Shown here: one piece after another, positions 1 through 64,000 of the stretch
Position numbering within the stretch: position 1 is the first letter of the stretch
Layout of the letters: every line of letters starts with the position of its first letter
Virus record (IMG/VR): IMGVR_UViG_3300044728_000136
DNA: 64,000 nucleotides
From: a virus
Direction: 5' to 3' (one strand)
Position numbers and translations under genes: made by a program
The notes under the pieces: generated by a model
Told to the model about the DNA's origin: nothing
Database searches by the model: none
Seen by the model: only the letters and a program-made list of their open reading frames with translations

Positions 1-737
1 TTGGTGCAATTGAATGCACCGCGCTTCCACAGCCAGTGAAGGTCATACTTGAAGTTGGCTCCTTTCAGACGGATGTAGGGACACCGCAACAAGAATTCAA
101 CCTGCTCACGGAAGGCCGGATCAGAAAGTCTCTGGCTCTCGTGCATCCGATCTATGAACCGAACGACGTCCGCTTGGCCTTTCTGATGGGTGGCTTGCAT
201 CGAGACAATGTAGGCTCCGGGGAACGGCGGATTGAACACCGGTTCCGCATACGGATCGAGCCCCAGCGTTTCCAAGTCTTTCGACAGATCCACGGGTTGC
301 CCCGTGGCTGTGTGTTGTCGCTCGATAGCTGTGCAGAGGTCGGAGAAGTCTTGGACATAACGATACTGGCCGTACACCGGAGTCCACTTGCCCGTCAGAC
401 AGTAGCGGAGGGCCAGTGTGACATCTGTCAACAGGTCCACGTAGTAGCCGTGGTCAATTTCCCCGATCTCGGGACTGTACGACACCAGCACCGGTATTCC
501 ACCTCGCATCTGGGGACGAGTCCGGTAGGACGTGGTGGTGCGATTCTTCGCGATCAGTTTTTCTTCTTGGAGCTTCTTCAGTGCATCAGTACCCAGTGCG
601 AGGATGGTCGTGGTACCTTCCGGCACGGTGTAATCGTTCACCACCTTCACAGACACTTCGGGGACCGGACGTAACACCTGAGACAGGTGGTGGAACACCT
701 TGGCCGAAGGGGTCTTCGACCACACGGTGAGAAGCAT
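1..737 (-). CDS. Family-A DNA polymerase-type protein, N-terminal part with 3'-5' exonuclease motifs (partial, continues past window start)
   Basis: Own translation of the minus frame from ATG 737-735 (AAGGAG 5 nt upstream) stays open to base 1. It contains DLETLGLDP (Exo I DxE) and GANFKYDLHWL (Exo II). It is not in the ORF track because it is open-ended; + ORF 36..674 is its antisense shadow. Confidence 0.65.
   Translation of the reverse strand, partial: MLLTVWSKTPSAKVFHHLSQVLRPVPEVSVKVVNDYTVPEGTTTILALGTDALKKLQEEKLIAKNRTTTSYRTRPQMRGGIPVLVSYSPEIGEIDHGYYVDLLTDVTLALRYCLTGKWTPVYGQYRYVQDFSDLCTAIERQHTATGQPVDLSKDLETLGLDPYAEPVFNPPFPGAYIVSMQATHQKGQADVVRFIDRMHESQRLSDPAFREQVEFLLRCPYIRLKGANFKYDLHWLWKRGAFNCT
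5..18. repeat. 14-bp quasi-palindrome copy TGCAATTGAATGCA (1 mismatch)
   Basis: Inside the polymerase-like CDS (codes AFNC). Confidence 0.7.
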
Positions 738-739
738 GC

Positions 740-1138
740 TTACTCCTTCGCGGATGACCCATCATACTCCACTTTCGTCCACTTTTCGGCTTCGTAACGG
801 AAGATACCCTTGATCGCCGGGGCGAATTCCAGCATCCGATCCTTGACCGTGGTCCCGGCAAACCCGGTCTTCTGTCCGCACTCTTTCAACGTGGTCATGT
901 GCAGGACAAACAAGAAATTCTCCTTCTCACGGATAACCACATACAGCCGGAGCGTCCGTTCAATGGTCACCCAGAACCCTAGCTCGGTCGTGCTCATGAC
1001 GTCGGACTCGACGTCAATCCGCTGGTCCACTCGCCACGGTCCCATGAATAGCGGGTGCATCTCGGAGGCCACCAGACGGCCCTTGACGAGATGCAGCGTC
1101 ACGCCCAGTGTGTCGGCGGCAAAATACGGGAGGTTCAT
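740..1138 (-). CDS. hypothetical protein
   Basis: ORF track, 132 aa. GAAGGAG lies 5 nt upstream of the ATG; ATGA overlap with the upstream stop. Confidence 0.55.
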   Translation of the reverse strand: MNLPYFAADTLGVTLHLVKGRLVASEMHPLFMGPWRVDQRIDVESDVMSTTELGFWVTIERTLRLYVVIREKENFLFVLHMTTLKECGQKTGFAGTTVKDRMLEFAPAIKGIFRYEAEKWTKVEYDGSSAKE

Positions 1139-1404
1139 GACGGCTCCTTCACCGACTTCACAGAGAGCGTCAACTTCTCTTCATCCTTGGTGATGACCAC
1201 ACCCTGACAGATCGGTTGGCCACAAAACAATCCCACGAATTCCCAGTGGCTATCGCTCCGGCCTGTACAGACCCACTCCACGTCCAAAGGGATAGCAGGG
1301 AAAAGGACATTCTTGCGAATGTCCCCCAGTGCAATTGATTGCAGGTATTTCAACTCTTCAATCCCTGCGGGCGACTCAGCCTTGAGCGTATCACGGTGCG
1401 TCAT
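1135..1404 (-). CDS. hypothetical protein (89 aa)
   Basis: Track ORF 1135..1611 trimmed to ATG 1404 (MTHRDTLK), which forms a TAATG overlap with the upstream stop. Confidence 0.5.
   Translation of the reverse strand: MTHRDTLKAESPAGIEELKYLQSIALGDIRKNVLFPAIPLDVEWVCTGRSDSHWEFVGLFCGQPICQGVVITKDEEKLTLSVKSVKEPS
1330..1343. repeat. 14-bp quasi-palindrome copy TGCAATTGATTGCA (perfect)
   Basis: Inside CDS 1135..1404 (codes LQSIA). Confidence 0.8.
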
Positions 1405-2369
1405 TACGCCTTCTCCGCGATGATCAGGTTCGTGCCCGTCATCACCGTGGCCTTCCACGCGATGCCCGTGCCGAACAGGAAGGCCCCCACCACACGCTCC
1501 ACCGGGACGCCTGCGGCTTCGAAGTGAATCGAGCCGTAGCTTTGACCCATCTTCAGTTGGAGGCCGGAATCTTCCAGCTTCTTCAGTTCCGCTGTCGGGT
1601 TGTCCGTCCACTCCGCACGGATGGAAATCGAACCCGTCTTGTAGAGCCGTGCGGCGAGCTTCACATGATCCGTCAGTGCCACCGTGTAGTAAACGCTCCC
1701 CGGGCTCGTGCCGTGAACCTTCTGTCCTACGGCCTTGGCGTTCTTCAGGTCAATCACCGCGTCCACGGGTGTAGCAGAGAAGGTATCCGATCCCCAAGAC
1801 GCCCCTGTGGGGCTCCCAGCGGGCTCCAACTTGACGTAGGCACCCGCCGCCGACAGGCTGTCAGCCACCGTCTTGGCGTCCCCTGCGGGGAAGGTACCGA
1901 GGTTCACCGGAGCATGCAACGACGCTTCAACGGTTTGCTTCGCGTCCTTCAACTTCATCGCCGTCGCTGTCATCACCGCCTTGATGACAGGGATCTTTTT
2001 TTCCAGACCCGCAAAGCCCGTCAGCAACACATACATCGCCGTTGTGGCCTTCGTGATGGGTGTCTTTGCCGTAGCAACCGGCGAGCCGTGATCCGCATGA
2101 ATCTTGTTGATCCAGTCGTAGATGAGCACCTTGTTGGAGGCGACCACGTTGACGTCCCCCATGTGCTTCATCAACGACGTCGTTCCGCACGTCAGCTTGA
2201 CATGCGAAATGGACTTGCCGCCGACGTATGCCCGCACGCCATACAGGGACACTTCGAACGTCACCCCTGTCCCCAGAAGGGCCTTGACCTTTTCGGTGAT
2301 GGGATGGATCGGCCCGAACACCGTGCTAAAAAAGACCAACTGAGCGTCTGTGCTTACCGTGAATGCCAT
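1404..2369 (-). CDS. protein with an embedded ribosomal bL12 (L7/L12) C-terminal-like domain
   Basis: Start set to ATG 2369 (AAGGAG + 8 nt). KKIPVIKAVMTATAMKLKDAKQTVEA...AGDAKTVADSLSAAGAYVKLE aligns by eye with the bL12 CTD [24 protein letters not shown]...[20 protein letters not shown]. The gene has its own promoter. Confidence 0.65.
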   Translation of the reverse strand: MAFTVSTDAQLVFFSTVFGPIHPITEKVKALLGTGVTFEVSLYGVRAYVGGKSISHVKLTCGTTSLMKHMGDVNVVASNKVLIYDWINKIHADHGSPVATAKTPITKATTAMYVLLTGFAGLEKKIPVIKAVMTATAMKLKDAKQTVEASLHAPVNLGTFPAGDAKTVADSLSAAGAYVKLEPAGSPTGASWGSDTFSATPVDAVIDLKNAKAVGQKVHGTSPGSVYYTVALTDHVKLAARLYKTGSISIRAEWTDNPTAELKKLEDSGLQLKMGQSYGSIHFEAAGVPVERVVGAFLFGTGIAWKATVMTGTNLIIAEKA

Positions 2370-2404
2370 GCTGCCCACTCCTTGAGCGAAACTGAACTAG
2401 AGAC

Positions 2405-2433
2405 AGTGTAGCACACTGCCCCCGGTTTGTCAA
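2405..2433 (-). promoter_or_regulatory. sigma70-type promoter TTGACA-17-TACACT
   Basis: Minus strand: -35 at 2433..2428, -10 at 2410..2405; about 35 nt upstream of ATG 2369. Confidence 0.6.
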
Positions 2434-2437
2434 AACA

Positions 2438-3145
2438 TTACTTCTTCTTGCCCTTCCAGAGGCTCCGGCTGGATGCCATCGGTTCGAAGGTCTTCGTGGC
2501 CTTCGTGAAGCCGTCCAGAAGCGTTCTGCGGGGCTTCTCCTTGGCCTTGGCCGTTCCCCTCGGGGGATAGAAGTCAAACGTGTGCGTGTCATCTGACGGC
2601 TTGCTGGACGTCATCTTGAGCACCCCACCGGACTTCGTAGGAGTCACCGTGGTGACATGGTAGTGCTTCATCAGGAACTGGACTTGCTCTCGCGACTCGA
2701 CGGCTCTCTTGCAGTAGTGCTTCCGGACGTATTGTATCGCATCCGTCTCGCCCAGTGCCTCAGCCACAATCGCAGAGAGCACCGTGCCTGTCCGACCGTG
2801 CCCACCGATACAGCCGACGTGGACGGACTTGCCATCCTGCAATTGACTGCACAACCACGTCACCATCTTCTTAAACCGTGACACGTTTGAGGGGACACCC
2901 ATATCGTTGATGCTGTACTGCACCTCGACTCGGGCTTGCTTCTCCCACGGATCCGACTGCCGCCCGCCCATGTCCCCCTTCTGAAGGACCACGTAGACGT
3001 CCAGATCACTCTTCACCGGGCTGAAGGCCGCTCCTCCGTAGAGCTTGCCCTTGCCCACCTTCAGCACCGGGTGTGACTCGTAACACCTGACGGCGAGGTT
3101 GGTGCCCTTGAAGGCACCTTCCATCTTGCTATCCCACGTCGCCAT
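2438..3145 (-). CDS. Cys-based dual-specificity/PTP-like phosphatase (CX5R)
   Basis: HVGCIGGHGRTG P-loop, INDMGVP acid loop and an ESREQ motif. TAATG overlap with the upstream gene. Confidence 0.7.
   Translation of the reverse strand: MATWDSKMEGAFKGTNLAVRCYESHPVLKVGKGKLYGGAAFSPVKSDLDVYVVLQKGDMGGRQSDPWEKQARVEVQYSINDMGVPSNVSRFKKMVTWLCSQLQDGKSVHVGCIGGHGRTGTVLSAIVAEALGETDAIQYVRKHYCKRAVESREQVQFLMKHYHVTTVTPTKSGGVLKMTSSKPSDDTHTFDFYPPRGTAKAKEKPRRTLLDGFTKATKTFEPMASSRSLWKGKKK
2838..2851. repeat. 14-bp quasi-palindrome copy TGCAATTGACTGCA (1 mismatch)
   Basis: Inside phosphatase CDS 2438..3145 (codes CSQLQ). Confidence 0.7.
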
Positions 3146-4278
3146 TACTTTTCCAACCTTTCATAGGTGGTAACCGTTTGATTCGGATACACTTGCCACG
3201 AACCAGTCACCTTGACCTTCTTGCCGTGGACGTGGGTCAGCGTGGGTGTCGGAGGGGGAGGAGGCGTCACCGGAACGGCCTTCTTCACCGTCGCCTTCGA
3301 CTTCACCGCCGCCTTCACGTACTTCGACGGATTGTCCTTCTTCTCTTTCTCGGGCCGCAAATCGCTTACCAGTTGCCAGTCCACATGGCCCTTGATCGTG
3401 GGGTTGCCGTTGGCATCCAGCGGGCAATGCGTCTTGATCAACTCCACAGCGGCAATCGCCTCGGGCGTCTTCTTGACGTGCATCGTATTGGACTCCAACA
3501 TCAGGTCCAACATCTGACCAGACCGTTGCACGTCGAGTACCGTCATCAAGGCTGATGCATTTTGGTTCGCGTAGATCTTCACCTCAGTCTTGTTGAAGAT
3601 GGGTCCACCGTTGTGTGCCAGCGTATAGCCCGTGTCAACCAACATCTCCATCGAGGTGACGCCCGTAAGCATCGCTGTCGCCGCATCCGTCACATGGCCC
3701 CACTTCGGCCCGCCATAGCTCTCGACTTCGCCACACCACCCGTCAGCCTTGTGGAACCCGTACGACAGGGCCTTCATGTAGGTCACAATCGGAACCATGG
3801 GGGGCGCATGCATGTACTTGTGCATGGCCGTTTCTTCGCCACCCTGAGAGGTAATCGCGTTCAGGAATACCCGCATTTCAGGTCCGAATTCATCTTCGAC
3901 CTTCGTCCAGAACATCGGGGACGGCGCACCGTGCGACTTCAGGTGGCGCATTTCACGCACGGTGATGCAGAGGATGTAATGCAGCATCCGCTCACCTTGC
4001 GTCATGCACACGTCCGTGTAGTTCGTCATGATGGTTTGCGCCCACTCCGGCAAGGGCTCATTCACCGTGAAGAGCCCTCGGACGATACTCGCGCAGTGGT
4101 TCAGCGTGTAGAACAACACCGCATCGTTTTCAGGCGACTCGTATCCGTCGCCTATTTTCGTCTTGTACTTCAACGTGGCATCCGCGAACACGCCAGTCGG
4201 CAGAGCCGAGAAGTCATGCGTGCGAGCTTGATATGCCGCGTTGAAGTAAGCCAGTGTGTTCTTCGGACGGTGCTTCAT
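3145..4278 (-). CDS. hypothetical protein (377 aa), no family recognised
   Basis: Track ORF 3145..4287 (TTG) trimmed to ATG 4278; AAGGAG at 4296..4291. Lys/Pro-rich C-terminal tail (PPPPPTP). It sits between the two phosphatase genes. Confidence 0.6.
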   Translation of the reverse strand: MKHRPKNTLAYFNAAYQARTHDFSALPTGVFADATLKYKTKIGDGYESPENDAVLFYTLNHCASIVRGLFTVNEPLPEWAQTIMTNYTDVCMTQGERMLHYILCITVREMRHLKSHGAPSPMFWTKVEDEFGPEMRVFLNAITSQGGEETAMHKYMHAPPMVPIVTYMKALSYGFHKADGWCGEVESYGGPKWGHVTDAATAMLTGVTSMEMLVDTGYTLAHNGGPIFNKTEVKIYANQNASALMTVLDVQRSGQMLDLMLESNTMHVKKTPEAIAAVELIKTHCPLDANGNPTIKGHVDWQLVSDLRPEKEKKDNPSKYVKAAVKSKATVKKAVPVTPPPPPTPTLTHVHGKKVKVTGSWQVYPNQTVTTYERLEK

Positions 4279-4313
4279 GAGACTCAATCACTCCTTGATT
4301 GACTAACAGAACC

Positions 4314-4343
4314 AGTCTACCACGACAGTCAGGAATTTGTCAA
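4314..4343 (-). promoter_or_regulatory. sigma70-type promoter TTGACA-18-TAGACT
   Basis: -35 at 4343..4338, containing the TGA stop of CDS 4340..4882; -10 at 4319..4314. Confidence 0.55.
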
Positions 4344-4882
4344 ACGCTGTAGTCGCCAGACGCCTTCTGCTTGAGAACCGTCGTCTGCCCGTTCTTCAGG
4401 CTCAGAGGCATCCGCGTCAGGTTCGTCTTCCAGAACCGCAACCACGCCATCCTGCGGGCTCGCTTGACCTTCCGCCGTAGGGGAGGGGTGATCGTGAACC
4501 GCTTGACGTAGAGGTACTGTTCGGGCGTCTCCACAGCGTGGGAGTAGTAGTTCGCTCGCACAAACTCCACCGGCTTCTTGATGCCGAAGGACTTCGCCAG
4601 AACCGCCAGAAACAGCCCTGTACGCCCCTTGCCGCCCATGCAGCCCACGTAGACAGGTTCCCCGGCCAGAATCAGGTCCAGCGCCTTGCTGAGGCCCCTG
4701 TAGAGGGTTTTCCGGTCTGGGGTCTGAAAGTCCACCGTGGGGATATCGACGGCGCATGCCGCCTTGATCTCCTTGGCCATCTTGACCCCTTGCATGGTCT
4801 TCGGGCACTCCGCAAACGGACCCCCCGTCACCACGAAATACTGCCACCGATTCAACGCGATCTTCAACGTGCCGAGAGCCAT
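4340..4882 (-). CDS. second Cys-based dual-specificity/PTP-like phosphatase (CX5R)
   Basis: VYVGCMGGKGRTG P-loop, DFQTP acid loop and an ETPEQ motif. Paralog-like to 2438..3145. Confidence 0.7.
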   Translation of the reverse strand: MALGTLKIALNRWQYFVVTGGPFAECPKTMQGVKMAKEIKAACAVDIPTVDFQTPDRKTLYRGLSKALDLILAGEPVYVGCMGGKGRTGLFLAVLAKSFGIKKPVEFVRANYYSHAVETPEQYLYVKRFTITPPLRRKVKRARRMAWLRFWKTNLTRMPLSLKNGQTTVLKQKASGDYSV

Positions 4883-4918
4883 GTAGGAACCTCACTCCTT
4901 GAGAAATGAACGGACTTC

Positions 4919-4947
4919 AGTATACCACCAACACCGCGATTTGTCAC
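4919..4947 (-). promoter_or_regulatory. sigma70-type promoter GTGACA-17-TATACT
   Basis: -35 at 4947..4942, containing the TGA stop of 4944..5267; -10 at 4924..4919. Confidence 0.5.
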
Positions 4948-5267
4948 GCGGAGAGATTCAGAGCCGATGCCGTTGTGTCTTCAATCGCCCGGGACACTTG
5001 CCCCGCCCAACCACACGCCTTGCACCCCTCGCCGTCACAGTCATCGTGTTCTTCCAGCATCCGGGTGGAGCCTCGTCCGATCTCCACGAGATCGAAGTAC
5101 TGCATATCCAACAGGACATCATCCTTGATCACGAACAACCACTGCGAGTATCGACGGTTACATCCTCGGATCGACGTGAACGCCACTTCATCCAGAATCC
5201 GATACAATTCATCGGCAGAGATCTGTTCGGCCTCCAAGACACGGAGGACTTTCGCGGAGATCTGCAT
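4944..5267 (-). CDS. hypothetical protein
   Basis: ORF track, 107 aa. C-terminal DDCDGEGCKACGW. Confidence 0.5.
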   Translation of the reverse strand: MQISAKVLRVLEAEQISADELYRILDEVAFTSIRGCNRRYSQWLFVIKDDVLLDMQYFDLVEIGRGSTRMLEEHDDCDGEGCKACGWAGQVSRAIEDTTASALNLSA

Positions 5268-5269
5268 GA

Positions 5270-5533
5270 TTACCGTCGCTCTCCTTTCGGATGTTCGACA
5301 CGAGAGATTCGAATGGACTTGGGCGCGTGGAAGGCCAGTCGATTGCCCCCCACACCCGTTTGCACCTTCACGTTCGGCAAAAGCTCCACAGCCTTCTCTT
5401 CACTCACCATAATCTCTTGGCCTTGGTCAATGGTCACGACCACAATGTTCGGGGCCACCAGAGCCTTGACTTGAAGGAGATGCCCGCCGATATCGATTCG
5501 ACTGCCAACCCCCACACCGATTGATAGAGCCAT
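5270..5533 (-). CDS. small protein, possibly CsrA-like fold
   Basis: VGSRIDIGGHLLQVKAL and GGNRLAFHAPKSIRISRVE resemble CsrA VGETLMIGDEVTVTVLG and [20 protein letters not shown], but the two segments are split by a ~30-aa insertion. The functional call is weak. Confidence 0.45.
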   Translation of the reverse strand: MALSIGVGVGSRIDIGGHLLQVKALVAPNIVVVTIDQGQEIMVSEEKAVELLPNVKVQTGVGGNRLAFHAPKSIRISRVEHPKGERR

Positions 5534-5534
5534 G

Positions 5535-7502
5535 TTACGACACTCCCTTCAGGACTTGCAACGCCATCGGGATAGACAGCATGGACTTCGCTTGCGGCAC
5601 GTAGGTGCCGATGGACACCACGGAGGCCCCTTCGGCTTGCTTCCACGACAACACTCGGGAAATTGCGGGGTCCGTCAGATCCACCCCGTCGAGAATCAGT
5701 TCCTTGTCCGACAGCACCAGCGACCGGAGATCCGCCCCCGGCGTAATCCGAGCGAACGAGAGATGGTACTTCGACTCGGAAATCACCACGAGTCGGCTGA
5801 ACAGATCATGCTCCTTTGGCAGGGCCGCATGCAGCAGGTTGAGTAGCCGTTCGATAGGCGAGAAAGCGTCCACGAGACTCAGGAACCGGGCCTCTTCTGC
5901 GCTGGGCACCAGATCCAGATACAGCTTGCTCACGTAGGTAAGCGTCAGCAATACCTTCTTCGCCGCTTCCTCGGGATTCATCATCGTGTCCCCGAGATAC
6001 AGGAGAGCTTCCGGCATCGGAGTCGTAGGCACGTCGAAGATAATCGGCACAACCCCCAACGTCTGGGTCACCAGTGCGTTGAAATCCTTGATCACGCCGT
6101 TGGTTTGGCCGCTTACAATCGGCACCGCTTCCATCCAGATCCGCCCCGTGGCACCGTCGAGCGTCACCACGTCCGCATCCTTGAAGGATTCCAGCGTGGC
6201 TCCGACACCCACGACACAGGCTCGATCCATCCCTCGGGCCACGACTGCCGCATGACTGGTCATGCCCCCCACCATCGTGATGATGCCCTTGGCCTTCTTC
6301 ATGCCCGCGATATCTTCGGGAGTCGTTTCGTGCGTCACGAGGATGCAGGGCTCCTTGCAATTGATTGCATCTTCCTTGCTGAAGACCGGCTTGCCCGACA
6401 CGATTCCCGAGCATCCCGGGATGCCCGTGAAGGACGCGGGCTTCGTAAACTTGGGGTCAATCGACGCCAGTTGCGCGAGATCGAACTGTCTGGCCGATAC
6501 GCGACTCACCGCCGTCTTCGCATCAATCAGCCCTTGCTTCTCCATATCCACGGCAATCTTGACTGCCGCTGGGGCGCTCCGCTTGCCACTCCGCACTTGC
6601 AGGAGGTAGAGCACCCCGTCTTGCACGGTGAATTCGATATCTAGCATATCCTTCTTCAGGTTTTCCAACTCGATTACGGTCTTGAGCAACGTATCGTGGA
6701 CCGTCGAATTCCACTCAGCCATCGCAGCAAGAGGCTTCGGAGTCCGAATTCCGGCCACGATATCTTCGCCTTGCGCGTTCGGCAGGAATTCACCAGTCAC
6801 CAGCATGCCGCCCGTATCCGGGTTCCGCGTGAAGAGCACGCCTGAGCCCGAATTGTCGTTCAGGTTGCCGAACACCATCGCTTGCACGGTGCAGGCGGTT
6901 CCCCACGCTCTGTCGTAACCGAAGTCCTTGCGGTAGATGTCGGCACGTTCGTTGTCCCATGACTTGAACACAGCCTCGATTGCACCAAGCAACTGAGCCT
7001 TCGCATCCGGAAATTCGTTGCCCGTGCGAGTCGAGTAGGTGTCCAGCGCCACCTTCAGGCTGGACTCCAACGACTCACGACGGATGCCTTCCACGACCGA
7101 CCCATACATCGTGACCAGACGGTGGAAACTGTCTGCGAAGCACTTCGGCCCCAGACGGTTGACCCACTCCGGCATGTTAGAGCCGTCGATCCCCACGTTT
7201 AGGATCGTGTCCATCATGCCCGGGCAGGACACGCGAGCCCCGCTCCGAACGGATAGCAACGGCATGTAGCCGAAGTGCGCTTCCAGCTTCGCGAGATACG
7301 CGGGGAGGGCCTTGGCAATGAGCTTCATCGTGCTCTTGGGCTTCTTGTCGTACTCAGCCCATACGGACGTCGGAATAACAAACCCGGGCGGCACAGACAC
7401 GCCTTGATTGGAGAGCCACAGGAGGCCCGCCCCCTTGCCGCCCAACTCTTCGACTGAGCCGGTCGCTGTCTCGTTTTCGATTCCGAAGGGAAAGAATTGC
7501 AT
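5535..7502 (-). CDS. PPDK-like phosphohistidine dikinase lacking the PEP/pyruvate TIM-barrel domain
   Basis: PPDK ATP-grasp motifs GGKGAGLLWL, RSGARVSCPGMMDTILNVG, NAQGEDIVAGIRTP and LDIEFTVQDGVLYLLQVRSGKR, plus the GGMTSHAAVVARG swivel His. The last ~190 aa show no barrel motifs. ATG 7502 (GGAGTGGAG + 7 nt) is preferred over 7520. Confidence 0.75.
   Translation of the reverse strand: MQFFPFGIENETATGSVEELGGKGAGLLWLSNQGVSVPPGFVIPTSVWAEYDKKPKSTMKLIAKALPAYLAKLEAHFGYMPLLSVRSGARVSCPGMMDTILNVGIDGSNMPEWVNRLGPKCFADSFHRLVTMYGSVVEGIRRESLESSLKVALDTYSTRTGNEFPDAKAQLLGAIEAVFKSWDNERADIYRKDFGYDRAWGTACTVQAMVFGNLNDNSGSGVLFTRNPDTGGMLVTGEFLPNAQGEDIVAGIRTPKPLAAMAEWNSTVHDTLLKTVIELENLKKDMLDIEFTVQDGVLYLLQVRSGKRSAPAAVKIAVDMEKQGLIDAKTAVSRVSARQFDLAQLASIDPKFTKPASFTGIPGCSGIVSGKPVFSKEDAINCKEPCILVTHETTPEDIAGMKKAKGIITMVGGMTSHAAVVARGMDRACVVGVGATLESFKDADVVTLDGATGRIWMEAVPIVSGQTNGVIKDFNALVTQTLGVVPIIFDVPTTPMPEALLYLGDTMMNPEEAAKKVLLTLTYVSKLYLDLVPSAEEARFLSLVDAFSPIERLLNLLHAALPKEHDLFSRLVVISESKYHLSFARITPGADLRSLVLSDKELILDGVDLTDPAISRVLSWKQAEGASVVSIGTYVPQAKSMLSIPMALQVLKGVS
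6356..6369. repeat. 14-bp quasi-palindrome copy (perfect)
   Basis: Inside the dikinase CDS (codes AINCK). In minus sense it is followed directly by AGGAG. Confidence 0.8.
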
Positions 7503-7542
7503 CTTGGGACTCCACTCCATTGGGCGACTTGCTTACTCTCCA

Positions 7543-7571
7543 AGTGTAGCGCACCGATTCTGCTTTGTCAA
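7543..7571 (-). promoter_or_regulatory. sigma70-type promoter TTGACA-17-TACACT
   Basis: -35 at 7571..7566, -10 at 7548..7543; upstream of the dikinase gene. Confidence 0.6.
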
Positions 7572-7616
7572 CTAGCCTCGCCGGTTGGCGGGTGGAAAGT
7601 GTGGCTACGAACCACC

Positions 7617-7646
7617 ACTGTATCAGGGCCGACACCCGTTTGTCAA
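7617..7646 (-). promoter_or_regulatory. sigma70-type promoter TTGACA-18-TACAGT (tandem with 7543..7571)
   Basis: -35 at 7646..7641, -10 at 7622..7617. Confidence 0.45.
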
Positions 7647-7795
7647 GGGGTCTTTTTCTCCCCCATTTTCAGGATCTGGGCGTACGGCTTCTTGACCGGA
7701 GGGGGAATCTCGTTCCACAGGAACCGATCCCCACCCTCGGGGAGCTTGGGCTCCTCGGGCTTCTCGTCTTCCTTTTTGATGATTCTCAGGGCCAT
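7643..7795 (-). CDS. small ORF (50 aa)
   Basis: Own translation: MALRIIKKEDEKPEEPKLPEGGDRFLWNEIPPPVKKPYAQILKMGEKKTP. ATGA overlap with the stop of 7795..9651; its TGA lies inside -35 box 7641..7646. Below the track size cut-off. Confidence 0.35.
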   Translation of the reverse strand: MALRIIKKEDEKPEEPKLPEGGDRFLWNEIPPPVKKPYAQILKMGEKKTP

Positions 7796-9651
7796 CAGTG
7801 TGCTCCTTCACTACTTCCGCCGCCAATGTACTCCATATGGACTTCGTAGACTTCCACCGGCTTCAGTGTAGCATCTCCGGTCTGGTAGGTATAGCCCTTC
7901 CTGACCTTCGTCACCCGGAACCGTGCGCCACTGCCCAACAGGATCTCGCTTTCCATCCGATAATCCTTGCTGTCGAGATCTCTGGCGTTCACGGTGGGTT
8001 TTTGTGTATAATCTGATATCGTGTAATCCTCGGGCTTCGTTGTGCCGTCAGCGGTCCACTCCGGATGTTCGAACACAGAGGGGTCTTGCACCCGGGGAAA
8101 ATCATGCCTCACCCGTCGTGCTGCCTCAACCGGGGCGACCTTCGTGCCCTTCGGGAGGGTGATGTAGAATCGCACGGCTGTCCCCACTTCATCCTGATGA
8201 TCCACCAGTGAATTGGGTTTCCCACCATATCGGTGATAGATACTCTCCCACTTCCCAAGTGCAGGATAGCTACGGGCTCGATTGCCTGCATCTCCGAGCA
8301 TCGTGGATGTGAATCCTTTTTCTTCCCAGATTTCCTGTTCCAATGCCGCGAGATCTTCTGCCGACACCCCGGGCAGATAGGCTCCCCGCTCCACCACCAT
8401 CGCCTCATCCAGCACCACGCCACGGTTCGCAATCAGGTCATCAATCCTGTCGGCCTTCTCGGTCACCTCGGCCAGACGTTCTGGATCGGGCACTGGTCCC
8501 TTCACCACCCAATGTGCTTGGAGATACCCCGGTCCACCCGGCGTGTCCTTCGGGATGTTCTCAAAGCTCCACGAGTAGCGAAACTCAGGGCCTTCTGGGG
8601 GGATCATCTTCTGCACCGCTTCACCGCTTGGTGCAGCTTGCACCTTCGCATACTCTTCGGGCGTCAGCGGACGGATACGCCCCTCCGTTGTGGGGGGCTT
8701 GCCTCGACGGAAGTCGTTGATCTGTCGGTAGGTAAACCCCGCATAGCTACTCAGAACATTAGCGTCCTCATAGGTCAGCGTTTCTTTGGCCCATTTCGCT
8801 CCCGGCCCCTTCTCATGCCACTGATAGCCTTCCTCACTGGTGAATTTACGTCCCACCACGGGCTCTGTGGGTGTGCCTTCTCCTACCCAGTGCTCTGTGC
8901 CTCCACTGCCCTTGACCCATCTACCACCTTGAGAAGTGCCCTTCGGACCACGGGGCTGGTTGATATCGAATTTCTTCGCGCCACTTCTCGTCGGAATCGC
9001 CACGTAAATTCGGTCTGTCTTCCGCACCACCTTCACCGGATCCAGATCTTCTAACGGAGATTCCCAATCCGCATACTGTTGTTTGGGGGCACCGGGAGCA
9101 CCCGGAATTCTCTGTTGCGATCCTCGTGGCCCTAGCACCTCTAACACATCCTCTAATCGGTACTGACGAATCTCCTGAATCAATTCAGGGGGAACCGTCT
9201 CTGTGCTAGACATCTCCGTGCTGATAGCATGGGGCCACGATCCGGGTGGACCAAACACACGTTTACCAGCAGGTTTGAAGTATTGATTCGCCTCTGGCTT
9301 AAACACAATCACCGTGATTGTATCCGCCGACGCATCAGATGACAAAGCGGCATAGCTGATCGCCACTTTCTCACTGGTGGACGCAAAGGCTTTTCCAGCC
9401 ACCACACCGCTATCTGTATCGATATCACTGAGCGGCTTCAGACCCTCTTTCAGAATCTTCTCAGCAAACTCATCCGACGTGCCATGATACAGAGCAAACT
9501 GACCTTCCTTGTCCCGTGGATGCTTGGCTTCATCAAATTTGTGTGCAATTGATTGCACAATTTTCAGCTTGGATTTCTCTTTGACAGAATACCCAGTCTG
9601 GTGGGGAGCCTCAGCATGTGATTGGCCAATTTCAACCGTGAGATCAGCCAT
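7795..9651 (-). CDS. polyvalent (likely virion-delivered) protein with a C-terminal R-S-E ADP-ribosyltransferase domain
   Basis: YAGFTYRQINDFRRG, VVERG, FTSTML (STS) and YRMESEILLGSGARFRV (ExE), plus HPRDKEGQF and QPRGPKGTSQGGRW linker motifs. Start at ATG 9651 (MADLTVEIG) overlaps the upstream stop. Confidence 0.7.
   Translation of the reverse strand: MADLTVEIGQSHAEAPHQTGYSVKEKSKLKIVQSIAHKFDEAKHPRDKEGQFALYHGTSDEFAEKILKEGLKPLSDIDTDSGVVAGKAFASTSEKVAISYAALSSDASADTITVIVFKPEANQYFKPAGKRVFGPPGSWPHAISTEMSSTETVPPELIQEIRQYRLEDVLEVLGPRGSQQRIPGAPGAPKQQYADWESPLEDLDPVKVVRKTDRIYVAIPTRSGAKKFDINQPRGPKGTSQGGRWVKGSGGTEHWVGEGTPTEPVVGRKFTSEEGYQWHEKGPGAKWAKETLTYEDANVLSSYAGFTYRQINDFRRGKPPTTEGRIRPLTPEEYAKVQAAPSGEAVQKMIPPEGPEFRYSWSFENIPKDTPGGPGYLQAHWVVKGPVPDPERLAEVTEKADRIDDLIANRGVVLDEAMVVERGAYLPGVSAEDLAALEQEIWEEKGFTSTMLGDAGNRARSYPALGKWESIYHRYGGKPNSLVDHQDEVGTAVRFYITLPKGTKVAPVEAARRVRHDFPRVQDPSVFEHPEWTADGTTKPEDYTISDYTQKPTVNARDLDSKDYRMESEILLGSGARFRVTKVRKGYTYQTGDATLKPVEVYEVHMEYIGGGSSEGAH
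9544..9557. repeat. 14-bp quasi-palindrome copy (perfect)
   Basis: Inside CDS 7795..9651 (codes VQSIA). Confidence 0.8.
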
Positions 9652-11581
9652 GATCTTCCCACTTTCCAGTAGTGGGATTGAAGTAACCAATAGGTTCTAG
9701 ATGCACCACTTGACCATACAGTTGTGGGATCGGAGTGCCTTCAGCGACACGTTTGTCACTGTGCATCGAACCAAAATACTTGACCTCAGTCTTCACCACA
9801 CGAAACCGTCCTGCCACGATAGCTTCCGAGTACACATGTCCAAACTCTTTAGCATTACCGTCTTCATAGCCTCTTTGCTTCGGATCCGTAGGCCACTTCC
9901 CATATGCCACCATCCGTGTGCCTTTCGGAAACACAAACACCGTTGGAGGCCCTTCTTGATGCTCATGTGCCCCACGAGTTGCATAACCTGTCTCTGGTTT
10001 ACCTGCTGACGCCAGTAACGGCAAATCCATTGTGTCTCCCGGCTGGAAATCCGTAAAAGACACATTTTGAAACGCATGATACAACGGCTCTTCGGAGCCA
10101 GTGGCATCGTTATAAATTTCTTCGAGCATCCGTTGTGCAATGGGATCTGATTCTTTCCACCCTAGATCACGGTATCCTTCAATTCCCATCTCACGGGCTG
10201 CGGCTCCGGTAATCGCACTGCTTCCACTATGTGACCCACCCCATAGTCCAATGTTTTTCATCCGTAAAATCTGGTGGGTTATTGCTGGGGGCTCATAATC
10301 ACTACTCTCAGGAAGGTCTTCCCATCCATACGGTTGTTCACCAGTAGATGATCGATTCCACCCTCCCTCATGTTTCAGCCATGTATTTTTGTTCGATGCT
10401 TGAAACCCACCTACCTTCGCAAATCGTCCACCTTCTGACGTACCAGAAGGTTCTCGGACGTACTCTCGCTTTCTCACCAGAGCTTCAATGGCCGCGATCT
10501 TCTTATTACCCCTGAACGTCCACTTCCCAGACGGCTCCTGATCCATGTACTGCGTAATGTACGGGTAGGCTGAGGCATCGGCTTGGTAGAAGGCCAGTTG
10601 CAGAGTCACAAAGTCAGCGATGTTCATGCCGACTTTTTTGGCCTTCTCTTGGAGCTTGGCAACCACCTCGGCTTCCTTGGCCTTGAAGCCTTCATAGCCT
10701 CTGAACAAAGGTCCAATCAGGTCATGATTCATCAACTCCGTGGCGAGTGTTATGTCCTTCTCACTGAAGCCTTCCTTCCGTAGCACGTCTTGGAGAATGG
10801 GTGTCGTGTATTCGTGTTGCTGTTCTTTCCCGCCTCCTTCTTCAATCGCCTCAGCTTTGCCGATGTCATGCAGAGGAATGGCTGATTCCATCAATCGGCC
10901 TACATCGCTCCCGAATCGTTCGGAGATACCAGCCAACTCCTCATCCGTCAGTTGCTTTTCCCACTCTCGCCCCACGTCTCCTGTATGAGCTTCGATGCTG
11001 CCCATCTCCGTGCCTGTGTCACGGGGGTAGTTATGGGCGACGGCTGAGTAGATGGCTTTCATATGAGCCATACGACCCATGACTCGTGCCCACCGTCCTT
11101 GCTTGTCTCGTGGCTGGCTGGGATCCCACTTCAGGCCAAGATCTTGTCGCGTCCACGGGCCATGATGACGGGCTCGTATCTGGTTCCGGATCGCTTCCGT
11201 GCTGGTATAAGAGGCTTCCAGTTGAGCGTTGAGAAGCGCATAGTATTTCTCTTTGGCAAGGATCACACCAGTCGTCGGGTCAACCACCGTGCCATTGGCC
11301 CGTTCAATCCACGCATGATCGAACGTCTTGCCTTCGGCATTGGTGACCTTGCCGTGAACAATCTTATCTGTCTGGGATCCGTGACGAGCATTCCATCGGT
11401 TCACATTGGCGAAGCACAGGCCCGGTTCCCCGGCTTCGCACGTCTCCACCGTGGAGGCACCTTTCGCAAACCGTCCAGCCTTGTCTCGTGGTTGCGTGGG
11501 ATCAAACTTCAGCGCCCAGACGTACTCCCGCTTCACTACGAAGCGTTCGGCGTAGTCCTGCTGAAGGGAACTTCGGAGCAT
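9644..11581 (-). CDS. polyvalent protein: papain-like Cys/His domain + HD phosphohydrolase domain + uncertain ART-like C-terminus
   Basis: GLCFANV..FDHAWIE..VVDPT (C-H-D) and AIPLHDIGK..HEYT..MNHDLIG (HD), plus three DPxQPRDKxGRF/W-type motifs. The C-terminal LYHAF/LLASAG/YSEAIVAGRFRV is only loosely ART-like. Confidence 0.65.
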   Translation of the reverse strand: MLRSSLQQDYAERFVVKREYVWALKFDPTQPRDKAGRFAKGASTVETCEAGEPGLCFANVNRWNARHGSQTDKIVHGKVTNAEGKTFDHAWIERANGTVVDPTTGVILAKEKYYALLNAQLEASYTSTEAIRNQIRARHHGPWTRQDLGLKWDPSQPRDKQGRWARVMGRMAHMKAIYSAVAHNYPRDTGTEMGSIEAHTGDVGREWEKQLTDEELAGISERFGSDVGRLMESAIPLHDIGKAEAIEEGGGKEQQHEYTTPILQDVLRKEGFSEKDITLATELMNHDLIGPLFRGYEGFKAKEAEVVAKLQEKAKKVGMNIADFVTLQLAFYQADASAYPYITQYMDQEPSGKWTFRGNKKIAAIEALVRKREYVREPSGTSEGGRFAKVGGFQASNKNTWLKHEGGWNRSSTGEQPYGWEDLPESSDYEPPAITHQILRMKNIGLWGGSHSGSSAITGAAAREMGIEGYRDLGWKESDPIAQRMLEEIYNDATGSEEPLYHAFQNVSFTDFQPGDTMDLPLLASAGKPETGYATRGAHEHQEGPPTVFVFPKGTRMVAYGKWPTDPKQRGYEDGNAKEFGHVYSEAIVAGRFRVVKTEVKYFGSMHSDKRVAEGTPIPQLYGQVVHLEPIGYFNPTTGKWEDHG

Positions 11582-11952
11582 TAGAAAATCTTTGCGGTGA
11601 CCGCTACGGCATTGGTCCGTGTCGTCATCTTCAACCGCACAAACTTGGCGACGATGCTGGGGATTTCCAATCGAGACACATTCCCTGATCCCAATGTGGA
11701 CAATCCCGGCCCCGTCTTGACATAGAAAGCTTCGGCATCCGTGTCTGCGGCTTCGACGTCAATCTGGAAGGCCCCCGGAGAGGCTGAGAACTGCACCTCA
11801 ACGGAAATACAATTGGGCATGTTCGCTTGGCGCTTCAGGTAGATCGCCTGACTCTTGGACTGGGTAGGCAACGTCAGCGTTTCATTGCTCCACACCTCCG
11901 AAGGCTTCCCGGGCGTCTGGGTGATGGGCGTGGCGGATCCATACAAAGGCAT
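11581..11952 (-). CDS. hypothetical protein (beta-rich, possibly virion)
   Basis: ORF track, 123 aa; AAGGAG + 5 nt; TAATG coupling to the downstream gene. Confidence 0.55.
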   Translation of the reverse strand: MPLYGSATPITQTPGKPSEVWSNETLTLPTQSKSQAIYLKRQANMPNCISVEVQFSASPGAFQIDVEAADTDAEAFYVKTGPGLSTLGSGNVSRLEIPSIVAKFVRLKMTTRTNAVAVTAKIF

Positions 11953-11961
11953 GACGACTCC

Positions 11962-12105
11962 TTACGAATTCGCCGCTGTCAAGCTGGCGTTGATTTTGTC
12001 AATGTCCATGGGAACCTCTTGAAATCCCACAGGCTTCTTCTTCTTGAAGCGAAGAACACTCGCGTAGGGTGGTTTCTTTTTCTTGAGAAGTTTTTTCTTG
12101 GCCAT
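11962..12105 (-). CDS. small basic ORF (47 aa)
   Basis: Own translation: MAKKKLLKKKKPPYASVLRFKKKKPVGFQEVPMDIDKINASLTAANS. Starts 2 nt after the upstream stop. Below the track cut-off. Confidence 0.3.
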   Translation of the reverse strand: MAKKKLLKKKKPPYASVLRFKKKKPVGFQEVPMDIDKINASLTAANS

Positions 12106-12106
12106 A

Positions 12107-12418
12107 TCAATCCACGATAGAGACAGGATGCACCACCCGATAATTCAAGCCTTCTTGCACAGCCGTGATGACCAATGAATACTCGACGCTCGCATGAAGC
12201 ATCATCGTATCCGATTCAATCACCCACTCATAGTCCCCTTCGCTGGCCGGAACATAGACCATTGGCACATTGGTAAACGCGGGCACTGGCACGTTTCTGC
12301 TGTCGTGCAATGTAGCTTTGACCGTCGCTTCATTCAGGAACAGTCCGGTTTGGAGAGCTTTCAAACCGTGCATCGTGACAACTTGATCATTACCTCGTTT
12401 CAACGTGACTCTAGTCAT
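12107..12418 (-). CDS. hypothetical protein (103 aa)
   Basis: Track ORF trimmed to ATG 12418 (MTRVTLK), which overlaps the TAG of the fibre gene. Confidence 0.5.
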   Translation of the reverse strand: MTRVTLKRGNDQVVTMHGLKALQTGLFLNEATVKATLHDSRNVPVPAFTNVPMVYVPASEGDYEWVIESDTMMLHASVEYSLVITAVQEGLNYRVVHPVSIVD

Positions 12419-15400
12419 GAACCGTCTCCAAGCAACATACGTGCAAGCCATCACTTGTCACCAACACCCGAGTTTTCAAGTCATACCCCAGCATCGGCAC
12501 GCTCGGCGGGTGAACTGGGAGGCTTAGCTGCGTCACACGAAGACTAGCAGATGTCACAGCCATCTCGGTGCCAATTGTAACACTCGCTGCCAGATAACGC
12601 ACCCGGATTCCACTGACCAGACAAGTGGTGGGTGGAAGCACTCTCCCCACAGATGGGGGAAAGACTCGGGTAGTCGGCTGGATGCCCCCGACAATGATGA
12701 TCCCGATCTCGGGTTCAACAGTCGGAGGATAGAGAACATCGGTCGAGTCAATAAATCCGGCAATGAACCCTGTGCGAATTGCGGGAGCAAAAATCTGCGT
12801 GGTAGAAGCCACGGGCACCACTTGCACCGTGACCGAGATGGACGGCGCAAATAATTGCGCGGTAGAACTGATCGTGATCCCGCTGACAAAGAGCGTGACG
12901 GTAGGTGGGTAGACCTGAACCGTCGAGACAATTCGCACCCCGGTAATGAACGTCAGAGGAGACACAGACGGAGCGAACCGCTGTGACGTAGATGGAATCG
13001 TTGCCGTAATAACTCGGAGACTGACGCTTGGCGGATAGACTTGGGTGGTAGTGCTTACCGTTATGCCACTGATCAGACGCGATATAAACGGGGCGAAAAT
13101 CTGAAGTGATGAACTAATTATTCCGGTAATGAGCGATCCGGCTCCAACCAATGCGGGCGGGAATATCTGAGCCGTAGTAGACCGATAAACCCCTCCAACA
13201 GAGGCCAACGTCGTAATCAGCGGAGGATTGCAATTGATTGCACTCGGGCGGGTCGGGCCTCCAATCGTGATCGCTCCGGTAGTGATGGTGGGCGCAAATC
13301 TCTGAAGTGTCGAACCAATGTTCGGGACACCTAAGACCCCTGCCAACAACACAGTAGGATCGAACAGTTGCGTACTTTTCACCCACACGGGCATCGTGAC
13401 TGTGGCGGCTCCTACAGCCACGAATGGGGCAAAGACTTGCTGGGTGGTCGCTCGTGTAGCAGTAGTAACGTTCAGAGCCACGGACAGCGGAAAGACTCCG
13501 CTGCTACTCCCTATCGTTGCTCCTGAAACCAGCGGGATAACAAACGGGGCGTAGACTTGGCTCGTGCTGGGGCGTGTCCCTCCGATGATCGTTGCTACCC
13601 CCACCGCAACTGCGGGTGGGTAGACTGCAATTGCGGTCGGACAGTGACTAGCGGTGACCGTGGCCACTCCCGGGGTGAGGCTGGGCGCGTTGACCACACT
13701 GGTCAACGGTCTGGTGCCTGTCGTAACGCTCAGAGCCGTAGACGGGGGAAAAGCTCCGCTCGTGACCCCTATGGTCGCTCCGGCAACGTGTGGGGCTGTC
13801 CGTGGGGCAAACGTCTGGGAAGTGGCTCCTATCGTCGGGAGGAGAACCGTGACAGTCCCCGGAGCCACTGTGGGAGCGTACCGGGCTCCTGTCGCCGCAA
13901 CGGTACTGCCGCCTATCGTGATTGCCCCTGCCGCGACCGTCAGTGCAAACAATTGCACCGTCGAGGCACGAATGCCCGTCGCAATTGAGATCGCCCCCAC
14001 CCCAATTGAGGCCGCGAACATCTGTACAGTGCTAGGCCGATGGGCTCCGGTAACTGTGACTGGGCCAGACGCTATCGTGGGAGCGTATAGCTGGATAGTT
14101 GTGGGTCGTGTCGCTCCTGTGACCGTGACCGGTCCTGTCGTGACCGTGTGGGCGTAAAGAAGATTCGTGCTCGGGATGAACGCCTGAGCAATCGCATCGA
14201 TCTGTGGAACAAAAGCCGGTCCAAACGCTGAAGGCTCAAACGCATTCCCAGTATAGACAGGAACCGTGGGGGCAAAAAGTTGTGCTGTCGAACCAATCAA
14301 CGCGCCCGTGATGTTCTGCGCGACAATCTCAACCGAAAGATTTCCTAGACGAATATAATCAGCGTTATCGTAAGCAGTGTAATGGCCTCCATGTCCCGGC
14401 TGACCCGTATAGGCAACACTACTACTCGATTGATCCGTGCCAATCTGCGTAAACGCACCAGCACCAACTTTCTTATACGCACGGAGCGTCGTACCTTCAA
14501 CTTCTAATCGCAGCCAGTTCCCAACCGCAACGGACGCTCCCGTCGTTTGCAGAACAACAAAGTTGCCACTATCGATACGTCCAATAGTGATGGAGCCACC
14601 CCACCCATCACCCCAATACAACACCAACCCATAAAACGAAGCGTAGTCCGTTCCGGATCCACGAAGGAAAATAAATTGGTTGTACCCTGCGGTTGCTGAC
14701 CCTGCCCCTATTTTGATTTCAATAAACTGATCTTGATCAAACGCATTGACGCTAGGATTCCAGCGCATGGCTTGAATGCCGCCAAACGCCACAGGCGTCG
14801 ATTGCCCACTGAGATTCTTCAGGGCTCCATTAATTGATTGCCACGGCGGATCAGGCAGCGGGTTCGCATCCGGCTTGGTGCTGAAGTCATACTCGACTTG
14901 TCCTCCACCCCCTCCACCTGTGGCTAACGCCACAATCGGAGCCCGCACCACCAATCCAGAAGCAATGAACGCCCCAGCAATTCCTTCTATCGGTATTCCG
15001 ACTGCGGCTCGGAACGTCAACACCGTGCCTGCGATAGCGGCACCATACGTCGGTTGAGGCGTCCACGTCGGCGTCAGACTCGTCATCGCTGAGCCCGTCG
15101 CATTGACGCGATAGGCGGCTGATGCACCGAACGACGTACCGGCCACACCGATGTCGGACTGGGCAATCGTACTGGTGGGCAGGGTGACACTGACCCACGA
15201 CGGTGGAGAGCCGATGTACTGACCAAGGCCAGTCACCAACAGATCGCCTGCATCGAGTGTGGCAATCGTGCCCACCGCTACGGGCACATCGGACCCAGAA
15301 TAGTTGCTCAGCCCCGACTGTGCAATGAGCGGATCTGCGGTACGATCCACCCCAGCAAATCCCAGCACAATCAACGTGGAGTAGTTGTCCGTGCCGGGGT

Positions 15401-17051
15401 GCGAAAAATTCATCGACGCACTGACCGTAGGGTTCCAAGCGTAAAACGCCTTGACCTGAACGGCTGCTGCATCGTTGTTTTGTATGGTGCCACCAACGTA
15501 GGTGTTACTCTCACTGTCACTGACGTTGTAGGCGGGGCCGCTAATGTAACGGACAGCGATCAGGACAATCAGATCCGCCCCGGTCATATTCAGACCGGTA
15601 ATGAACGACCCGTCATTGCCCGAAGCTTTTGCAGAAGCAACTAAGGTGATATCAGCCGAAGGAGGGAGATCTCCAACAAGAGGGGCGTAAAGAACCGCCG
15701 TCGAAGCGATGGTTGCTAAAGAAGGCTGAGGAGGCTCAACATCATCATAGGCTCTAAACGAATCGAACACTTCCAACAACGTAGTACCGACATCAGCGTA
15801 CAAGCCCGAAATGCCTGTCGTGTACGTGGTGTCCGTTGCTGATACGACGGAAACCCCATTCTTATAGCCAACCAATGACGATCCAATCGCCTCAAACCGA
15901 AGAACATCCCCCGGAACAAACGTAGAATTCAGCGATTGTAGTTGGGTGAACGCCCCTCCGGTTTGTCTGTAAATGCGAACAATCGTGCCATCCGCTATCT
16001 GTAGAAGATAAGAATTGAGTGCGCCGGGGGTTCGACGCAAAAATAGACCAAGACGCTTACCTGCCCCTGAGTTTCCTTGTTGGACTACCACCTGTGCGGC
16101 CTGTGTCGGCCCTAACGTCGTGGTATTGTGATAAATCGCTCCTGATCCTGATACCGTATTTGAAGCACTCGCGCCTGTGCCACTGGCCGCAATTTGCAGA
16201 AGCGTCGTGCCAGTATTGAATTCATTGACCCACGTTCCGCCCGCATCTGGGGCATGCGCCGTCAGATCCGTACCCGACGTGCCCATGAACTGGTCATAGA
16301 TTTTTTGGTACCACGTCAGGGCAACACTAGGTTCACAAAGAAGGACTGTCGAAAGAATAGTATTACCCGTGACCAATTGAGTATTCACAACAATCGGAAC
16401 ACGGACTACGGTGGTCGAAGCAATCATCACACCCGTAACGGCTTGGTTCCCGGGCGTGAAATCGCTCGACAGAACGGTCGTGCCTGTAGATGCTGTGCCT
16501 GCACGCAAACGAATGTTCGTGGTGGTCATGCCACCAGCACCCGTGCGCTTCCACGCGACCTGTATAAACAGATACTGACTGGTGAAAGTGATCGCACCGG
16601 GGTTGAACGTCAACGTGCCATTGACATCGGACGTACTGACATTTGTGCAGACCGACGCTGATTGTTGTGCGCTTGTGATCTCCGTCGCACCACTGCCGTC
16701 AGCATTCGCTTTAATAAGACGAAAAACGATCTGACCGTCTGCTGCACCTCCTTGGGTGGGAGATTGCACAGCAAATGTAAACGTCCAGTTGCCTGATGCA
16801 AATGTGCCGGTCAGGATGGGAGTACGAAAGGCATCCTTGAGAGTGGTATCGAGCGTGCCATCAGGAACCGTCGAACCGACAAAAGTGGTTGACGCTCGTT
16901 CGTTAAGCGCCTGTAATTCAGAATTGAGCGTGGCACCCGTGCCCACCACCCATCCAGAATTGGATGTGGTGGGAATTTGAGCAGTCTCCGAAAGTTGCTG
17001 CCATCCATTCGCGTCAGCGGCATTGACGAGATACCACTTAATGGTTGCCAC
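12411..17051 (-). CDS. giant tail fibre / host-recognition protein (1546 aa)
   Basis: GTG start after GAGG. Two LamG/concanavalin-like segments (YLLQIADGTIVRIYRQ; ITIGRIDSGNFVVLQ..WLRLEVEGTTLRAYK) and a Gly6 linker, followed by ~25 degenerate ~20-aa repeats. Confidence 0.7.
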   Translation of the reverse strand: MATIKWYLVNAADANGWQQLSETAQIPTTSNSGWVVGTGATLNSELQALNERASTTFVGSTVPDGTLDTTLKDAFRTPILTGTFASGNWTFTFAVQSPTQGGAADGQIVFRLIKANADGSGATEITSAQQSASVCTNVSTSDVNGTLTFNPGAITFTSQYLFIQVAWKRTGAGGMTTTNIRLRAGTASTGTTVLSSDFTPGNQAVTGVMIASTTVVRVPIVVNTQLVTGNTILSTVLLCEPSVALTWYQKIYDQFMGTSGTDLTAHAPDAGGTWVNEFNTGTTLLQIAASGTGASASNTVSGSGAIYHNTTTLGPTQAAQVVVQQGNSGAGKRLGLFLRRTPGALNSYLLQIADGTIVRIYRQTGGAFTQLQSLNSTFVPGDVLRFEAIGSSLVGYKNGVSVVSATDTTYTTGISGLYADVGTTLLEVFDSFRAYDDVEPPQPSLATIASTAVLYAPLVGDLPPSADITLVASAKASGNDGSFITGLNMTGADLIVLIAVRYISGPAYNVSDSESNTYVGGTIQNNDAAAVQVKAFYAWNPTVSASMNFSHPGTDNYSTLIVLGFAGVDRTADPLIAQSGLSNYSGSDVPVAVGTIATLDAGDLLVTGLGQYIGSPPSWVSVTLPTSTIAQSDIGVAGTSFGASAAYRVNATGSAMTSLTPTWTPQPTYGAAIAGTVLTFRAAVGIPIEGIAGAFIASGLVVRAPIVALATGGGGGGQVEYDFSTKPDANPLPDPPWQSINGALKNLSGQSTPVAFGGIQAMRWNPSVNAFDQDQFIEIKIGAGSATAGYNQFIFLRGSGTDYASFYGLVLYWGDGWGGSITIGRIDSGNFVVLQTTGASVAVGNWLRLEVEGTTLRAYKKVGAGAFTQIGTDQSSSSVAYTGQPGHGGHYTAYDNADYIRLGNLSVEIVAQNITGALIGSTAQLFAPTVPVYTGNAFEPSAFGPAFVPQIDAIAQAFIPSTNLLYAHTVTTGPVTVTGATRPTTIQLYAPTIASGPVTVTGAHRPSTVQMFAASIGVGAISIATGIRASTVQLFALTVAAGAITIGGSTVAATGARYAPTVAPGTVTVLLPTIGATSQTFAPRTAPHVAGATIGVTSGAFPPSTALSVTTGTRPLTSVVNAPSLTPGVATVTASHCPTAIAVYPPAVAVGVATIIGGTRPSTSQVYAPFVIPLVSGATIGSSSGVFPLSVALNVTTATRATTQQVFAPFVAVGAATVTMPVWVKSTQLFDPTVLLAGVLGVPNIGSTLQRFAPTITTGAITIGGPTRPSAINCNPPLITTLASVGGVYRSTTAQIFPPALVGAGSLITGIISSSLQIFAPFISRLISGITVSTTTQVYPPSVSLRVITATIPSTSQRFAPSVSPLTFITGVRIVSTVQVYPPTVTLFVSGITISSTAQLFAPSISVTVQVVPVASTTQIFAPAIRTGFIAGFIDSTDVLYPPTVEPEIGIIIVGGIQPTTRVFPPSVGRVLPPTTCLVSGIRVRYLAASVTIGTEMAVTSASLRVTQLSLPVHPPSVPMLGYDLKTRVLVTSDGLHVCCLETVHD
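13229..13242. repeat. 14-bp quasi-palindrome copy (perfect)
   Basis: Inside the fibre CDS (codes AINCN). Confidence 0.8.
13944..13957. repeat. 14-bp quasi-palindrome copy TGCAAACAATTGCA (1 mismatch)
   Basis: Inside the fibre CDS (codes VQLFA). Confidence 0.65.
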
Positions 17052-17057
17052 AATGCC

Positions 17058-17282
17058 TCAGAGCTTTAATTCAAGATCAGATGTGGAATCGCTGTGGGCT
17101 ATATAGAAGCGTGTGATCGGACTGCGGAATCCTTGCAACCAATAACCCAACCGTCGATACCACGGCAATTGATGCCACCAGACTTCATCCCACAACTGGG
17201 CGAGGCGATTTTCTAAGAGCAACACCCGTTGATCCAGTGGAAGCCCTGTCGGAGGGGCTGGGATCGGATGACGCTCTCGCAT
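17058..17282 (-). CDS. hypothetical protein (Trp-rich)
   Basis: ORF track, 74 aa, between two fibre genes. Confidence 0.4.
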   Translation of the reverse strand: MRERHPIPAPPTGLPLDQRVLLLENRLAQLWDEVWWHQLPWYRRLGYWLQGFRSPITRFYIAHSDSTSDLELKL

Positions 17283-17298
17283 TACGGGTCATTTTCCT

Positions 17299-18453
17299 TT
17301 ACAAAATTTCGAACTGAATGCAGAGGTTGATATAGGCCGCGCCAGACCAGTCCCCCCCAACCTTTTGAACGAGGATGTATGGCGCACCCGAATACCAAAC
17401 TTGCGCGATTGCAGTAACACCACCGGAGTAGTCGGAACAGTGGGGTCGCACGAAGCCATCGGCACCAAGTCGTCCAGTAAGTCCCGCAGGAATCAAGAGG
17501 ATGACATGTGGAACAGCCGTTCCGGTCATAGTCCCTTGGACGATCACGTTCCATAGCAACGTCTTACCAATCAACGTATAGTGGTTAACAGTAGGAGCCT
17601 CAGTGACCGTGTAGATCCCGCCGCTGATGCTGGCGAAATTCGCTGGGTCGAAGGGAACGTCGGTCCACTCGCCCATTGCAACAGGACGCCCGCGCTCAAC
17701 AAGACCTTCTGCGACGTACACACGACCCGAACGATTAATTTGAAGGGGCGAGACAATCGTACCCCACGCATCATTCAATGCGTGCAGTTGAAACCACTGA
17801 CCGTTCACCGTGAACTGCCAATTCTTCGCATCAGTCGGTGCGTCAGTCTCAACGAAGTTGAACACGGGATACGCTGAACGAAACGTCACCTGATCCGTGA
17901 ATTCTTGTGTGGCCGTGAACGTGTTCTGTACATCTTTCTTTGCGAGATTCGTTACCAGAATTCCACTGTCTTTGATAACCTTACCAGTCGTATCAGAGTA
18001 CGACGCCACGCGATCAACCACCGCACTGCCGGGACCGGTCACGTTGCCAGTCGCGGTCAAGATCCCCGCCCCCGACATGCTCAGTCCAGAACCGAGCACA
18101 ATGACCTCAGCGGGACCACTGGCCGCACTATTACGTCCGATAAGGCGACTCGGGCTCAGCGAGGGCATCCGTGCGAACGGCAAAGTCCCTGTCGTAAGTT
18201 GCGCGGCATCGAGCGCTAATTCGTCAGCGCCACCGTCCTGATGCGTCGTCGCGTGCGCGGTTGGTGTCACCGTGCCAAGAGCTTTCCATCCCGTATTCCC
18301 CATGCCTGTCTCTTTCACATAGAGACTCGTACCAGCAGTCCCATCTTCTCGGAGATAGATACTGCCTACGGGGGCGGCTTCTTTCCCTTCAGGGTTATCG
18401 ACTCCTGTCACCACCCAACTGTTTTTGTTGAGCACCAATACATTGGTAGGCAT
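17299..18453 (-). CDS. tail fibre protein
   Basis: HATTHQDGGADEL and LIGRNSAASGPAEVIVLGSGLS, motifs I associate with phage tail fibres. Confidence 0.65.
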   Translation of the reverse strand: MPTNVLVLNKNSWVVTGVDNPEGKEAAPVGSIYLREDGTAGTSLYVKETGMGNTGWKALGTVTPTAHATTHQDGGADELALDAAQLTTGTLPFARMPSLSPSRLIGRNSAASGPAEVIVLGSGLSMSGAGILTATGNVTGPGSAVVDRVASYSDTTGKVIKDSGILVTNLAKKDVQNTFTATQEFTDQVTFRSAYPVFNFVETDAPTDAKNWQFTVNGQWFQLHALNDAWGTIVSPLQINRSGRVYVAEGLVERGRPVAMGEWTDVPFDPANFASISGGIYTVTEAPTVNHYTLIGKTLLWNVIVQGTMTGTAVPHVILLIPAGLTGRLGADGFVRPHCSDYSGGVTAIAQVWYSGAPYILVQKVGGDWSGAAYINLCIQFEIL

Positions 18454-19073
18454 CAGCCGACCTCCAAACGGATCGTACAGAACGTGGCATGCACACCCGC
18501 TGAGACAATTGCTTGGGCTTTGTAAGTCTGTCCAGCCACCAAGGTGACCGCAATCGTCTGATGCTGATTGGTGCCCGTGTAATCATCAGCAGTCGCCGTA
18601 CACGCCACACCAGTGCCCGCGACGACGGATGATATGGCATTAATCAGGCGAGGCGTGATACTGACACTGGCATCAGCAGTTTTGCAGTCAGCCACGATAC
18701 GGGCAGTGGCCAACACGGCTGCACTGAGGGTGGGGACAGTAAAGGCGGGCTCCGCGTTGACCAAATCGTAGGTTGCTGCGGCCAAGGGCAGACTGGCGGC
18801 TCTTGAGCCCCCCAGACTGACGGAGAGCCACGTCGGGAGAAGAACGGCGGCAACCCATGCCGACCCGTCCCACGTCAGCAACTGCCCCACCACGGTCCCC
18901 GGAGCCACCCATGTGGCTCCGTAGGCTGAATCGCCGGTATCACGCATCAGGAGCCCGCCGTGGCTCCCCCCCGTGAATTTATGGCCGTCGTTCCAATGGG
19001 ACGCCTGTACCAACGAGGCGTCGGCGCTATCCCCCTTGGCACTGACGAACGTATGTTTCAGTACATTCGCCAT
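18453..19073 (-). CDS. tail fibre-associated protein
   Basis: N-terminal SAKGDSADASLVQASHWNDGHKF resembles fibre N-termini. A GGGAG SD is preceded directly by a motif copy. Confidence 0.55.
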   Translation of the reverse strand: MANVLKHTFVSAKGDSADASLVQASHWNDGHKFTGGSHGGLLMRDTGDSAYGATWVAPGTVVGQLLTWDGSAWVAAVLLPTWLSVSLGGSRAASLPLAAATYDLVNAEPAFTVPTLSAAVLATARIVADCKTADASVSITPRLINAISSVVAGTGVACTATADDYTGTNQHQTIAVTLVAGQTYKAQAIVSAGVHATFCTIRLEVG

Positions 19074-19086
19074 TCACGACACTCCC

Positions 19087-19100
19087 TGCAATCAATTGCA
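19087..19100. repeat. 14-bp quasi-palindrome copy (perfect)
   Basis: Intergenic, between the TAA of 19103..19429 and the SD of 18453..19073. Confidence 0.8.
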
Positions 19101-19102
19101 AC

Positions 19103-19429
19103 TTACAGTGCGAACCACCCGCTGGCATGCACGGTGACGTTGATGTTGCCAGTATTCGGAGTAACGGGCATTCCGGTCATGCCGGTGTCGTAGAACGCCA
19201 ACAGAGGGTCTGCTGTGGGGGTGGTGGGGGTGTCGTTCCAGAGGATGATGTTCTCGGACACATCGCCGGTCACAGCCGTCCATACGAAATCGGCGGTATC
19301 GAACACCCCGTCTACAATCGTGGGGGATGTTAATTGAGGAGAGACAGCTACCTTCGCTGCCGCTGGCACTTGTGCATCGGCATACGTGTTGTGGGTGGCT
19401 GAATAGGTGTAGTCGGCTCCATCGATCAA
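19103..19429 (-). CDS. hypothetical protein
   Basis: ORF track, 108 aa, TTG start. The frame stays open ~120 nt further upstream without a canonical start. Confidence 0.45.
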   Translation of the reverse strand: MIDGADYTYSATHNTYADAQVPAAAKVAVSPQLTSPTIVDGVFDTADFVWTAVTGDVSENIILWNDTPTTPTADPLLAFYDTGMTGMPVTPNTGNINVTVHASGWFAL

Positions 19430-19529
19430 GGTGGCCTTGATGATGTCTGTGCTGAGGTTGTGTTCCTTATTGAGAAGCGCCTGTTTGCCCTTGGGATACA
19501 GAACGTTTGCCGTATAGCTACCCTCTTTT

Positions 19530-19928
19530 CTACAGGTGGGGATCCACCTTTAACTGCGGAAGGATTATTAGCTGATCCGCAGGCGTACCGTCCTGCCGAT
19601 CACCAGCTTCTAAACGTGCGTGTGGACGGACTTCAGAGGCGGGGCCGAACCCATTGAGGAGGAATTGCTTCCACAGGGTGTGGATATATTCTGTGTACGG
19701 CCCTTCGTGGACCGGATGCCCTTCCGTACGAATCTTGATTTCCCAGTACAGCCGTCCATGTTCATCTGTGGCGGCTTTGACGTTCATCTCGGAGGCCCCA
19801 CCAAACATTTTCAATCCAAATCGAGCACAGTTCTCTTTGACGGTTTGAAACGGAGGCTTCTTCGTGCCGTCTGGATACACACGATACTCCCAGAGGGACC
19901 ATCTCTGGTTTTTACTGTTGGGATCCAC
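19530..19928 (-). CDS. hypothetical protein
   Basis: ORF track, 132 aa, GTG start overlapping the upstream gene end. Confidence 0.45.
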   Translation of the reverse strand: MDPNSKNQRWSLWEYRVYPDGTKKPPFQTVKENCARFGLKMFGGASEMNVKAATDEHGRLYWEIKIRTEGHPVHEGPYTEYIHTLWKQFLLNGFGPASEVRPHARLEAGDRQDGTPADQLIILPQLKVDPHL

Positions 19929-20160
19929 TGGGCTTCTCTGCGAGGATGTTATCCTCTGCGGCCTTCACGGCGGTTGGGGCGTCCTTGGCTTCGAAGAAGT
20001 GCATCTTCAACGGATGTTGTCGGTGTGCGGGGTCAACCCAACACAGATAGCAAATCGGATACGCCGTCATCAACTCGGACTCAGCATCCCGGGCCACTCC
20101 CACAAACGGATGATTCGCTGCGACCGCTCCACAGCCTGAACACAGTTGCTCGTCAGCCAT
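19912..20160 (-). CDS. Cys-rich hypothetical protein
   Basis: Track ORF trimmed to the second ATG after GGGGAGG (MADEQLCSGCG..CYLC). Confidence 0.45.
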   Translation of the reverse strand: MADEQLCSGCGAVAANHPFVGVARDAESELMTAYPICYLCWVDPAHRQHPLKMHFFEAKDAPTAVKAAEDNILAEKPSGSQQ

Positions 20161-20163
20161 CAT

Positions 20164-20512
20164 GCCTCCCCTAGACACACGACGACCAAGAGTACACCGT
20201 ACCCTTGGTCGTCGCAACTACTTTCTTGACCTGTTTTCTAGCTCACGGCCTCTCGCCTACAGCGGCCAGCGCGAGGACTTCTGTGCATCCCGTGCTTCAC
20301 AGCCCACCCGCATTAGGGCTCCACACCGGGGACAAACCCGGATACCTTGCTGTATACTCTTTATCAGCTTCATTGCCATCGAAGGCTCCACCGATACAGA
20401 CCAACAAGGGCCTTACCCAAAACCATTTAATATCCACATACCAACATTTTTTTCTAGTCTTACTTCATTGTCTATCACATTGTCGTCACTCCGTGCAATC
20501 AATTGCACCTGT
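20164..20512 (-). other. ~350-bp region without an ORF of 60 aa or more on the coding strand; structured leader or possible ncRNA
   Basis: Contains a motif copy, an SD followed by ATG-TGA, a 10-bp hairpin (20181..20190 / 20204..20213) and CCGGG..CCCGG near 20335. The plus-strand track ORFs here look non-protein-like. Confidence 0.3.
20494..20507. repeat. 14-bp quasi-palindrome copy (perfect)
   Basis: Intergenic, 6 nt after the stop of 20513..20692, followed by GGAGTGA. Confidence 0.8.
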
Positions 20513-20692
20513 TCACTGACTACTCACTAAGCTCGATAGTCCCTGCAAGGCCATCATCATCTTCATGAATTCTTCGGGGTCTTTGGGCTGAAGGACCACG
20601 GTGCCAATCTCCATGTCCTCAATCTCATAAAGCTCTTTGACCGGCACCAGTTCTCCATCATCAATGATGAAGTCTGTGGCCTTACCGTCCAT
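20513..20692 (-). CDS. hypothetical protein (59 aa)
   Basis: Track ORF trimmed to ATG 20692 (GGAGGG + 4 nt), which overlaps the upstream stop. Confidence 0.4.
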   Translation of the reverse strand: MDGKATDFIIDDGELVPVKELYEIEDMEIGTVVLQPKDPEEFMKMMMALQGLSSLVSSQ

Positions 20693-20897
20693 CCGACCCT
20701 CCGGGTTCATGCCCCACATGATACCACTGACACACCCCACACTGGTACACCACTAAGCGATCTTTGTCCCGGCCCCCCGGAGATCGCAGAAGTGCCCGTA
20801 GATGGGCCTTCGCTGCCCCCTCAGACTTCCATTGCTGCTTGCGCCAGCAATAGCTCGGACGGAGCCCAATCAGTCGCGCTACCTCACCCAGTCTCAT
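20682..20897 (-). CDS. small HTH plus CxxCxxxH zinc-ribbon-like protein
   Basis: LGEVARLIGLRPSY followed by VVYQCGVCQWYHVGH; GGAGTGAGCC precedes the ATG. Confidence 0.5.
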   Translation of the reverse strand: MRLGEVARLIGLRPSYCWRKQQWKSEGAAKAHLRALLRSPGGRDKDRLVVYQCGVCQWYHVGHEPGGSDGR

Positions 20898-20923
20898 GGC
20901 TCACTCCATTGACCTGTGTTACT

Positions 20924-21112
20924 TCAGGGCCAGTTCCACGGTTCCGATCCACGAGTCCCCGTCCGGTACAGATGTTCCTTCATCCACCGCTCCGGCATCT
21001 GCATTGGCGTTTTGTTCCAATTCCGTTGCTTGTGGCGTGTCCACACCGTCATCAGAATCAGGACCAGCACCCCGCTGGCCCCGATGAGGAGGATGTTGTC
21101 CATGTCCCTCAT
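20924..21112 (-). CDS. small membrane protein (1 TM)
   Basis: Trimmed to ATG 21112 (ATGA overlap). ILLIGASGVLVLILMTVW is hydrophobic. Confidence 0.45.
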   Translation of the reverse strand: MRDMDNILLIGASGVLVLILMTVWTRHKQRNWNKTPMQMPERWMKEHLYRTGTRGSEPWNWP

Positions 21113-22182
21113 GATACCAATTCCTTGACGCACTCGGGGCATACTGCGTGACCGTGGAGCATCTTGACGTCCTCGGAGGCCACTTCACAAAAGATGCAGG
21201 CGGCTTTGACCGTCTCCGACCCGTCGTCTACCCAGTCGGTATTCGGGGCCAGAAAGTCTTCCATGAGCTTCGACTCGACCGGCTCAAGGTCACCCACGTC
21301 GCCGGGATTCGGGCCGTAGGAAGCCGTCAGGGGGCCGTCTGTAACCGTCACAGACACCGCGCCCGTGGCTTTGGCCAAGGACTCGGCCAACTCGTTGATC
21401 GTCGTGTGTGTAGCCGGGGAGATGGTCAGGGTGGGGCCTGTGGTCATGTCCACCACGGGAGTGTCCAGCAGGTACTCGCTGAAGGGCTCCGACTTCACCG
21501 GAGCGACTGAGGCTTGCGCCTCAGCCTTCTCAGCCGCTGCCAGCCACTCCGTCTTGAAGCCCCACCGCTCCGCGCAATCGGGGCCGAAGCCCACCAGCGC
21601 CGACCGGTCTTCCTTGCCGTAGCCGACGCTCTTGCCGCAGAAGCAGCAATGCCCCGTCAGCTTGCCGTGGTCCTTGGCGACTCGCACAGGGTTGCTCGCC
21701 AACTCCGTCAGGAGCGCCGTCAGAGCCGTCAGGAAGGAACCGTAGGCCGCATGCGCGGGGGTGAAGGTGCCTTCGGGGCTCACGCGACCGTAGAACGTGC
21801 GGTTGGGGTAGGTGCCTTCGCCCGAGATGGAGATGAACCCGGGGGACTTCGACTTCGCGCCGTTCAGCGAGAGGATGACTTTCGTCCCGTCGATCATCAG
21901 GCGAATCTTGGGGAACTTGAGGACCGTCACCTTGGCGAAGAGAGCCACGACGCCCGCGAAGCCGCCCACGTTGACCGCTGTCGGGGCCGCGAGAAGAGCC
22001 GAGAACACCGGGGCCTCCGCACGGGCGATCAGCTTCTCGATCCACGGCGCTTGCTTGACGGTCAGCGAGCCGTACTTCTTGAACGACCGAATCAGGTCGG
22101 ACGCGAATTTCGCGTCATTGGCTTTCGTGAGCTTCGGAATCAGGGTTTCCAGCTTGGCGACGGATTCGGTCAGGGTCATCAT
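21109..22182 (-). CDS. hypothetical protein with a GHCCFCGK..GFGPDCA zinc motif (DUF6011-like as I recall)
   Basis: Start at ATG 22182 after AAGGAGTGAGCCCACAC. C-terminal CIFCE..CPEC. Confidence 0.55.
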   Translation of the reverse strand: MMTLTESVAKLETLIPKLTKANDAKFASDLIRSFKKYGSLTVKQAPWIEKLIARAEAPVFSALLAAPTAVNVGGFAGVVALFAKVTVLKFPKIRLMIDGTKVILSLNGAKSKSPGFISISGEGTYPNRTFYGRVSPEGTFTPAHAAYGSFLTALTALLTELASNPVRVAKDHGKLTGHCCFCGKSVGYGKEDRSALVGFGPDCAERWGFKTEWLAAAEKAEAQASVAPVKSEPFSEYLLDTPVVDMTTGPTLTISPATHTTINELAESLAKATGAVSVTVTDGPLTASYGPNPGDVGDLEPVESKLMEDFLAPNTDWVDDGSETVKAACIFCEVASEDVKMLHGHAVCPECVKELVS

Positions 22183-22218
22183 GTGTGGGCTCACTCCTTG
22201 AGCGGTTGACGTAAGACC

Positions 22219-22247
22219 AGTATGACAGGTTGCCGGGGGTTTGTCAA
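22219..22247 (-). promoter_or_regulatory. sigma70-type promoter TTGACA-17-CATACT
   Basis: -35 at 22247..22242, containing the TGA stop of 22244..22495; -10 at 22224..22219. Confidence 0.5.
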
Positions 22248-22495
22248 GGGCCTATTTTTAGGCCGTTTCCCTTTTTAACCTTTTTCCTCACAAACAGGAT
22301 CTGGTCATTCGTATGGATCACACACACACCCTTCGTGGCTAATTCGTAGAGATTCTGAAGATTGCGCTCGATATGCTGTCGCCGCCGCCCGTGCATCGGT
22401 ACATCATTCAGGGCCTTGCGGGTGTTCTCGATGAGATACTCCGTATGCGCTGCGATCCGTTCAGGGGTCCACCGTATTCTCACGGTCACTTTCAT
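22244..22495 (-). CDS. hypothetical protein (83 aa)
   Basis: Trimmed to ATG 22495 (TAGGAG + 7 nt; the TAG is the upstream stop). Confidence 0.45.
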   Translation of the reverse strand: MKVTVRIRWTPERIAAHTEYLIENTRKALNDVPMHGRRRQHIERNLQNLYELATKGVCVIHTNDQILFVRKKVKKGNGLKIGP

Positions 22496-22505
22496 GATTA
22501 GACTC

Positions 22506-22850
22506 CTACTTCTTTTCGATATCACGGTGCTCGACAGATACTCCAAGCTCCCGGCCCAGACGTTCGGCCAGAAACACGCTGCGATGATGGCCCCCCGTAC
22601 AGCCGATATAAACAACCTCAGACCCAGACTTCTCGACTCGCTCTTTCAGGTCACAGTACTTCTGAAGAAAGTCAGGCGTCTTCATGATGTCTTTCTGGAC
22701 TTCCAGATCCGTCCCACGCATGTAGCGGAGCGTCTTATCGTGGTAGGGATTCTTGAATTTTTGACGGACATCAATCACCGTCACGCCTTCGATGACGTTG
22801 GGTCCACCCCCTTCATGACGGAATCCGAAACTGATGATCTTCTTCAACAT
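22506..22850 (-). CDS. RapZ C-terminal-domain-like protein (no P-loop N-domain)
   Basis: SFGFRHEGGGP..VIDVRQKFKNPYHDKTLRYMRGTD..YIGCTGGHHRSVFLAERL matches the remembered RapZ CTD pattern SFGFK..VFDVRFLPNP..LR..TG.D..IGCTGGQHRSV. ATG 22850 follows AAGGAG + 5 nt. Confidence 0.6.
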   Translation of the reverse strand: MLKKIISFGFRHEGGGPNVIEGVTVIDVRQKFKNPYHDKTLRYMRGTDLEVQKDIMKTPDFLQKYCDLKERVEKSGSEVVYIGCTGGHHRSVFLAERLGRELGVSVEHRDIEKK

Positions 22851-22865
22851 AGGCACTCCTTTGCC

Positions 22866-23150
22866 TTATTTTCCGCCGACCATATAGCCTACGACAAAGG
22901 CACAGACGGCAATAAACCAAGCATACCACGCGGGTACATATCCTGCCAGAGGGTTTTTCATACCTGATTGTTCAATTTCGTCTGCGACATGCCGTAACAT
23001 CGCCACGACGTACAGCGTTAACGACAGAGGCAGTTGTGCAGACATCCCATTTCCCTTCTCGACTCCGAGCACCAGCACAACCACGCCTTCGGCCTTGGCC
23101 GTCTCCCGCACATAGGTGGCCAGATCATCGTACTTCCCCGGTCCTATCAT
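22866..23150 (-). CDS. hypothetical protein with a C-terminal TM segment
   Basis: ORF track, 94 aa. Confidence 0.45.
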   Translation of the reverse strand: MIGPGKYDDLATYVRETAKAEGVVVLVLGVEKGNGMSAQLPLSLTLYVVAMLRHVADEIEQSGMKNPLAGYVPAWYAWFIAVCAFVVGYMVGGK

Positions 23151-23377
23151 GGCGTCAACTCCACCAGTGTGCCTTCTTGTAGTTCGAACGCCACCAATCG
23201 AATGGTCTTGCCGTAAAAGCTAGCCTGCATTTGCAGTTGACCGATGATTTCAGGCCGGTCAATCTTTTCACGCTTCAGGGACACCAACGGGATATATCCT
23301 GCGGGCACCAGTGCCTGTTTCAAACCGATTTGACCGGAGCCTAGCTCGTCTTCTCCGATCCATGCGTAGAGGGTCAC
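23147..23377 (-). CDS. hypothetical protein
   Basis: ORF track, 76 aa; coupled overlaps with both neighbours. Confidence 0.45.
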   Translation of the reverse strand: MTLYAWIGEDELGSGQIGLKQALVPAGYIPLVSLKREKIDRPEIIGQLQMQASFYGKTIRLVAFELQEGTLVELTP

Positions 23378-23577
23378 TTAGCCTCCTGATCACGATGGAT
23401 ATCGTTCTGACTACCTACTCGCGCCGTGTACCACCGCACACTTCGCTGGATACTTGCGGCCAGTGCCGTGAGACGACGTTGCTCCTCGGGTGACTCCGAC
23501 AGCAGGAGATCGATCTTGACCTGTTCCAATCGAGCCTTCAATTCTTCGGCACGCTGAAGGAAATTGAGTTTCGACAT
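23374..23577 (-). CDS. hypothetical coiled-coil protein
   Basis: ORF track, 67 aa. An AAGGAG SD is preceded directly by a motif copy. Confidence 0.5.
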   Translation of the reverse strand: MSKLNFLQRAEELKARLEQVKIDLLLSESPEEQRRLTALAASIQRSVRWYTARVGSQNDIHRDQEAK

Positions 23578-23586
23578 CGCACTCCT

Positions 23587-23600
23587 TGCAATTGATTGCA
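23587..23600. repeat. 14-bp quasi-palindrome copy (perfect)
   Basis: Intergenic; abuts the SD of 23374..23577. Confidence 0.8.
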
Positions 23601-23607
23601 GTCTGAT

Positions 23608-23826
23608 TCAGACGTTCGCGACGATCAACCACTCCTCACCAGACTTGTAGTTCGCACACTGAATCTCGCCGTTCTCAGCCGTGGTGACCTCTTCTTGCGT
23701 CCACGTCTTGTCACGATGTTCGAAAGAGGCTGGGAATTCTCCAAGCGTCCACCCGAGTGCCGTGGCATTCACCACCATCTCCCGCAGATTCTTTACCACC
23801 ACCTCCCGCAGATTCTCATTTGACAT
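23608..23826 (-). CDS. hypothetical protein
   Basis: ORF track, 72 aa, with an internal direct repeat NLREVVV/NLREMVV. Confidence 0.45.
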   Translation of the reverse strand: MSNENLREVVVKNLREMVVNATALGWTLGEFPASFEHRDKTWTQEEVTTAENGEIQCANYKSGEEWLIVANV

Positions 23827-24349
23827 TGTGCCCTCCCCATCGGATCGTAGCAGAAGCTCCGAGCGTCGTGGGGCTCAACGTCGGATACACGGTGACCTTC
23901 CGTGTCTTGGGTCGTGTCCCGATATACGCCATCAGGATGCCCGATCCCAGTGCAATCAAACCGATTTGTGCCACCGTGACGCCCGGGCCGCATCCCCCAT
24001 AGTCCACGCTATAGGTGCTCACGCAATACGTGTCACCCAGAATGTGATACTGCTCACCGTGGGGAAGGAGCATCAAGGCCCCAATCAACCCGGTAATCGC
24101 GCCTGTCGCCGTGAGCTTCGGGCTCAGTGTCTCCCCTGTCCTCACTCGTATTTTCTGCGTCTTCGGATTCTTCTCGACGACGGCTCGCTCTGCTTGACAG
24201 GCCACAGCCTGCTCCACCGAATCCATCATATTCCACTGTTCGACCGACACGTCCTGTGGACGATGACACCCGTAGTGCGCGTCCTGTGCCCACGTCGGCG
24301 TACTGCTCATCACCAAACTCACGATCACGATCCACGCAGTCTTCTTCAC
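23816..24349 (-). CDS. secreted/membrane protein with a signal peptide
   Basis: GTG start after AAGGAG + 6 nt. MKKTAWIVIVSLVMSSTPTWAQD signal-like N-terminus plus later hydrophobic segments. Confidence 0.55.
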   Translation of the reverse strand: MKKTAWIVIVSLVMSSTPTWAQDAHYGCHRPQDVSVEQWNMMDSVEQAVACQAERAVVEKNPKTQKIRVRTGETLSPKLTATGAITGLIGALMLLPHGEQYHILGDTYCVSTYSVDYGGCGPGVTVAQIGLIALGSGILMAYIGTRPKTRKVTVYPTLSPTTLGASATIRWGGHNVK

Positions 24350-24360
24350 CTGTCACTCCT

Positions 24361-24507
24361 TTACAGCTTGTTTTCCGGTCGGACCTCGACGCCTCGATTG
24401 CGTCTCATCCACGCCACCACGGCGTCAGTCAACGTCCGCTCGCACTCGTCGCACAAATCGTAGTTTGGTGACAATGACTTCGTGGGGCAGGGGAGTCTGA
24501 CGCTCAT
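24361..24507 (-). CDS. small ORF (48 aa), Cys-containing
   Basis: Own translation: MSVRLPCPTKSLSPNYDLCDECERTL... ATGA overlap with the upstream small ORF. Confidence 0.35.
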   Translation of the reverse strand: MSVRLPCPTKSLSPNYDLCDECERTLTDAVVAWMRRNRGVEVRPENKL

Positions 24508-24683
24508 GCGGCCTCACAGTGCTCGCACCGGTTACAGGCGAGCATCGCGCCCGTGCGACGGACTTCGGTGCCCATGCCCCGTAGGGCGTAGCCTCGGTCA
24601 GTAATCGGGAAGGTCACCAGACGACCCCCGTCCTTGCCTTCGTAGCGTTGGAGGGTGCCGCCGCACTCACAGAGTTTCTTCAT
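24504..24683 (-). CDS. small zinc-ribbon ORF (59 aa), apparently leaderless
   Basis: Own translation: MKKLCECGGTLQRYEG...ACNRCEHCEAA. The ATG lies 6 nt after the -10 box. Confidence 0.4.
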   Translation of the reverse strand: MKKLCECGGTLQRYEGKDGGRLVTFPITDRGYALRGMGTEVRRTGAMLACNRCEHCEAA

Positions 24684-24689
24684 GGTCCG

Positions 24690-24718
24690 ATTGTCTCACA
24701 CTTTGTCGGATTTGTCAA
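24690..24718 (-). promoter_or_regulatory. sigma70-type promoter TTGACA-17-GACAAT (TGnGA extended)
   Basis: -35 at 24718..24713, -10 at 24695..24690; ATG 24683 lies 6 nt downstream. Confidence 0.55.
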
Positions 24719-24965
24719 TTGCTCTCAATCGAGCATTGGCTTCCTCGATGCTCAGCATCTTGACGTCCACGTCTTGCGCCTTCCACACGTCGCCGTCTGG
24801 AAAGGTAAAACAATGATCCTCTAACAGGCCCCGACCGTCCAACCACTCTACGAGCAACTGAATCTTGCCGGTCAGTTCCGTGACGACGTGTCGAAGCGCC
24901 TCGGCCTCCATCACGGGATCAGGCGGAGACAGTTCAGGCGGTAGCTGGTGGTGTCGTTCGGTCAT
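24696..24965 (-). CDS. hypothetical protein
   Basis: ORF track, 89 aa. Confidence 0.45.
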   Translation of the reverse strand: MTERHHQLPPELSPPDPVMEAEALRHVVTELTGKIQLLVEWLDGRGLLEDHCFTFPDGDVWKAQDVDVKMLSIEEANARLRAIDKSDKV

Positions 24966-25141
24966 GATTTTCCTCCTGCTGATTGCATGAGTCCAAAGGA
25001 CATGATCCCGAGCACTAATTGGCTCATGGGCGTCATCAGTTCCGGATGCAGGGCTCTCAAGGTGTCGAAGCCGCTATACAGGAAGTACAACGTCATGACG
25101 ATGAGAAACACGTTCAGCACGGTCTTGATTATCTCAGTCAT
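24962..25141 (-). CDS. small membrane protein (2 TM)
   Basis: Trimmed to ATG 25141 (MTEIIKTVLNVFLIVMTLYFLY..), which overlaps the upstream stop. Confidence 0.45.
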   Translation of the reverse strand: MTEIIKTVLNVFLIVMTLYFLYSGFDTLRALHPELMTPMSQLVLGIMSFGLMQSAGGKS

Positions 25142-25460
25142 ACGCCACATCCGCTGCCACGACACGCAAAGCTTCCCACTGTTCCTCGGTGACGCCGATC
25201 TCGCGGGCCTTCAGCAACAGGGCATCCGTGGCCTTCCGTGCCGCGTAGCGAGCAATCCAATAGCCGCGTCCCTTCGCCCCCAGCGTGGACATCGCTTCCA
25301 CCGGAGGCACGGTCACCATGTACTCCCCGGTCTGGCGGTAGTATTCTTTGACGCCCTCAACCACGGCATCCCGATACAAATCGTCCACAGGCTCCTCCTC
25401 ATCGCTCTCGGGTTCAGGTTCACCCCACGGATCGTAGGGTTCGTCTAGTCGGTAGTCCAC
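25134..25460 (-). CDS. hypothetical acidic protein
   Basis: GTG 25460 follows AAGGAG + 5 nt. Confidence 0.45.
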   Translation of the reverse strand: MDYRLDEPYDPWGEPEPESDEEEPVDDLYRDAVVEGVKEYYRQTGEYMVTVPPVEAMSTLGAKGRGYWIARYAARKATDALLLKAREIGVTEEQWEALRVVAADVAYD

Positions 25461-25489
25461 GCTCACTCCTTGAGAAAATTGACTCCCCT

Positions 25490-25517
25490 ATCGTAGCACA
25501 ACCACAAGTTTTGTCAA
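25490..25517 (-). promoter_or_regulatory. sigma70-type promoter TTGACA-16-TACGAT
   Basis: -35 at 25517..25512, -10 at 25495..25490. Confidence 0.5.
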
Positions 25518-25569
25518 GCGTGGAGATCGAGCCCCGTTCAGGTAGTGAATCGTCTGACAGTCTTCGCAC

Positions 25570-26067
25570 TCACACATGATGCCTCTGTAGGGCGATCATC
25601 GTGCGGTATTCTTCTGCCGTCGTGGCCCCGAGCACTCGTTCGACGGTGCTGGTCCCGTCTGGCCACAGAATGATGAGGGGCTTCTGTGCCGACCGTGTAT
25701 AGCGAATCGTGGCCCACGTCCCCGAGCCCTCTCGCTGAGGCGTCGTCTGGGCCGGGGTGATGATCATCACGTCCGACTCTCGCACAATGTCTTGGTTGCG
25801 AATCAGGAACGGCTTCGCGGGCATCACCAGATCCGGTTCTACCGTGGATCGGTGCTTCATCTGCCCGAAGGCCGTGAGCCCGGGCCAGCCTATCGTGAAG
25901 TACTTCAGCGCGGATGCCATCTCGTGGAACTGAGCATCGGCCCCAATGCACATGCCGTGCGTGGCCTCGGTCGCTCCCACCGACTTCAGATCCCCCAAGA
26001 GCATGTGGACCTGTAGGACTTGCTCATTTGTCATCCCCTGTCGTGTCCCCGAGAAGCCAATTTTCAT
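25570..26067 (-). CDS. SLOG/DprA-like Rossmannoid domain protein
   Basis: Trimmed to ATG 26067 (ATGA overlap). KIGFSGTRQGMT and HGMCIGAD resemble DUF2493/YpsA-type SLOG motifs. Confidence 0.45.
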   Translation of the reverse strand: MKIGFSGTRQGMTNEQVLQVHMLLGDLKSVGATEATHGMCIGADAQFHEMASALKYFTIGWPGLTAFGQMKHRSTVEPDLVMPAKPFLIRNQDIVRESDVMIITPAQTTPQREGSGTWATIRYTRSAQKPLIILWPDGTSTVERVLGATTAEEYRTMIALQRHHV

Positions 26068-26375
26068 AACAGGTGTCCCTTCACTTTCCGTTCTCGTGGA
26101 CCGTATTTGCCTTTGAGTTTCGTGGCGAACATCTCCGGTTCGCTCTCGTGATCTTTCTTTCGGCCCAGTGACTCCCATTGATCCAACGGCAAATGCTCCA
26201 CGGGATACTTCAGTAACTCTGAGGGGTAGAACGGCCAGTGGCTCCACATCCACGGCACATCATACGTCACCACCTCAGAGGGGAAGTACTGTTCGGGGTC
26301 AGGCTTTTTGATCCGGCCTCGACTGCGAATTTTTTCAGGCGAGACACCGCGATGATACTTCTCGTGGAGGCTCAT
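26064..26375 (-). CDS. hypothetical protein
   Basis: ORF track, 103 aa. Confidence 0.45.
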   Translation of the reverse strand: MSLHEKYHRGVSPEKIRSRGRIKKPDPEQYFPSEVVTYDVPWMWSHWPFYPSELLKYPVEHLPLDQWESLGRKKDHESEPEMFATKLKGKYGPRERKVKGHLL

Positions 26376-26376
26376 G

Positions 26377-26634
26377 TCAGGGGTGTCCTTCGTCAGGCTC
26401 GTTCACGCCATCCTCGGCTCGCTTCAGTGCGCCTTCAGCCACGAGCAATTGATCTTTCAACTCCGTGACCCGCTGATTAAGCAACTGCTTGTTCAGTGCC
26501 TCGGCCCTCGACTTCTCTTCCTTCGCCGGTTTGATCGGAAGCCCCGCGAATGCCGCCAGACTTTTCATGATCAATCGCCACTCAGCATCCGTGATCCGAA
26601 GATTCACAATGCCGGTGATCGTCACCTCTGCCAT
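26377..26634 (-). CDS. hypothetical protein
   Basis: ORF track, 85 aa. Confidence 0.45.
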   Translation of the reverse strand: MAEVTITGIVNLRITDAEWRLIMKSLAAFAGLPIKPAKEEKSRAEALNKQLLNQRVTELKDQLLVAEGALKRAEDGVNEPDEGHP

Positions 26635-26635
26635 G

Positions 26636-26899
26636 TTAGGACGCCTTTCGAAATTTGAGGAGGTTTTTCTTCTGTCGGGTGAACCGCTTGAATCGCCGCA
26701 GTCGCCGGAGGACTTTCACCGTCTGATCATCGATCTTGAGCCCGAAGTAGGCATACACGATCTCGGCTACCACCCACGAAAAACTCTTGTCTTCGTTCTC
26801 TGCGATCTCTTGCAGATTTTTCATGACTTCTTCGTGCATGCAGGCTCGCCCGATGATCCGTTGCACACCCCGTGTCTTCGGTTGTTGACGACCACTCAT
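26636..26899 (-). CDS. ribbon-helix-helix (CopG/Arc-like) DNA-binding protein candidate
   Basis: RIIGRACMHEEVMKNLQEIAENEDKSFSWVVAEIVYAYFG fits a strand-helix-helix layout, followed by a basic tail. A motif copy sits directly 5' of its SD. Confidence 0.5.
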   Translation of the reverse strand: MSGRQQPKTRGVQRIIGRACMHEEVMKNLQEIAENEDKSFSWVVAEIVYAYFGLKIDDQTVKVLRRLRRFKRFTRQKKNLLKFRKAS

Positions 26900-26914
26900 C
26901 TACCTGTTCTCCTT

Positions 26915-26928
26915 TGCAATCAATTGCA
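26915..26928. repeat. 14-bp quasi-palindrome copy (perfect)
   Basis: Intergenic; abuts the AAGGAG of the RHH gene. Confidence 0.8.
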
Positions 26929-26931
26929 CGC

Positions 26932-27093
26932 TCACCACGCCTTCAACCACAGAATATCGGCTTGAGGCCCCTCGGGAATAGGCCACTGACAGACCGCACA
27001 CGCTACCTGCCTCTCCTCGCCCTCCACAAAGGCCGCAGAGACAGGAATCCGCTCGCCGTCATGACAGGACCAACACACCGTCGTTCGCCTCAC
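26932..27093 (-). CDS. small zinc-ribbon ORF
   Basis: GTGA overlap with the upstream stop; CWSC..CAVC. Confidence 0.3.
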   Translation of the reverse strand: MRRTTVCWSCHDGERIPVSAAFVEGEERQVACAVCQWPIPEGPQADILWLKAW

Positions 27094-27356
27094 TGGCGTC
27101 GTCCGTGCGCGTCTAGTGACGCCCAGTACTCTTCGGCCAGTCGTTCGTCTTCTACGCATTGCTTCGCTTCTTCTTCTGCTGCCAGTCGGTCAGCCTCATA
27201 GGCCGCTACTTCTGCCGCCTTGAATTCGGGCTTAATGGCCCCCTCGTCATCGAAATGTTCGCAACCGTCGTCTGCCCACGCCCCACAGATGGGACACTTC
27301 CAGTTGCCCTGTGCCGGTCCACAGCTTCCACAGTGGGTATCGCCGCAGTAACACAT
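27090..27356 (-). CDS. Cys-rich hypothetical protein
   Basis: ORF track, 88 aa; MCYCGDTHCGSCG..CPICG. Confidence 0.45.
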   Translation of the reverse strand: MCYCGDTHCGSCGPAQGNWKCPICGAWADDGCEHFDDEGAIKPEFKAAEVAAYEADRLAAEEEAKQCVEDERLAEEYWASLDAHGRRQ

Positions 27357-27817
27357 TATTTATTCCCCTTTCGACGGCAAACTCGACACCGACGCCATCC
27401 ACGAGCTTTCCAGATATAAGTGCTCTCTTCGGTCCACGGATGTCCATTTTTGCAAGTTTCCGGTCCAGACCCATGGGCTCTCATGTGGTCAGACTGGGTT
27501 AGTGGTTCGGTGTGCCACGGATTTGCACACCACTCGTGGTGACAAACACCATGATGTAACACCAGATCATCAGAAAATTGACTTCTCAGAACACGATACA
27601 GGACTCGATATACATAGTCTCGTGTCCCGGCTTCCTTGTTTCCACAGACTGGACGCCCATTCGTGCCATGTTCACCGTGCCATCGCCAACACGAGCCCTC
27701 TAGCGTTAATTGCCCTGCAAATTCATCGGGTAAATTCGCAACAAATGGAGCATTTGCAGCCAGAGCTTTTTTTTGTCTCTCCCTCTGCCGTCTCGCTTGT
27801 TGCGCCCCGATATGCAT
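27356..27817 (-). CDS. HNH endonuclease
   Basis: LHHGVCHHEWCANPWHTEPLTQSDHM plus CKNGHPW..RRCRVCRR. Confidence 0.65.
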   Translation of the reverse strand: MHIGAQQARRQRERQKKALAANAPFVANLPDEFAGQLTLEGSCWRWHGEHGTNGRPVCGNKEAGTRDYVYRVLYRVLRSQFSDDLVLHHGVCHHEWCANPWHTEPLTQSDHMRAHGSGPETCKNGHPWTEESTYIWKARGWRRCRVCRRKGNK

Positions 27818-28041
27818 TATGCACTCTCCCGGGTGTAGTTGTAGATCTGATCCTCGATAGAGACGATCTCCGTGGCGTCAGCCGGGGGATCGGCAAACCG
27901 CTCGCTGTTCTCCCGGCAGTCGCCTGCGAAGTCATCACGGTGCCAGTGCTCACAACACCCACACTCCACAAAACGGGTGGAGCGTGGATCCGTGGGGATG
28001 CCTGCACCGACGAAGAGGCCCACACCGATGATGGGGAGCAT
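27817..28041 (-). CDS. hypothetical protein (N-terminal TM)
   Basis: ORF track, 74 aa. Confidence 0.4.
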   Translation of the reverse strand: MLPIIGVGLFVGAGIPTDPRSTRFVECGCCEHWHRDDFAGDCRENSERFADPPADATEIVSIEDQIYNYTRESA

Positions 28042-28205
28042 TATGCCTCCTCCTCTTCCTCAACGCCGTTCGTCTCCACGTCTGCACACTCGACTTCCGG
28101 ATACTCTGCTTGGATCTTGTCCCCCAGTACCTTGCCCCATGCGTAAGCCGCATCTTCACTGGGGGCTTGCAGGATGACGTACATCATCACTTTATATGTC
28201 GTCAT
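28041..28205 (-). CDS. small acidic ORF (54 aa)
   Basis: Own translation: MTTYKVMMYVILQAPSEDAAYAWGK...EEEEEA. Coupled at both ends. Confidence 0.35.
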   Translation of the reverse strand: MTTYKVMMYVILQAPSEDAAYAWGKVLGDKIQAEYPEVECADVETNGVEEEEEA

Positions 28206-28471
28206 CACAGGCTCGCTTCCCGTGCCGCCAGCCGTGTCGCTTTTGCAGCCTCGACGTGGGCTTTGCCTGCGTCAGTCGGACGATAGACCAGCGCACCGTT
28301 CTCTAGCACTCGCTTGGCGAGTCCACGCTTGACCAGCGTATCGAGCAAACGCTCTGTCTCACGGGGCGTGCTCCAAATCCAGCCACACCCGAAACCGATA
28401 GCGTGCCAGCGTCTGTTCTCCACCAGTGCGCGGAGTATGCTTTCTTGGTTCTTGCCCAGCTTCCTCATCAC
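28205..28471 (-). CDS. winged-helix DNA-binding protein candidate
   Basis: QESILRALVENRRWH...LLDTLVKRGLAKRV..ALVYRPT fits a wHTH pattern. Confidence 0.45.
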   Translation of the reverse strand: MMRKLGKNQESILRALVENRRWHAIGFGCGWIWSTPRETERLLDTLVKRGLAKRVLENGALVYRPTDAGKAHVEAAKATRLAAREASL

Positions 28472-28881
28472 AGGCTCCCTTCTGCCGCCTTGCGGGCCGC
28501 TTCACGTTCCGTCATCTTGACGTTGAGGATCTTGATCGCGTTCAGGACGTGCTTGTCACGGCTCGTCAGGCCCTCACCGTAGAGCGTTTCGAATTCCGCG
28601 ATCTTCTCCGCACTCGCATGGACGGAGAGCCCTGCGTTCTCGACGTAGCCTGTGGCCTCGTCAATGAACAGGACGCGAATGTCCGTGTAGGTGCTGGCCT
28701 TCGGCTTGTTCCACACGTCCCCACGCTTGGGGTTGGTGGTTTGCGAAACGACGCGAGAGCCGAAGCCGCGCTTCGTCTCGATCCAGTAGCGGATTTTGCA
28801 GCGGAGGCGAAAGCCGTAGGGGTAGTCGTTGACGACGTAAGCGGTGTCGGGCGAATCGTGTGGGCCGGTCAGAACGGGCAT
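28468..28881 (-). CDS. hypothetical protein (137 aa)
   Basis: Trimmed to ATG 28881 after AAGGAGTGACACAC. Confidence 0.5.
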   Translation of the reverse strand: MPVLTGPHDSPDTAYVVNDYPYGFRLRCKIRYWIETKRGFGSRVVSQTTNPKRGDVWNKPKASTYTDIRVLFIDEATGYVENAGLSVHASAEKIAEFETLYGEGLTSRDKHVLNAIKILNVKMTEREAARKAAEGSL

Positions 28882-28910
28882 GTGTGTCACTCCTTGACGT
28901 GTGAGAAACG

Positions 28911-28940
28911 AGTGTAGCAGGGAGGAGGGGAGTTTGTCAA
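28911..28940 (-). promoter_or_regulatory. sigma70-type promoter TTGACA-18-TACACT
   Basis: -35 at 28940..28935, -10 at 28916..28911. Confidence 0.55.
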
Positions 28941-28961
28941 TCCCCTTCCCCCTGTTTATTT

Positions 28962-29819
28962 TCAGGCCGCTATCGCGACTTCCTTCACCAGCGTGGGGCG
29001 CTTGCCGAAGGCGAAGCTCACATCGTCCTTGCTGGCTTCGAAGGTGGCGGTCACCGTCAGGAGGTTGCCCTTGTCCGCAACGGCCTTGCCGGGGACCGTC
29101 AGCCACACCCGCGAGCCGTTATCCAGCTTCAGGAGCATCTTCAGGGTGGACCCGTAGAAGCCGTCCACGGTCTTCGTGGAGAGGACTTCGCCAGTCACGG
29201 TCACGCGACCCGTGGGGGCCGGTCCCTTGACCTCAGCGGCCTCTGTAGCCTTCTTGGAGGCCATCTCGACGTCGCGGGCGAGGGACTTGAGAACTGCCTC
29301 GACTTGCCGCACGCTGAGGCTCCCGTAGGTGTTCAGCTTGCCGATCACGTCGTGGACGAAGGTGTTCTTCGCGTGGACGTCAGCCTTGGCCGTCTCGATG
29401 GCCGCTGCGAACGCGGGGGTCGCCTCAAGGAAGGCCACGCGCTTCTTCCAGATCTTCATCTTCGCGTGACCCGCCTCGGCCTTCGACTTCAGGACGGCCA
29501 ACTTCCACGCCATCTTGTTGGCGAAGTCCAGACGCTCCGTGCAGTCGCTCCCGAAGACCACCACGGTGTCCGTGGGGAGGTGGCGAGTCGCCGTAATCCA
29601 GCGGACGCGCCCGTTACCGCAATGCACGCAACGACGGATCTTCTTACGCCAGTCCACGCCGAACGTGCGCTCCATGTCAGCTTCCCAGAATTTGACGTCG
29701 GCTTCGAACGACTCGATGTCTTGGCCCCAATACGCGGGGCGCTTGTTGTCGAGGTAGTCCACGACCTCGTAGTGCGAGGGGTCGAAATTCGTGGGGTTGT
29801 GGACGGTGGGGGTGGGCAT
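28962..29819 (-). CDS. hypothetical protein (Zn-ribbon N-part, OB-like C-part)
   Basis: ORF track, 285 aa; CVHCGNG..GSDC; C-terminal GRVTVTGEVLSTK..VWLTVP. Confidence 0.55.
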   Translation of the reverse strand: MPTPTVHNPTNFDPSHYEVVDYLDNKRPAYWGQDIESFEADVKFWEADMERTFGVDWRKKIRRCVHCGNGRVRWITATRHLPTDTVVVFGSDCTERLDFANKMAWKLAVLKSKAEAGHAKMKIWKKRVAFLEATPAFAAAIETAKADVHAKNTFVHDVIGKLNTYGSLSVRQVEAVLKSLARDVEMASKKATEAAEVKGPAPTGRVTVTGEVLSTKTVDGFYGSTLKMLLKLDNGSRVWLTVPGKAVADKGNLLTVTATFEASKDDVSFAFGKRPTLVKEVAIAA

Positions 29820-29861
29820 GTGCGCTACTCCTTAGCTGCCGGTTTCCTGACTGACAAGACC

Positions 29862-29891
29862 AGTATACACCCTATCTGGGGGGTTTGTCAA
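29862..29891 (-). promoter_or_regulatory. sigma70-type promoter TTGACA-18-TATACT
   Basis: -35 at 29891..29886, -10 at 29867..29862. Confidence 0.6.
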
Positions 29892-29908
29892 ACTGCACAC
29901 GGTTGCAC

Positions 29909-30127
29909 TCAGCCTTGCACCACCAGCGGAATCACGATGTAGTGCGTGATGGGATTGTAGGCTCCGTTTGAAAACTTGATCCGCGCCCCACCCGCCACGT
30001 ACGCATAGGCGTCTTCTGCCGTATCGAACAAACCTTGCGCGATGTAAATGGGGGCTGGGGTCATCGCCACCGTGTGGTCATACACGAGAATCGTGTAGCC
30101 CTTGCCTTCGTGTAATAATTTTTCCAT
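29909..30127 (-). CDS. hypothetical protein, apparently leaderless
   Basis: ORF track, 72 aa; the ATG lies 6 nt after the -10 box. Confidence 0.45.
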   Translation of the reverse strand: MEKLLHEGKGYTILVYDHTVAMTPAPIYIAQGLFDTAEDAYAYVAGGARIKFSNGAYNPITHYIVIPLVVQG

Positions 30128-30133
30128 GTCGTT

Positions 30134-30162
30134 ATTGTTTCACAACCAGTTGAGTTTGTCAA
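30134..30162 (-). promoter_or_regulatory. sigma70-type promoter TTGACA-17-AACAAT
   Basis: -35 at 30162..30157, -10 at 30139..30134. A motif copy lies 1 nt upstream of the -35. Confidence 0.4.
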
Positions 30163-30163
30163 C

Positions 30164-30177
30164 TGCATTCAATTGCA
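30164..30177. repeat. 14-bp quasi-palindrome copy TGCATTCAATTGCA (1 mismatch)
   Basis: Its internal TGA is the stop codon of 30169..31086, and it abuts the -35 box. Confidence 0.7.
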
Positions 30178-31086
30178 GGCGTCCAGTGCCGTGGTCCAGT
30201 TCTGGGCCACCTTGATCAAACTCCGTTGATTGGTCTTCTGCTTCTCCACGGCTGCTTGCATCTTGGCCTCATCCATGTATTTCAGCACCTGACGCTGCAC
30301 GAGCGCCACCAGCACATTCGGAGGAAGGGCATCCAACTCCCACGAGAACTGGCCGTATTTCTCGACGTACGCTTTGTAGCGGCCATCTGCCTTCTTGGCT
30401 GGGTTTGGAGGGGGCTTGTAGCGTTCAATCTGCTTCATCGTCAACGCAATGCGCTTCACGAACACCACGTCTTCCCCGAGATGATGGTGAGTAAACATGG
30501 CGAGTCGATCCTTGATGTCTCGCGTCATATCGATTCCCGATGGATCGTGGTCCCCCAGATGCAGAATGATCGTGCGCTGTCCGGAGACTTGACGCCGCTT
30601 GATAATCCGTTGCGCGGCTCCCCACATTTCCGATTGGGACGTATACCCTCGGCAACTGAAATAGGGGACAGCCAGACGAGGACAACACGCTTCCAGCACC
30701 CCCGCCAACGCATCTTTCTCGATCCAGACTTCCACGCGATGAGGTTGGGTTTTCCAGACGTCTTCTCGATACCCGGCTGCGGCCATCTCGATGCCTGCGG
30801 CGGGATCCGAAAAATGCCGATAGCTCATGAGGTTCCGCGTCCGGTCCACAATCGCGGTCCAGTCCAGTAACCCTGCCAATCGGGCATCATTCACAATGGT
30901 TTTGAGTCGATTGTAGTTTTTCTCCGAATTCGCCCACAGGTCTTTGGCCACGAACTGGTAGTACAACTGCCGGAGCGTCAGATCAAACCCTTGGGCCTGA
31001 TAGGCGGTCACAATCTGATCCGCGATCTGAATGATCTTCTGCGTCTCCTCCGAGAACGCAATCTCTTTGTAAGGGATCTTAGGCAT
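30169..31086 (-). CDS. Topo VI-A/Spo11-like protein (5Y-CAP + Toprim)
   Basis: LTLRQLYYQFV (CAP Tyr), VWIEKDALAGVL (Toprim Glu) and LGDHDPSGIDM (DxD). Start at ATG 31086 overlaps the upstream stop. Confidence 0.6.
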   Translation of the reverse strand: MPKIPYKEIAFSEETQKIIQIADQIVTAYQAQGFDLTLRQLYYQFVAKDLWANSEKNYNRLKTIVNDARLAGLLDWTAIVDRTRNLMSYRHFSDPAAGIEMAAAGYREDVWKTQPHRVEVWIEKDALAGVLEACCPRLAVPYFSCRGYTSQSEMWGAAQRIIKRRQVSGQRTIILHLGDHDPSGIDMTRDIKDRLAMFTHHHLGEDVVFVKRIALTMKQIERYKPPPNPAKKADGRYKAYVEKYGQFSWELDALPPNVLVALVQRQVLKYMDEAKMQAAVEKQKTNQRSLIKVAQNWTTALDACN

Positions 31087-31291
31087 GTTCGTCAGCCGCA
31101 CAGTTGACACAAATCACGGTTTCCACGCCGTCGTTCTCCTTCAGCGTGCCGGGGGCTTGATGCTCGGGACACGCCTCCGCCAGACACTCCCGGCAGGACG
31201 GCCACGAGGTGTACTGCGGGGACTCCTTCAGGCAGTACGTCCCGGGAGAGGCAATCACCTCACACGTTGTCGCAAACTTGATCATCGCCAT
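31079..31291 (-). CDS. Cys-rich hypothetical protein (70 aa)
   Basis: Trimmed to ATG 31291 (TAATG coupling); CRECLAEACPEH..CVNC. Confidence 0.4.
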   Translation of the reverse strand: MAMIKFATTCEVIASPGTYCLKESPQYTSWPSCRECLAEACPEHQAPGTLKENDGVETVICVNCAADEHA

Positions 31292-31488
31292 TAGTTGGCC
31301 TCGATCACGAGATCCACGACGTCGAAGTGGCTGCGCTCGGCGCGGGCCTCGATGCTGGCGCGTGTCTTCCGGCGAAAGCTCGCACAATCGAGCCCGTCGA
31401 AGTAATAACCCCTGTCATCGTGCTTCAGGAGGTAGGTCAGCGTACGACCGTTGCGGAGCGTCTTGCGAGCGACCGTGATAGAAGGCAT
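31291..31488 (-). CDS. hypothetical protein (65 aa), apparently leaderless
   Basis: ATG 31488 lies 5 nt after the -10 box. Confidence 0.4.
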   Translation of the reverse strand: MPSITVARKTLRNGRTLTYLLKHDDRGYYFDGLDCASFRRKTRASIEARAERSHFDVVDLVIEAN

Positions 31489-31493
31489 AAGGA

Positions 31494-31523
31494 ATTGTCT
31501 CACACAACACTAGGATTTGTCAA
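31494..31523 (-). promoter_or_regulatory. sigma70-type promoter TTGACA-18-GACAAT
   Basis: -35 at 31523..31518, -10 at 31499..31494; the upstream stop TGA abuts the -35. Confidence 0.5.
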
Positions 31524-31739
31524 TCAGACCTTTTCTACCTTGCCGTTCATGACGAAGAACATCCCCTCGGACTTCTCGTGGGTGACCACTTCGAACGGCA
31601 CCGTGGCTCCTCGGGCCGCTGTTGCCAGTGCGACCTTCTTGCTGCCTGCATGCGTGGAGCCGAAGCTGCCACCCATCTCGTTGTGGGCCGTCCAGTACCA
31701 CGTCGAGCGAACCTTGCGGAGCGTAATCTTGACGATCAT
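31524..31739 (-). CDS. hypothetical protein
   Basis: ORF track, 71 aa. Confidence 0.45.
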   Translation of the reverse strand: MIVKITLRKVRSTWYWTAHNEMGGSFGSTHAGSKKVALATAARGATVPFEVVTHEKSEGMFFVMNGKVEKV

Positions 31740-31951
31740 CGGGCCTCCACAATCGTCGCTGAGCCGTCCACGGTCCAGTCTGGGTGTCCGTCACGATCTT
31801 TGTATCCCGGCCAGCCGGTGAGCACTCTGAGGCCCTTGTTCAGGGCGTGCTTCCGAGACACCGCACGGAGTCCGTGCTTCGCCTCGTGGATGTGCCACGT
31901 CTCCGTGGGCTTGTGGTAGGCTTCGAACTTGAGCGAGAGGGTAAAGAGCAT
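31736..31951 (-). CDS. hypothetical protein, apparently leaderless
   Basis: ORF track, 71 aa; the ATG lies 6 nt after the -10 box. Confidence 0.45.
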   Translation of the reverse strand: MLFTLSLKFEAYHKPTETWHIHEAKHGLRAVSRKHALNKGLRVLTGWPGYKDRDGHPDWTVDGSATIVEAR

Positions 31952-31957
31952 GGAGTG

Positions 31958-31987
31958 ATTATCTCACCCCACGCTGTGGTTTGTCAA
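31958..31987 (-). promoter_or_regulatory. sigma70-type promoter TTGACA-18-GATAAT
   Basis: -35 at 31987..31982, -10 at 31963..31958. Confidence 0.55.
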
Positions 31988-31988
31988 G

Positions 31989-32222
31989 TTACCCCTCTCG
32001 GTGATCGGGATTCGCACACCGCTTGCAGCGTGGTGCTGCCTCTGGAATCCACTCGTCCCGTCGAGCGTCATACGGAAACTCGGGGATCTTGATGTGGCAC
32101 GCCGTGAGATCATCGGCGTGCAGCGACACTGTGTGGACCTTGGACCACCGCTGTCCATTCGCCTCGATGGGCTCGTTGAGACGCCACTGAATAAAGTGGC
32201 GAGTGATCACAGTTCCCTCCAT
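31989..32222 (-). CDS. hypothetical protein
   Basis: ORF track, 77 aa. Confidence 0.45.
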   Translation of the reverse strand: MEGTVITRHFIQWRLNEPIEANGQRWSKVHTVSLHADDLTACHIKIPEFPYDARRDEWIPEAAPRCKRCANPDHREG

Positions 32223-32395
32223 CGCGCTTCGACAGCTTCTCTATCCTGCTCTCGCACCTCACGGTGCAAGGCGACTTCCTCTGTCCGCGTCATCTTGCGG
32301 GGATTGAATTCCAGCCAGCAATCAGGGCCGTCGTAGACGTCCCACCAGCGTTGGCCATCCGTGTCCTTCGTCTCGCGTATCGTCAGCTTTCCCAT
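32207..32395 (-). CDS. hypothetical protein
   Basis: ORF track, 62 aa; AAGGAGG SD. Confidence 0.45.
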   Translation of the reverse strand: MGKLTIRETKDTDGQRWWDVYDGPDCWLEFNPRKMTRTEEVALHREVREQDREAVEARWREL

Positions 32396-32440
32396 GCAGG
32401 GTGCCCCTCCTTGGGCGGGTCGGTGTTCGATGCTCCCTAG

Positions 32441-32469
32441 ATCGTATCACACCGTTTCGGATTTGTCAA
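32441..32469 (-). promoter_or_regulatory. sigma70-type promoter TTGACA-17-TACGAT (leftward arm of a divergent pair)
   Basis: -35 at 32469..32464, -10 at 32446..32441. Confidence 0.6.
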
Positions 32470-32482
32470 CTCCCTCTAGGAC

Positions 32483-32511
32483 TTGACAAATTTTTTTACC
32501 TGTGATACGAT
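32483..32511 (+). promoter_or_regulatory. sigma70-type promoter TTGACA-17-TACGAT (rightward arm)
   Basis: -35 at 32483..32488, -10 at 32506..32511. The two -35 boxes are 13 bp apart. Confidence 0.6.
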
Positions 32512-32518
32512 CATGTCA

Positions 32519-32953
32519 ATGCCAACACCCTTTCAGTTCAACGACGGCGGGCGGGCCGCTGCCGGATATCGTGGCAAAGCGAAAGGCGACTGTGGGGCGC
32601 GTGCCCTTGCCATTGTTGCCCAGATTCCCTATGTCGAAGCCTGTGCGCTCGTCAACGAGTATGCCGAACAGGAACGGCCTCGGGGCACAAACAAACGCTC
32701 CAACGCCCAGACCGGCGTGTGGGTGGACACGATGAAGAAAATCCTACGGGATCTCGGTTTCATCTGGACACCCACGATGGGCATCGGCACCGGGTGTACC
32801 GTTCATCTCACGGCCTCGGAGCTACCTGCGGGCCGGATCCTCGTACGCACCTCCCGGCACTACACTTCGATGATCAACGGGATCATCCACGACACCTATG
32901 ATCCCTCACGCGAGGGGACACGCTGCGTCTACGGATACTGGCGGAAGGTCTAA
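32519..32953 (+). CDS. hypothetical protein with a Cys...His...Asp pattern (possible papain-like hydrolase)
   Basis: Track ORF 32483..32953. ATG 32519 lies 7 nt after the -10 box (leaderless); ATG 32513 is the alternative. GDCGARALAIV ... SRHYTSMINGIIHDTYD. Confidence 0.55.
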   Translation: MPTPFQFNDGGRAAAGYRGKAKGDCGARALAIVAQIPYVEACALVNEYAEQERPRGTNKRSNAQTGVWVDTMKKILRDLGFIWTPTMGIGTGCTVHLTASELPAGRILVRTSRHYTSMINGIIHDTYDPSREGTRCVYGYWRKV

Positions 32954-32989
32954 CTGTCAGGAGGGGAGGGGTGCTCACGTCTTCTAGAT

Positions 32990-33262
32990 ATGAGCATCCC
33001 CTTCTTCAACTGCCGAATCTGCCGCCGCCCGTTCCTCGTGTGTAAGTGCTTCACCCCTACGGGGCATTCTCGACGGCTTCGCAAAGCCTACGCCCAACTC
33101 GCGATCCTCGACAGGGAAATGGCCCGCGTCAGAGATTCGAATCCCTGTCCGGAGCATGCGCCCACCTCGTGTCGGATTATTTCCCAGCGTCTTCGTGAGC
33201 TTCGTATCCAGCGGGATCGCGTGTATCGTCGCATCACTGCCGTGGAGGATTATGGCACTTGA
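32990..33262 (+). CDS. questionable ORF (Cys/Arg-rich, 90 aa)
   Basis: ORF track only. No good SD; its 3' end overlaps the convergent gene 33250..34065. Confidence 0.3.
   Translation: MSIPFFNCRICRRPFLVCKCFTPTGHSRRLRKAYAQLAILDREMARVRDSNPCPEHAPTSCRIISQRLRELRIQRDRVYRRITAVEDYGT
33134..33156 (+). other. tRNA 3'-end-like fragment (T-loop/acceptor-like)
   Basis: GATTCGAATCCCTGTCCGGAGCA resembles TTCGAATCC T-loop plus acceptor 3' strand. No matching 5' half lies upstream, so this is not a tRNA gene. Confidence 0.2.
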
Positions 33263-34065
33263 GTGCAAAACTCTTTGATCGCCAGTGCGGAGGGTCGGGG
33301 CGTCCAATCGTGGTTGAACAGCCCGAAATCTTTCTCCGGATTCCCCGGTACGGGCGCATAGATGTAGGTCGCTTCGATCCCCAGTGCGAGATTGATGCGT
33401 AGTTCCTCTGCGATGTAGGCTCCTTGATCGGCTTGGTTCACGCCTGCGAGATTCCAGCCCACCTCGGTCACTTGCACGATCATCTCGTCAGGAAGCGGGC
33501 GAGCCATCGCCGCATATTCTTCCCACCGGGTGGGATAGCGTGACGTGGAGGGAGGAGAGGGTTCTCGATACGTGTGCCATGCGACTCGATCATACGCATC
33601 GTCTGGAATGGTCGCTCGGACTTCCTCAAACCAGTACCGGTGAATCTGCGGGCCTGCTCTATCGGGTTGGAGGTAATCCCCGGCGAGAATCAACACGGTC
33701 TGCCCTTCCAGATACTCACACACCTGTCGAGCGAGGGTGCCGTAGCGTTTCCCACTCCACCCACCCATCACCCTCGGCTCATTGAGGATTTCCACTTCTT
33801 CGAAGTCAAACGCCACCACCACATCCTGACAGAACGTCAGATAAGCGTGCATGTCCGGATCGTGATCATAGGTGAAGTCGAGAATCGGCAGAAGGATAAA
33901 CCCTGCTTGCTGTAACGGTCCCACGATCTTCAGCGGATCGGGGTGGCGATAGTCGAGATTGAAGCGGACGTGCGTGGCTCCGGTTTCCTCTCGGATGAGG
34001 GTCCAGAGATCGGCATCCACCACACTCTCAGGCCCGGGGGTGGGGCACACCAGACCGACTCTCAT
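33250..34065 (-). CDS. glycoside hydrolase, clan GH-A-like TIM barrel
   Basis: EILNEP (acid/base NEP) and VTEVGW (nucleophile Glu) in the expected order. Confidence 0.6.
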   Translation of the reverse strand: MRVGLVCPTPGPESVVDADLWTLIREETGATHVRFNLDYRHPDPLKIVGPLQQAGFILLPILDFTYDHDPDMHAYLTFCQDVVVAFDFEEVEILNEPRVMGGWSGKRYGTLARQVCEYLEGQTVLILAGDYLQPDRAGPQIHRYWFEEVRATIPDDAYDRVAWHTYREPSPPSTSRYPTRWEEYAAMARPLPDEMIVQVTEVGWNLAGVNQADQGAYIAEELRINLALGIEATYIYAPVPGNPEKDFGLFNHDWTPRPSALAIKEFCTQVP

Positions 34066-35750
34066 GCCACCACTCCTCCGGCACTATTCCACACTGCTGT
34101 CCCCGCTTTTGGGCCGTTGGGATCTTCATAGATGACCAGCACCCGATCATCGTTCAACTGGCACATGGCCCCGGGATGCCCATCGGTATGCGAAGCCCAG
34201 ACTGGATTTCCATCTCCGTCATAGATCACGAGATTGCCATCGGGATTCATCTTCACGTTGCCCGGTTTCGTACCGCCTGTTTGAGAGGCCCAGACCGCTT
34301 CTCCCGTATCGGTATAGAGCACGAAGTTGCCATCGGCCTCATCGTACTTCGCCTGACAGGTTTTCCCTGTGGCAATCAATTGCTCGCCGGGTTGCAACGT
34401 GTCTTCGGAGAATAACTGATGGCGCTCCGTGACCACCGGGACGCTCGGGCCTCCCTCGGTCTTCACCACCTTGGCGATCTCGGGCATGTGGGGCAGTTCC
34501 CACACGAACCGGATTTCTCGCCAACCATTGTGATATTTCTCAGGGAGATGCCCGTTCCACACACACCACTCACTGTGGGTGACATACATGGGCCATCCGG
34601 CGTTTTTCGTGTTGGTCAGGTCTTTCTCGACCTGATATTCGTCGGCATACATCCCACCCGCTGAGGAGCCCGGTCCCGGGGGCTCATTATTGATTTTGGG
34701 CAGGCTCTTGTAGAACGCATTGAACGCAAACGGATCAGACCACTTCCCGTTGTCTCGCATCGTATGAATCGTGATCTCATTGGCTCCGCTATGATCAGCG
34801 GCTCCATACAATTCATCGAAGCTGTCTTGCATCTCTTCGTTCGTGGGATTCGCTCCCATCCCGCCATGCGCGGCATCAGGTGAGGACAACGAGAGTAAGA
34901 ATCCTGCGGGCAACTTTGACCGCATATCCGTCCCCATATTTCGCACTTCTTGGGGCGTCCACTTATTCACTTTGAATTCGTTCGCGCATTCGAAGCTACG
35001 TATCGCTTCCCATTTTCCCTGTGAGGCGGCGATGATGCGATCCTGAAAGCGTCTTCGATCATCTTCCGTGGGGGTTTGATTTCTCCCGCCGTAGATGGTG
35101 CAATGAAGTTGCTTCCCCAGATTGCCCACCACGTCCAACATTTTCTTATAACGATTTTCCCAATCGTCATGAATGAACACGCCTGCATCGGTCCACACGT
35201 CCGGACTGCCGTGGCTTTGTCCCTCGACAGCGAGCATGACACGGAACACCGAAGGATTCATCTCTCCCAGAATCCAGTCCATGTTCTTCTTGGCTTCGTC
35301 GGGCCACTTGGCCAAGGCGGTCATCAAGCAGAACCACCCGAAGGCAATCGTGCAATCAGTTGCAGTCCCTTCGTGTGGCGTGCCACTGTCATAGATCGGC
35401 CATCCGCTGATATCGACGTAGACGTTACTTGGACGCCAAAAGGCGGGCGGAATCACTGTCCATGCGGGGCCAGCAGGAGCGGGATGCCCACCGGCACTTT
35501 GGATGATGTCTACACGCTCTCCGTTGGGCCATGCAAGGACATCATGCGAACAGCGTTGCTGATTCGGATAGGTGTAGCCTGCTTCGCCTGCACTCTTACT
35601 CAGCAAACCCACTCTCTCCGCTTTCATCTCCGGCTCGGCACACACCCACTGCAAGTACTCCCCACAGGCCGGAACCGAGTTGTATTGCAGGAGATAGGGT
35701 TTCGCCTGATTCACACGATCTACAACTTTTCGGCCAATTGTGGGGTCCAT
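34062..35750 (-). CDS. glycoside hydrolase-like domain fused to a C-terminal bulb-type (B-) lectin domain
   Basis: CANEF and INNEP barrel-like motifs. The C-terminus has three QxDxNxVxY-type subdomains (DEADGNFVLYTD, NPDGNLVIYDGDG, LNDDRVLVIYED). Confidence 0.65.
   Translation of the reverse strand: MDPTIGRKVVDRVNQAKPYLLQYNSVPACGEYLQWVCAEPEMKAERVGLLSKSAGEAGYTYPNQQRCSHDVLAWPNGERVDIIQSAGGHPAPAGPAWTVIPPAFWRPSNVYVDISGWPIYDSGTPHEGTATDCTIAFGWFCLMTALAKWPDEAKKNMDWILGEMNPSVFRVMLAVEGQSHGSPDVWTDAGVFIHDDWENRYKKMLDVVGNLGKQLHCTIYGGRNQTPTEDDRRRFQDRIIAASQGKWEAIRSFECANEFKVNKWTPQEVRNMGTDMRSKLPAGFLLSLSSPDAAHGGMGANPTNEEMQDSFDELYGAADHSGANEITIHTMRDNGKWSDPFAFNAFYKSLPKINNEPPGPGSSAGGMYADEYQVEKDLTNTKNAGWPMYVTHSEWCVWNGHLPEKYHNGWREIRFVWELPHMPEIAKVVKTEGGPSVPVVTERHQLFSEDTLQPGEQLIATGKTCQAKYDEADGNFVLYTDTGEAVWASQTGGTKPGNVKMNPDGNLVIYDGDGNPVWASHTDGHPGAMCQLNDDRVLVIYEDPNGPKAGTAVWNSAGGVVA
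34371..34384. repeat. 14-bp quasi-palindrome copy GGCAATCAATTGCT (inner 12 intact)
   Basis: Inside CDS 34062..35750 (codes EQLIA). Confidence 0.55.
35351..35364. repeat. 14-bp quasi-palindrome copy TGCAATCAGTTGCA (1 mismatch)
   Basis: Inside CDS 34062..35750 (codes ATDCT). Confidence 0.65.
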
Positions 35751-35756
35751 AGGCTC

Positions 35757-37718
35757 CTACGCGCTTTCTTCGATGAGCGATTGATACTCAGGGACGTTTG
35801 GTTTTTGGAGCTTGTCTACGCTCGCATAGACGCTCTGCGGAATCATCAAGACAGGAATCCGATACAGGCCCCACATCTCCCGGCGCATGGTCAACCCATA
35901 CACGACTCCTGCGAGGGCGTCTGCACAGTCCTTACTGCCTCCGGGGGGATGATCGACTTTCCCGGTCTTCACGTCTTTTTCCAGCGTGAGAATTTCGCGA
36001 TGGAGCTTCGGGTGGGTGGGGACGTTCAACCGCGCTTCATACACCGCTGTCTTGGTAAAGTCATAGGGTGGACAGGGCAACGTGTCCATACTCTGATGTC
36101 CGGTAATCAATCCCTGTTGCCGCAGAATTTGCTGACTGTCTGCGGACTGGAATTGATCGAATGTACACCAGACAATGTTCAGGCCCATCTTCTTCAGGAC
36201 GATGATGACTTCGCGGATCTTGCCGAGTAAGATCTCGCAGTTCTTTGGAGGACGGATCTCTAACACACCATCGATCCACACCTCGGGCATGTAAGCGGGC
36301 TGAATGGGATCGCTCGATACGCTCTTAAAGCCTGAAACGGTCCCGATGCAGAGGCCCGCCGAATCCCCTGATAGAGCAAGGTCACAATGAGCGAACCTCG
36401 GGATATCAGGATTCCAGAAATTCTTCTTAAGAAGTGTGAGACGTGTCTCTACGAAGTCCACCACCGGTTGAGAGAAGATCGATTCTCGGGGCTTAAAGGC
36501 GTAGTGGACCTTTTCCACCTCTAAGAAGAAGGGGTGTCTAGCTAAAGTGCTCACCCCGGCGATCTCTCTCAGGGCGTTGATGATGTCTTTTTCGAATTCC
36601 TGTCGAAACTCATTGGGGACCGCGACACACAAGGCTCGCATGTCATCATTAACCGGTTCCCCTTTCTCTATGAAACGCGGCTTCCGGGTGAGATCCCCCA
36701 CGAAGACCGCGAACCAGCCTCGGTTCCCGAAGTCCTCCGGCTTGATATCCCAGACGCGCTTATCGTATACAAAAATGGTGGGGTCTTTCTCAGCTTCAGC
36801 CACTTTCTGATCGGTGAACTGACCGGGGTACTTCTTACTAGACACCAGACAGAGTATACCGGGTAGCTTCCCGTTTTCCATGAACCGCGACTTGCGTCTT
36901 CGTGCAATCGAGTTGTAGAGGAGGATCGCTTGGTCATACGTGCCTTTATCCACGGCTACACGCGACTTCTCCACCACGCTCATGTAGTTCAATTCATCGA
37001 TCAACCCGCCCATGACGTTCTGGCCGATGGCCGCTGTCTCAGTACCAGCGACCGGTACGACTTCAACGCGATTCGGAAACACAAGCCGACTATGTAGGCT
37101 TTTATCGAAGGGGTAATACTTGTTGAAATAGGGCGAGCCTTCAATCATGTGTCGAAAACGCTGATAATCCACACCTTTGGCTAAGTTGAGCGTCATACTC
37201 TGAAAGACGAGGAGAATTTCGGAGCTTGGGTCCAGTCCGAACTGTCCGTGGGGATTCCTCAGACACGAGAGCAGATACAACTGATAAGCGTTCGTGTACA
37301 AGGCGAGCGTCGTCTTCCCTGAGCCAATCCCGCCCGTCATAATCGCTTCGACATAGAACCCGTTGTTCAGTTCTTCTGCGGCGGCTAAGACCCCCGGGTA
37401 GATCTCGGCGGCTTTGTTCAGGTATCTCGGACTACAGATGAATTCTCGAATGCCTACGGGCTTCCACTTGTACTGGGCGTAGTCTTGGAGTTGCGTGGAA
37501 GGCGTGCCGCGTAGGGCTTCCTCGACATGCACCACGCTCTTGGCGTAGAACAGGGCGCGTTCTTGCGGATCGGCAATCTTCTGGCCGGTTTTCCAGATCT
37601 TAAGAGCTTCGTCCTTACCTAAGAACTGTTCAAAGTAAGCATAGGCTCGCGCATTGACCTGATGGAGGTGTTGCTCAGGGGTGGGGGGAGGCGCTTTGGG
37701 CTGCGCGAATTTGAGCAT
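35757..37718 (-). CDS. terL: terminase large subunit
   Basis: 653 aa. Walker A TGGIGSGKTT. Size and overall layout are typical of TerL. Confidence 0.8.
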   Translation of the reverse strand: MLKFAQPKAPPPTPEQHLHQVNARAYAYFEQFLGKDEALKIWKTGQKIADPQERALFYAKSVVHVEEALRGTPSTQLQDYAQYKWKPVGIREFICSPRYLNKAAEIYPGVLAAAEELNNGFYVEAIMTGGIGSGKTTLALYTNAYQLYLLSCLRNPHGQFGLDPSSEILLVFQSMTLNLAKGVDYQRFRHMIEGSPYFNKYYPFDKSLHSRLVFPNRVEVVPVAGTETAAIGQNVMGGLIDELNYMSVVEKSRVAVDKGTYDQAILLYNSIARRRKSRFMENGKLPGILCLVSSKKYPGQFTDQKVAEAEKDPTIFVYDKRVWDIKPEDFGNRGWFAVFVGDLTRKPRFIEKGEPVNDDMRALCVAVPNEFRQEFEKDIINALREIAGVSTLARHPFFLEVEKVHYAFKPRESIFSQPVVDFVETRLTLLKKNFWNPDIPRFAHCDLALSGDSAGLCIGTVSGFKSVSSDPIQPAYMPEVWIDGVLEIRPPKNCEILLGKIREVIIVLKKMGLNIVWCTFDQFQSADSQQILRQQGLITGHQSMDTLPCPPYDFTKTAVYEARLNVPTHPKLHREILTLEKDVKTGKVDHPPGGSKDCADALAGVVYGLTMRREMWGLYRIPVLMIPQSVYASVDKLQKPNVPEYQSLIEESA

Positions 37719-39184
37719 TAGAAGGGCAAGGGCACGTCTTCTTCTGTGCGTCTCACGATCAGCTTCTTCAGGGCCTGTCGTTGCATCATACCCGCAATGC
37801 GATGCTCTGCGATGATAAACGACTCTTTTTCTTTCTCGATGCCGATGTAGCCACAGTGCTCAGGGATACAGGCCATCGCCGTGGTCCCTGACCCTAAGAA
37901 CGGATCGAGCACCACCCCTCCGGGGGGCGTCACGAGACGTATGAGCCAGCGCATGAGGGACAAGGGCTTCACCGTGGGGTGGGTGTTGCGTGCGCCTCCG
38001 GTGCGTCCTGATCCGGCTCTCGGACTGTTCAGACCATCCGTGCCATCTACGCGATCTGTCGCTTCGCCTCCGGTGCGTATAGGAAGATCCTCACAGCCGA
38101 TATCACGTTCAGATCGACCGGGTTTGGCACAGTAAAAAAACCTCGACGCGCCTCCACTATCCAAATATCCTGTTTTGTGTTCAGTACGTTGTTCCGTCCC
38201 ACCAAACATCAATCCACCCTTCGCTCCTCGTGTATGTCCATTCGCATTCCCTATCCATGGGGATACTCGTTCCCCCGCCTGTGCATTCAATTGCAACGCG
38301 GCTTCCTCATCGAGGATTACATTGGCAGGCCAGCGACCTTGGGGCTGGGTATACTGTTCAGGCGTCAAACGTCCATCCTCCCCGTACATTCCTGCGGCAA
38401 CTGCTGATCGTTCTTCTCCCGAAACAGGAGTGCGTTTCCCACCGCTATATGCCCCACCATTCAAATTGTCTTGTGTTTCTATGCGACAGGCATCGATATT
38501 CAACGCTCCTGTGCCGTACGTCAAGACGTTCTCTGCTACGGTGCCACTGAGAGGTTTTCTCGCGAGGATGATCGGTTCCCATGCAGGTTTGAGTGCGGTA
38601 CCCCATCCTTGCCATGGACCCTCATCATTCCCTCTCCCATTCCCCTGTTCGTCCATGAAGGATCCGGCTCCTGCACCAAATCCTTGTCCTGTGGGAGAAT
38701 CGTCTGTACATCCACCTTTGAATTTCCCATGATTCGGGCTGGTAGGATCTGGGCCTCCCTGTGGAAATCCTTCTTGAGCTTTGTTGATAGCTTGCTGTAC
38801 GTTCAAGCTCTTGGGGAAGCCTGTGCCATAGAGCCACATGAGACAGTCTCGGATCTCAAAATCCGCGTCCTCTAAGGCGCATGTCAAACGATGAAACGTG
38901 CGTGTCCCACCGAAAGCGAGGAGGTGGGCTCCGGGTTTCAGGACACGCCACACTTCCTCGGCCCATGCTTGATGCCAGTGCTGTTGTTGTTTCATGGCAC
39001 TGACTTTCTGCTTGCTGGTCAACTGATCCCACTCTTTCCCCATGAAGCCTAAGCCATATGGGGGATCCGTCACACACACGTCTATTGAGTCTCGTTCAAA
39101 CTCAGGAAGCACCTCAAACAAATCGCCATGATACACCCGGCGAAGGAGGGGAATGGGCTCGGGCTTCGTGGCGAAGATGAGCAT
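37718..39184 (-). CDS. DNA N6-adenine/N4-cytosine methyltransferase (beta-class order)
   Basis: VCVTDPPYGLGF (motif IV) lies before VLDPFLGSGTTAMAC (motif I), with a Gly-rich middle insertion. TAATG-type coupling to terL. Confidence 0.8.
   Translation of the reverse strand: MLIFATKPEPIPLLRRVYHGDLFEVLPEFERDSIDVCVTDPPYGLGFMGKEWDQLTSKQKVSAMKQQQHWHQAWAEEVWRVLKPGAHLLAFGGTRTFHRLTCALEDADFEIRDCLMWLYGTGFPKSLNVQQAINKAQEGFPQGGPDPTSPNHGKFKGGCTDDSPTGQGFGAGAGSFMDEQGNGRGNDEGPWQGWGTALKPAWEPIILARKPLSGTVAENVLTYGTGALNIDACRIETQDNLNGGAYSGGKRTPVSGEERSAVAAGMYGEDGRLTPEQYTQPQGRWPANVILDEEAALQLNAQAGERVSPWIGNANGHTRGAKGGLMFGGTEQRTEHKTGYLDSGGASRFFYCAKPGRSERDIGCEDLPIRTGGEATDRVDGTDGLNSPRAGSGRTGGARNTHPTVKPLSLMRWLIRLVTPPGGVVLDPFLGSGTTAMACIPEHCGYIGIEKEKESFIIAEHRIAGMMQRQALKKLIVRRTEEDVPLPF
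38282..38295. repeat. 14-bp quasi-palindrome copy TGCATTCAATTGCA (1 mismatch)
   Basis: Inside the MTase CDS (codes LQLNA). Confidence 0.7.
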
Positions 39185-39390
39185 CAGCGTTTGACGATGG
39201 AGTCAGGCACAAACGTCTGAGCCACAGCCACTTGTCCTGCGGCATCGGTGGTCGCCCCGGCGATCACAGTCGTGCGATAGAGATAGCCTGTCTCGACCTT
39301 CAGCTTCTCGGTGAAGTCTTGGCCGGGGATCTTCTCGGTGACTGTTTCCCACTTGGGCGTGTCTGCCATGGTGTTAGGGTCTTCCATCAC
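39184..39390 (-). CDS. hypothetical protein
   Basis: ORF track, 68 aa. Confidence 0.45.
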   Translation of the reverse strand: MMEDPNTMADTPKWETVTEKIPGQDFTEKLKVETGYLYRTTVIAGATTDAAGQVAVAQTFVPDSIVKR

Positions 39391-39763
39391 TCACCTCTTT
39401 AGGAATGTGGCGGGCATCGAAAATCTGTTCAATCGTGTTGATCGCTTCGAAAATCTGCTTCTGCACCGAGGAGCCATCGGGAAGCGTAGTCGTCTGTGAG
39501 ACTCCACGCATGGTGACATGGGCAGTGGGGCCTCGGAATTCGTCCAGCCCTAATTCGAACCGAAGCTTCTGTAGTTCAAGGAGGGTGTAGCGATACTCCC
39601 GCATGGACTCATTGATGGTTTTGGCGATGTAGTGATCGACAGGCGCGTCTTTGGCGGCTTCTAACTTCAGACGCTCTTTCGCTACCATCTTCAGCACACG
39701 AGTCCGCTGTATCTCCGACAGTTCTTGCAGGCGATCTGCGGTCGTGGCGACTGCTGACGTCAT
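39374..39763 (-). CDS. hypothetical protein (positional candidate for a small terminase subunit)
   Basis: Trimmed to ATG 39763. The leader consists essentially of the motif copy. The function is a guess from position only. Confidence 0.45.
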   Translation of the reverse strand: MTSAVATTADRLQELSEIQRTRVLKMVAKERLKLEAAKDAPVDHYIAKTINESMREYRYTLLELQKLRFELGLDEFRGPTAHVTMRGVSQTTTLPDGSSVQKQIFEAINTIEQIFDARHIPKEVSDGRP

Positions 39764-39767
39764 GGTG

Positions 39768-39781
39768 TGCAATTGAGTGCA
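39768..39781. repeat. 14-bp quasi-palindrome copy TGCAATTGAGTGCA (1 mismatch)
   Basis: Lies between -10 box 39789..39794 and ATG 39763, at about +1 to +15 of the predicted transcript. Confidence 0.7.
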
Positions 39782-39788
39782 AAACGTG

Positions 39789-39817
39789 ATCCTAGCCTAC
39801 AAGAGGCTCTTTGTCAA
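39789..39817 (-). promoter_or_regulatory. sigma70-type promoter TTGACA-17-TAGGAT
   Basis: -35 at 39817..39812, -10 at 39794..39789. Confidence 0.55.
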
Positions 39818-39962
39818 GGGGTTTGGCCCATCGTTCCAAAGATGCGTCGAATTTCTCTTGGCGAGCCACGATCTTGGCCTGATCACGAATCTGTTGGGCT
39901 TCCTCTTGGCGTTTGAGGAGCCTGCGCTGCTGTGGGGGGCTCAAAGGGCGTGGTGGGGTCAT
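39792..39962 (-). CDS. small ORF (56 aa)
   Basis: ATGA overlap with the upstream stop. Overlaps the promoter elements. Confidence 0.3.
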   Translation of the reverse strand: MTPPRPLSPPQQRRLLKRQEEAQQIRDQAKIVARQEKFDASLERWAKPLDKEPLVG

Positions 39963-40372
39963 CCTCTCCTCCATCGGGCGTCTGCGGCCTTACGGGCGAT
40001 TGTGGAGCGTTCTAGAGGGCTCAGCTTCAGGGCTCTAGCTGGGCCTCCCTTACGTCCCCCATTGACCGCCCCACGCTGCCTCTCCTCGGGGGTGAGGTGG
40101 TGGTTCAGGTGAGGGTAGAGGACTGGGCCTGTGGGGGCCTGTGGGGGGCTAGGAGGGGGCTGCTTGACCTGTGCCTGCTTGACCTGAGACTGCATGCGCT
40201 GGCGTACGGGGAGAGGGGTAGGATGTGTTCCTATCGGGATATGCTTGACCTGAGACTTCTCAAACTTCTCTGGCTGCTTCAGACGCTGTAACTTGGTCCA
40301 CAGGGAAGGCGTAGGTTCATCGTCGTAATACACCCACTCTCCAGTACGGTCATCGAAGTAGCGTTCAGCCAT
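39959..40372 (-). CDS. hypothetical protein with a basic C-terminal helix (LSPLERSTIARKAADARW)
   Basis: ORF track, 137 aa. Confidence 0.45.
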   Translation of the reverse strand: MAERYFDDRTGEWVYYDDEPTPSLWTKLQRLKQPEKFEKSQVKHIPIGTHPTPLPVRQRMQSQVKQAQVKQPPPSPPQAPTGPVLYPHLNHHLTPEERQRGAVNGGRKGGPARALKLSPLERSTIARKAADARWRRG

Positions 40373-40387
40373 GGTACTGGTAGATGG

Positions 40388-40585
40388 TTAGTCCGTTTTC
40401 TCAGCGTAGATGGTTTCTAATCTATCGAATTGTTTCTCTGAGAGCGATTTAGTTCGGTCAAATTGATCAGAGATACTTTCGAGGAATTGGTTTTCCCATG
40501 TGCTGAGACTCTTCTGGGGTGTTTGGAGAGCTTCCAGCATGTGTTTGATCAGTTCTGTTCTGTCGCTGCGTGGGTGGTGTGACAT
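40388..40585 (-). CDS. hypothetical protein
   Basis: ORF track, 65 aa. Confidence 0.4.
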   Translation of the reverse strand: MSHHPRSDRTELIKHMLEALQTPQKSLSTWENQFLESISDQFDRTKSLSEKQFDRLETIYAEKTD

Positions 40586-40769
40586 AGAATGCTGCGGGCC
40601 GATTTTTTTGGGAGTATTGGTGGCAAATGATGGCGATTCCGAGCATGTCTATCGGGGGGCTGTGGGGTTTGGTACACCAGCCTCGATCAGATAGCTCTCG
40701 CGTCCATCGATTATGCGCCCAGATACCCCAGTCCTTCTTCCAGTACTGGCAGTCTTCACAGCAGGGCAT
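40467..40769 (-). CDS. Cys/Trp-rich ORF, possibly leaderless; 3' part overlaps 40388..40585
   Basis: MPCCEDCQYWKKDWG..GWCTKP. The ATG lies 8 nt after the -10 box. The low-complexity tail makes the true end uncertain. Confidence 0.3.
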   Translation of the reverse strand: MPCCEDCQYWKKDWGIWAHNRWTRELSDRGWCTKPHSPPIDMLGIAIICHQYSQKNRPAAFYVTPPTQRQNRTDQTHAGSSPNTPEESQHMGKPIPRKYL

Positions 40770-40777
40770 TCGTATAG

Positions 40778-40806
40778 CTGTATCATAGGTGTGTACGGGG
40801 TGTCAA
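40778..40806 (-). promoter_or_regulatory. sigma70-type promoter TTGACA-17-ATACAG
   Basis: -35 at 40806..40801, containing the TGA stop of 40803..41291; -10 at 40783..40778. Confidence 0.4.
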
Positions 40807-41291
40807 CCCCATCCATCGTCATCCCCTGTGACCTCAATGGGTGGTTGATAATCGTGCTGCCCGAAACTATCAGCCATAGCGCGTGCAATTTGCGGTGACT
40901 CCTGACGGTGAGCGGCGAGATAGGCGGCTTCTCTTTGGGCGGCACGTTCAGAGGCATCCAACCCACGGTCATGTGTCGCTGCTCGCGCCTCCCATCCCTT
41001 CTCAAACCACACCCGCGCGATCTCCGGCTGGGGAGACGCCTCCGGGGCGGCGAGGGCGGCTACTTCGTGCGCTAACCTCATCGTGTGCAGGTTCTCAACG
41101 TAGGCGCGCAATTCTCGTAGCCAGCGGAGCCATGTCAGGCGACGATGCCATGATAGTGACATCCACCCTGTTTTCTTCTGCTTGTCGCCAGCAGCCTCAA
41201 CCTCCCCGATTAACGCATCGAAGGCCCGCATGGCGTCTTGGCTCAGCAGGTTGCGCTCTCTGAGCCGCTGAGACGAGGGCTGTTCAGCCAT
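40803..41291 (-). CDS. hypothetical protein
   Basis: ORF track, 162 aa. Confidence 0.5.
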   Translation of the reverse strand: MAEQPSSQRLRERNLLSQDAMRAFDALIGEVEAAGDKQKKTGWMSLSWHRRLTWLRWLRELRAYVENLHTMRLAHEVAALAAPEASPQPEIARVWFEKGWEARAATHDRGLDASERAAQREAAYLAAHRQESPQIARAMADSFGQHDYQPPIEVTGDDDGWG

Positions 41292-41506
41292 TACTCAGCC
41301 GTTTCCACATCCTCGGCGCGTGAGCCTTTGGGGCCTTGCGTAGGGGTAAAGGTGACCTGTGTATGGTCGTTCAGGTCATCGAAGGTGTTGTTGCGGACAG
41401 AGCTACGATGGAAAAAGTACTCGGTCCCATCGGAGCCTCGGATGAAGCCAAAGCCTTTGTCCGACACAATACGAATAACCGAGCCGGTGAGTCGTGGTGC
41501 AGCCAT
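41291..41506 (-). CDS. cspA: cold-shock domain protein
   Basis: GSVIRIVSDKGFGFIRGSDGTEYFFHRS carries RNP1/RNP2-like KGFGFI and FFH. Confidence 0.7.
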   Translation of the reverse strand: MAAPRLTGSVIRIVSDKGFGFIRGSDGTEYFFHRSSVRNNTFDDLNDHTQVTFTPTQGPKGSRAEDVETAE

Positions 41507-41937
41507 TAGACGAAATCTCCAATTTTCTTGTCGGTCGTGATACGACGGAAGTACAGGTGCCCCGGGTACATATGCTCGATCATGACTTTGTGATCGTCAC
41601 AGAGGCTCATGGCTCCGGTCGGTTCATTCGATCCCTCGGGCCGCTTTTGGAAGGCAATCATGGTGGGTTCTTCCATGCAGCGGGCAATCGGTTTGGGACC
41701 GAACGTGGCGAGGGTGGTGTTGGGCCACTCACACTGGCACTGGCCCATATCGGGAGGAGCCAGTACGTGAATGACCGGATCCGTATCTTCTAGGCCCCGC
41801 TCCATGTAGAGAATGATGTTGGTTTCGGTACGCCGCGTACGAGGAGCCAGCGTGGTGAGGGTATCGATGAGATCATCATTCTCTGGAAGGGGATCATCAT
41901 CAATCGGGTGTCGCTTACTGGGTTTACGCTTGGCCAT
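41506..41937 (-). CDS. hypothetical protein
   Basis: ORF track, 143 aa; GGGAGTGA SD. Confidence 0.5.
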   Translation of the reverse strand: MAKRKPSKRHPIDDDPLPENDDLIDTLTTLAPRTRRTETNIILYMERGLEDTDPVIHVLAPPDMGQCQCEWPNTTLATFGPKPIARCMEEPTMIAFQKRPEGSNEPTGAMSLCDDHKVMIEHMYPGHLYFRRITTDKKIGDFV

Positions 41938-41953
41938 GAATCACTCCCTTGTG

Positions 41954-41967
41954 TGCAGTTGATTGCA
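41954..41967. repeat. 14-bp quasi-palindrome copy TGCAGTTGATTGCA (1 mismatch)
   Basis: Intergenic; 4 nt 5' of AAGGGAGTGA of 41506..41937. Confidence 0.7.
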
Positions 41968-42504
41968 AAAAACGTTTTGATGGTGCCACCCCTTCAGGTC
42001 CAGCAATTACGGGTGGAAGGACGCCATAGGATATTTCGCCCCCTGTATCGGTGGTCTAGGATGCTTCTTGTCGGCAAGAACCATTAAGGGAGCCACCCTA
42101 CCCTATGGCGCTGGTATTTGAGCACACCATCAAAAAAGCGGGGAGGTACGAGGTATGATCACTCCCTCGTACCTGCTCAGCACCACCGTCGTGGTGTCCC
42201 CTCTGAGCATTTCCGGTTTGCACGCGACTCGTTATGGTCATTGCTTCGGCGTGGTCCACATGACATGCTGGGTGTTTTCAGCCGTGCTAAGGGATTCGGT
42301 GTCCGTGGTCAGACACAACCGGAACCTACTGTTATGCGTTACTCGCGTGCCCTTACGCTTTCAACTTCAAAAACTCTTTGATACAGGCCGCACACGTTAC
42401 TCTATCAAAGGGCGGTTCACTCACCCACCGATGACCTTCCGGCCACTCATTAGGTGTGCCTTCCATGCCACACAACGTACGACCATATCTCAGGATATGA
42501 ACAG
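41968..42504. ncRNA. candidate large structured RNA or regulatory region (~540 bp, no minus-strand ORF of 60 aa or more)
   Basis: Nested helices: 42022..42030/42102..42110 (9 bp) enclosing 42050..42054/42093..42097 and 42065..42070/42075..42080. Also a 10-bp hairpin 42144..42153/42165..42174; a compound hairpin 42175..42208; a long-range 8-bp pair 42220..42227/42343..42350; and an 8-bp hairpin 42376..42383/42403..42410. Confidence 0.3.
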
Positions 42505-42813
42505 TCATTCGTCTAAGTCTTCAGGCTGTTCTAACGCGACACGTCGATCTTCTTCCGTCCAGCCCGGTTTCTTGTTCAACTGCTCTTGCTGTTCGATAGT
42601 GGCTGGGGATCGTCCTGAACGACCATACCACTCTTCTCGCTGAGTGACACAAGAATTCCAGATCGCCAGACACGACAGGAGGTAATGCGCCAATATGAAG
42701 TCGGGCGTATTGCTGCCGTTCTCCTGACTGTATCTGTTGATGATATCTTCCAATGCCTGTTCGAACGTAACTGGTTCTTTGATTGGTCCCGGCTTACTTG
42801 GATCGTAATCCAT
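42505..42813 (-). CDS. hypothetical protein
   Basis: ORF track, 102 aa. Confidence 0.45.
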   Translation of the reverse strand: MDYDPSKPGPIKEPVTFEQALEDIINRYSQENGSNTPDFILAHYLLSCLAIWNSCVTQREEWYGRSGRSPATIEQQEQLNKKPGWTEEDRRVALEQPEDLDE

Positions 42814-42816
42814 ATC

Positions 42817-43050
42817 TCAGTACCAAATGAAGGTCGTTTCCGTCCAGTTTACTTCCTTGCCACCTGAACACAGCGCCATGAGGTACTGGGCGTAGGCATG
42901 GGCTTCTGCGGACTTGAGCAACATGAATCGAAGACCTTCCCCCTCATGCCACTCCACACTGGTCAGATGAAACTGTCGTGTGTGTTCTGGTTGCGCTTGA
43001 CCGGGGATGATACCTGCTCGGACTTCCCATGAGGCTTTCAACTGTGGCAT
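42817..43050 (-). CDS. hypothetical protein (77 aa)
   Basis: Trimmed to ATG 43050 (TAATG coupling). Confidence 0.4.
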   Translation of the reverse strand: MPQLKASWEVRAGIIPGQAQPEHTRQFHLTSVEWHEGEGLRFMLLKSAEAHAYAQYLMALCSGGKEVNWTETTFIWY

Positions 43051-45704
43051 TACGCTCCTACTCCCCCATTCCACCGGAGCCAATCCAACAAGTACTTGGT
43101 GTGCGTGGGTGACGCCTGCACCGATGGAGGAATGAACTGCTGAATGATCTGTTCGTCGGTCGCGTCCCTGAATCCCCACATATCGGGGAAGCCGAGATAG
43201 TTATGTGCGCCCCAGCCATATTTCAGTGAAGGGGCTGGCGTACCCTTGGAGAAATCTTCTAACGTCGCCCAATCCTGTAAGCGCCACCAGAGGTACGCCC
43301 CGAAATAGGCTGCGTCGTCACTCGTAGGAATAGGGTCCGTGGGGCGTCCCACACGGAGCCTGCACAGCCCATGCTCCCCCACACCAGCCGTCCACAGGCC
43401 CCCCTTGGGATCGACAGCCACGAGCCATGGATAATGGGGGCCGTCTGTGTGGTCCCGTGGTCCCCAGCCATTGGGGTGTCTGATGTCATCGTGACCAAAG
43501 ACCCATTTCGGATCCCCACCTTGTGGGGGAATCCATGCGAATTGTTCGTTGAAGCGAATTTCGCCTAGCTCACCATCCGCAAACGAGCCCGTGACCGAAC
43601 ACCAATACATCCCGTCCTTCGGGCCAGTGTGACCCCAACGATCTACATCCATCCATTGCCATGAGCGATTGTTCGGGGCAAATTTGGTGACGATGATGTT
43701 CTGCCCGCCCGCCCACTCCACGAAAGAGGCAAGGAGGTTCGCTTGGCCTGTGGGTCTGCCATCCTGCATGTGCAGACGACGGATGGAGCCATAGCCCATG
43801 TCCAATACGATAAGGTTGCCCTGTGAGTCCACACGAAGCGTGTAGGGCACATACAGGTCAGGGTTACCACCCGGGAGGGTGACAAAGTTGCTCAGCTTCC
43901 GATTCTCCATCCGGTTGTAGGAGTTGTGCTGCTCGTCGTACATGGCCTCCATTCGCATGTCTGTGGCTCCGGCTTGAGCCAGCCGTGCCGACATACCGGG
44001 GTGACCGAGCAAGGTGGTCACCACCCCATCACGAGTCACCTTGCGAATGCAGTGGTTATCCTGATCGGCCACATAGAGCGCATCACTGAGGGGATCAAAG
44101 ACCAGTGAGCCCGGGCCTTTGAATCGCGCTTCTATGCCGGTCCCATCGGCATAGCCCCATGTGTGTGCGGGATCACCCGCGAACACAGACACAGTGGCAT
44201 GCCAGTGGATGCGATCTTCGATGGACACCTTCCAAATGCAATGGTCATGGAAGCCCACCACGTACCAGATATTTTCATCCTTGGGGTCAATGGCGACATC
44301 AAGGGGCAGTCGAAAACCACTTTGGTTCTCATACTGGCCGGAGAGCCAGTGGCCCCGAAGCTCCATGTTCTGCTTGATGGTCTGCCATGGCTTGAGAATC
44401 CAGATGGGATCCTTATCAGGATGCACACGCCATCCGGCAATCGTGGTGAGATGCCCATCTGCTGCCATGTACCGCAATGGCCCGCCCGCTTCGACAAAGG
44501 CAAAGCCACCCTTCGAATCAATCTGGCCTGTCACATAGGAACTGCACCAGCCGACACCACGAGGACCATCTTTGAAGGGGAAATGACGTTGACCACCCCA
44601 ACCAAAGGCGGTACCCGGGCTGGCTCCATTGCCTGTGTTGTCATACAGTCCACGCGCATCCTCACCTCCAAATTTCGGAGGGAGGCACCGCACAAATTTC
44701 ATCTTTTCAGACGGTGACCCATCAGGCTCCTGCCACCACATGGGATGGGCCATAAACAGGTTGGAATGCGGAGCCATTTCATCGTTGTAAAGCCCGACCT
44801 GATCAAACGGTGGAAGGTTCGGTGCCCATGCGCCACTCGTGGGATTGATAGGATAGCCTACGAACCGGCGATCCGCCACGTTGACGTACGTAGCTCCCGG
44901 TCCCATACGAGCACTGTTGACCGCTGAATTGCGATTGCGGCCATTGTTGGATTCGGTGCCATCATCATCACGCGCAATGCACGGCACCGTAGAATTCGGG
45001 GTGGAGCCATGCACATGGATATGCACATAGCACGGATTCGGTTGAAACATCATGTCCTTGGGCATGACGTCCAGACTGAGATCGTGAATCCCTGTGGTCA
45101 ATCCTGCGGCGTGGATCTGCTCATACGTCAGGGTGACTGATGCCGCCTCGGGGATCGTGGTCCACTCGGTGAGGGGGATACCACGAAGCACGTAGCGCAC
45201 CTGATACCCGGGTGGCAAATCCGCCAGTGCAATATTCAGTCGATTGGGAATCTCAGTGTGCTCCGACCATGCCAGCAATTGCAGGGTGACAGAATCCCCC
45301 GGCATATGCATGTGGACCCAGAACGGATCCGTATTTTCGTTGTTGTTCGTGGCTCCCTCGGCCTTGATGGGTTCCAACACATACGTGGCATAAAAAGAGG
45401 GCCACGATGCGATCTCCACGGGGGGTTCGATGGGTGGCTCTATGGGTGGCTCGATGGGTGGCTCGATGATGACTGAGGCTTCTACGGTAATCGTGGAGGA
45501 CGCAGCGAGGTTCCCACGGCGAGCAATCACCGTGGCACGTCCCACTGCTAAGCCTTTGGCTAGTCCATCACCACTCACCGACAGCACACGGACATTCGAA
45601 CACGACCACTTCACCCCACCACTGGGTTCTGCAATCAATTGCACCATGTCCCCAACGTGAATGTCCGCTGTGATGGGTGACACGATCAATGTGGGTTCGG
45701 CCAT
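43050..45704 (-). CDS. large Big_2 (Ig-like) - (EPPI)n linker - NHL-repeat/beta-propeller-like protein
   Basis: The N-terminal VSPITADIHVGDMVQLIAEP..VSGDGLAKGLAVGRATV resembles Big_2. EPPIEPPIEPPIEPPV forms the linker. ALYVADQDNHCIRKVTRDG and GNLIVLDMGYGSIRRL are NHL-like. Confidence 0.65.
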   Translation of the reverse strand: MAEPTLIVSPITADIHVGDMVQLIAEPSGGVKWSCSNVRVLSVSGDGLAKGLAVGRATVIARRGNLAASSTITVEASVIIEPPIEPPIEPPIEPPVEIASWPSFYATYVLEPIKAEGATNNNENTDPFWVHMHMPGDSVTLQLLAWSEHTEIPNRLNIALADLPPGYQVRYVLRGIPLTEWTTIPEAASVTLTYEQIHAAGLTTGIHDLSLDVMPKDMMFQPNPCYVHIHVHGSTPNSTVPCIARDDDGTESNNGRNRNSAVNSARMGPGATYVNVADRRFVGYPINPTSGAWAPNLPPFDQVGLYNDEMAPHSNLFMAHPMWWQEPDGSPSEKMKFVRCLPPKFGGEDARGLYDNTGNGASPGTAFGWGGQRHFPFKDGPRGVGWCSSYVTGQIDSKGGFAFVEAGGPLRYMAADGHLTTIAGWRVHPDKDPIWILKPWQTIKQNMELRGHWLSGQYENQSGFRLPLDVAIDPKDENIWYVVGFHDHCIWKVSIEDRIHWHATVSVFAGDPAHTWGYADGTGIEARFKGPGSLVFDPLSDALYVADQDNHCIRKVTRDGVVTTLLGHPGMSARLAQAGATDMRMEAMYDEQHNSYNRMENRKLSNFVTLPGGNPDLYVPYTLRVDSQGNLIVLDMGYGSIRRLHMQDGRPTGQANLLASFVEWAGGQNIIVTKFAPNNRSWQWMDVDRWGHTGPKDGMYWCSVTGSFADGELGEIRFNEQFAWIPPQGGDPKWVFGHDDIRHPNGWGPRDHTDGPHYPWLVAVDPKGGLWTAGVGEHGLCRLRVGRPTDPIPTSDDAAYFGAYLWWRLQDWATLEDFSKGTPAPSLKYGWGAHNYLGFPDMWGFRDATDEQIIQQFIPPSVQASPTHTKYLLDWLRWNGGVGA
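45428..45463 (-). repeat. 12-bp tandem repeat x3 encoding (EPPI)n
   Basis: tcgatgggtggc / tctatgggtggc / tcgatgggtggc. Confidence 0.7.
45630..45643. repeat. 14-bp quasi-palindrome copy (perfect)
   Basis: Inside CDS 43050..45704 (codes VQLIA). Confidence 0.8.
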
Positions 45705-45726
45705 ACGATCTCCGGCACTATCTTAC

Positions 45727-45854
45727 AGGACTGACGGTCAGAAGGCTCAGATATTTTTTGGCGTCTGTGAAATCCCACCGGAAGGGGAAACGCTTCAGCC
45801 TTCTGTATTACCTCTCGGAACGGCTAGGCGAGCGACCTTCCTACCGTCAGTCCT
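45727..45854 (-). other. long-range stem structure in the leader of 43050..45704
   Basis: A 12-bp pairing AGGACTGACGGT (45727..45738) / ACCGTCAGTCCT (45843..45854) directly stacks on a 9-bp pairing 45739..45747 / 45797..45805. Confidence 0.35.
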
Positions 45855-46056
45855 TCCGTGGCCACACTGGATCGTGGCGCAAATGCTGAATGTTCTGCAC
45901 TTCTTGAGGGAAGTCATCGAGCTTCGCGGCGATAGCCTGCTTACTGATGAGTGAGGTTTTGATGCCTGCTCGATTGGACACGAGCACTTCATCACCATAC
46001 TCCCCCACCACGTAGACTCTCTCATTACTGTGGAGACGGTACCAGCCTGCTTCCAT
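45847..46056 (-). CDS. hypothetical protein
   Basis: ORF track, 69 aa. Confidence 0.45.
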   Translation of the reverse strand: MEAGWYRLHSNERVYVVGEYGDEVLVSNRAGIKTSLISKQAIAAKLDDFPQEVQNIQHLRHDPVWPRKD

Positions 46057-46187
46057 TAGTCTTTGGCCTTGGTAAACAGTTCGTAATAGCGGTCGTACGT
46101 CTCGCGGTATCGGCTATACCATTCGACACTGTAATACGCGCCGAAGATCACCACAGCCGCAATCACACTCGCCAGTGTATCGTTCAT
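46056..46187 (-). CDS. small membrane ORF (43 aa)
   Basis: Own translation: MNDTLASVIAAVVIFGAYYSVEWYSRYRETYDRYYELFTKAKD. Coupled at both ends (ATGA, TAATG). Confidence 0.35.
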   Translation of the reverse strand: MNDTLASVIAAVVIFGAYYSVEWYSRYRETYDRYYELFTKAKD

Positions 46188-46591
46188 GAAGGGAACACAG
46201 ATTTCTTGGAGCCTTGTCGCAATTCACGAAACTCTAAGAGGGCGGCTCCTGCGGCATCCTCGGAGAGCCCCAGCTTCTGGCTGAGGAATTGGAAAATCAG
46301 GGTATCACTGATGGCGGCTTCAATGGCCTGCGAGAGCATCCCATGAATCTCTCGGGCCTTGGTCACATCCATCTGGGTCTTCTCGCGATTGAGCGTCATC
46401 TCCACCACACCTTGCTTGGTACGGTGGCTGAGGATGGTAGCGAATTCAACAGAATCGTACCCATCCTCCTTGGGAGCCATGAGGCGCGTCAGTTCCTTGC
46501 GTGCAGAGGCAACCACTGCGGCCCGCCCGGGTTGGGAAGGTCGCAATGATTGCTCCACGTCTTTCAGCATGTCATCCAGCGACGGCATCAC
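46184..46591 (-). CDS. hypothetical protein
   Basis: ORF track, 135 aa. Confidence 0.5.
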   Translation of the reverse strand: MMPSLDDMLKDVEQSLRPSQPGRAAVVASARKELTRLMAPKEDGYDSVEFATILSHRTKQGVVEMTLNREKTQMDVTKAREIHGMLSQAIEAAISDTLIFQFLSQKLGLSEDAAGAALLEFRELRQGSKKSVFPS

Positions 46592-47394
46592 GCCTCGACT
46601 GGGGTGACCGTGATATCGAAGTGCGGAAACTTCTCCGCAATGCGCTTCAGGAGGGGTTCGAACCCCGTGGCATCGATCACGGCGTCGAGGTCGAACGGCT
46701 TGTTCACGTCCGTGGTGCCACCCACGTATCCCGAACAGATGTTCTCCAACGCTACCGTGTCGAATTCTGTGTGAAGCTCACCCTTGGCCTTCGACATGGC
46801 TTGCGTGACGATCTCGGCCTGATCGGGCTTCAGCTTGAACACCATCTTGACCACTTCATCGGTGGTCTTCGCGGTCTTCTCGCCGCCTTCGGTGGGCTGC
46901 TCGGCCTTGATGACCGCAATCAGTTCGATCACCGACAGCTTCTCGGCCTTCTCGACCCACGAGTCCACGGTGTCGAGGGTGATGACTGGGGCAAGCTCCT
47001 TGATCTTCGTCCAGCCCAGATGGCTCAGCTTGTCCCACGGAATCATCTTGGTGACAAGGTTATCGTAGATGGAGATGAGGTAGCGTGCCTTGCGGCCCTT
47101 CATCTTGTACTTTTCGAACACGAAGTCATCGAACGCGGCAAAGCCTTCGAACCACGAATTGTCATTGATGAGCTTGAGAATCCCGCCCATCTTGAAGTAG
47201 TTCGTATCGATGTTGTCGGCCAGACGCTCGGCCTCGTTCAGGGCCTTCGTCTTCGTCAGGCTCTCGACTTCGTGTGCGATGTCGAGGATGAGATTTCCCG
47301 TCTTCTCGACCTTCTTCTTCCCGATCACGGCGGTTTCGGGTTTCGTCTCGGTGACGACCGCGCCTTCAGCCGTTGGTGTTTCCACTGGTGCCAT
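46588..47394 (-). CDS. hypothetical protein, possibly DNA-binding
   Basis: ORF track, 268 aa. FKMGGILKLINDN..FEKYKMKGRKARYLISIY loosely resembles ParB/KorB-type HTH regions. Confidence 0.5.
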   Translation of the reverse strand: MAPVETPTAEGAVVTETKPETAVIGKKKVEKTGNLILDIAHEVESLTKTKALNEAERLADNIDTNYFKMGGILKLINDNSWFEGFAAFDDFVFEKYKMKGRKARYLISIYDNLVTKMIPWDKLSHLGWTKIKELAPVITLDTVDSWVEKAEKLSVIELIAVIKAEQPTEGGEKTAKTTDEVVKMVFKLKPDQAEIVTQAMSKAKGELHTEFDTVALENICSGYVGGTTDVNKPFDLDAVIDATGFEPLLKRIAEKFPHFDITVTPVEA

Positions 47395-47419
47395 GCAATC
47401 CCTCGCTTTCAGTCTCTAC

Positions 47420-47449
47420 AGTGTGCCACATGAGGCACAGATTTGTCAA
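47420..47449 (-). promoter_or_regulatory. sigma70-type promoter TTGACA-18-CACACT
   Basis: -35 at 47449..47444, -10 at 47425..47420. The spacer holds the GTGCC..GGCAC palindrome. Confidence 0.4.
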
Positions 47450-47456
47450 ATGTTTT

Positions 47457-48173
47457 CTACGCGGTCACGGCTTCGGGCTCGGCCTTGGCCTTCTTGACCT
47501 TGGTCTTCTTCGGGGCGTCGGCGTCAAAGGCCACGCCCGGGTGCGCCTGCTGCATACGGGCAAACTTGGCGTCCAGAATGGCCTCCGGTGCCTTCCCCGT
47601 CACGTCGAAGCACAGACGCCAGTAGACGTCCACAGCGGCACTCAGGAACGAGCGCATCCCGTCCATTCGCTCGGTGTCCCGCTGGGCCTCGGCCTCGGCA
47701 TCCACCACGTCCACGTCCCGCTCCTCCTTCACGCCACCCTTCTGAGGCATCGTGACCATCTTCTTGACGCTGACCGTCTGGGGAGCCGCGAACAGGCTCT
47801 GCTCGGCCAACTTGAGGAGATCCGTGGCTACGCTGTCCAACTGAAGCAACGCCGCTGATCGCGTGCCCACGAGCTTCGACTTCTTGGTGCTCGATGGCAT
47901 CTTGGTCTTCAGCACACGACCCAACACGGTCAGGTCGTAGCCGATCTCACCGAGATCCCTGAAGGCATCGTCCTTCATCTCCTGCGTCTGCTGTGCGCCC
48001 AACAGATACTGCCCCATGGTCTGAAGCAACTGACCGGTGTGGCTCTTGAGCGCCACCGTGGCCTGTGCGATCTGTGTGCGTGGTGTGCTCTTAGACACCG
48101 TGCGAAGCGCCAACTTCGTAGCCTTGACGCTCAGTGTCTTGGTAACTTGCCGTCGAAATGTTCCGATCTGCAT
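47457..48173 (-). CDS. hypothetical protein (weak MazG-like all-alpha resemblance)
   Basis: Trimmed to ATG 48173 (MQIGTF). FRDLGEIGYDLTVLGRVL. The start is uncertain (alternative 48221). Confidence 0.45.
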   Translation of the reverse strand: MQIGTFRRQVTKTLSVKATKLALRTVSKSTPRTQIAQATVALKSHTGQLLQTMGQYLLGAQQTQEMKDDAFRDLGEIGYDLTVLGRVLKTKMPSSTKKSKLVGTRSAALLQLDSVATDLLKLAEQSLFAAPQTVSVKKMVTMPQKGGVKEERDVDVVDAEAEAQRDTERMDGMRSFLSAAVDVYWRLCFDVTGKAPEAILDAKFARMQQAHPGVAFDADAPKKTKVKKAKAEPEAVTA

Positions 48174-48225
48174 CCTCTTCCCCTTTCCACTCCTTGGACT
48201 TCTCGCCCAATTTTCAAACATGGTC

Positions 48226-48255
48226 AGTCTAGCGTTTTTCAAATCTCATTGTCAA
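48226..48255 (-). promoter_or_regulatory. sigma70-type promoter TTGACA-18-TAGACT
   Basis: -35 at 48255..48250, -10 at 48231..48226. Confidence 0.55.
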
Positions 48256-48267
48256 ATAGAAAATTGC

Positions 48268-48753
48268 TCAAACTGGTGAATTTTCCCAGCCCACTGTCAC
48301 CCCTTTGACAGTGAGGATGTTATGCCACCCTAGCTGAGCCATTTGCGCCAGTGCAAATGCATCCACGATATCGTGCGAAGCACTCGCAAATCCCCAACGT
48401 ATCTTGACCACGGACGCCATTGTGTCTTTATCAGCCTTCCCAGAGCCTGTGGTCCACTTCTTCAGGACCGTGGGAGGCACCTCGACCCATGATACCCCTC
48501 GTTCACGGAGCATCATGCGAATCACGGTGCCCACCTCGACCAAGGTCACGAATGACTGAATATTTTTGCAATATGCGTACCTCTCGATGGCAGCGAAGGA
48601 GGGATTCCACGCATGGAGAAGACTGGCGATATTGTTGGCAATCAATTGCAGACGCAAGAAGCCTCGTTCATTGGGGATTTCCAGTGTCTTACCACGATCC
48701 TCACCATCACCGACAAGGGCTAATCCAGTGCAGGTAGCCGCGTCAATTCCCAT
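48268..48753 (-). CDS. ruvC: RuvC-like Holliday junction resolvase
   Basis: MGIDAATCTGLA (first Asp), AIERYAY (Glu) and SHDIVDAFALA (His/Asp). Start trimmed to ATG 48753. Confidence 0.7.
   Translation of the reverse strand: MGIDAATCTGLALVGDGEDRGKTLEIPNERGFLRLQLIANNIASLLHAWNPSFAAIERYAYCKNIQSFVTLVEVGTVIRMMLRERGVSWVEVPPTVLKKWTTGSGKADKDTMASVVKIRWGFASASHDIVDAFALAQMAQLGWHNILTVKGVTVGWENSPV
48637..48650. repeat. 14-bp quasi-palindrome copy GGCAATCAATTGCA (1 mismatch)
   Basis: Inside the ruvC-like CDS (codes LQLIA). Confidence 0.65.
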
Positions 48754-48761
48754 GGTACGCA

Positions 48762-49250
48762 CTACGCTGTTCCCCACGCTCTACGGTTAGCCGCTTGTTC
48801 TTTCGGGGTTGCCCATCGACAATTCCCCGGTTCATAATTACCATCTTTATTTGGGTAACGATCAATCGACTTACCAGCAGGCCGTTCTCCCATATCAGTC
48901 AAGAAATTTTCAAATTTCTGCCATCTGACACAAACACTTACGCCTCTGCCACCCCAATACTGAAAATTTCTCCAACTTGGATAGCGGCAACGCTTAATCA
49001 TAGACGACCATGAACGGTAGGTCGGGCTACCTGTTTGCCCATGAGTCTTGGGCAGATATGTTTTCGCTGAAGCTGCTGTGCTACACGTCTTACAAGACTT
49101 TGCGTAGCCAGCATTCAACAATCGAGTTGTAACAATACGCTTCTCTCCACAAACACACTGACACAACCATTGAGCACTTCTCGCAGAAACACCAACAAAA
49201 GCCACAACAACTAGCTTATCGAACGTTTTACCGTTCAAATCTGCTCTCAT
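48762..49250 (-). CDS. homing-endonuclease-like protein (HNH/AP2-type phage family)
   Basis: YRSWSSMIKRC..YWGGRGVSVCVRW..FENFLTDMGERP..YEPGNCRWATPKEQAANR. AT-richer than its neighbours by eye. Confidence 0.6.
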   Translation of the reverse strand: MRADLNGKTFDKLVVVAFVGVSARSAQWLCQCVCGEKRIVTTRLLNAGYAKSCKTCSTAASAKTYLPKTHGQTGSPTYRSWSSMIKRCRYPSWRNFQYWGGRGVSVCVRWQKFENFLTDMGERPAGKSIDRYPNKDGNYEPGNCRWATPKEQAANRRAWGTA

Positions 49251-49492
49251 TCTTCCACCGTCGTTGTCACCATGATAGTGGCTGCGCTAAATAACTCACG
49301 AACCGGCTGACCACAGGGGCACCACCAGTGCTCCTGTCCCTCTTGCCGCAAGAACACTTCCCATGCTACTCGGGCGGTTTCGATGTTGTCGGCGCGTTCA
49401 TAGAACGAGCGCCACATGAATTCCACATCCACAAAGCGTAACTGGCGATGTCGCCATCGTCCCCACCATGTGCAGTGCTGCAAGTCTTTCAT
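49247..49492 (-). CDS. hypothetical protein (Trp-rich)
   Basis: ORF track, 81 aa. Confidence 0.45.
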   Translation of the reverse strand: MKDLQHCTWWGRWRHRQLRFVDVEFMWRSFYERADNIETARVAWEVFLRQEGQEHWWCPCGQPVRELFSAATIMVTTTVEE

Positions 49493-50376
49493 GCAGGAAC
49501 CACAGGCTTACCTGCGGGGAACTGGCCTGAAAAACACTTAGCGCACACACTACACTTCTTGGCGATCTTGTCGAGAGCGGTCATGCAGATGCCGTGCGGC
49601 ATGATCTGGTGCTCACGAAATGCCTTGAGTCGTTGCGCCCGAACCAAAAACTCTTGAAGGTCGTCATCGTTACGCTTGACCACAAACTCTTTGAACGGAA
49701 GGATCTCATTCCACTCCGCGTTCATTTTGCCATAGCCTCGACTGACATACAATACCCGAGCTTCAGTAAGATTGATTTTATCGCGATAAGGATGGTGCGA
49801 ATGATCCAAAAGAAACAGATAGAGATTGGTACGAAGCCGGTGCTCCGGCAGGGGAGCCACAATTTCATCGAATTCGTTCGGGGCCATGATCTTGACTTCC
49901 GTCACGATCAATTGCGGAGCACCAATGTTGAACAGCGCATCAATGCCCCCTTGGATGCCATAGTCTGGGGCCTCAACCACCAGTTGAAGATGCTGCCATG
50001 AGTGCTTCTGGGCCGGGGAGCACCAGCCATTGGGCTTGGGCACCATCGTCTTGTGGATGCCACAAAACCGGCAACGCCAATTCCCAATAACCGCATCACC
50101 CGCCCACTCCTCCACGAGCAAACGTTCTGTGGCTGAGCCCAGCGAGTAGGTGACCGCAAGGGCTGTGGACAGCATCTGCGGGGCGGGATCCTTATCCAAC
50201 AAATCAAAGAACGCCCATTTGCGTGGGCAGAAATCACTCTTTGTCACATCAGAGGCATGGAGCGTCTTCATGGACCGGCTAGGCTCCATGCCCCCGAGCG
50301 TCTGCTTCAACGCGCCAATGATGGACTGCTTGGGCTTCTTCGCCTGATGGATCGCGTTACGGAGCCACGACGTCAT
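49489..50376 (-). CDS. Cas4/RecB-like PD-(D/E)XK exonuclease with an Fe-S Cys cluster
   Basis: HASDVTKSDFCPRKW, GGIDALF, IVTEVKI (D..ExK) and C-terminal KKCSVCAKC. Confidence 0.65.
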   Translation of the reverse strand: MTSWLRNAIHQAKKPKQSIIGALKQTLGGMEPSRSMKTLHASDVTKSDFCPRKWAFFDLLDKDPAPQMLSTALAVTYSLGSATERLLVEEWAGDAVIGNWRCRFCGIHKTMVPKPNGWCSPAQKHSWQHLQLVVEAPDYGIQGGIDALFNIGAPQLIVTEVKIMAPNEFDEIVAPLPEHRLRTNLYLFLLDHSHHPYRDKINLTEARVLYVSRGYGKMNAEWNEILPFKEFVVKRNDDDLQEFLVRAQRLKAFREHQIMPHGICMTALDKIAKKCSVCAKCFSGQFPAGKPVVPA

Positions 50377-50591
50377 GAGTCTATCCCGTCAATCCACCAC
50401 ACATGACCACCACCAAGACACCGAAACTTATGGTCTTCATACGCGCCATCATTCGACTCCCATGTTTGCATTTGTACGGGATGTCCACAGGGTAGATTAC
50501 TGAGAGGCACAATATGATGACAACGCTCTGGCACATCTTTCCACTCATCAAATGTGCCTTCACTTTCCTTCATTGGACGGAAGTGAGTCAT
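50373..50591 (-). CDS. hypothetical protein (72 aa)
   Basis: Trimmed to ATG 50591 (GAGGAA + 7 nt). Confidence 0.4.
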   Translation of the reverse strand: MTHFRPMKESEGTFDEWKDVPERCHHIVPLSNLPCGHPVQMQTWESNDGAYEDHKFRCLGGGHVWWIDGIDS

Positions 50592-50946
50592 TCGACAATT
50601 CCTCAAAAACCGCGAGGGGTACCACCACCCACTCCGCATACTGTCGCAAGCGAGGTTTGCCTTGGTTGTCCACGAAGGACAGGACCACTACAGGGTATTG
50701 CCCATGCTCCAAGGCTTCTTGTGTAATCTTCACCAGCCATGCCAGTTCAATCGCCATGGTCTGGGTGGTCGTGCTTTTCATCTCCATCCGAACGCCTGTA
50801 CGACTGGCATCGGACTTGGCTCCTGCCATCGCTCCGGAATTCGGATGGAGACGTGCCTTCATCTGCTTGGCTACGCGGTTTTCGGACTTCTTGCCATGCG
50901 CGTTCTTCCCCGCCTTGGCCAACCGATCAAGGTAGGGATTGCTCAA
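50560..50946 (-). CDS. PD-(D/E)XK nuclease-like protein
   Basis: NSGAMAGAKSDASRTGVRMEMKST fits a D...ExK layout. Confidence 0.45.
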   Translation of the reverse strand: MSNPYLDRLAKAGKNAHGKKSENRVAKQMKARLHPNSGAMAGAKSDASRTGVRMEMKSTTTQTMAIELAWLVKITQEALEHGQYPVVVLSFVDNQGKPRLRQYAEWVVVPLAVFEELSNDSLPSNEGK

Positions 50947-51146
50947 TCAGATTCCCTGATACCACTATCAATAGTGGCCTTACGGGCATCCTCACGAGTT
51001 TTCTGAGCGGGCTTCTCCACCACCACTTCAGGATGCCCAAGAGGATGAGGGCTCTCAGAGGCTTTGGACTCGGACTCGGTGGTTACTTCGTTCGCCGTGT
51101 CAGTCGGGGTGCCGGTCGGGTTCTGTGCGGGTTTCTTCTCGTCCAT
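50943..51146 (-). CDS. hypothetical acidic/Pro-rich protein
   Basis: Trimmed to ATG 51146 (GAGGAG + 7 nt). Confidence 0.35.
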   Translation of the reverse strand: MDEKKPAQNPTGTPTDTANEVTTESESKASESPHPLGHPEVVVEKPAQKTREDARKATIDSGIRESD

Positions 51147-51297
51147 GGGTCTGCTCCTCGCAATAGGGACAATCACATTCTTCGGGACGGAGATGGTTCA
51201 ATTCTCGTGAGGGATAAGCGTCCAACACCTTCCAGCCACGAGGACACATGCATCCTCTACCACAGCGTGGGCACATATGGACTCGTCTACGACTCAT
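51100..51297 (-). CDS. small zinc-ribbon ORF
   Basis: CPRCGRGCMCP..CDCPYC. ATGA coupling upstream; overlaps the next gene by 47 nt. Confidence 0.3.
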   Translation of the reverse strand: MSRRRVHMCPRCGRGCMCPRGWKVLDAYPSRELNHLRPEECDCPYCEEQTHGREETRTEPDRHPD

Positions 51298-51515
51298 GAT
51301 GGGTCTACTTCACTTTCGGGGTCATTGAACACGACAGCCTTGATCGCCCACATGGCGGTCTGTTCGTTGTTAGTGATAGCGATGGACTGGTGACGACTTG
51401 CTGGGCAAACTTCGCGAATCAGTTTCTCTCCCTCTGAGAAGTGCTCCCGAAGGCGATTGATCGCACTGAGCCCAGCGGGACTGGGCTTGTGATAGGCGTA
51501 CGGCTTATCAATCAT
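51294..51515 (-). CDS. hypothetical protein
   Basis: Trimmed to the third ATG after GAGG (MIDKPYAYHK). Confidence 0.4.
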   Translation of the reverse strand: MIDKPYAYHKPSPAGLSAINRLREHFSEGEKLIREVCPASRHQSIAITNNEQTAMWAIKAVVFNDPESEVDPS

Positions 51516-52752
51516 CGTCATCATCCTCTGCAATTGACTGCACGGTGACAGGCGTCCCGGGCGGCACGTCCTTGGGTGAGTAATCCGCTTCTTCCACCAA
51601 CAACAACTTGTCCTTGTACTGCTCCAACACCATGGCTTGGAGTTGCGACTGGAACACCTTGTCCTTGTAATACTTATCCGAAACAGCACTCAATGTCGCA
51701 AACCACATTGGGTCGGAGCTAACCTCGACTCCATGCACCATCCACCCGCCTTGGCTCCCCTTCGCCTTCTCCAAGAGTCCAAAGGATTGCAGATGACCCT
51801 TCACCATCTGAAAACTCTCTGTTTCGCCCACTTCTAAATCATCATGGGCATGGACACAGAGCTTGAAGTCAAAGGCGACCGCTCGCACGGGCACCTTGGC
51901 CTTCTTGATGGTCACCCCGGTGTCTTTGAACATTAGGGTGTTAGAAGCTTTATCGATGATGTTGGAGGCTCTGAAGCGCACTCGGAGGCTGGACAGAAAC
52001 TTCTGAGCCTCACCCCCCGGCATCGTCTCCGGATCCCCAAACTTGACGCCGGGATTGTAGCGCGTCTGATTGATGAGGATGACACAGGGATCATGGTCCC
52101 GCTTCTGCTCCTCGCAGAATGCCACCATGAGTTTGTTCACCATGCGCTTGATAAGGAGGGCCGATGTGCCAATGTCGTAGTTCTCAACGCTTTGGGCTAT
52201 CTCCTTGGAAGCGATGAGTCCAGCCATTGAATCCACCACCAGAATAGCCACATCATCAGCCCTAACGAGAGAATCAGTGAGATCAATGGCTTCTTCGCCA
52301 TAGCCTGCTTGCACCACCAGTAACTCTGCGGTGTTGACACCCATGCGTTCGGCCCAAATGGGATCGAAGCTCTGCTCAATGTTAACCCAGACGGCTTTGT
52401 TACAGGGTGGGGGTTGCTTCTGGGCACTAGCAACAGCACGAAGGGCCACGTTGGTCTTGTTGCTGGACTCCGGCCCATACACGATGCTGTAGCGACCACA
52501 GGGGAATCCCCCGCCCGTATAGAAGTCGAATTCGAAGATGCCCGTAGGGAGACGACGAACAATGGGGATCTTATTCCCGGCGACAATGACTTTTTCGCCT
52601 TTGTCTTTACGAATACTCGCAAGAACCGTATCCAACGAGCCACCAAGAAGCCGTGGTTCAGTTTTCTTCTTGAGCGAAGGACTGCTGGCCACCACAACGT
52701 CTTCTTCTATCGTGGGCACCACCTTGGGTGTTGCTTTGAGGGTCAGGGCCAT
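51508..52752 (-). CDS. recA: RecA-family recombinase
   Basis: Walker A YGPESSNKT and Walker B AILVVDSMAGL; 414 aa with an acidic C-terminal tail. Confidence 0.75.
   Translation of the reverse strand: MALTLKATPKVVPTIEEDVVVASSPSLKKKTEPRLLGGSLDTVLASIRKDKGEKVIVAGNKIPIVRRLPTGIFEFDFYTGGGFPCGRYSIVYGPESSNKTNVALRAVASAQKQPPPCNKAVWVNIEQSFDPIWAERMGVNTAELLVVQAGYGEEAIDLTDSLVRADDVAILVVDSMAGLIASKEIAQSVENYDIGTSALLIKRMVNKLMVAFCEEQKRDHDPCVILINQTRYNPGVKFGDPETMPGGEAQKFLSSLRVRFRASNIIDKASNTLMFKDTGVTIKKAKVPVRAVAFDFKLCVHAHDDLEVGETESFQMVKGHLQSFGLLEKAKGSQGGWMVHGVEVSSDPMWFATLSAVSDKYYKDKVFQSQLQAMVLEQYKDKLLLVEEADYSPKDVPPGTPVTVQSIAEDDDDD
51529..51542. repeat. 14-bp quasi-palindrome copy TGCAATTGACTGCA (1 mismatch)
   Basis: At the 3' end of the recA-like CDS (codes VQSIA); abuts the GAGG SD of the next gene. 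Confidence 0.7.
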
Positions 52753-52754
52753 GA

Positions 52755-53129
52755 TTACTCCTTGGCAGCTTTCACGGCCTCTTCAATCTTCTCGGATACC
52801 CACTCGGTGGCGTATTCATACGCCTCATCCAGCGTTTCCTTGGTGCAGGGCACGGTGATGGTCACCCCCACTCGGGCAGTTTCGTAGTTCCCGAGATTGA
52901 TCACCCGTCCACCTTCAACTGTGATGGACATACCATTGGTGTACACCCCGGGGTGAAGGGTCTGTGACTCCGGCGTAGACTCGGCAATCACCTTGCCCGA
53001 GACAACTTTAGAGGTGATGGCCATGCCGGTAATGGGCTCCGTTTTGAGATGTGTACCGTAGTCCACTCCGAGAGTAGTCTTAGAAAGAGACGAAACATCT
53101 TCGTATCCAGACACAAATTTCAGCGGCAT
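52755..53129 (-). CDS. hypothetical protein (124 aa)
   Basis: Trimmed to ATG 53129 (AAGGAG + 9 nt). Confidence 0.45.
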   Translation of the reverse strand: MPLKFVSGYEDVSSLSKTTLGVDYGTHLKTEPITGMAITSKVVSGKVIAESTPESQTLHPGVYTNGMSITVEGGRVINLGNYETARVGVTITVPCTKETLDEAYEYATEWVSEKIEEAVKAAKE

Positions 53130-53233
53130 TTCCTTCCACTCCTTGGACAACGATAATTGGGTGAGGCCCGGATTTTGACCGTCCACGTCGGCAAGAACGC
53201 TTTCAGTCTCCCGATTTGCCCCACCCAACCTTG

Positions 53234-53683
53234 TTACGCCCAGTTCGCATACACCAGTCCAATCACCCCCTCTAGGGCGGGCTTCTTGGACTCGGTGACT
53301 CGGCCCCCATGCTCAAAGAAAAACAGTTGGAGCTTCTTCAGTAATTCCACCTGTTCATGGCTGAACCACAGACGGCCATCTCGACGGAAGGGTTCAGGGA
53401 AATAGTTCTTCCGTCGCCATTCGCGAAGCACCCACACGGTGATATTCAGCGCCTGTGCGGCATCGCTGAAGGAGATGGTGGGACCATCCACAATCACCGT
53501 TTCCTGCTTCTTGTTCTCCCGCTGCTGGCGGCTTCGCGCCAAGGCGGCAGACCGATAGGCCGGATCTTCCCGATACCGCTTCGCTCGCTTGCTCGACAAC
53601 CGGGCGCGGTTCTCCGCATACCATGCGTCCCAACTGAATTTCTTGCTCTGTGGGGACTCTTCCGTTTTGTGAAAAATCAACAT
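53234..53683 (-). CDS. MerR/excisionase-type HTH protein
   Basis: ISFSDAAQALNITVWVLREWRRKNYFPEP..LWFSHEQVELLKKL. Start trimmed to ATG 53683. Confidence 0.5.
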   Translation of the reverse strand: MLIFHKTEESPQSKKFSWDAWYAENRARLSSKRAKRYREDPAYRSAALARSRQQRENKKQETVIVDGPTISFSDAAQALNITVWVLREWRRKNYFPEPFRRDGRLWFSHEQVELLKKLQLFFFEHGGRVTESKKPALEGVIGLVYANWA

Positions 53684-53696
53684 ACCAACCATCTCC

Positions 53697-55037
53697 CTAC
53701 ACCTTGACCACTTCGGCTCCGATTCCATAGTATTGCTTGAGCCGTGCATGGTGAAATCCTTGAAAGATGGCGTCTCGGTCTACTAAGTCCAGAATCACCG
53801 GCTGCTTCTTTCCCTCGACAGTCCGTAGGATGCGTCCTATCGTCTGTTTGATATCAGCCCGTGGAGTCGCCATCACCAGCGTATCCCATTGAGGGACATC
53901 CGTGCCCGTTGAGCACATTTGGTAGGTGCCGAGCACCACTCGTCGCTGCTTCGTGTGCGACAACTCTATCTTGGACATACCGCCCACATAGTACCCTATA
54001 TCTTGTCCCGGGATCCCTTCGTTTGTCAAGATCTGAAACAGGCGGTTCAGATGGTTCTCTCGCAAGTCAGACACCACCAATGTCATGCGTCCACTCTTGT
54101 AGGACTGCAAGACGAAATTCGCAATCTCCATGTTCCGGGTATTGGAGGCCGCAATGGCTTTGGTGACCGTCATCATGCGACCCGGCTTGTAGGGAATGGG
54201 GACTTGCTCCCATGAATCCCCCACGAGTTTACGCCGGGTGGGAATGCACCATCCGGTCTGACGCACCAGCACCTTCGGCTTCGTTTCAAGGATCTTCCCC
54301 TTCGACATGATGGGGCCGATATGCCAGTGCAAAAGTTGCGTCTTCCCATCCTTGCGAGTCGGGGTGGCACTGAAGCCGAGACGATACTTCGCGGGGAACG
54401 TCTGACAGACGCGAATGAAACAATCAGCGGCCATGGAGTGGACTTCATCCAAGAGCATCAGGCCGAAAGAGCGAACCATGTCAGGCGGATACTTCCCCTC
54501 GATCATCAGCGATTGCACCATCCCCAGCACAAATCGCTTGCCTTCCCACTCACAGATCTCGCCTTGCACTCTCCCGATCATGGAGGGAGGAATCTTCAGG
54601 ATCTTGGTCAGAGAGTCATACCACTGATGCATCAAGTCTTCTTTGGTCACCACGATGAGCGTGGGTTGACCGAAGCTGGCCGCGATATACCCACCGACGA
54701 CGGTCTTGCCCCAGCCTGTAGGGGCATCGAAAATGTGACTACGTTCGTGTTGGAGGGCCTTGAGAGAGGCAAGGGCGAGCTTGGCCTGCTCCTCGTTACG
54801 GGGCGTGAAATGGCACGGTACGGGCTTGGGAACATACGCTGTCCGGTAGTCGGAGGGTGGAGGGGCGTAGGGCACACTCTCTCGGGGCACCAGTAAGGTG
54901 TTACCCACCTTGATGGACCCGACCACCGTGTCACCATACGTTGATTCAAAGGTATAGAAATGCTCTAGCGCCTCGGAATACGGATAGCGCGACATGGCCG
55001 CTGTCAGCACCGGTAATTGTGTCGTTACAAACCCCAT
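53697..55037 (-). CDS. superfamily-2 DNA helicase (DEAD/DEAH, XPB/Res-like)
   Basis: DAPTGWGKT (I), LLDEVH (II), FSATP (III), and a helicase C-terminal half with QTIGRILR. Confidence 0.75.
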   Translation of the reverse strand: MGFVTTQLPVLTAAMSRYPYSEALEHFYTFESTYGDTVVGSIKVGNTLLVPRESVPYAPPPSDYRTAYVPKPVPCHFTPRNEEQAKLALASLKALQHERSHIFDAPTGWGKTVVGGYIAASFGQPTLIVVTKEDLMHQWYDSLTKILKIPPSMIGRVQGEICEWEGKRFVLGMVQSLMIEGKYPPDMVRSFGLMLLDEVHSMAADCFIRVCQTFPAKYRLGFSATPTRKDGKTQLLHWHIGPIMSKGKILETKPKVLVRQTGWCIPTRRKLVGDSWEQVPIPYKPGRMMTVTKAIAASNTRNMEIANFVLQSYKSGRMTLVVSDLRENHLNRLFQILTNEGIPGQDIGYYVGGMSKIELSHTKQRRVVLGTYQMCSTGTDVPQWDTLVMATPRADIKQTIGRILRTVEGKKQPVILDLVDRDAIFQGFHHARLKQYYGIGAEVVKV

Positions 55038-55141
55038 ACTACATCACCGCTCCATCGGTGGTTCAAGAGGGTGCATCAAGACTAAGATCACGCGGACCAG
55101 ACGCAACCTTTGGCATCTGACACACCCCCTTGAATATCGTC

Positions 55142-55921
55142 TTACAGATCCTTGCTATAGTCTACCGGCGTGCCGGGGGTGCTGCCCCCGCCCTTAAAAG
55201 GGATATCGGGATCAGACACCTCTGCTTTCGATGCCGACGATACCAGCTTCCGCAAATCACTCCCGTTGCGGAACACAATCTCCGCTTCATAGTCTGCCGG
55301 GGTGAAGTTGGTCACCGTGATCTTGGTGTTGGTCTTGGGATCGATCTTCTCGACCGTGTACAGCTTCTGAAGGTCTGCGATCTCGTGCTTCTCCACGAAG
55401 TCGAACATGCTGCCCACGGAGGCCGACATATCCCCGACCCGGGAGGCGTCGAAGGTGCAACCCGCAAGGCCCTTCCGCTTGATGGCGTGCTTGTTCAGCA
55501 GTTCGAACGTCTGGGTCTTGGCTACCAGCAACTTCTTCTGGTCCTTCCAGACCTTCGTCTTGTCCTTGCTCTGAATCTGACGATGATCGATGATGGTGAA
55601 CAGGGCAATCAACGCGGGACGATCACCCGATTCACAGATGGGGCACTTGTCGTCCAACTCAGGCGACGTCTTCTCGGGGCACACGAAGAAATTGCCCCAC
55701 TGCCCATGGAGAAATAGGTTGTGCTCGTAATACCGGGGTGGAGTCAACACCCCATCCGGCCCGAGATCCCCATCAATGAACGTGATCCGTGCCTCTTCTT
55801 TCTCCTTCATCCAGAAGCGGAACATCTTGCCTTGCTCTTGTTTCCGCTGTTCGGCCTCGGCTGCGGCTCGTTGAGCCAATTTGGCGCTTTCTGCGCCAGT
55901 CTTGAGGAATTTGAACGCCAT
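55142..55921 (-). CDS. gp32-like ssDNA-binding protein
   Basis: His/Cys3 zinc pattern LHGQWGNFFVCPEKTSPELDDKCPICE, spaced like T4 gp32. AAGGAG + 5 nt. Confidence 0.55.
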   Translation of the reverse strand: MAFKFLKTGAESAKLAQRAAAEAEQRKQEQGKMFRFWMKEKEEARITFIDGDLGPDGVLTPPRYYEHNLFLHGQWGNFFVCPEKTSPELDDKCPICESGDRPALIALFTIIDHRQIQSKDKTKVWKDQKKLLVAKTQTFELLNKHAIKRKGLAGCTFDASRVGDMSASVGSMFDFVEKHEIADLQKLYTVEKIDPKTNTKITVTNFTPADYEAEIVFRNGSDLRKLVSSASKAEVSDPDIPFKGGGSTPGTPVDYSKDL

Positions 55922-55958
55922 TCGCTCTCCTTGTGGTCCTTACACTAGACCCTTGCAC

Positions 55959-55987
55959 ATGGTAACACGGGGACAACGGTTTGTCAA
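55959..55987 (-). promoter_or_regulatory. sigma70-type promoter TTGACA-17-TACCAT
   Basis: -35 at 55987..55982, -10 at 55964..55959. Confidence 0.5.
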
Positions 55988-55991
55988 CTAC

Positions 55992-56954
55992 CTAGTCATT
56001 GCACTCAATTGCATAGTCGATTCGGTCCTTCAGATAGGCCACCCCACAGTCATCGGGATCTTTCGCCCCCTCATCAATCCAAATATACCGATACTCCAAT
56101 CCTAGCTGCCGACAGTGCTTGGCATACACCAGCGTGCTTTGATATCCGGCCTCGTCACGATCTGGGATATGGATCACCCGACCACAATCTCCAAGCTTCC
56201 TCATCTTCTCGATAGTGGGTTTCGCTGTGAGAGCCGCCACCGTCTTCGGAAAGGCTTGCGCGGTCTTCCACAAATCGAACTGGCCTTCGACCACCACCAC
56301 TGGCCCATCATGGTTCAGCACCTGTTCGCCATACCACACGAGACGTGCATTGTTCACCCCTTGGAACGTGTAGTCATGGTGCTTGTGCGGGGCGTCATCA
56401 TGGATAGACCGACCTCGGGCACCTGCCAAACGTCCAAACACATCCCAATAGGGACACACGATCATCTGCCGCTTGGGATCATATCGAAGGTTATACACCT
56501 CCAACGTTGTAGGACTGATACCCCTCGATGCCAGATAGACAGCGGCCTCGGCCACCCAAAAGGCCCGTTGGAAACTTTCGAGCCAGTACGGAGGCCACTC
56601 AATGAAGGGCTGCACCGTCTGAGTAAACTCTCCATAGGGCGGCAAGGGAGTGACATACTCTTCATCCGTCAACAGCGCATGGCACACCGCAAAGTCGTAG
56701 TCCGGAGAGTTATGACTGTATAGCTCGATGCACTGCACCAGTTCTTCCGCACTCCCCTGCCGACACGCGAAACACAGGAAGTGACTGCGGCCTCCCGGGG
56801 TGATACTCACGCCGAAAGAGGGATTACTATCCTTGTGTCCTTTATGAGTCCAGCGAGCCAAGGGACATGTGGACTCGATCCATCCATTGTCCTTCACTCG
56901 TATCTGTGACACGCGGAGTGCCGTCAGAAATGCCACCACTTGCTCAGCCGTCAT
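55992..56954 (-). CDS. dnaG: DnaG-type DNA primase (zinc finger + Toprim)
   Basis: CPLARWTHKGHKDSNPSF..FLCFAC zinc motif, VVVVEGQFDLW and IPDRDEAG Toprim. Confidence 0.7.
   Translation of the reverse strand: MTAEQVVAFLTALRVSQIRVKDNGWIESTCPLARWTHKGHKDSNPSFGVSITPGGRSHFLCFACRQGSAEELVQCIELYSHNSPDYDFAVCHALLTDEEYVTPLPPYGEFTQTVQPFIEWPPYWLESFQRAFWVAEAAVYLASRGISPTTLEVYNLRYDPKRQMIVCPYWDVFGRLAGARGRSIHDDAPHKHHDYTFQGVNNARLVWYGEQVLNHDGPVVVVEGQFDLWKTAQAFPKTVAALTAKPTIEKMRKLGDCGRVIHIPDRDEAGYQSTLVYAKHCRQLGLEYRYIWIDEGAKDPDDCGVAYLKDRIDYAIECND
56000..56013. repeat. 14-bp quasi-palindrome copy TGCACTCAATTGCA (1 mismatch)
   Basis: In the last codons of the primase (codes AIEC); 12 nt upstream of -35 box 55982..55987. 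Confidence 0.7.
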
Positions 56955-57205
56955 TGACCTTTCAATGCCTCCTTCACATACTGTAATCGTTTGGTCGCTT
57001 CAGAGCGTCCAAAGTTTCCCGCGTAACGGATGGCCATCTCTAGGTGCATGCAGAGGCCACACCATGGACCTTCGCCATTCACCTTGGCCGCTTTAGTGAC
57101 CACACACTTCACCTTGGATTCTAACTCCATGCAGTCCCACCCCTGCCCGCAGTGCTGACAGAGGTGGGTGTGCTTGGTGCTCTTAGGCTTGTGAATCAGC
57201 GCCAT
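56951..57205 (-). CDS. Cys-rich hypothetical protein
   Basis: Trimmed to ATG 57205; CQHCGQGWDC..CGLC. Confidence 0.4.
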   Translation of the reverse strand: MALIHKPKSTKHTHLCQHCGQGWDCMELESKVKCVVTKAAKVNGEGPWCGLCMHLEMAIRYAGNFGRSEATKRLQYVKEALKGQ

Positions 57206-57416
57206 CGTCAGGGATGAAGTTGTCGTCAAAATACTTCTTCGACACCAGCCACTGATCCGTATGGTTCTCTGGGTTACGGGCGATCATATCACCTTCCTTC
57301 GGAGAACCGTTTGCCGCATCCACATGCGACACACTGGTGCCTGTCATGTCTTCGCCCACCACGTACGGACGAAGCTCGCCACCCTTTTTGTGATACTTCT
57401 TGAATTCGTCTGCCAT
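57183..57416 (-). CDS. hypothetical protein (77 aa)
   Basis: ATG 57416 follows AAGGAG + 5 nt. Confidence 0.45.
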   Translation of the reverse strand: MADEFKKYHKKGGELRPYVVGEDMTGTSVSHVDAANGSPKEGDMIARNPENHTDQWLVSKKYFDDNFIPDDGADSQA

Positions 57417-57429
57417 GTCCACTCCTTGG

Positions 57430-57660
57430 TTACAACCACGTCTCAACAATCACAGGGTCATCTAACTCCTCTCTCGGGAAACAGATGGTCCCGACTGGCA
57501 CTTGTTCTCGGGCTTCAGCGAGGGAGTCGCACACACACGCACACAGATGCCAGACAAGTCCGTCATCCGTCACGTCCCACTGACGAATGACGTAGTGGTT
57601 GGGGAAATCGAGTGGACGACAGTAAATCGTCCACCCACACATTCTCTCGTCGTCTGCCAT
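57430..57660 (-). CDS. hypothetical protein
   Basis: ORF track, 76 aa. Confidence 0.45.
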   Translation of the reverse strand: MADDERMCGWTIYCRPLDFPNHYVIRQWDVTDDGLVWHLCACVCDSLAEAREQVPVGTICFPREELDDPVIVETWL

Positions 57661-57861
57661 TCAACTCTTGAATATTTGGTAGCCGGGGAAACAGTATTGG
57701 ATCACCACGAGCACGACCAGCAACACGATCAACGCATACACCACCCCACCATAGGGGGCGAATCCAGCCCACGCTGGTAAGGCCAGCACGGCTCGGACCA
57801 CTCCCATAAACGCGGCGGCGACGATGAGCGCGATGATCAAACAGATGACCAAGCTAATCAT
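57661..57861 (-). CDS. small membrane protein (2-3 TM)
   Basis: MISLVICLIIALIVAAAFMGVV..VVYALIVLLVVLVVI. Confidence 0.5.
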   Translation of the reverse strand: MISLVICLIIALIVAAAFMGVVRAVLALPAWAGFAPYGGVVYALIVLLVVLVVIQYCFPGYQIFKS

Positions 57862-57876
57862 GGGTTCTCCTTGGGT

Positions 57877-57975
57877 TATAGCACAAGAGGAGCGTAGACA
57901 CCTTGGAAAATGCTACATGATCCCATGGCCAAGACAGGACCACGCGCAAAGGGTCTACGCCCCACTCGTGCTATA
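57877..57975. repeat. bipartite inverted repeat
   Basis: TATAGCAC (57877..57884) / GTGCTATA (57968..57975) and GCGTAGAC (57892..57899) / GTCTACGC (57953..57960), flanking ~53 bp of intergenic DNA. Confidence 0.5.
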
Positions 57976-58438
57976 CCTTCCGTACTGCTCGTAGTGTACG
58001 CCCTCCCGGCTTTTCGATCAAATAATGTTTTAGCTCAAATTCGGAGAGTAATTTTCGCAGAGGGGTAATCGCCACATCAATCACTGACGCTGTGGCCGCT
58101 GGCCCAAACTTCTCCAACAGGTCATGGAGCAATTCCAGTGGGGCTGTGACTTCGGCTACCTTGGTGCGCTCGGAGAATTCAATCTCTCCCTCGGGACTCG
58201 TGAAGATGGCAGGCTTCGTCTCGTCCATCGTCTCGTTGGCAATTGATTGCAACTGCTTGCGGAGATCATCCATGCGCTTGGTGAGACTCTTGACTTCGAA
58301 GTAGACGAATTTTCGATGAAGCTCGATGTATTCCGACACCAACGTTTCCACAGCGGTAGGATCCGCAGACGGCTGCACGAGAGGAATCACCGGGACGACT
58401 GCTACCGGTGGGGTCTTCACCACCATGATCAAGGCCAT
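57971..58438 (-). CDS. hypothetical protein (155 aa)
   Basis: Trimmed to ATG 58438 (GGGAG + 7 nt). Confidence 0.45.
   Translation of the reverse strand: MALIMVVKTPPVAVVPVIPLVQPSADPTAVETLVSEYIELHRKFVYFEVKSLTKRMDDLRKQLQSIANETMDETKPAIFTSPEGEIEFSERTKVAEVTAPLELLHDLLEKFGPAATASVIDVAITPLRKLLSEFELKHYLIEKPGGRTLRAVRKV
58248..58261. repeat. 14-bp quasi-palindrome copy GGCAATTGATTGCA (1 mismatch)
   Basis: Inside CDS 57971..58438 (codes LQSIA). Confidence 0.65.
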
Positions 58439-58460
58439 GCATCCACTCCCTTGGAGAGGA

Positions 58461-58480
58461 GGGGGATCCGAAGATCCCCC
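58461..58480 (-). terminator. GC-rich hairpin after the PEP-CTERM gene (terminator-like, no clear U-tract)
   Basis: GGGGGATC-cgaa-GATCCCCC, an 8-bp stem located 8 nt after the stop at 58488. Confidence 0.35.
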
Positions 58481-58487
58481 TGTGACG

Positions 58488-59165
58488 TTAGGTGCGTCGG
58501 CGTCGTGCGGCTCGGGCGATAGCGAGGAGGCCCGTCCCAAGGAGCACCATCGAGGTCGGTTCAGGGACCGGCGTGGGCGGAGGTTCGTCATCGGGCGGCG
58601 GGACGTTGACCCCGCGAATCAGGAACGCCTGATCCGGACCATCGTTGGCCAGCGGCATGATCGCGTGAAACTGCACCCGGTCGGTCAAGGCAAATCCCGA
58701 CAGGTTGAACCCAGTCAGAATGTAGTCGGCAAAGCCGTTGCCTGCATTACCCGCTGGGGTCGGTGGCACCGCCGTAGGTCCGACGAACAGATCCACGACG
58801 TTACCGTTGACGGTCATGGCGAACAAGCCCAACACCTGATCAGCCTGTCCCTGCGCCTGTGAAAAGTCAAGGCCGATGCGAAACTGATCTCCAAACAGGA
58901 GCCGAATCGCCGCTACGGAGTACTCCGGCGACGTCAGATCCCACGAGATGTTCTCCCCGACGTTACCCGTTGGCGTGGGCGTAAAATCGGGGATCTCCAC
59001 CGTGCGCCGTGAGTTGCAATCGTTCCCGCCCACCACACACGGATTGTTGGTCTGTTGCTGCAACGGATCGTTGACGGCAACGGCTGACAGTGTAATCAAC
59101 GCGGCCTGTGCGGGTGCAGCCCACAACACCCCCACCATCACCAATCCCCACAATAGTCGTCGCAT
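58488..59165 (-). CDS. secreted PEP-CTERM-anchored protein
   Basis: Signal peptide MRRLLWGLVMVGVLWAAPAQA, and a C-terminal VPEPTSMVLLGTGLLAIARAARRRR (PEP motif + TM + Arg cluster). Confidence 0.7.
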   Translation of the reverse strand: MRRLLWGLVMVGVLWAAPAQAALITLSAVAVNDPLQQQTNNPCVVGGNDCNSRRTVEIPDFTPTPTGNVGENISWDLTSPEYSVAAIRLLFGDQFRIGLDFSQAQGQADQVLGLFAMTVNGNVVDLFVGPTAVPPTPAGNAGNGFADYILTGFNLSGFALTDRVQFHAIMPLANDGPDQAFLIRGVNVPPPDDEPPPTPVPEPTSMVLLGTGLLAIARAARRRRT

Positions 59166-59227
59166 GACGCTTTCTCCTCGTTCTTACCGCTTGTTTCTGG
59201 TCAATCCCACTACGAAGTGGGAGACAG

Positions 59228-59256
59228 ATCATACAGAAGAGGTTCAACTTTGTCAA
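59228..59256 (-). promoter_or_regulatory. sigma70-type promoter TTGACA-17-TATGAT
   Basis: -35 at 59256..59251, -10 at 59233..59228. Hairpin 59206..59221 sits at the predicted 5' end. Confidence 0.6.
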
Positions 59257-59287
59257 GGGGTATTAATTGTCTAATTTCCACACTGAG

Positions 59288-59590
59288 TTACCGGGCTTTC
59301 CACAAATGTCCACCATCTGAATTGTGGCTCCGTAAGGGACGCTTGACCGTCGCTAGGCGAACAATGCGACAACGACGTTCCAAGTCCATATACACTGGCC
59401 CAAAGGCACGATCATCATGTGGGATAATCCCGGCCTTTTTACACGCCAGCGTCAATTCTTCACTCGTCGCTGGGCCATGTTGTTGGAGATATTGCAACAC
59501 ATACACCCGCGCTTTTAACAAAAAGCTCGGTACCTTCGTCTCGACGGACGCCTGTATTTGTGCAATGGCTGGATGAAGTTTCAAACCCAT
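59288..59590 (-). CDS. winged-helix-like hypothetical protein (100 aa)
   Basis: Trimmed to ATG 59590, overlapping the dnaB stop. ARVYVLQYLQQHGPATSEELTLACKKAG. Confidence 0.45.
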   Translation of the reverse strand: MGLKLHPAIAQIQASVETKVPSFLLKARVYVLQYLQQHGPATSEELTLACKKAGIIPHDDRAFGPVYMDLERRCRIVRLATVKRPLRSHNSDGGHLWKAR

Positions 59591-60867
59591 TGGAGGTTGA
59601 TCCCTTCCACGACCTTCGTGGGCTCTAAGGGTGGATCCGTTTGATGGAAGGTCATCAGGATGAAATCCCATGCGATGGAGAACTGTCCCACTTCACCATT
59701 ACGGCCCTTCATCACTTGGACCTTGCGGGACTTCATGGTTTCCACCGAATCTTCTTGGAACAGGGACAAGGCAATACTACTGATCTGCCCGATGGCATCC
59801 GAATAACCGATGTCTTCCAAGTCCCCCTGCTCCCCTTTGTTCTTCTTCTGCTTCTTACTGGCTTCGCGGTTGAACTGCCAGCTACACACCGAGATCATCT
59901 CTTGGTCCGTGCAGGCGCGTTTGATTAGCTCGACGTTCTCTGCCGCTCGGGTGTAGCGGTCCAACCGGGAATTGTTGTGGCGTAAGAGATAGGCCCCATC
60001 AATCATGACGATGCGACACTCTAACATCTCCGCGAGTGCGAACAAGTCCTCGACGTTGGACGTGAGGTTGCCATCCACCACATAGAGTTTGGCCTTTTCA
60101 AACGTCAATCCTTTCAGTCCTGCCCCAAACTTGGTCAAGGTGCTAGAACTGAAGCCGCTCATCTTCAACTGCTTGATGTTCTGATGGGTATACAGAGCCG
60201 TAATGCGCTGGATGATCGGGAGGACCATCATCTCCATCGAGACATACAGCACGTTCATCTTGCGCTCGGTCCAGTTGTGTAAGGCCGTCCACAAGGTGAG
60301 CCATGTCTTACCCACGGCGGGGCGACCCACGAACGAGATGACATCTCCCGGCATGATGCCCCCGGATTGGGTGTCCAGATAGGGCCAGCCGAACATAGCG
60401 ATAGACTCAGAGAGCGTGGACTGGTAGTAGGCTTGCATCACCAGTGACGCCCCTTCCTTCCCGACGTCTACAATGCGGAGGCGATACTTCTGCTCAGTAA
60501 TGGTCCGGATGGCTTTCCGTAAGATCTCCACCGACTGCTCATGGGCATTCGGCGCGTGCTTCAGGAGCGTTTGAGAATCGACGTTGGCTTTGTTCAGCAC
60601 GTCATAGAAGTATTGCTGCTCCAACAACGCGAGGTAATACTTGGAAGGCTCGGGAATCTCCACCGGAGCCAGATCTGGAAATTGCGCGTGCAACGTCTCC
60701 AACTGCGGGAGCACATGGAACTGTTTCAGGTGCTGGGCCACCCAATCATACATAGGTTGTTCATAGGGTTTGAACAGCACCATCGAGAGCTTGGCTTTGT
60801 GCCATGTCAGGGCGTTCTGCTCCTGACACAGCCGTTTCAGGACTTTCACGCCGAGTGCGTAAGACAT
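59581..60867 (-). CDS. dnaB: DnaB-type replicative helicase
   Basis: 428 aa. Walker A FVGRPAVGKTW, Walker B IVMIDGAYLL, and a RecA-like C-terminal half. Confidence 0.8.
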   Translation of the reverse strand: MSYALGVKVLKRLCQEQNALTWHKAKLSMVLFKPYEQPMYDWVAQHLKQFHVLPQLETLHAQFPDLAPVEIPEPSKYYLALLEQQYFYDVLNKANVDSQTLLKHAPNAHEQSVEILRKAIRTITEQKYRLRIVDVGKEGASLVMQAYYQSTLSESIAMFGWPYLDTQSGGIMPGDVISFVGRPAVGKTWLTLWTALHNWTERKMNVLYVSMEMMVLPIIQRITALYTHQNIKQLKMSGFSSSTLTKFGAGLKGLTFEKAKLYVVDGNLTSNVEDLFALAEMLECRIVMIDGAYLLRHNNSRLDRYTRAAENVELIKRACTDQEMISVCSWQFNREASKKQKKNKGEQGDLEDIGYSDAIGQISSIALSLFQEDSVETMKSRKVQVMKGRNGEVGQFSIAWDFILMTFHQTDPPLEPTKVVEGINLQWV

Positions 60868-60868
60868 T

Positions 60869-61312
60869 TTAAGTCTTTACCCACTGATTAGTGCCGACAA
60901 CCGCAGGAGTAGTGAGTGTGCGTTCAACGCTCCACCCTTGATAACTCAACCGATGACGAAGTGTTTCTCGATGCACACCAATCTCCTCTGCCCATGCAGG
61001 CAAAGATTGTGTTTTTCCATTAAATTTCAGCATACGAGTATTAGATCTGTTTCGTTGTTGTTCGGATCGTGTGGCCCATTTACAATTCCCCGGCTCATAC
61101 CCTTTTGTGTTGTCGATACGCTCTAACGTAGTTTCTTTGGGACGTTCACCCATGTCCTCTAGAAAATTCGTAAACACTAACCATCGATCACACATCCCCA
61201 GTTGGGCATAACGTAATCGCCACTTACATCGGACTTTCATCGATGCCCATGATTTATAAGTTGACGTGTAAGACATACCATGTCTTGATGCGTGCTCTGA
61301 CGCATAGGCCAT
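60869..61312 (-). CDS. homing-endonuclease-like protein, paralog of 48762..49250
   Basis: YKSWASMKVRC..FTNFLEDMGERP..YEPGNCKWATRSEQQRNR, plus a C-terminal HTH-like LPAWAEEIGVHRETLRHRL. Confidence 0.6.
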   Translation of the reverse strand: MAYASEHASRHGMSYTSTYKSWASMKVRCKWRLRYAQLGMCDRWLVFTNFLEDMGERPKETTLERIDNTKGYEPGNCKWATRSEQQRNRSNTRMLKFNGKTQSLPAWAEEIGVHRETLRHRLSYQGWSVERTLTTPAVVGTNQWVKT

Positions 61313-61845
61313 TACACCTCCACTTGGACAAAGCGGCTGAGGAAATCACGAAAGGGTTCGCCATACAGGCGCACCAGTCCTTCCATATTCTCGATGTAGA
61401 CCACCGTGGGCTTGTTGCGGATGGACCGCTCCAAGAGCAAGTCATACATGACCTGCACCCGCCATGCAGGGACGTTCTTGCCCATGGCGGTCATGAACAG
61501 ATTGGGGATCAGCAACACGGTGGGGGAGGGGACGCTCCCATTCGTGTAGTCCAACAGCGTGTTCAGAGGAATGACGCGAGCATCCACGAAGTTACGGACC
61601 AGTGCCGCCGCGATGGACTGGCACCGGGTATCGGGACGCTTGATGCCCAACAGGACGAGCCCGGGCACCCCCTCTTTCTTGAAGGTCCAAAATTTCTTCA
61701 CCCACTCCACTTCCAACGGTCCACAGTAGGTCGTCATCGATTCATAGAGGAAGTGCCCTTGGATCCCAGCGATGGTACACACCCGCTCAAAATCCGCAAT
61801 GATGCGCGAGTGTTCCTTGGCGTCCAACAATCCTTGTGTCATCAC
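61312..61845 (-). CDS. hypothetical protein (positional candidate for a helicase loader)
   Basis: ORF track, 177 aa. The function is a guess from position upstream of dnaB only. Confidence 0.5.
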   Translation of the reverse strand: MMTQGLLDAKEHSRIIADFERVCTIAGIQGHFLYESMTTYCGPLEVEWVKKFWTFKKEGVPGLVLLGIKRPDTRCQSIAAALVRNFVDARVIPLNTLLDYTNGSVPSPTVLLIPNLFMTAMGKNVPAWRVQVMYDLLLERSIRNKPTVVYIENMEGLVRLYGEPFRDFLSRFVQVEV

Positions 61846-61853
61846 CGTACTCC

Positions 61854-62978
61854 TTACGGAGATTCGAAGCTCCCTTGTGGGGGTGTGAGATCGGCCATGA
61901 ACTGGTCAAACTCCGCTTGTGTCATCTGATGAGGCGTCTCATCAGGTGCAACCAATTGCATGGGGGGCGTCACCTCGGGGGAGGGGGGTGGCGTCATGAC
62001 CTGTAGCAGGGACTTCTCTAGCAATTCCACGGCCACATGGTGATGGGCTAAGAGGTAGCCGGTATGTGGTTCCTCGGGCCAACTCCCATGCCCTGCTCGG
62101 AACCCTGCGGTGCTCGCAAACTGCCACCAATGCTCAATAGCATAGGTGAGGACCGGGCGTACCGCGATGCCCGCGTCACCCAACTTCTTGGACAACAGCT
62201 TCAACTGTCCGGTTTCCTTGGCGGTCAGGGCTTTCTGAAAGCCTTCCTTCACCAGCGCACACCGGGACTTCCAGAAGCTCGGCAGACTCCCCTCGACTGC
62301 CGCCGTGTGTGCCTTCAGGGCGTCTGCTGCTTTCATAAACCCCCCTACCCTGAGTGTACCAGTTTCCGCTACCTCAGCCGTAGCTATATTTTCTTCTCTC
62401 TCTGTCTCTACTGTTTCTATTGTCTTTACTGTCTTGTTCTTCTCTTCTCTCTCCCCCGAGATCACTTCTGGATCTCTCTCCGTCGCTCTTGTGTTTACAC
62501 AAAGAACTTCTTTATCTTCTCTCTCTGCTTGTACTCTCTGTACACGGGTACGGTCCTTGGGGGACCATTGCTCTGGTCCGTGGAGGACTTTACTCGGGCG
62601 GTCAGGGATGTCGGCGGCACGAATGCGGTCCAGACAGAGCCTCACATGGGTCTGGGTGAGACGTTGGAACTGCATTCGGCGCACTTCCACGATCCCCTTG
62701 TTCTTGAGGATGGTGATCGCCCGTTTGTACTGCTTCAGGGTGAGCCCTGTCTCCGCCATCCACTGGACTCGCGTCTTGGCGATGTAGCGGTGTCCGTCCT
62801 CCCGGCACAGGATGCCCCCCTTGAGCTTCCCAGTGGCGTCAGGAAGGGACCAGAAGACAATCTGGGCCAGTAGGGTGCCGGTCACCACGTCCCCCGCCAA
62901 GACGATACAGTCCAGTCGCCCGGGATACCATGCGTGTTCCACCATGGGTTTCTCCATCCGTACCAGACACAAGGCCAT
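61854..62978 (-). CDS. hypothetical DNA-binding/replication-initiator-like protein
   Basis: Trimmed to ATG 62978 (GGAG + 5 nt). LTLKQYKRAITILKNKGIVEVRR is wHTH-like, followed by an acidic middle region. Confidence 0.5.
   Translation of the reverse strand: MALCLVRMEKPMVEHAWYPGRLDCIVLAGDVVTGTLLAQIVFWSLPDATGKLKGGILCREDGHRYIAKTRVQWMAETGLTLKQYKRAITILKNKGIVEVRRMQFQRLTQTHVRLCLDRIRAADIPDRPSKVLHGPEQWSPKDRTRVQRVQAEREDKEVLCVNTRATERDPEVISGEREEKNKTVKTIETVETEREENIATAEVAETGTLRVGGFMKAADALKAHTAAVEGSLPSFWKSRCALVKEGFQKALTAKETGQLKLLSKKLGDAGIAVRPVLTYAIEHWWQFASTAGFRAGHGSWPEEPHTGYLLAHHHVAVELLEKSLLQVMTPPPSPEVTPPMQLVAPDETPHQMTQAEFDQFMADLTPPQGSFESP
61947..61960. repeat. 14-bp quasi-palindrome copy TGCAACCAATTGCA (1 mismatch)
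   Basis: Inside CDS 61854..62978 (codes MQLVA). Confidence 0.65.
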
Positions 62979-63030
62979 GATTGCTCCATGGACGAAAAGC
63001 CCTCTGGGGGGTGAGCCCAGAGAGCCATTG

Positions 63031-63044
63031 TGCAACTGATTGCA
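63031..63044. repeat. 14-bp quasi-palindrome copy TGCAACTGATTGCA (1 mismatch)
   Basis: Intergenic, ~50 nt upstream of ATG 62978. Confidence 0.65.
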
Positions 63045-63136
63045 AAGTGCCGGGTAAAGGCATTCCCCAGCTTGAGGATTTCAACCAACTGGATACAGAC
63101 CTTACAGCCCGTATCCACGTTCCTCTTTCCCCGTGA

Positions 63137-63271
63137 TCAATGGGGCAGGCTTAGAGACGCATCAAGGTGGCGAACCACGATGATCAGCGCCCACAACACT
63201 TCTTCCTGTTTCCGATCCGTTGGAGAAGCCAGAATTCTTCTGGCCTCTTCCAACGTCATGGTCGAGTACAT
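63137..63271 (-). CDS. small ORF (44 aa)
   Basis: Own translation: MYSTMTLEEARRILASPTDRKQEEVLWALIIVVRHLDASLSLPH. The ATG directly follows the upstream TAG. Confidence 0.35.
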   Translation of the reverse strand: MYSTMTLEEARRILASPTDRKQEEVLWALIIVVRHLDASLSLPH

Positions 63272-64000
63272 CTACGCGGCTACACCGATCCGCTTGTGCA
63301 AGTAGTCGAACGCCTTGATGAGCGGAGCCGCTGTCACGGTCATGAACCGATCCAGCAACGCCCGCATCCGTGACTTGGGCTTCGCTTCCGCTGCCAACCG
63401 CCCCAGAATCTGGTCCAGACTTTCCCGATTGACCATCATCCGTTCGTAGAGGTTCTGGCTCCGTCGATCCAGATAGCTCGTGGCTCCGAGACTCGCCAGT
63501 TCTTCCCGCGTCTTGCCCCAGTAGGCCATCGTCGGGTAGAACTTGATCTTGTACTCGTTGCTACCGAACTGACGGACGGCCACGATGCCTTCATCGCTCT
63601 TGACCGCTGCCACCAGATACGTGTTGCTCGTGGAGAGCCCGTGCATCACGCGCAGCAACTCGATGCCCTTCTGACCGTGGACACCCACCGTCGCCAAGTC
63701 CAGCCGCACGCGATGGCCGTTGACACGCGGGGCCACCTTATCCAGTTCCGGATCCTCGGCTTCGTCCGTCACCTGTGCTACGGACTCTTCGACCATCTGA
63801 TCATCCACGTCGGCAATCGCCACCTTGGCCTTCTTGACGCGGGCCTTGATGGTGGACCGGACCAGCGGAGCAAGGCCCTTGGCCATTTCCTTGGCCTTCC
63901 GCTCGGACAGACCCAGCTTGATCAGCTTGGCTTCCAGTTTCCCCGTGACCGTGCCTGACACCTTCTGTCGGGCCGCTGTGGGGGCGAGGCCCTTGGCGAC
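63272..64000 (-). CDS. hypothetical protein (probably partial, frame open to window end)
   Basis: Track ORF 63272..63961 starts at GTG, but the same frame has no stop up to base 64000. Confidence 0.5.
   Translation of the reverse strand, partial: VAKGLAPTAARQKVSGTVTGKLEAKLIKLGLSERKAKEMAKGLAPLVRSTIKARVKKAKVAIADVDDQMVEESVAQVTDEAEDPELDKVAPRVNGHRVRLDLATVGVHGQKGIELLRVMHGLSTSNTYLVAAVKSDEGIVAVRQFGSNEYKIKFYPTMAYWGKTREELASLGATSYLDRRSQNLYERMMVNRESLDQILGRLAAEAKPKSRMRALLDRFMTVTAAPLIKAFDYLHKRIGVAA

Follow-up and report, generated by a model that had tools for sequence, protein, structure and literature searches.

Why should a short, nearly palindromic sequence recur at intervals along a phage genome, within genes as well as between them? 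In the window, the stretch of 64,000 nt analysed here, the 14-bp motif TGCAATTGATTGCA is present in 9 perfect, 14 one-mismatch and 2 two-mismatch copies, where none is expected, and the number of copies drops steeply with mismatches (9, 14, 2 and 8 copies with zero, one, two and three mismatches, respectively). Allowing up to one mismatch, the window holds 23 matches, whereas 100 dinucleotide-preserving shuffles gave none. The nine perfect copies lie exactly where the initial annotation had located them, and to its two-mismatch copy at 34371 we added a second one, at 45270–45283. The site has dyad symmetry, a pyrimidine–purine centre and random flanks, which are flat beyond about 2 nt (280 distinct sites), indicating that it is compact. 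The copies in the window are the following:

5..18, plus strand: one-mismatch copy (TGCAATTGAATGCA) within the DNA polymerase gene, which is cut off by the window edge
1330..1343, plus: perfect, within gene 1135–1404, codons LQSIA
2838..2851, plus: one mismatch, within PTP-like gene 2438–3145, CSQLQ
6356..6369, plus: perfect, within PPDK-like gene 5535–7502, AINC
9544..9557, plus: perfect, within gene 7795–9651, VQSIA
13229..13242, plus: perfect, within the 1546-codon gene 12411–17051, AINC
13944..13957, minus: one mismatch, within gene 12411–17051
19087..19100, minus: perfect, intergenic, 13 nt ahead of the start of 18453–19073
20494..20507, minus: perfect, intergenic
23587..23600, plus: perfect, intergenic, 9 nt ahead of the start of 23374–23577
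26915..26928, minus: perfect, intergenic, 15 nt ahead of the start of 26636–26899
30164..30177, minus: one mismatch, its TGA the stop of 30169–31110, abutting promoter −35 box TTGACAAA
34371..34384, minus: weak, two end mismatches, within gene 34062–35750
35351..35364, minus: one mismatch, within gene 34062–35750
38282..38295, minus: one mismatch, within methyltransferase gene 37718–39184
39768..39781, plus: one mismatch, between a −10 box and the start of terS-like ORF 39374–39763
41954..41967, plus: one mismatch, intergenic, 16 nt ahead of the start of 41506–41937
45270..45283, minus: weak, two mismatches, within gene 43050–45704, missing from the initial annotation
45630..45643, minus: perfect, within gene 43050–45704, VQLIA
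48637..48650, minus: one mismatch, within RuvC-like gene 48268–48762, LQLIA
51529..51542, plus: one mismatch, final codons of the RecA-like gene; the next ORF starts 14 nt further on
56000..56013, minus: one mismatch, final codons of the primase gene, with a −35 box 12 nt downstream
58238..58251, plus: one mismatch, within gene 57971–58438
61947..61960, minus: one mismatch, near the 3′ end of O-like replication initiator gene 61854–62978
63031..63044, plus: one mismatch, intergenic, 52 nt upstream of the O-like initiator gene

These copies are evenly spaced. Gaps in the window run from 715 to 5143 bp, in line with the 0.7 to 5.1 kb first reported; the mean gap is 2.6–2.9 kb in the window and in the Stenotrophomonas phage DLP5, with none above 6 kb in either, and the coefficient of variation is 0.43–0.49 in these two, against 0.94–0.96 for random placement (P = 2.5 × 10−4 or less). 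The array extends into the flanks of the same phage, with six further copies in 17 kb. Copies that are not fully coding make up 26–36%, against 6.5–7.3% expected (P = 3 × 10−4 and 4 × 10−5), an intergenic enrichment of about 5-fold, yet two thirds of the copies are still intragenic, and these use all three reading frames. The two orientations are equally represented, 12:12 for the 24 copies originally listed, as had been observed, and 13:12 for all 25. Both outer TGCA tetranucleotides are intact in 21 of those 24 (the exceptions are 34371, 48637 and 58238), rather than in the 20 counted before. The promoter contexts described for 39768, 30164 and 56000 were borne out, as was the stop codon supplied by the copy at 30164. 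Seven copies had been placed immediately 5′ of a Shine-Dalgarno sequence, which holds for several, but not for 20494, which is followed only by ATG-TGA, nor for 6356, whose position within the PPDK-like gene (codon 378 of 655) makes its "Shine-Dalgarno" fortuitous.

The enrichment persists against codon-preserving controls. When codon order was shuffled within the genes of the window, no intragenic copy was left, and shuffling synonymous codons left a mean of 0.8, compared with 15 intragenic copies; thus, neither codon usage nor the protein sequences explain the enrichment. The peptides encoded by the motif are themselves 12- to 60-fold over-represented (QSIA, 6 observed and 0.18 expected; QLIA, 3 and 0.25; AINC, 2 and 0.03).

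The motif was also sought in related phage genomes and found in many. The array is a mark of a large group of siphophages of 80–120 kb, which includes, besides DLP5, the Rhodobacter phages RcZahn and RcTiptonus, the Rhizobium phage TM16 and the Vibrio phage PG28, and the same or sister motifs are found in dozens of IMG/VR and MAG contigs with a GC content of 37–64%. RcZahn has the same or a sister motif, TM16 the variant TGCAACATATTGCA (23 copies), RcTiptonus the variant TGCAATCGATTGCA, and PG28 the variant TGCARTTAAYTGCA (21 in 50 kb, 0.8 expected). The outer TGCA...TGCA is retained and the inner bases vary by lineage, with both halves changing symmetrically (TGCAG..CTGCA, TGCAC..GTGCA, TGACA..TGTCA). 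DLP5 has 26 perfect and 9 one-mismatch copies; perfect copies are thus 26 of 35 there (up to one mismatch) and 9 of 25 in the window, which is more degenerate. In contig IMGVR_UViG_3300046782_000129, from a close relative, the only copies are decayed ones, and the degenerate or decayed copies of these two would fit loss of a binder, or a different, more tolerant one. The nearest parallel is an unexplained dyad repeat of 17 bp in Cluster O mycobacteriophages.

Copies occupy identical codons in the window and in DLP5 in the PTP-like, PPDK-like and RuvC-like orthologues, whose proteins are 39–48% identical. At 2838 DLP5 has CNQLQ, and RcZahn and TM16 have no copy; at 6356 DLP5 has the same codons with a flipped centre (AIDC), and RcZahn and TM16 have AVEA; at 48637 DLP5 has the same codons, and RcZahn and TM16 have other residues. 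These copies impose amino acids that the more distant relatives do not have. The copy at 48637 shows at most one change in 11 of 11 aligned relative loci, where its flanks are 63% identical, and at 5..18 a 98.8% identical relative (L209) has the centre in flipped form (TTGA for TCAA). The copy at 58238 is not retained in close relatives, an example of turnover. Across the relative loci, identity is 89.5% in the site windows and 71.8% for all aligned 14-mers (P < 2 × 10−4), indicating that purifying selection acts on the copies at the DNA level. Together with the codon shuffles, the orthologous copies strongly support the initial view that conservation is at the nucleotide and not the peptide level.

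Several explanations for such an array have to be weighed. It is barely credible that the DNA methyltransferase encoded at 37718–39184, an N6/N4 methylase carrying a large insert, targets the copies, or that they act in RNA as short hairpins or processing signals preceding cistrons, both roles suggested in the initial annotation. Each copy does contain one CAATTG and two TGCA, but no homologue of the methylase was found in 13 close relatives, DLP5, RcZahn or TM16, all of which bear the motif, outside the motif CAATTG and TGCA are about as frequent as composition or a Markov model predicts, and the TM16 variant contains no CAATTG. Likewise, several copies directly precede Shine-Dalgarno sequences, but the hairpin amounts to only −2.5 kcal/mol (z about −1, with shuffles doing as well), none of the one-mismatch copies has a compensating change, the sense strand carries the motif in either orientation, and most copies are within genes. 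It is very improbable that a type IIA topoisomerase, either gyrase or topoisomerase IV of the host, prefers the copies as its sites, their spacing serving to relieve the supercoiling that one-directional transcription creates, in the manner of REP/BIME elements or the strong gyrase site of Mu. A dyad with a non-palindromic 4-bp core is what a symmetric enzyme cutting with a 4-bp stagger would be expected to use, and with the stagger at motif positions 6–9 the copies carry −4G, −2A, +6T and +8C, the enzyme-determined requirements of topoisomerase IV and gyrase (PMC3814380), the consensus core for E. coli gyrase being GGTAT-NNNN-ATACC (PMC6379681); of 12 listed lineage variants, all have G2/C13 and all but TGACAT-TA-ATGTCA have A4/T11, and a conserved host enzyme would account for one motif across phages of unrelated hosts. 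However, this rule fits only two of five arm positions, a match with a chance probability of about 1 in 16, and the motif has −1A/+5T, for which pneumococcal topoisomerase IV gives 0% cleavage, T being preferred at −1 (PMC3814380). Gyrase sites are, moreover, long and degenerate with flanks of ~10-bp periodicity, unlike the flat flanks here, and exact 14-mers with lineage-specific variants argue for a specific, co-evolving binder. A slim chance is left for programmed nick or cut sites of a phage nuclease, or palindromic Chi-like signals for the phage recombination machinery. Phages of the group have genes for a complete recombination module and for a ligase (the machinery invoked comprises a RecA/UvsX-like protein, a Cas4-like exonuclease, helicases and two resolvases), even spacing would limit resection length, and a palindrome is readable from either direction. 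Known Chi sites, however, are short, asymmetric and oriented, a dimeric nuclease on a palindrome would cut both strands, and the window's HNH genes are accessory, the two paralogues among them having no match in DLP5, RcZahn or TM16. Localised nicks occur in other phage groups, but their motifs (TACT/RTGMC in tf, and those of phiKMV and T5) are asymmetric, on one strand only and unevenly placed (PMC3517423), unlike the array, which disfavours the nick-site role proposed initially.

It is also unlikely that the copies are dispersed operators or roadblocks, similar to stoperators or P1 C1 operators, at which a repressor silences or truncates one-way transcription, for example in a phagemid prophage. 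Genes lie on one strand throughout the window, with the sole exception of a divergent ORF at 32483, some 19 sigma70-like promoters are scattered over its length, and DLP5 is temperate and maintained as a phagemid (PMC5834331); copies are enriched between genes, three or four adjoin promoters, and even spacing would cap the length of read-through transcripts. Nevertheless, the majority are intragenic and distant from promoters, no copy lies in the window's single divergent control region (32395–32483), there is no orientation bias, and no repressor gene common to all motif-bearing phages was found in the relatives. As far as PMC4351075 and PMC9283540 describe them, stoperators are asymmetric and co-oriented with transcription, whereas the window motif is a dyad present in both orientations. 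Sites for the packaging machinery (small terminase), giving many packaging starts on phage DNA and none on host DNA, are a quite unlikely reading. A copy lies 4 nt upstream of the terS-like ORF in the window and ~60–150 nt upstream of terS in DLP5, TM16 and several other relatives, in several of which it sits inside a ParB/Noc-like gene; a terS-like gene is near-universal in the group, and RcZahn is reported to package by the headful mechanism, its genome being circularly permuted and without defined ends (PMC8601537). Yet processive headful packaging does not account for the even spacing, the nearest copy lies within terL in RcTiptonus and PG28, terS is kept by motif-poor relatives, and the terS-like ORF of the window is missing the N-terminal half that binds DNA in this family. 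Known pac sites are, furthermore, single and not short dyads.

The explanation we favour, at about even confidence, is that the copies are DNA-level recognition sites for a putative sequence-specific protein, binding as a symmetric dimer, with a genome-wide function and, in the preferred model, Noc/ParB-like. Of the four roles put forward initially, the binding site of a dimeric phage protein fits best, in view of the dyad, the compactness and the co-varying halves. Such a dimer would contact the two outer TGCA(A) half-sites, with their centres one helical turn apart and bridged by the deformable pyrimidine–purine centre. The binders suggested from the window did not hold up: the RHH protein (26636–26899), like the methyltransferase, has no homologue in the motif-bearing relatives listed above, and the MerR-like protein (53234–53683) is absent from many motif-rich loci. 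In DLP5, RcZahn and TM16, a conserved protein of 284–310 aa is encoded upstream of terS, which matches Noc (7nfu, E-value 7 × 10−8) and ParB (6t1f, E-value 4 × 10−7) in the N-terminal and DNA-binding regions, and also Pfam ParB_N. In RcTiptonus and PG28 the gene at the equivalent position is annotated as ParB-like or nucleoid occlusion protein, and a gene of this family is found upstream of terS in most relatives. In several lineages it holds a motif copy ~710–835 nt into its own sequence, at the same codons in DLP5 and TM16, each with its own variant. Among the IMG/VR terL loci, all those with a match of at least 46% identity to this protein are motif-rich and all motif-poor loci lack it (rough Fisher estimate ~2 × 10−4, uncorrected for relatedness), although this association could be mere shared ancestry. 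No ParB-family gene was found in the window or in ~30 kb of flanks from identical or 98% identical contigs, amounting to ~94 of the ~119 kb of this phage, yet the window copies are still conserved. Nor was a ParB/Noc-like gene found within 10 kb of terL in six other motif-rich lineages (L238, L241, L246, L256, L257 and L265). The phage protein has GGHHR in place of the GERR of ParB and Noc, which makes nucleotide-dependent clamping uncertain.

In its most concrete form, the favoured Noc/ParB-like model would be a system of the Noc–NBS, ParB–parS or KorB–OB type, in which each site would serve to load or nucleate a protein whose reach extends no more than a few kb, so that full coverage of the chromosome would require that there be no long gap. 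Selection would maintain about one site per 2.7 kb over the entire chromosome, with sites put in intergenic DNA wherever that is possible and accommodated in codons elsewhere, and the array would serve a genome-wide function rather than the control of individual promoters.

The motif array is real, strongly non-random and selected at the DNA level, and the motif is far more widespread than the reading of a single sequence could show. The 64-kb window holds 23 matches to TGCAATTGATTGCA with at most one mismatch, and the 9 perfect ones were located by pattern search exactly where the initial annotation had placed them; in 100 dinucleotide-preserving shuffles of the window there were 0 matches. 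Two-mismatch copies are found at 34371 and 45270, and the three-mismatch matches, 8 in number, are at background level. The 24 copies listed in the initial annotation stand with their coordinates, the copy at 45270 having been omitted, and both outer TGCA tetranucleotides are intact in 21 of the 24, not in 20 as first counted. Of two copies thought to lie 5′ of a Shine–Dalgarno sequence, that at 6356 sits inside the PPDK-like gene and that at 20494 has no cistron behind it. The copy at 5–18 is inside a DNA polymerase gene that runs off the window, and the array extends past the window in the same phage. The G+C content of the motif is 36%, against 53–59% for the window.

Nearly all window genes are on the minus strand, and they encode the large terminase, a PPDK-like kinase module and a replication/recombination module comprising an O-like initiator, DnaB, primase, an SF2 helicase, a RecA-like protein, a Cas4-like exonuclease and two resolvases. 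Closest among known phages is Delepquintavirus with its relatives, which infect Proteobacteria. At no more than 45–56% amino-acid identity, the nearest described phages are the Stenotrophomonas phages DLP5, DLP3 and Summit, together with the Rhizobium phages RHph_TM16 (TM16) and Y1_11, Rhodobacter phage RcZahn and Vibrio phages such as PG28, in the same identity range. No match was returned by megablast of 25 kb of the window against phages, or by tblastn with an 884-aa protein; stretches of contigs from several metagenomes agree with the window at 100% identity, and the genome is about 119 kb long. The window features referred to below are as follows.

1404–7502, module with a PPDK-like kinase (5535–7502), two PTP-like phosphatases (2438–3145 and 4340–4882) and unknown genes
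7795–9651, 618-aa protein with weak ADP-ribosyltransferase/PARP matches
12411–17051, 1546-aa protein with no family match
26636–26899, ribbon–helix–helix (RHH) gene
27356–27817, 48762–49250 and 60869–61312, three HNH endonuclease genes
30169–31110, 313-aa protein with a full-length match to PHROG 6247 'DNA topoisomerase' (E 4e-106) and no Pfam match
37718–39184, methyltransferase (MTase) gene
39374–39763 and 39959–40333, apparent parts of a terS-like gene
51294–51515, small ORF that follows immediately on the RecA-like gene, with an Acb2/Tad1 hairpin domain (Pfam PF24729)
53234–53683, MerR-like gene
61854–62978, O-like initiator gene

Several of these genes are of interest in their own right. 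The module at 1404–7502 is mostly kept in DLP5, RcZahn and TM16, with a comparable gene set annotated in PG28. Since DLP3 DNA is resistant to 15 restriction enzymes (PMC7326821), this module and the sugar-nucleotide genes of the relatives may serve DNA hypermodification. The HNH genes look like free-standing homing endonucleases; those at 48762–49250 and 60869–61312 are insertions in the replication module and paralogous to each other at 48% identity, and neither has a counterpart in DLP5. The PHROG 6247 protein is present in just one close relative, and its stop codon is supplied by a motif copy. The small ORF at 51294–51515 may, as its domain suggests, encode a nucleotide sponge against CBASS or Thoeris. 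Immediately outside the window, past position 1, the DNA polymerase has 1047 aa and an intein signature in the window-identical contigs (L207, 10402–13545) and 799 aa in a 98.8% identical relative (L209, 10402–12801), an intein presence/absence polymorphism. Beyond the portal gene, loci L327/L330 encode polyvalent-type proteins: ART-PolyVal, a PI3/PI4-kinase-like protein and a protein of 1661–1880 aa with a 2′-5′ RNA ligase domain.

The majority of the copies are intragenic, and all three reading frames are used. Shuffling codon order inside genes removes every intragenic copy, and a synonymous-codon shuffle, which leaves the proteins unchanged, retains on average 0.8 of the 15 intragenic copies; the enrichment thus withstands both the dinucleotide- and the codon-preserving shuffles that the initial annotation had proposed as a check. 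The peptides encoded by the motif are 12- to 60-fold above the expectation from amino-acid composition.

Motif-encoded peptides in the window, observed and expected from amino-acid composition.
QSIA; observed 6; expected 0.18
QLIA; observed 3; expected 0.25
AINC; observed 2; expected 0.03

As these peptides are over-represented and synonymous shuffles lose the copies, the peptides are owed to the DNA word and not the reverse. The window and DLP5 carry copies at the same codons of the PTP-like, PPDK-like and RuvC-like genes, whose proteins are 39–48% identical, and RcZahn and TM16 have unrelated residues at these positions. The ParB-like genes of DLP5 and TM16 likewise have copies at matching codons, written in the variant of the respective phage (VQSIA versus LQQIA). 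Site windows are 89.5% identical, compared with 71.8% for all aligned 14-mers (P < 2e-4; the relative loci have ~72% DNA identity), a signal dominated by the RuvC copy. Turnover is also seen, for example of the copy at 58238. Conservation at the nucleotide rather than the peptide level, as first proposed, is therefore borne out by the shuffles, the peptide excess and the same-codon copies in divergent orthologues.

The copies are evenly spaced. In the window and DLP5 the gaps have a coefficient of variation of 0.43–0.49, against 0.94–0.96 for random placement (P ≤ 2.5e-4), with a mean of 2.6–2.9 kb and none above 6 kb. Between 26 and 36% of the copies are not fully coding, against 6.5–7.3% expected (P 3e-4 and 4e-5), and copies lean towards gene ends. 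Both orientations occur on the sense strand (13:12 in the window, 13:23 in DLP5), and the flanks of 280 distinct sites, drawn from many phages, are flat apart from a weak preference at the two adjoining bases. The centre flips between TCAA and TTGA in the PPDK-gene copy when the window is set against DLP5, and again between window 5–18 (TCAA) and L209 11121–11134 (TTGA) of the 98.8% identical relative. Such a flip needs two adjacent substitutions and recurs at the PPDK site, which suggests that single sites pass rapidly through TA or CG intermediates. Centres of TA or CG are found in relatives, and what the centre requires is a pyrimidine–purine step without direction.

DLP5 (96.5 kb) has the identical 14-mer in 26 perfect and 9 one-mismatch copies, in both orientations, though all its genes point one way. 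An exact scan of IMG/VR with the 14-mer returned multi-copy contigs of 39–64% G+C. The portal family of the phage group has more than 600 homologues. In most of the relatives' loci, fetched around helicase and terminase, TGCA-N6-TGCA is 10- to 30-fold enriched, which offers a simple signature for spotting this phage group in metagenomes, and the commonest 5+4+5 dyad is TGCAA-N4-TTGCA. Other phages and lineages have forms of their own.

Motif forms in relatives of the window phage.
RcZahn; TGCARTTRAYTGCA, more relaxed; about 24 copies
TM16; (G)TGCAACATATTGCA(C); 23 copies, of which 17 lie on the gene strand
RcTiptonus (Rhodobacter); TGCAATCGATTGCA, a perfect palindrome; 7 perfect and 3 variant copies in 50 kb, 1.2 expected
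Vibrio phage PG28; TGCARTTAAYTGCA; 21 copies in 50 kb, 0.8 expected
Lineage variant; TGCAGACATCTGCA
Lineage variant; TGCACTTGAGTGCA
Lineage variant; TGCACGCGCGTGCA
Lineage variant; TGAAAACGTTTGCA, asymmetric in 7 of 8 copies; relative L187, which also has one copy of TGCAAACGTTTGCA
Lineage variant; TGACATTAATGTCA
Lineage variant; CGCAATTGATTGCG

The lineage variants alter both halves of the motif together. Across a list of 12 variants, G2/C13 is present in all 12 and A4/T11 in all but TGACAT-TA-ATGTCA, and T1/A14 is usually kept. In a few relatives the motif is lost or decayed, including a close relative of the window phage, IMGVR_UViG_3300046782_000129 (117.5 kb; loci L127 and L221), which has 74–80% identity to the window in helicase and terminase but decayed copies only, and represents a natural 'loss' lineage. 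Two terL relatives on contigs in Acidobacteriaceae and Saprospiraceae MAG bins (L300 and L301) carry dense TGCAA-N4-TTGCA arrays, with 9 and 10 copies in 16–22 kb; either the phage group extends beyond Proteobacteria or the MAG binning is wrong. Neither the 14-mer nor five of its variants was found in the relevant papers of the literature searched, and the passages of the DLP3 and RcZahn papers that match the search terms do not mention the motif.

Repeats of this kind do have precedents, namely the dyad repeats of Cluster O mycobacteriophages, stoperators, and the site arrays of Noc and KorB. Cluster O phages carry a 17-bp dyad repeat, TGTTCGGNNNCCGAACA, in more than 30 copies in a siphophage genome of ~70 kb, with function unknown (PMC4351075). 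The window motif resembles it in its inverted arms and short non-symmetric centre, its tens of dispersed inter- and intragenic copies and the lack of an orientation preference. However, the sequences differ (TGTTCGGNNNCCGAACA versus TGCAATTGATTGCA), the actinobacterial hosts and the lineage are unrelated, and in Cluster O the copies crowd towards one end of the genome and only about a third are intragenic, whereas here the spacing is even and two thirds are intragenic. Unlike in Cluster O, copies here persist at orthologous codons, and the motif and its variants span a very wide phage group. The stoperators of Cluster A mycobacteriophages (L5, Bxb1) are also distributed in tens across the genome, as repressor sites acting away from promoters (PMC9283540), and are asymmetric, monomer-bound and oriented with transcription (PMC4351075, PMC9283540). 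In contrast, the window motif is a dyad without orientation bias and mostly intragenic, and no matching repressor was found. What is distinctive here is the even spacing, the copies in orthologous codons of essential genes, and a co-varying motif family across very different hosts.

The dyad has half-site centres one helical turn apart, a flexible centre and halves that co-vary across lineages, features that classically point to a sequence-specific protein binding as a dimer. The motif seems to resemble operators of the LacI/GalR family, such as that of PurR (GCAAACGTTTGC) or the TGCAA/TTGCA half-sites of CytR: both would be 14-bp palindromes of the form TG-AA...TT-CA with a kink at the pyrimidine–purine step in the middle, and the L187 forms TGAAAACGTTTGCA and TGCAAACGTTTGCA belong to the same resemblance. 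However, no LacI-type HTH was detected in the window proteins, and Pfam and PHROGs scans of about 100 of these returned no LacI, XRE or ParB-type DNA-binding domain. Three candidates of the initial annotation fail a phyletic test, being missing from motif-bearing relatives. The RHH and MTase genes were rejected because the former has no homologue in any relative and the latter none in any motif-bearing one, and the MerR-like gene because it is absent from motif-rich loci (L145–147, L149, L153 and L155) and from RcZahn and TM16. The O-like initiator is a weak candidate: it is only 30–38% identical between phages with the identical 14-mer, a divergence too great for a site that does not vary, it also occurs in motif-poor or motif-decayed lineages, and no iteron-like cluster of motif copies was found for it. 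The HNH and PHROG 6247 'topoisomerase' genes are accessory and not common to motif-bearing phages. Homologue comparison among the relatives revealed no repressor common to motif-bearing phages, and when the window was set against the motif-decayed relative, no gene emerged that all motif-keeping relatives have and that is missing there.

The best lead for the binder is a putative Noc/ParB-like protein. Proteins of the ParB family, such as Noc, ParB and KorB, are loaded at 13–16 bp palindromes (14–16 bp for Noc and ParB) and spread from them as CTP-dependent clamps, and the sites of Noc and KorB are numerous and scattered along the replicon, also inside genes; the motif is likewise a short palindrome with many copies per replicon. 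Just upstream of terS, DLP5, RcZahn and TM16 encode a 284–310 aa protein that matches Pfam ParB_N and, in profile comparison, Noc (7nfu, E 7e-8) and ParB (6t1f) over the N-terminal and DNA-binding regions, and in RcTiptonus and PG28 a gene at the same position is annotated as ParB-like or nucleoid occlusion protein. In DLP5 the protein is gp114 and TerS is gp113. In several lineages this gene holds a motif copy about 710–835 nt into its own sequence. All terL loci with a match of at least 46% identity to the protein are motif-rich, and all motif-poor loci are without a match; several motif-rich lineages have no such gene near terL. The system differs from ParB–parS and Noc–NBS in that no partner ParA is evident, the site is unlike parS or NBS, and the protein has GGHHR in place of GERR. 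It also differs from these and from KorB–OB in that tblastn and Pfam searches found no ParB-family gene on the same replicon in the window and ~30 kb of flanks, out of the ~119-kb genome; nor did two collection scans with a ParB alignment, or a walk along part of the genome, turn one up. The MTase gene, unique to the window phage, lies between terS and terL in place of the missing ParB/Noc-like gene, which in relatives precedes terS. The terS-like gene is apparently split: 39374–39763 corresponds to no more than the last ~100 residues, at the C-terminus, of the family and 39959–40333 weakly matches its middle part, with a promoter and a motif copy between them, and the N-terminal part was not found. 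Perfect copies are 9 of 25 in the window versus 26 of the 35 with at most one mismatch in DLP5, and this greater degeneracy may reflect a binder that has become less strict or has been replaced.

An array of protein-binding sites with a genome-wide role is the most likely mechanism, with chances that we put at about even, and other roles have to be set against it. Localised nick sites, as proposed initially by analogy with T5-like phages, are disfavoured: the motifs described for the T5, phiKMV and tf/LUZ24 groups are asymmetric, confined to one strand and irregularly distributed (PMC3517423), whereas the window motif, being near-palindromic, is carried by both strands and has both centre orientations. 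Preferred sites for gyrase or topo IV are a minor rival. The motif has the −4G, −2A, +6T, +8C skeleton around a 4-bp stagger (motif positions 2, 4, 11 and 13), and shares with Mu SGS, REP/BIME and E-sites a dyad with a 4-bp non-symmetric core and a G-N-A...T-N-C arrangement, Mu SGS being a phage precedent for a topoisomerase site needed genome-wide. However, it carries the disfavoured −1A/+5T (0% cleavage reported) instead of the preferred −1T/+5A, and unlike strong gyrase sites it is an exact 14-mer and not long and degenerate, the flat flanks of the 280 sites lacking the ~10-bp periodic arms.

The RNA hairpin or processing role suggested initially fares no better: the hairpin has −2.5 kcal/mol (z about −1), no better than shuffles, one-mismatch copies are uncompensated, and both orientations occur on the sense strand. 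As for the suggestion of an MTase target, CAATTG and TGCA occur outside the motif at roughly the expected frequency, and the enzyme is not co-inherited with the motif. Nor is the motif part of a promoter, since the promoters, about 20 copies of TTGACAAA ~17 nt before TAnnnT (window 2433–59256), form a separate motif, and only 3–4 of them adjoin a copy. They look like strong sigma70-type promoters.

59256, 55987, 47449, 39817, 31987, 28940, 22247, 7646, 4343 and 2433, among others, minus (sense) strand, TTGACAAA promoter-like sites
32483, plus strand, the sole exception, TTGACAAA promoter-like site back to back with 32469

The pair at 32469/32483 marks the only divergent control region, which drives the only plus-strand gene, 32483–32953.

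Within the reading of the copies as an array of protein-binding sites, loading of a Noc/ParB-like protein is the most concrete version, one that we hold tentatively and judge unlikely rather than likely. If such a protein moves no more than a few kb from where it is loaded, this would explain why long gaps are not tolerated. More speculative still, and rather improbable, is the full proposal that a large, widespread group of 80–120 kb siphophages marks its own chromosome with evenly spaced loading sites, from which a spreading protein, Noc/ParB-like or functionally equivalent, would coat or organise the whole genome. Such a coat would amount to a phage-encoded 'chromatin' or self-identity system, which might serve protection from host nucleases or defence, phagemid segregation, or discrimination between phage and host DNA, and the pressure to cover the whole chromosome would be so strong that even essential genes had codons rewritten.

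Whatever its binder, the array shows with unusual clarity how a non-coding constraint shapes the sequences of proteins. If the copies are loading sites, they would belong to a conserved genome-wide DNA–protein system in a large, environmentally common phage group, with candidates for therapy against Stenotrophomonas and Vibrio phages of aquaculture among its members, for which no such system has been described. It is directly testable, with a site known to the base, a named candidate protein and the isolates DLP3, DLP5, Summit, PG28, RcZahn, RcTiptonus and TM16, and the answer could also illuminate the Cluster O repeats.

Follow-up and report, generated by a model that had tools for sequence, protein, structure and literature searches.

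Why does a phage carry a gene that resembles pyruvate,phosphate dikinase (PPDK), and what does its product phosphorylate? We addressed this question in a stretch of viral DNA of 64,000 nucleotides (IMG/VR record IMGVR_UViG_3300044728_000136, here called the window), in which an earlier note, made from the sequence alone, had described a PPDK-type dikinase, two CX5R phosphatases and an unrecognised 377-aa protein. Our analysis indicates that the gene is one part of a fixed phage module of four (putative) enzymes and not a glycolysis-boosting metabolic gene. The locus encodes a known kind of enzyme in altered form, within a previously undescribed conserved module.

Dozens of published phage genomes already contain genes of this module, labelled as a PPDK auxiliary metabolic gene, as tyrosine phosphatases, as "thymidylate synthase" or as "membrane protein"; one genome paper reports docking of PEP to the enzyme (PMC12038007). 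A literature search found no paper on the function of the module, none that treats the genes as one module and none that doubts the PPDK label. Hence, the statement in the earlier note that such a module was not recognised is right for the module but not for its genes, which are annotated in published genomes. A search of the phage collection found no near-identical DNA, and the window's phage is therefore not among the isolates in it.

A conserved block beside the DNA polymerase gene

The open reading frames of the dikinase, the phosphatases PTP-A and PTP-B and the 377-aa protein (U380) lie where the earlier note had placed them, all on the minus strand (Table 1). Gene callers put the start of the dikinase at the ATG at 7502 (P0121, 100% identical) and agree on 377 aa for U380. 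An alternative upstream ATG of the dikinase, at 7520, would give a protein of 661 aa.

Table 1. Genes and promoter-like sites of the block, in window coordinates
Feature	Position	Strand	Description
Promoter-like P1	7617..7646	-	TTGACA-18-TACAGT, TG-extended; upstream of dikinase
Promoter-like P2	7543..7571	-	TTGACA-17-TACACT; 41 nt upstream of dikinase ATG
Dikinase, PPDK-derived, 655 aa	5535..7502	-	ATP-grasp, swivel His (TSHAAVVARG), C-terminal beta/alpha domain of ~195 aa
S87, basic protein, 87 aa	5270..5533	-	CsrA-like N- and C-terminal motifs; kept 3' of dikinase; family alignment
S107, acidic protein, 107 aa	4944..5267	-	Conserved NRR..W.F and cysteine knuckle C.G.GC..CG..G
Promoter-like P3	4919..4947	-	GTGACA-17-TATACT; before PTP-A
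PTP-A, Cys phosphatase, 180 aa	4340..4882	-	GCMGGKGRTG, general-acid Asp, AVET..Q, very basic C-terminal tail; Pfam PF22784
Promoter-like P4	4314..4343	-	TTGACA-18-TAGACT; before U380 gene
U380, 377 aa	3145..4278	-	Predicted all-alpha domain, Lys/Pro-rich linker, beta-hairpin tail
PTP-B, Cys phosphatase, 235 aa	2438..3145	-	P-loop CIGGHGRTG almost invariant; basic tail; ATG overlaps U380 stop
Promoter-like P5	2405..2433	-	TTGACA-17-TACACT; faces L12-like gene, not PTP-B
L12-like protein, 321 aa	1404..2369	-	Contains ribosomal bL12 C-terminal domain; between PTP-B and DNA polymerase
Two small conserved genes	740..1404	-	89 aa (1135-1404) and 132 aa (740-1138); lead into family-A DNA polymerase gene

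The order dikinase, S87, S107, PTP-A, U380, PTP-B, L12-like gene and DNA polymerase gene (PolA) was found on one strand in each of the 56 IMG/VR loci spanning the block, and it held down to 28% identity of U380. Isolated Stenotrophomonas, Rhodobacter and Vibrio phages show it too, as does the window's own phage, whose family-A DNA polymerase gene lies just outside the window, beyond its start; in Rhizobium phages the two key genes are about 3.4 kb apart. The phosphatases and U380 co-occurred with the dikinase in every relative examined, so that they belong together, as the earlier note had supposed; the outcome that the note had named as refuting, genes that never occur together in relatives, did not arise. 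The same note had also called the locus an accessory island with moron-like expression, and this part did not survive the comparison. The block is syntenic and invariant and adjoins the DNA polymerase gene, its G+C content (0.57 to 0.585) is like that of its flanks, and of the features expected of a moron it has predicted promoters of its own but neither variable presence nor atypical composition. We therefore reject the moron reading. Judged by gene order, the block is a conserved core module tied to the DNA polymerase across a very wide clade of phages, and the L12-like protein between PTP-B and the polymerase is, on the same grounds, a conserved member of the block. The carriers form a clade of siphophages of 80 to 120 kb whose hosts include Vibrio, Stenotrophomonas, Rhizobium and Rhodobacter, and some of them are under development for aquaculture and clinical therapy. 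S87 was found in most loci of the IMG/VR comparison; its homologue in J26 is annotated as CsrA, and a Pfam search with S87 gave no match.

How is the block expressed? A scan of positions 1200 to 8000 for sigma70-like promoters gave 8 sites, compared with 2.1 +/- 1.5 in shuffled sequences, and five of the 8 are on the coding strand (P1 to P5 in Table 1). For a stricter motif, TGACA-N16-19-TANAST, the 64-kb window contains 8 occurrences against 0.56 expected, and 5 of these are inside the block. All five promoters proposed in the earlier note were recovered, and they look real because promoter positions before the dikinase, U380 and L12-like genes are conserved in relatives: a promoter at the position of P2 is also found in loci L007, L014, L015, L017 and L029, and the position of P4 before U380 is kept in many relatives. 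The further suggestion that each gene stands behind its own promoter is correct for the dikinase, PTP-A and U380 but not for PTP-B, since P5 lies downstream of that gene. The start of PTP-B and the stop of U380 overlap or abut in most loci, and on this arrangement U380 and PTP-B are translationally coupled.

A PPDK derivative without the pyruvate domain

The only Pfam matches of the dikinase are to PF01326 (PPDK_N; 3.2e-36) and PF00391 (mobile His domain; 2.3e-26). Residues 25 to 468 align with residues 18 to 512 of PPDK (E 5e-93; 1KBL/9PZL), and the alignment conserves GGKG, VRSGARxSxPGMMDTILNxG, DxEFT...LQxRxGKR and GGMTSHAAVVARG, the last being identical in the dikinase and PPDK, with a His motif that is nearly invariant in 46 relatives. 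The near-canonical ATP-grasp motifs and the swivel motif that the earlier note had seen are thus confirmed. Homology shows that the dikinase should bind ATP in the ATP-grasp domain and, like PPDK, form a phosphohistidine on the swivel domain.

What follows the swivel domain is different. The dikinase has about 195 residues there, against 376 to 382 in three true PPDKs. Pfam detected no PF02896 (PEP-utilizers_C) in it, a profile of its C-terminus found nothing among PDB sequences, and hhalign against the C-termini of true PPDKs returned a probability of 0.4%, with the linker alone aligned. In the AF2 model (pLDDT 91) this region is a beta/alpha domain, for which Foldseek gave only weak generic TIM-barrel matches (TM ~0.3), a few of them to glycosidase TIM barrels. 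The domain is poorly conserved, with a single Asp as its only near-invariant polar residue and no Arg, Cys or Asn kept across the family at the level that PEP binding demands. It is acidic (median pI 5.25), as is the dikinase as a whole. A profile search for the domain in other architectures yielded four fragments of the same protein and nothing else. The claim that the last ~190 aa are not the PEP/pyruvate barrel therefore stands. The barrel has been lost and the phosphate consequently goes to another acceptor; as far as homology can tell, the dikinase is not a pyruvate,phosphate dikinase but a PPDK-derived phosphotransferase with an acceptor other than pyruvate, much as the earlier note had proposed.

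Comparison with known enzymes places the dikinase near PPDK but outside its curated families. PPDK itself (EC 2.7.9.1; Clostridium symbiosum 1KBL/1DIK) has the ATP-grasp and the phosphohistidine swivel in the same order; unlike the dikinase, it continues with a PEP/pyruvate TIM barrel of 340 to 380 aa, which the phage protein replaces with its unrelated-looking beta/alpha domain. On the PPDK equivalog TIGR01828 the dikinase scores 418.2 bits, below the cutoff of 843.45. On NF004531, the model for truncated PPDKs, it reaches 414.4 bits (cutoff 456), covering model positions 18 to 461 of 534. The latter family includes VadK (Rv1127c), which likewise derives from PPDK, has lost the pyruvate domain and works as a kinase that phosphorylates itself, not as a metabolic enzyme (PMC13400623). 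VadK is cellular, is tied to the methylcitrate cycle and ends after the His domain, whereas the dikinase is encoded by phages, has an additional conserved C-terminal domain and belongs to a fixed module together with two PTPs and U380.

Swivel-His enzymes with acceptors other than pyruvate include rifampin phosphotransferase (PMC4844700), the prodigiosin ligases PigC/RedH, the two-component kinase HpeHI (PMC12167813), PTS Enzyme I and glucan water dikinase (GWD). In these, too, a mobile His domain is charged by ATP (or PEP) and then passes the phosphate to a separate acceptor site, sometimes on another subunit. However, the mobile domain alone matches the dikinase (E 1e-8 to 1e-16), and neither the order of the domains nor the acceptor domains agree. 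Rifampin phosphotransferase, for example, has an ATP-grasp domain, a rifampin-binding domain and a C-terminal His domain, and the dikinase scores 58 bits on its equivalog (cutoff 999), with a match limited to the mobile domain (residues 357 to 455). To our knowledge, none of these enzymes works with paired Cys phosphatases.

The two phosphatases and U380

PTP-A and PTP-B have intact CX5R P-loops (CMGGKGR and CIGGHGR). With 40% identity across the P-loop region (E 3e-13) they are paralogs, and they flank U380, as the earlier note had recognised. Their Pfam scores, 34.2 bits for PTP-A with PF22784 (PTP-SAK) and 28.4 bits with PF22785 (Tc-R-P), both exceed the cutoffs of 27. The catalytic Cys and Arg are kept in 50 of 50 PTP-A and 50 of 52 PTP-B sequences, the remaining two PTP-B rows being spurious pattern matches, and the general-acid Asp and VE(T/S)..Q are present in at least 90% of the members of both families. 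By homology, both phosphatases keep every residue that hydrolysis needs and appear active. Among proteins of solved structure, those nearest to the PTPs are protein tyrosine phosphatases; for PTP-A, the relatives in the PDB are MptpB and small archaeal PTPs. TkPTP (5Z59), SsoPTP (2I6I) and MptpB (1YWF) share with the phage proteins the CX5R P-loop, the general-acid Asp and VET..Q. Unlike such small PTPs and dual-specificity phosphatases (DSPs), the phage PTPs form a phage-specific pair of paralogs with long, strongly basic C-terminal tails, and the pI of both is about 10. The pair makes up PHROG 17568, where it is mislabelled "thymidylate synthase".

U380 is predicted with confidence to have an all-alpha domain at about residues 1 to 310, followed by the Lys/Pro-rich linker and, as a tail, a small conserved beta-hairpin. 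Invariant residues are Y60, N63, R111, E112, R114, E214, D218, H225, N226, K233, D252 and Q254. That this protein resembles nothing recognised was borne out: Foldseek found no match for its fold in the PDB and only its own family in BFVD, and nothing informative came from its profile against PDB sequences, from Pfam on all 47 members, from NCBIfam and PADLOC, or from a Pfam search for domain fusions in the seven longest relatives. Foldseek matches to the terpenoid-synthase fold in the PDB were disregarded (TM <0.2, probability <0.1), as was a single weak match to YfbR/HD (E 0.14) that was not reproducible. U380 occurs in 4 of 185,579 species genomes, all 4 being contigs of metagenome-assembled genomes, and in 2,363 representative clusters in metagenomes; the family is essentially restricted to phages.

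What the module may act on

Which acceptor does the dikinase then serve? We tentatively favor, with somewhat less than even confidence, an early-expressed, replication-linked module for phosphorylation and dephosphorylation that would act on nucleotides or nucleic acids, with U380 as its acceptor-side partner. Host-type promoters would drive this conserved, phage-specific phosphoryl-transfer module tied to replication genes. The small, acidic and poorly conserved C-terminal domain of the dikinase would be a docking platform and not a catalytic site, and U380, with its novel fold, would supply the acceptor site in trans. U380 is a candidate for this role because its invariant Arg/Lys/His/Asp/Glu/Asn cluster is typical of phosphate or metal chemistry and because it is probably co-translated with PTP-B; we infer from residue conservation and gene order that it is an enzyme and the partner of the dikinase. 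The two basic Cys phosphatases would strip phosphomonoesters in the same pathway. Such a module could activate or modify phage DNA or its precursors, or process terminal phosphates. Recycling of PPi and AMP beside the polymerase, by reversal of the partial reaction, was also considered and set aside, as it suggests no phosphate donor.

Our preference for nucleotides or nucleic acids is based on the invariant linkage to PolA, the assignment of PTP-A to PTP-SAK, the basic tails of the PTPs and the restriction-resistant DNA of phages DLP3 and DLP5. The first of these may be accounted for by shared early timing alone. SAK proteins are described in one source as processing RNA terminal phosphates (PMC9503650). 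The DNA of DLP3 resisted 15 of 15 restriction enzymes (PMC7326821), and that of DLP5 is also listed as resistant (PMC8228603). However, the same laboratory's unrelated S. maltophilia phages are likewise resistant (PMC8228603), and the resistant genomes encode other candidates for DNA modification, namely, a glycosyltransferase, ParB-like proteins and methyltransferases (PMC7326821), so that the resistance is weak evidence. The acidic dikinase and its C-terminal domain are unlike direct nucleic-acid binders, which speaks against a nucleic-acid substrate. It is a further point against such a substrate that, apart from one DNA methyltransferase, the scanned open reading frames of the window include no recognisable nucleotide-modification genes, with neither a thymidylate-synthase-like hydroxymethylase nor a glycosyltransferase beside the module. 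A rather improbable possibility is an undescribed chemistry of DNA or its precursors, in which the dikinase would activate a nucleotide or DNA group, U380 would use or make the phospho-intermediate and the phosphatases would tidy up, the outcome being DNA modification; this would explain why DLP3 and DLP5 DNA resisted all restriction enzymes tried. Such a modification chemistry, if real, would mean that PPDK-type phosphohistidine chemistry is used on nucleic acids in a replication-linked setting for the first time.

Could the acceptor be a protein instead? The dikinase might be an ATP-driven histidine phosphotransferase that serves host takeover or regulation, with the PTPs dephosphorylating host or phage proteins early. 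The models would be PTS Enzyme I, which phosphorylates HPr, and VadK of Mycobacterium tuberculosis, which is proposed to act toward metabolic enzymes. VadK shares the loss of the PEP domain, autophosphorylates and binds partner enzymes (PMC13400623), and the score of the dikinase on NF004531, the mobile His domain's role in protein phosphotransfer in PtsI and DhaM, the kinship of the PTPs with protein tyrosine phosphatases and the predicted early, host-type promoters all fit. So does the acidic and poorly conserved C-terminal domain, which resembles a docking surface for basic proteins more than a small-molecule site. We nevertheless consider a protein acceptor unlikely: it leaves the strictly conserved, enzyme-like U380 and its coupling to PTP-B unexplained, the dikinase falls below the VadK-type cutoff and has a domain that VadK lacks, and the module is invariant although targets would differ among Vibrio, Rhizobium, Stenotrophomonas, Rhodobacter and Acidobacteria hosts. 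A phosphorelay, in which the two PTPs would not be mainly hydrolases but would take the phosphate from the phosphohistidine on their P-loop Cys, like PTS EIIB, and pass it to a substrate bound to U380, is very improbable. His-to-Cys relays are established in the PTS, and the module combines a phosphohistidine generator of the PTS Enzyme I family, with no evident acceptor domain, and two Cys P-loop proteins; the acidic dikinase contrasts with the basic PTPs, and U380 and PTP-B are probably co-translated. Yet both PTP families keep the general-acid Asp and the glutamine of VE(T/S)..Q, which in PTPs serve dephosphorylation of the substrate and hydrolysis of the Cys-phosphate and which argue for ordinary phosphatases, and we know of no precedent for a DSP-fold carrier.

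The earlier note had drawn an analogy to GWD, which works with the phosphatases SEX4/LSF2 or laforin, and the same logic would make the module a polysaccharide dikinase with glucan phosphatases that remodel a host polymer. The window does encode a protein with a weak B_lectin match, and glycosidase barrels are among the weak Foldseek matches of the C-terminal domain. The analogy finds no support: Pfam (E <= 0.01) detected a carbohydrate-binding module in none of the four proteins (dikinase, PTP-A, PTP-B and U380), and the domain order is that of PPDK and not that of GWD. Moreover, the module adjoins the DNA polymerase gene, not tail or depolymerase genes, and it is invariant over hosts whose envelopes and storage polymers differ greatly; we reject a glucan acceptor as highly unlikely. 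A genuine PPDK that boosts host glycolysis or gluconeogenesis has hardly any probability left. Two of the three PPDK domains are strongly similar and many genome papers annotate the gene accordingly, including the one with PEP docking. But the PEP/pyruvate domain is missing, its replacement lacks the Arg, Cys and Asn conservation that PEP binding would require, the score is half of that of the equivalog, and the gene is always accompanied by two phosphatases and U380, next to PolA. Hence, the PPDK auxiliary-metabolic-gene label is not tenable.

With discovery of the substrate, a large block of phage "dark matter" would gain a function and the family of swivel-His dikinases a new class of acceptor, and new nucleic-acid or host-takeover chemistry could come to light. 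For the nucleic-acid reading, which we prefer, a possible parallel is the T4 polynucleotide kinase/phosphatase and the "Swiss-army-knife" type of RNA-end repair, which also combine a phage kinase with a phosphomonoesterase, PTP-A being in PTP-SAK. We speculate that the resemblance is functional and not one of homology: the kinase here is a His-swivel dikinase, not a P-loop kinase, and the conserved block contains no ligase. In DLP5, the gene for a DNA ligase is found some 2.6 kb upstream of the dikinase.

The dikinase and its C-terminal domain

The PPDK-derived dikinase is a new variant inside the PPDK/PEP-utilizing superfamily. Its Pfam matches are limited to PPDK_N and the mobile PEP-utilizers domain. 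In a search of PDB sequences, residues 25 to 468 matched residues 18 to 512 of PPDK (E = 5e-93), and alignment to PPDK shows that the nucleotide-binding motifs and GGMTSHAAVVARG are unbroken. The tail that follows the swivel domain has about 195 residues, whereas it has 376 to 382 in three true PPDKs taken from the phage-collection matches. An AlphaFold2 model of the tail, built with a 47-sequence alignment, is a compact beta/alpha domain with eight short strands (pLDDT 91). Foldseek found no significant match to it in the PDB (top E = 8e-3, TM of about 0.3), nearly all of the weak matches being TIM barrels; a profile of the domain had no match among PDB sequences, and hhalign aligned it to the C termini of the true PPDKs over an 18-residue linker only (probability 0.4%). 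The tail is acidic (median pI 5.25) and poorly conserved in the family, with one Asp as the sole near-invariant polar residue. The whole enzyme scored 418 bits on the NCBIfam PPDK equivalog (cutoff, 843) and 414 bits on the truncated-PPDK model NF004531, slightly short of that model's cutoff (456). It does not pass the membership tests for PPDK and only just misses the VadK-type model; the NCBIfam scores confirm that it is not a PPDK. The central observation of the earlier note, a dikinase without a pyruvate domain, is thus borne out. What follows the swivel domain could be the reduced vestige of a barrel, yet it is no pyruvate domain.

Acceptors other than pyruvate are already served in this superfamily by VadK, rifampin phosphotransferase, PigC/RedH, HpeHI, GWD and Enzyme I. 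Many phage genome papers name the dikinase a "PPDK auxiliary metabolic gene" and its neighbours unrelated "hypothetical" genes, without exception; in the literature searched, no paper describes the genes as a conserved module, notes that the pyruvate domain has been lost or identifies the family of the 377-aa protein U380. The variant sits inside a widespread, phage-specific module that was hitherto undescribed.

The gene block and its conservation

Every gene in the region lies on the minus strand. Two small genes close the block after the gene for the L12-like protein, and the family-A DNA polymerase PolA (1,047 aa with an intein) lies just outside window position 1 on the same contig (locus L003, 16766-19909). 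The source phage is about 119 kb long, and the window also carries genes for a terminase, a DNA methyltransferase, a topoisomerase-like protein, helicases, a primase, a RecA/UvsX-like protein and RuvC.

Features of the block in order of transcription
Feature	Position	Strand	Remark
Two promoter-like sites	7646-7617 and 7571-7543	-	First in transcription order, before dikinase
Dikinase, 655 aa	7502-5535	-	PPDK_N and mobile PEP-utilizers domain (Pfam)
S87, small protein, 87 aa	5533-5270	-	After dikinase
S107, small protein, 107 aa	5267-4944	-	After S87
Promoter-like site	4947-4919	-	Before PTP-A
PTP-A	4882-4340	-	Cys phosphatase family
Promoter-like site	4343-4314	-	Before U380
U380, 377 aa	4278-3145	-	After PTP-A
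PTP-B	3145-2438	-	ATG overlaps U380 stop
Promoter-like site P5	2433-2405	-	Between PTP-B and L12-like gene
L12-like, 321 aa	2369-1404	-	Ribosomal bL12 C-terminal domain

By tblastn, the dikinase and U380 occur together in the Stenotrophomonas phages DLP5, DLP3 and Summit, in Rhodobacter phage RcZahn, in Rhizobium phages and in about 28 Vibrio phages, and annotated phage records have the same gene order with the DNA polymerase at the end. Scanning IMG/VR with a U380 alignment yielded 56 loci, whose open reading frames were searched with the proteins of the window. Wherever a locus spans the region, its genes run on one strand in the order dikinase, (S87, S107), PTP-A, U380, PTP-B, L12-like, PolA, down to 28% U380 identity; PTP-A was undetectable in two near-identical loci. 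The stop codon of U380 overlaps or adjoins the start of PTP-B in most loci. The survey thus bore out the suspicion that dikinase, phosphatases and U380 belong together. The earlier note had also taken the genes for an accessory, moron-like island, and here it has to be corrected: the order is fixed, the G+C content of the block does not differ from that of its flanks, and the block is a core feature of the clade.

The five sigma70-type sites noticed earlier do match the pattern, and all lie on the coding strand. The phage consensus TTGACAAA...TAnAsT has 8 matches in 64 kb, where 0.56 would be expected, and the block holds 5 of them. In relatives the same motif precedes the dikinase, U380 and L12-like genes; it has 25 occurrences in 167 kb of block sequence, only 9 in the 259 kb examined beyond the block, and the opposite strand has none. 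That these positions are kept at 50 to 60% protein identity supports a probable function as promoters. The genes thus appear to be transcribed as four units, [dikinase, S87, S107], [PTP-A], [U380, PTP-B] and [L12-like ... PolA]. Elsewhere in the window, TGACA-N16-19-TANAST is found only at 28911-28939, 29862-29890 and 48226-48254 (minus strand), always on the coding strand. A hairpin with an 11-bp stem and a following T-rich run (2399-2423, minus strand) lies in the gap between PTP-B and the L12-like gene, overlapping the -10 element of P5; the U380 and PTP-B unit may have its terminator or an attenuator here.

Phosphatases, U380 and the candidate substrate

The CX5R Cys phosphatases PTP-A and PTP-B are paralogs with 40% identity around the P-loop; among solved structures, small archaeal PTPs and MptpB are closest to them. 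In Pfam, PTP-A scores above the cutoff for PTP-SAK and PTP-B above that for Tc-R-P. Across about 50 diverged members of each family the catalytic Cys and Arg never change, and at least 90% of members keep the general-acid Asp and VE(T/S)..Q; the PTP-B loop CIGGHGRTG is nearly constant. Both proteins look like active hydrolases under selection. They are basic (pI of about 10) with strongly basic tails. The label "thymidylate synthase" on their PHROGs family, PHROG 17568, is an error passed on from the annotation of DLP5 gp143 (L001, 13592-14380). Further wrong labels are spreading through databases, "putative membrane protein" for the U380 homologue and "pyruvate decarboxylase" for the J26 homologue of the L12-like protein; the mislabelled J26 records are at L006 10061-11074 and 11085-11939.

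The U380 family is large: a 90%-clustered collection contains 169 relatives at E <= 1e-3 and a 50%-clustered library 2,363 representative clusters, almost all of them single-domain proteins of 330 to 380 aa without a Pfam match. The family is phage-specific, since only 4 of 185,579 species-representative genomes carry it, all on contigs of metagenome-assembled genomes. The AlphaFold2 model (pLDDT 91, pTM 0.84) has an all-alpha domain, a flexible, often Lys/Pro-rich linker and a small conserved beta-hairpin tail; Foldseek found no relative in the PDB and only the family itself among viral models. The 27 invariant columns of the alignment include Y60, N63, R111, E112, R114, E214, D218, H225, N226, K233, D252 and Q254, a set that could form a phosphate/metal active site.

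By homology, the dikinase forms an ATP-dependent phosphohistidine on its swivel domain, and PTP-A and PTP-B are competent Cys phosphatases. We hypothesize that the phosphate goes to an acceptor other than pyruvate, that the acidic, weakly conserved C-terminal domain serves as a docking surface, and that U380 either provides the acceptor site or is itself that site; HpeHI is an example of a two-subunit swivel-His kinase (PMC12167813). The phosphatases would presumably work in the dikinase's own pathway. Of the earlier interpretation, a non-PPDK with an unknown acceptor that works with the phosphatases holds, and its accessory, moron-like and glucan-like parts do not.

As the substrate class we tentatively favour nucleotides or nucleic acids, because the linkage to PolA is invariant, the phosphatases are basic, a CsrA-like small protein sits within the block and PTP-A belongs to the PTP-SAK family, whose context is RNA terminal-phosphate processing according to a citation in PMC9503650. 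The DNA of DLP3 (PMC7326821) and DLP5 (PMC8228603) is also reported to be restriction resistant, a weak argument, since the same laboratory has unrelated Stenotrophomonas phages that resist restriction too. Against this reading, the dikinase is acidic and a nucleotide-modifying enzyme was not found near the block. A protein-directed relay like that of VadK or Enzyme I is unlikely. Considerably less probable is a His-to-Cys relay with the PTP-like proteins as carriers, since the Asp and Gln kept in the PTP families speak against it, and we rate the glucan analogy of the earlier note just as low, Pfam having found no CBM. Least credible is a true PPDK, almost to the point of dismissal: the J26 genome paper described a TIM barrel and docked PEP into it (PMC12038007), a reading that the tail searches and scores do not support.

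Neighbouring genes and other window features

The bL12 (L7/L12) C-terminal domain of the L12-like protein is genuine (Pfam, 3.9e-9; PDB bL12, 1e-4) and is flanked by N- and C-terminal regions of unrelated kind; nearly all relatives keep the gene between PTP-B and the DNA polymerase. The PolA intein in this contig has a faint Intein_splicing match; the PolA ORF is enlarged in several relatives and about 790 aa in others. S87 is basic, with conserved ends (MALSIGVxVGSxIxVG ... NRLAFxAPKSIxIxR) that resemble the RNA-binding regulator CsrA with an insertion; a Pfam search of S87 gave no match, and its J26 homologue is annotated CsrA. S107 is acidic and combines a conserved NRR..W.F with a C.G.GC..CG..G cysteine knuckle, a DnaJ-like zinc-finger pattern; its DLP5 homologue is annotated "transcriptional repressor."

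Upstream of the dikinase, two large minus-strand proteins (7795-9690 and 9644-11581) carry repeated (D/H)P.QPRDK.GRFA motifs and weak matches to ADP-ribosyltransferase/PARP, RNA 2'-phosphotransferase (KptA/Tpt1) and an HD domain (Cas3''-like, PLHDIGK); they look like polyvalent, possibly virion-delivered effectors. Also on the minus strand, a 488-aa DNA methyltransferase (37718-39184) adjoins the large terminase, and a 562-aa protein (34062-35750) has a weak D-mannose-binding lectin match at its C terminus. A 225-aa protein (58488-59165, minus strand) ends in a PEP-CTERM sorting motif (Pfam, 4e-6), which suggests a host with an exosortase system.
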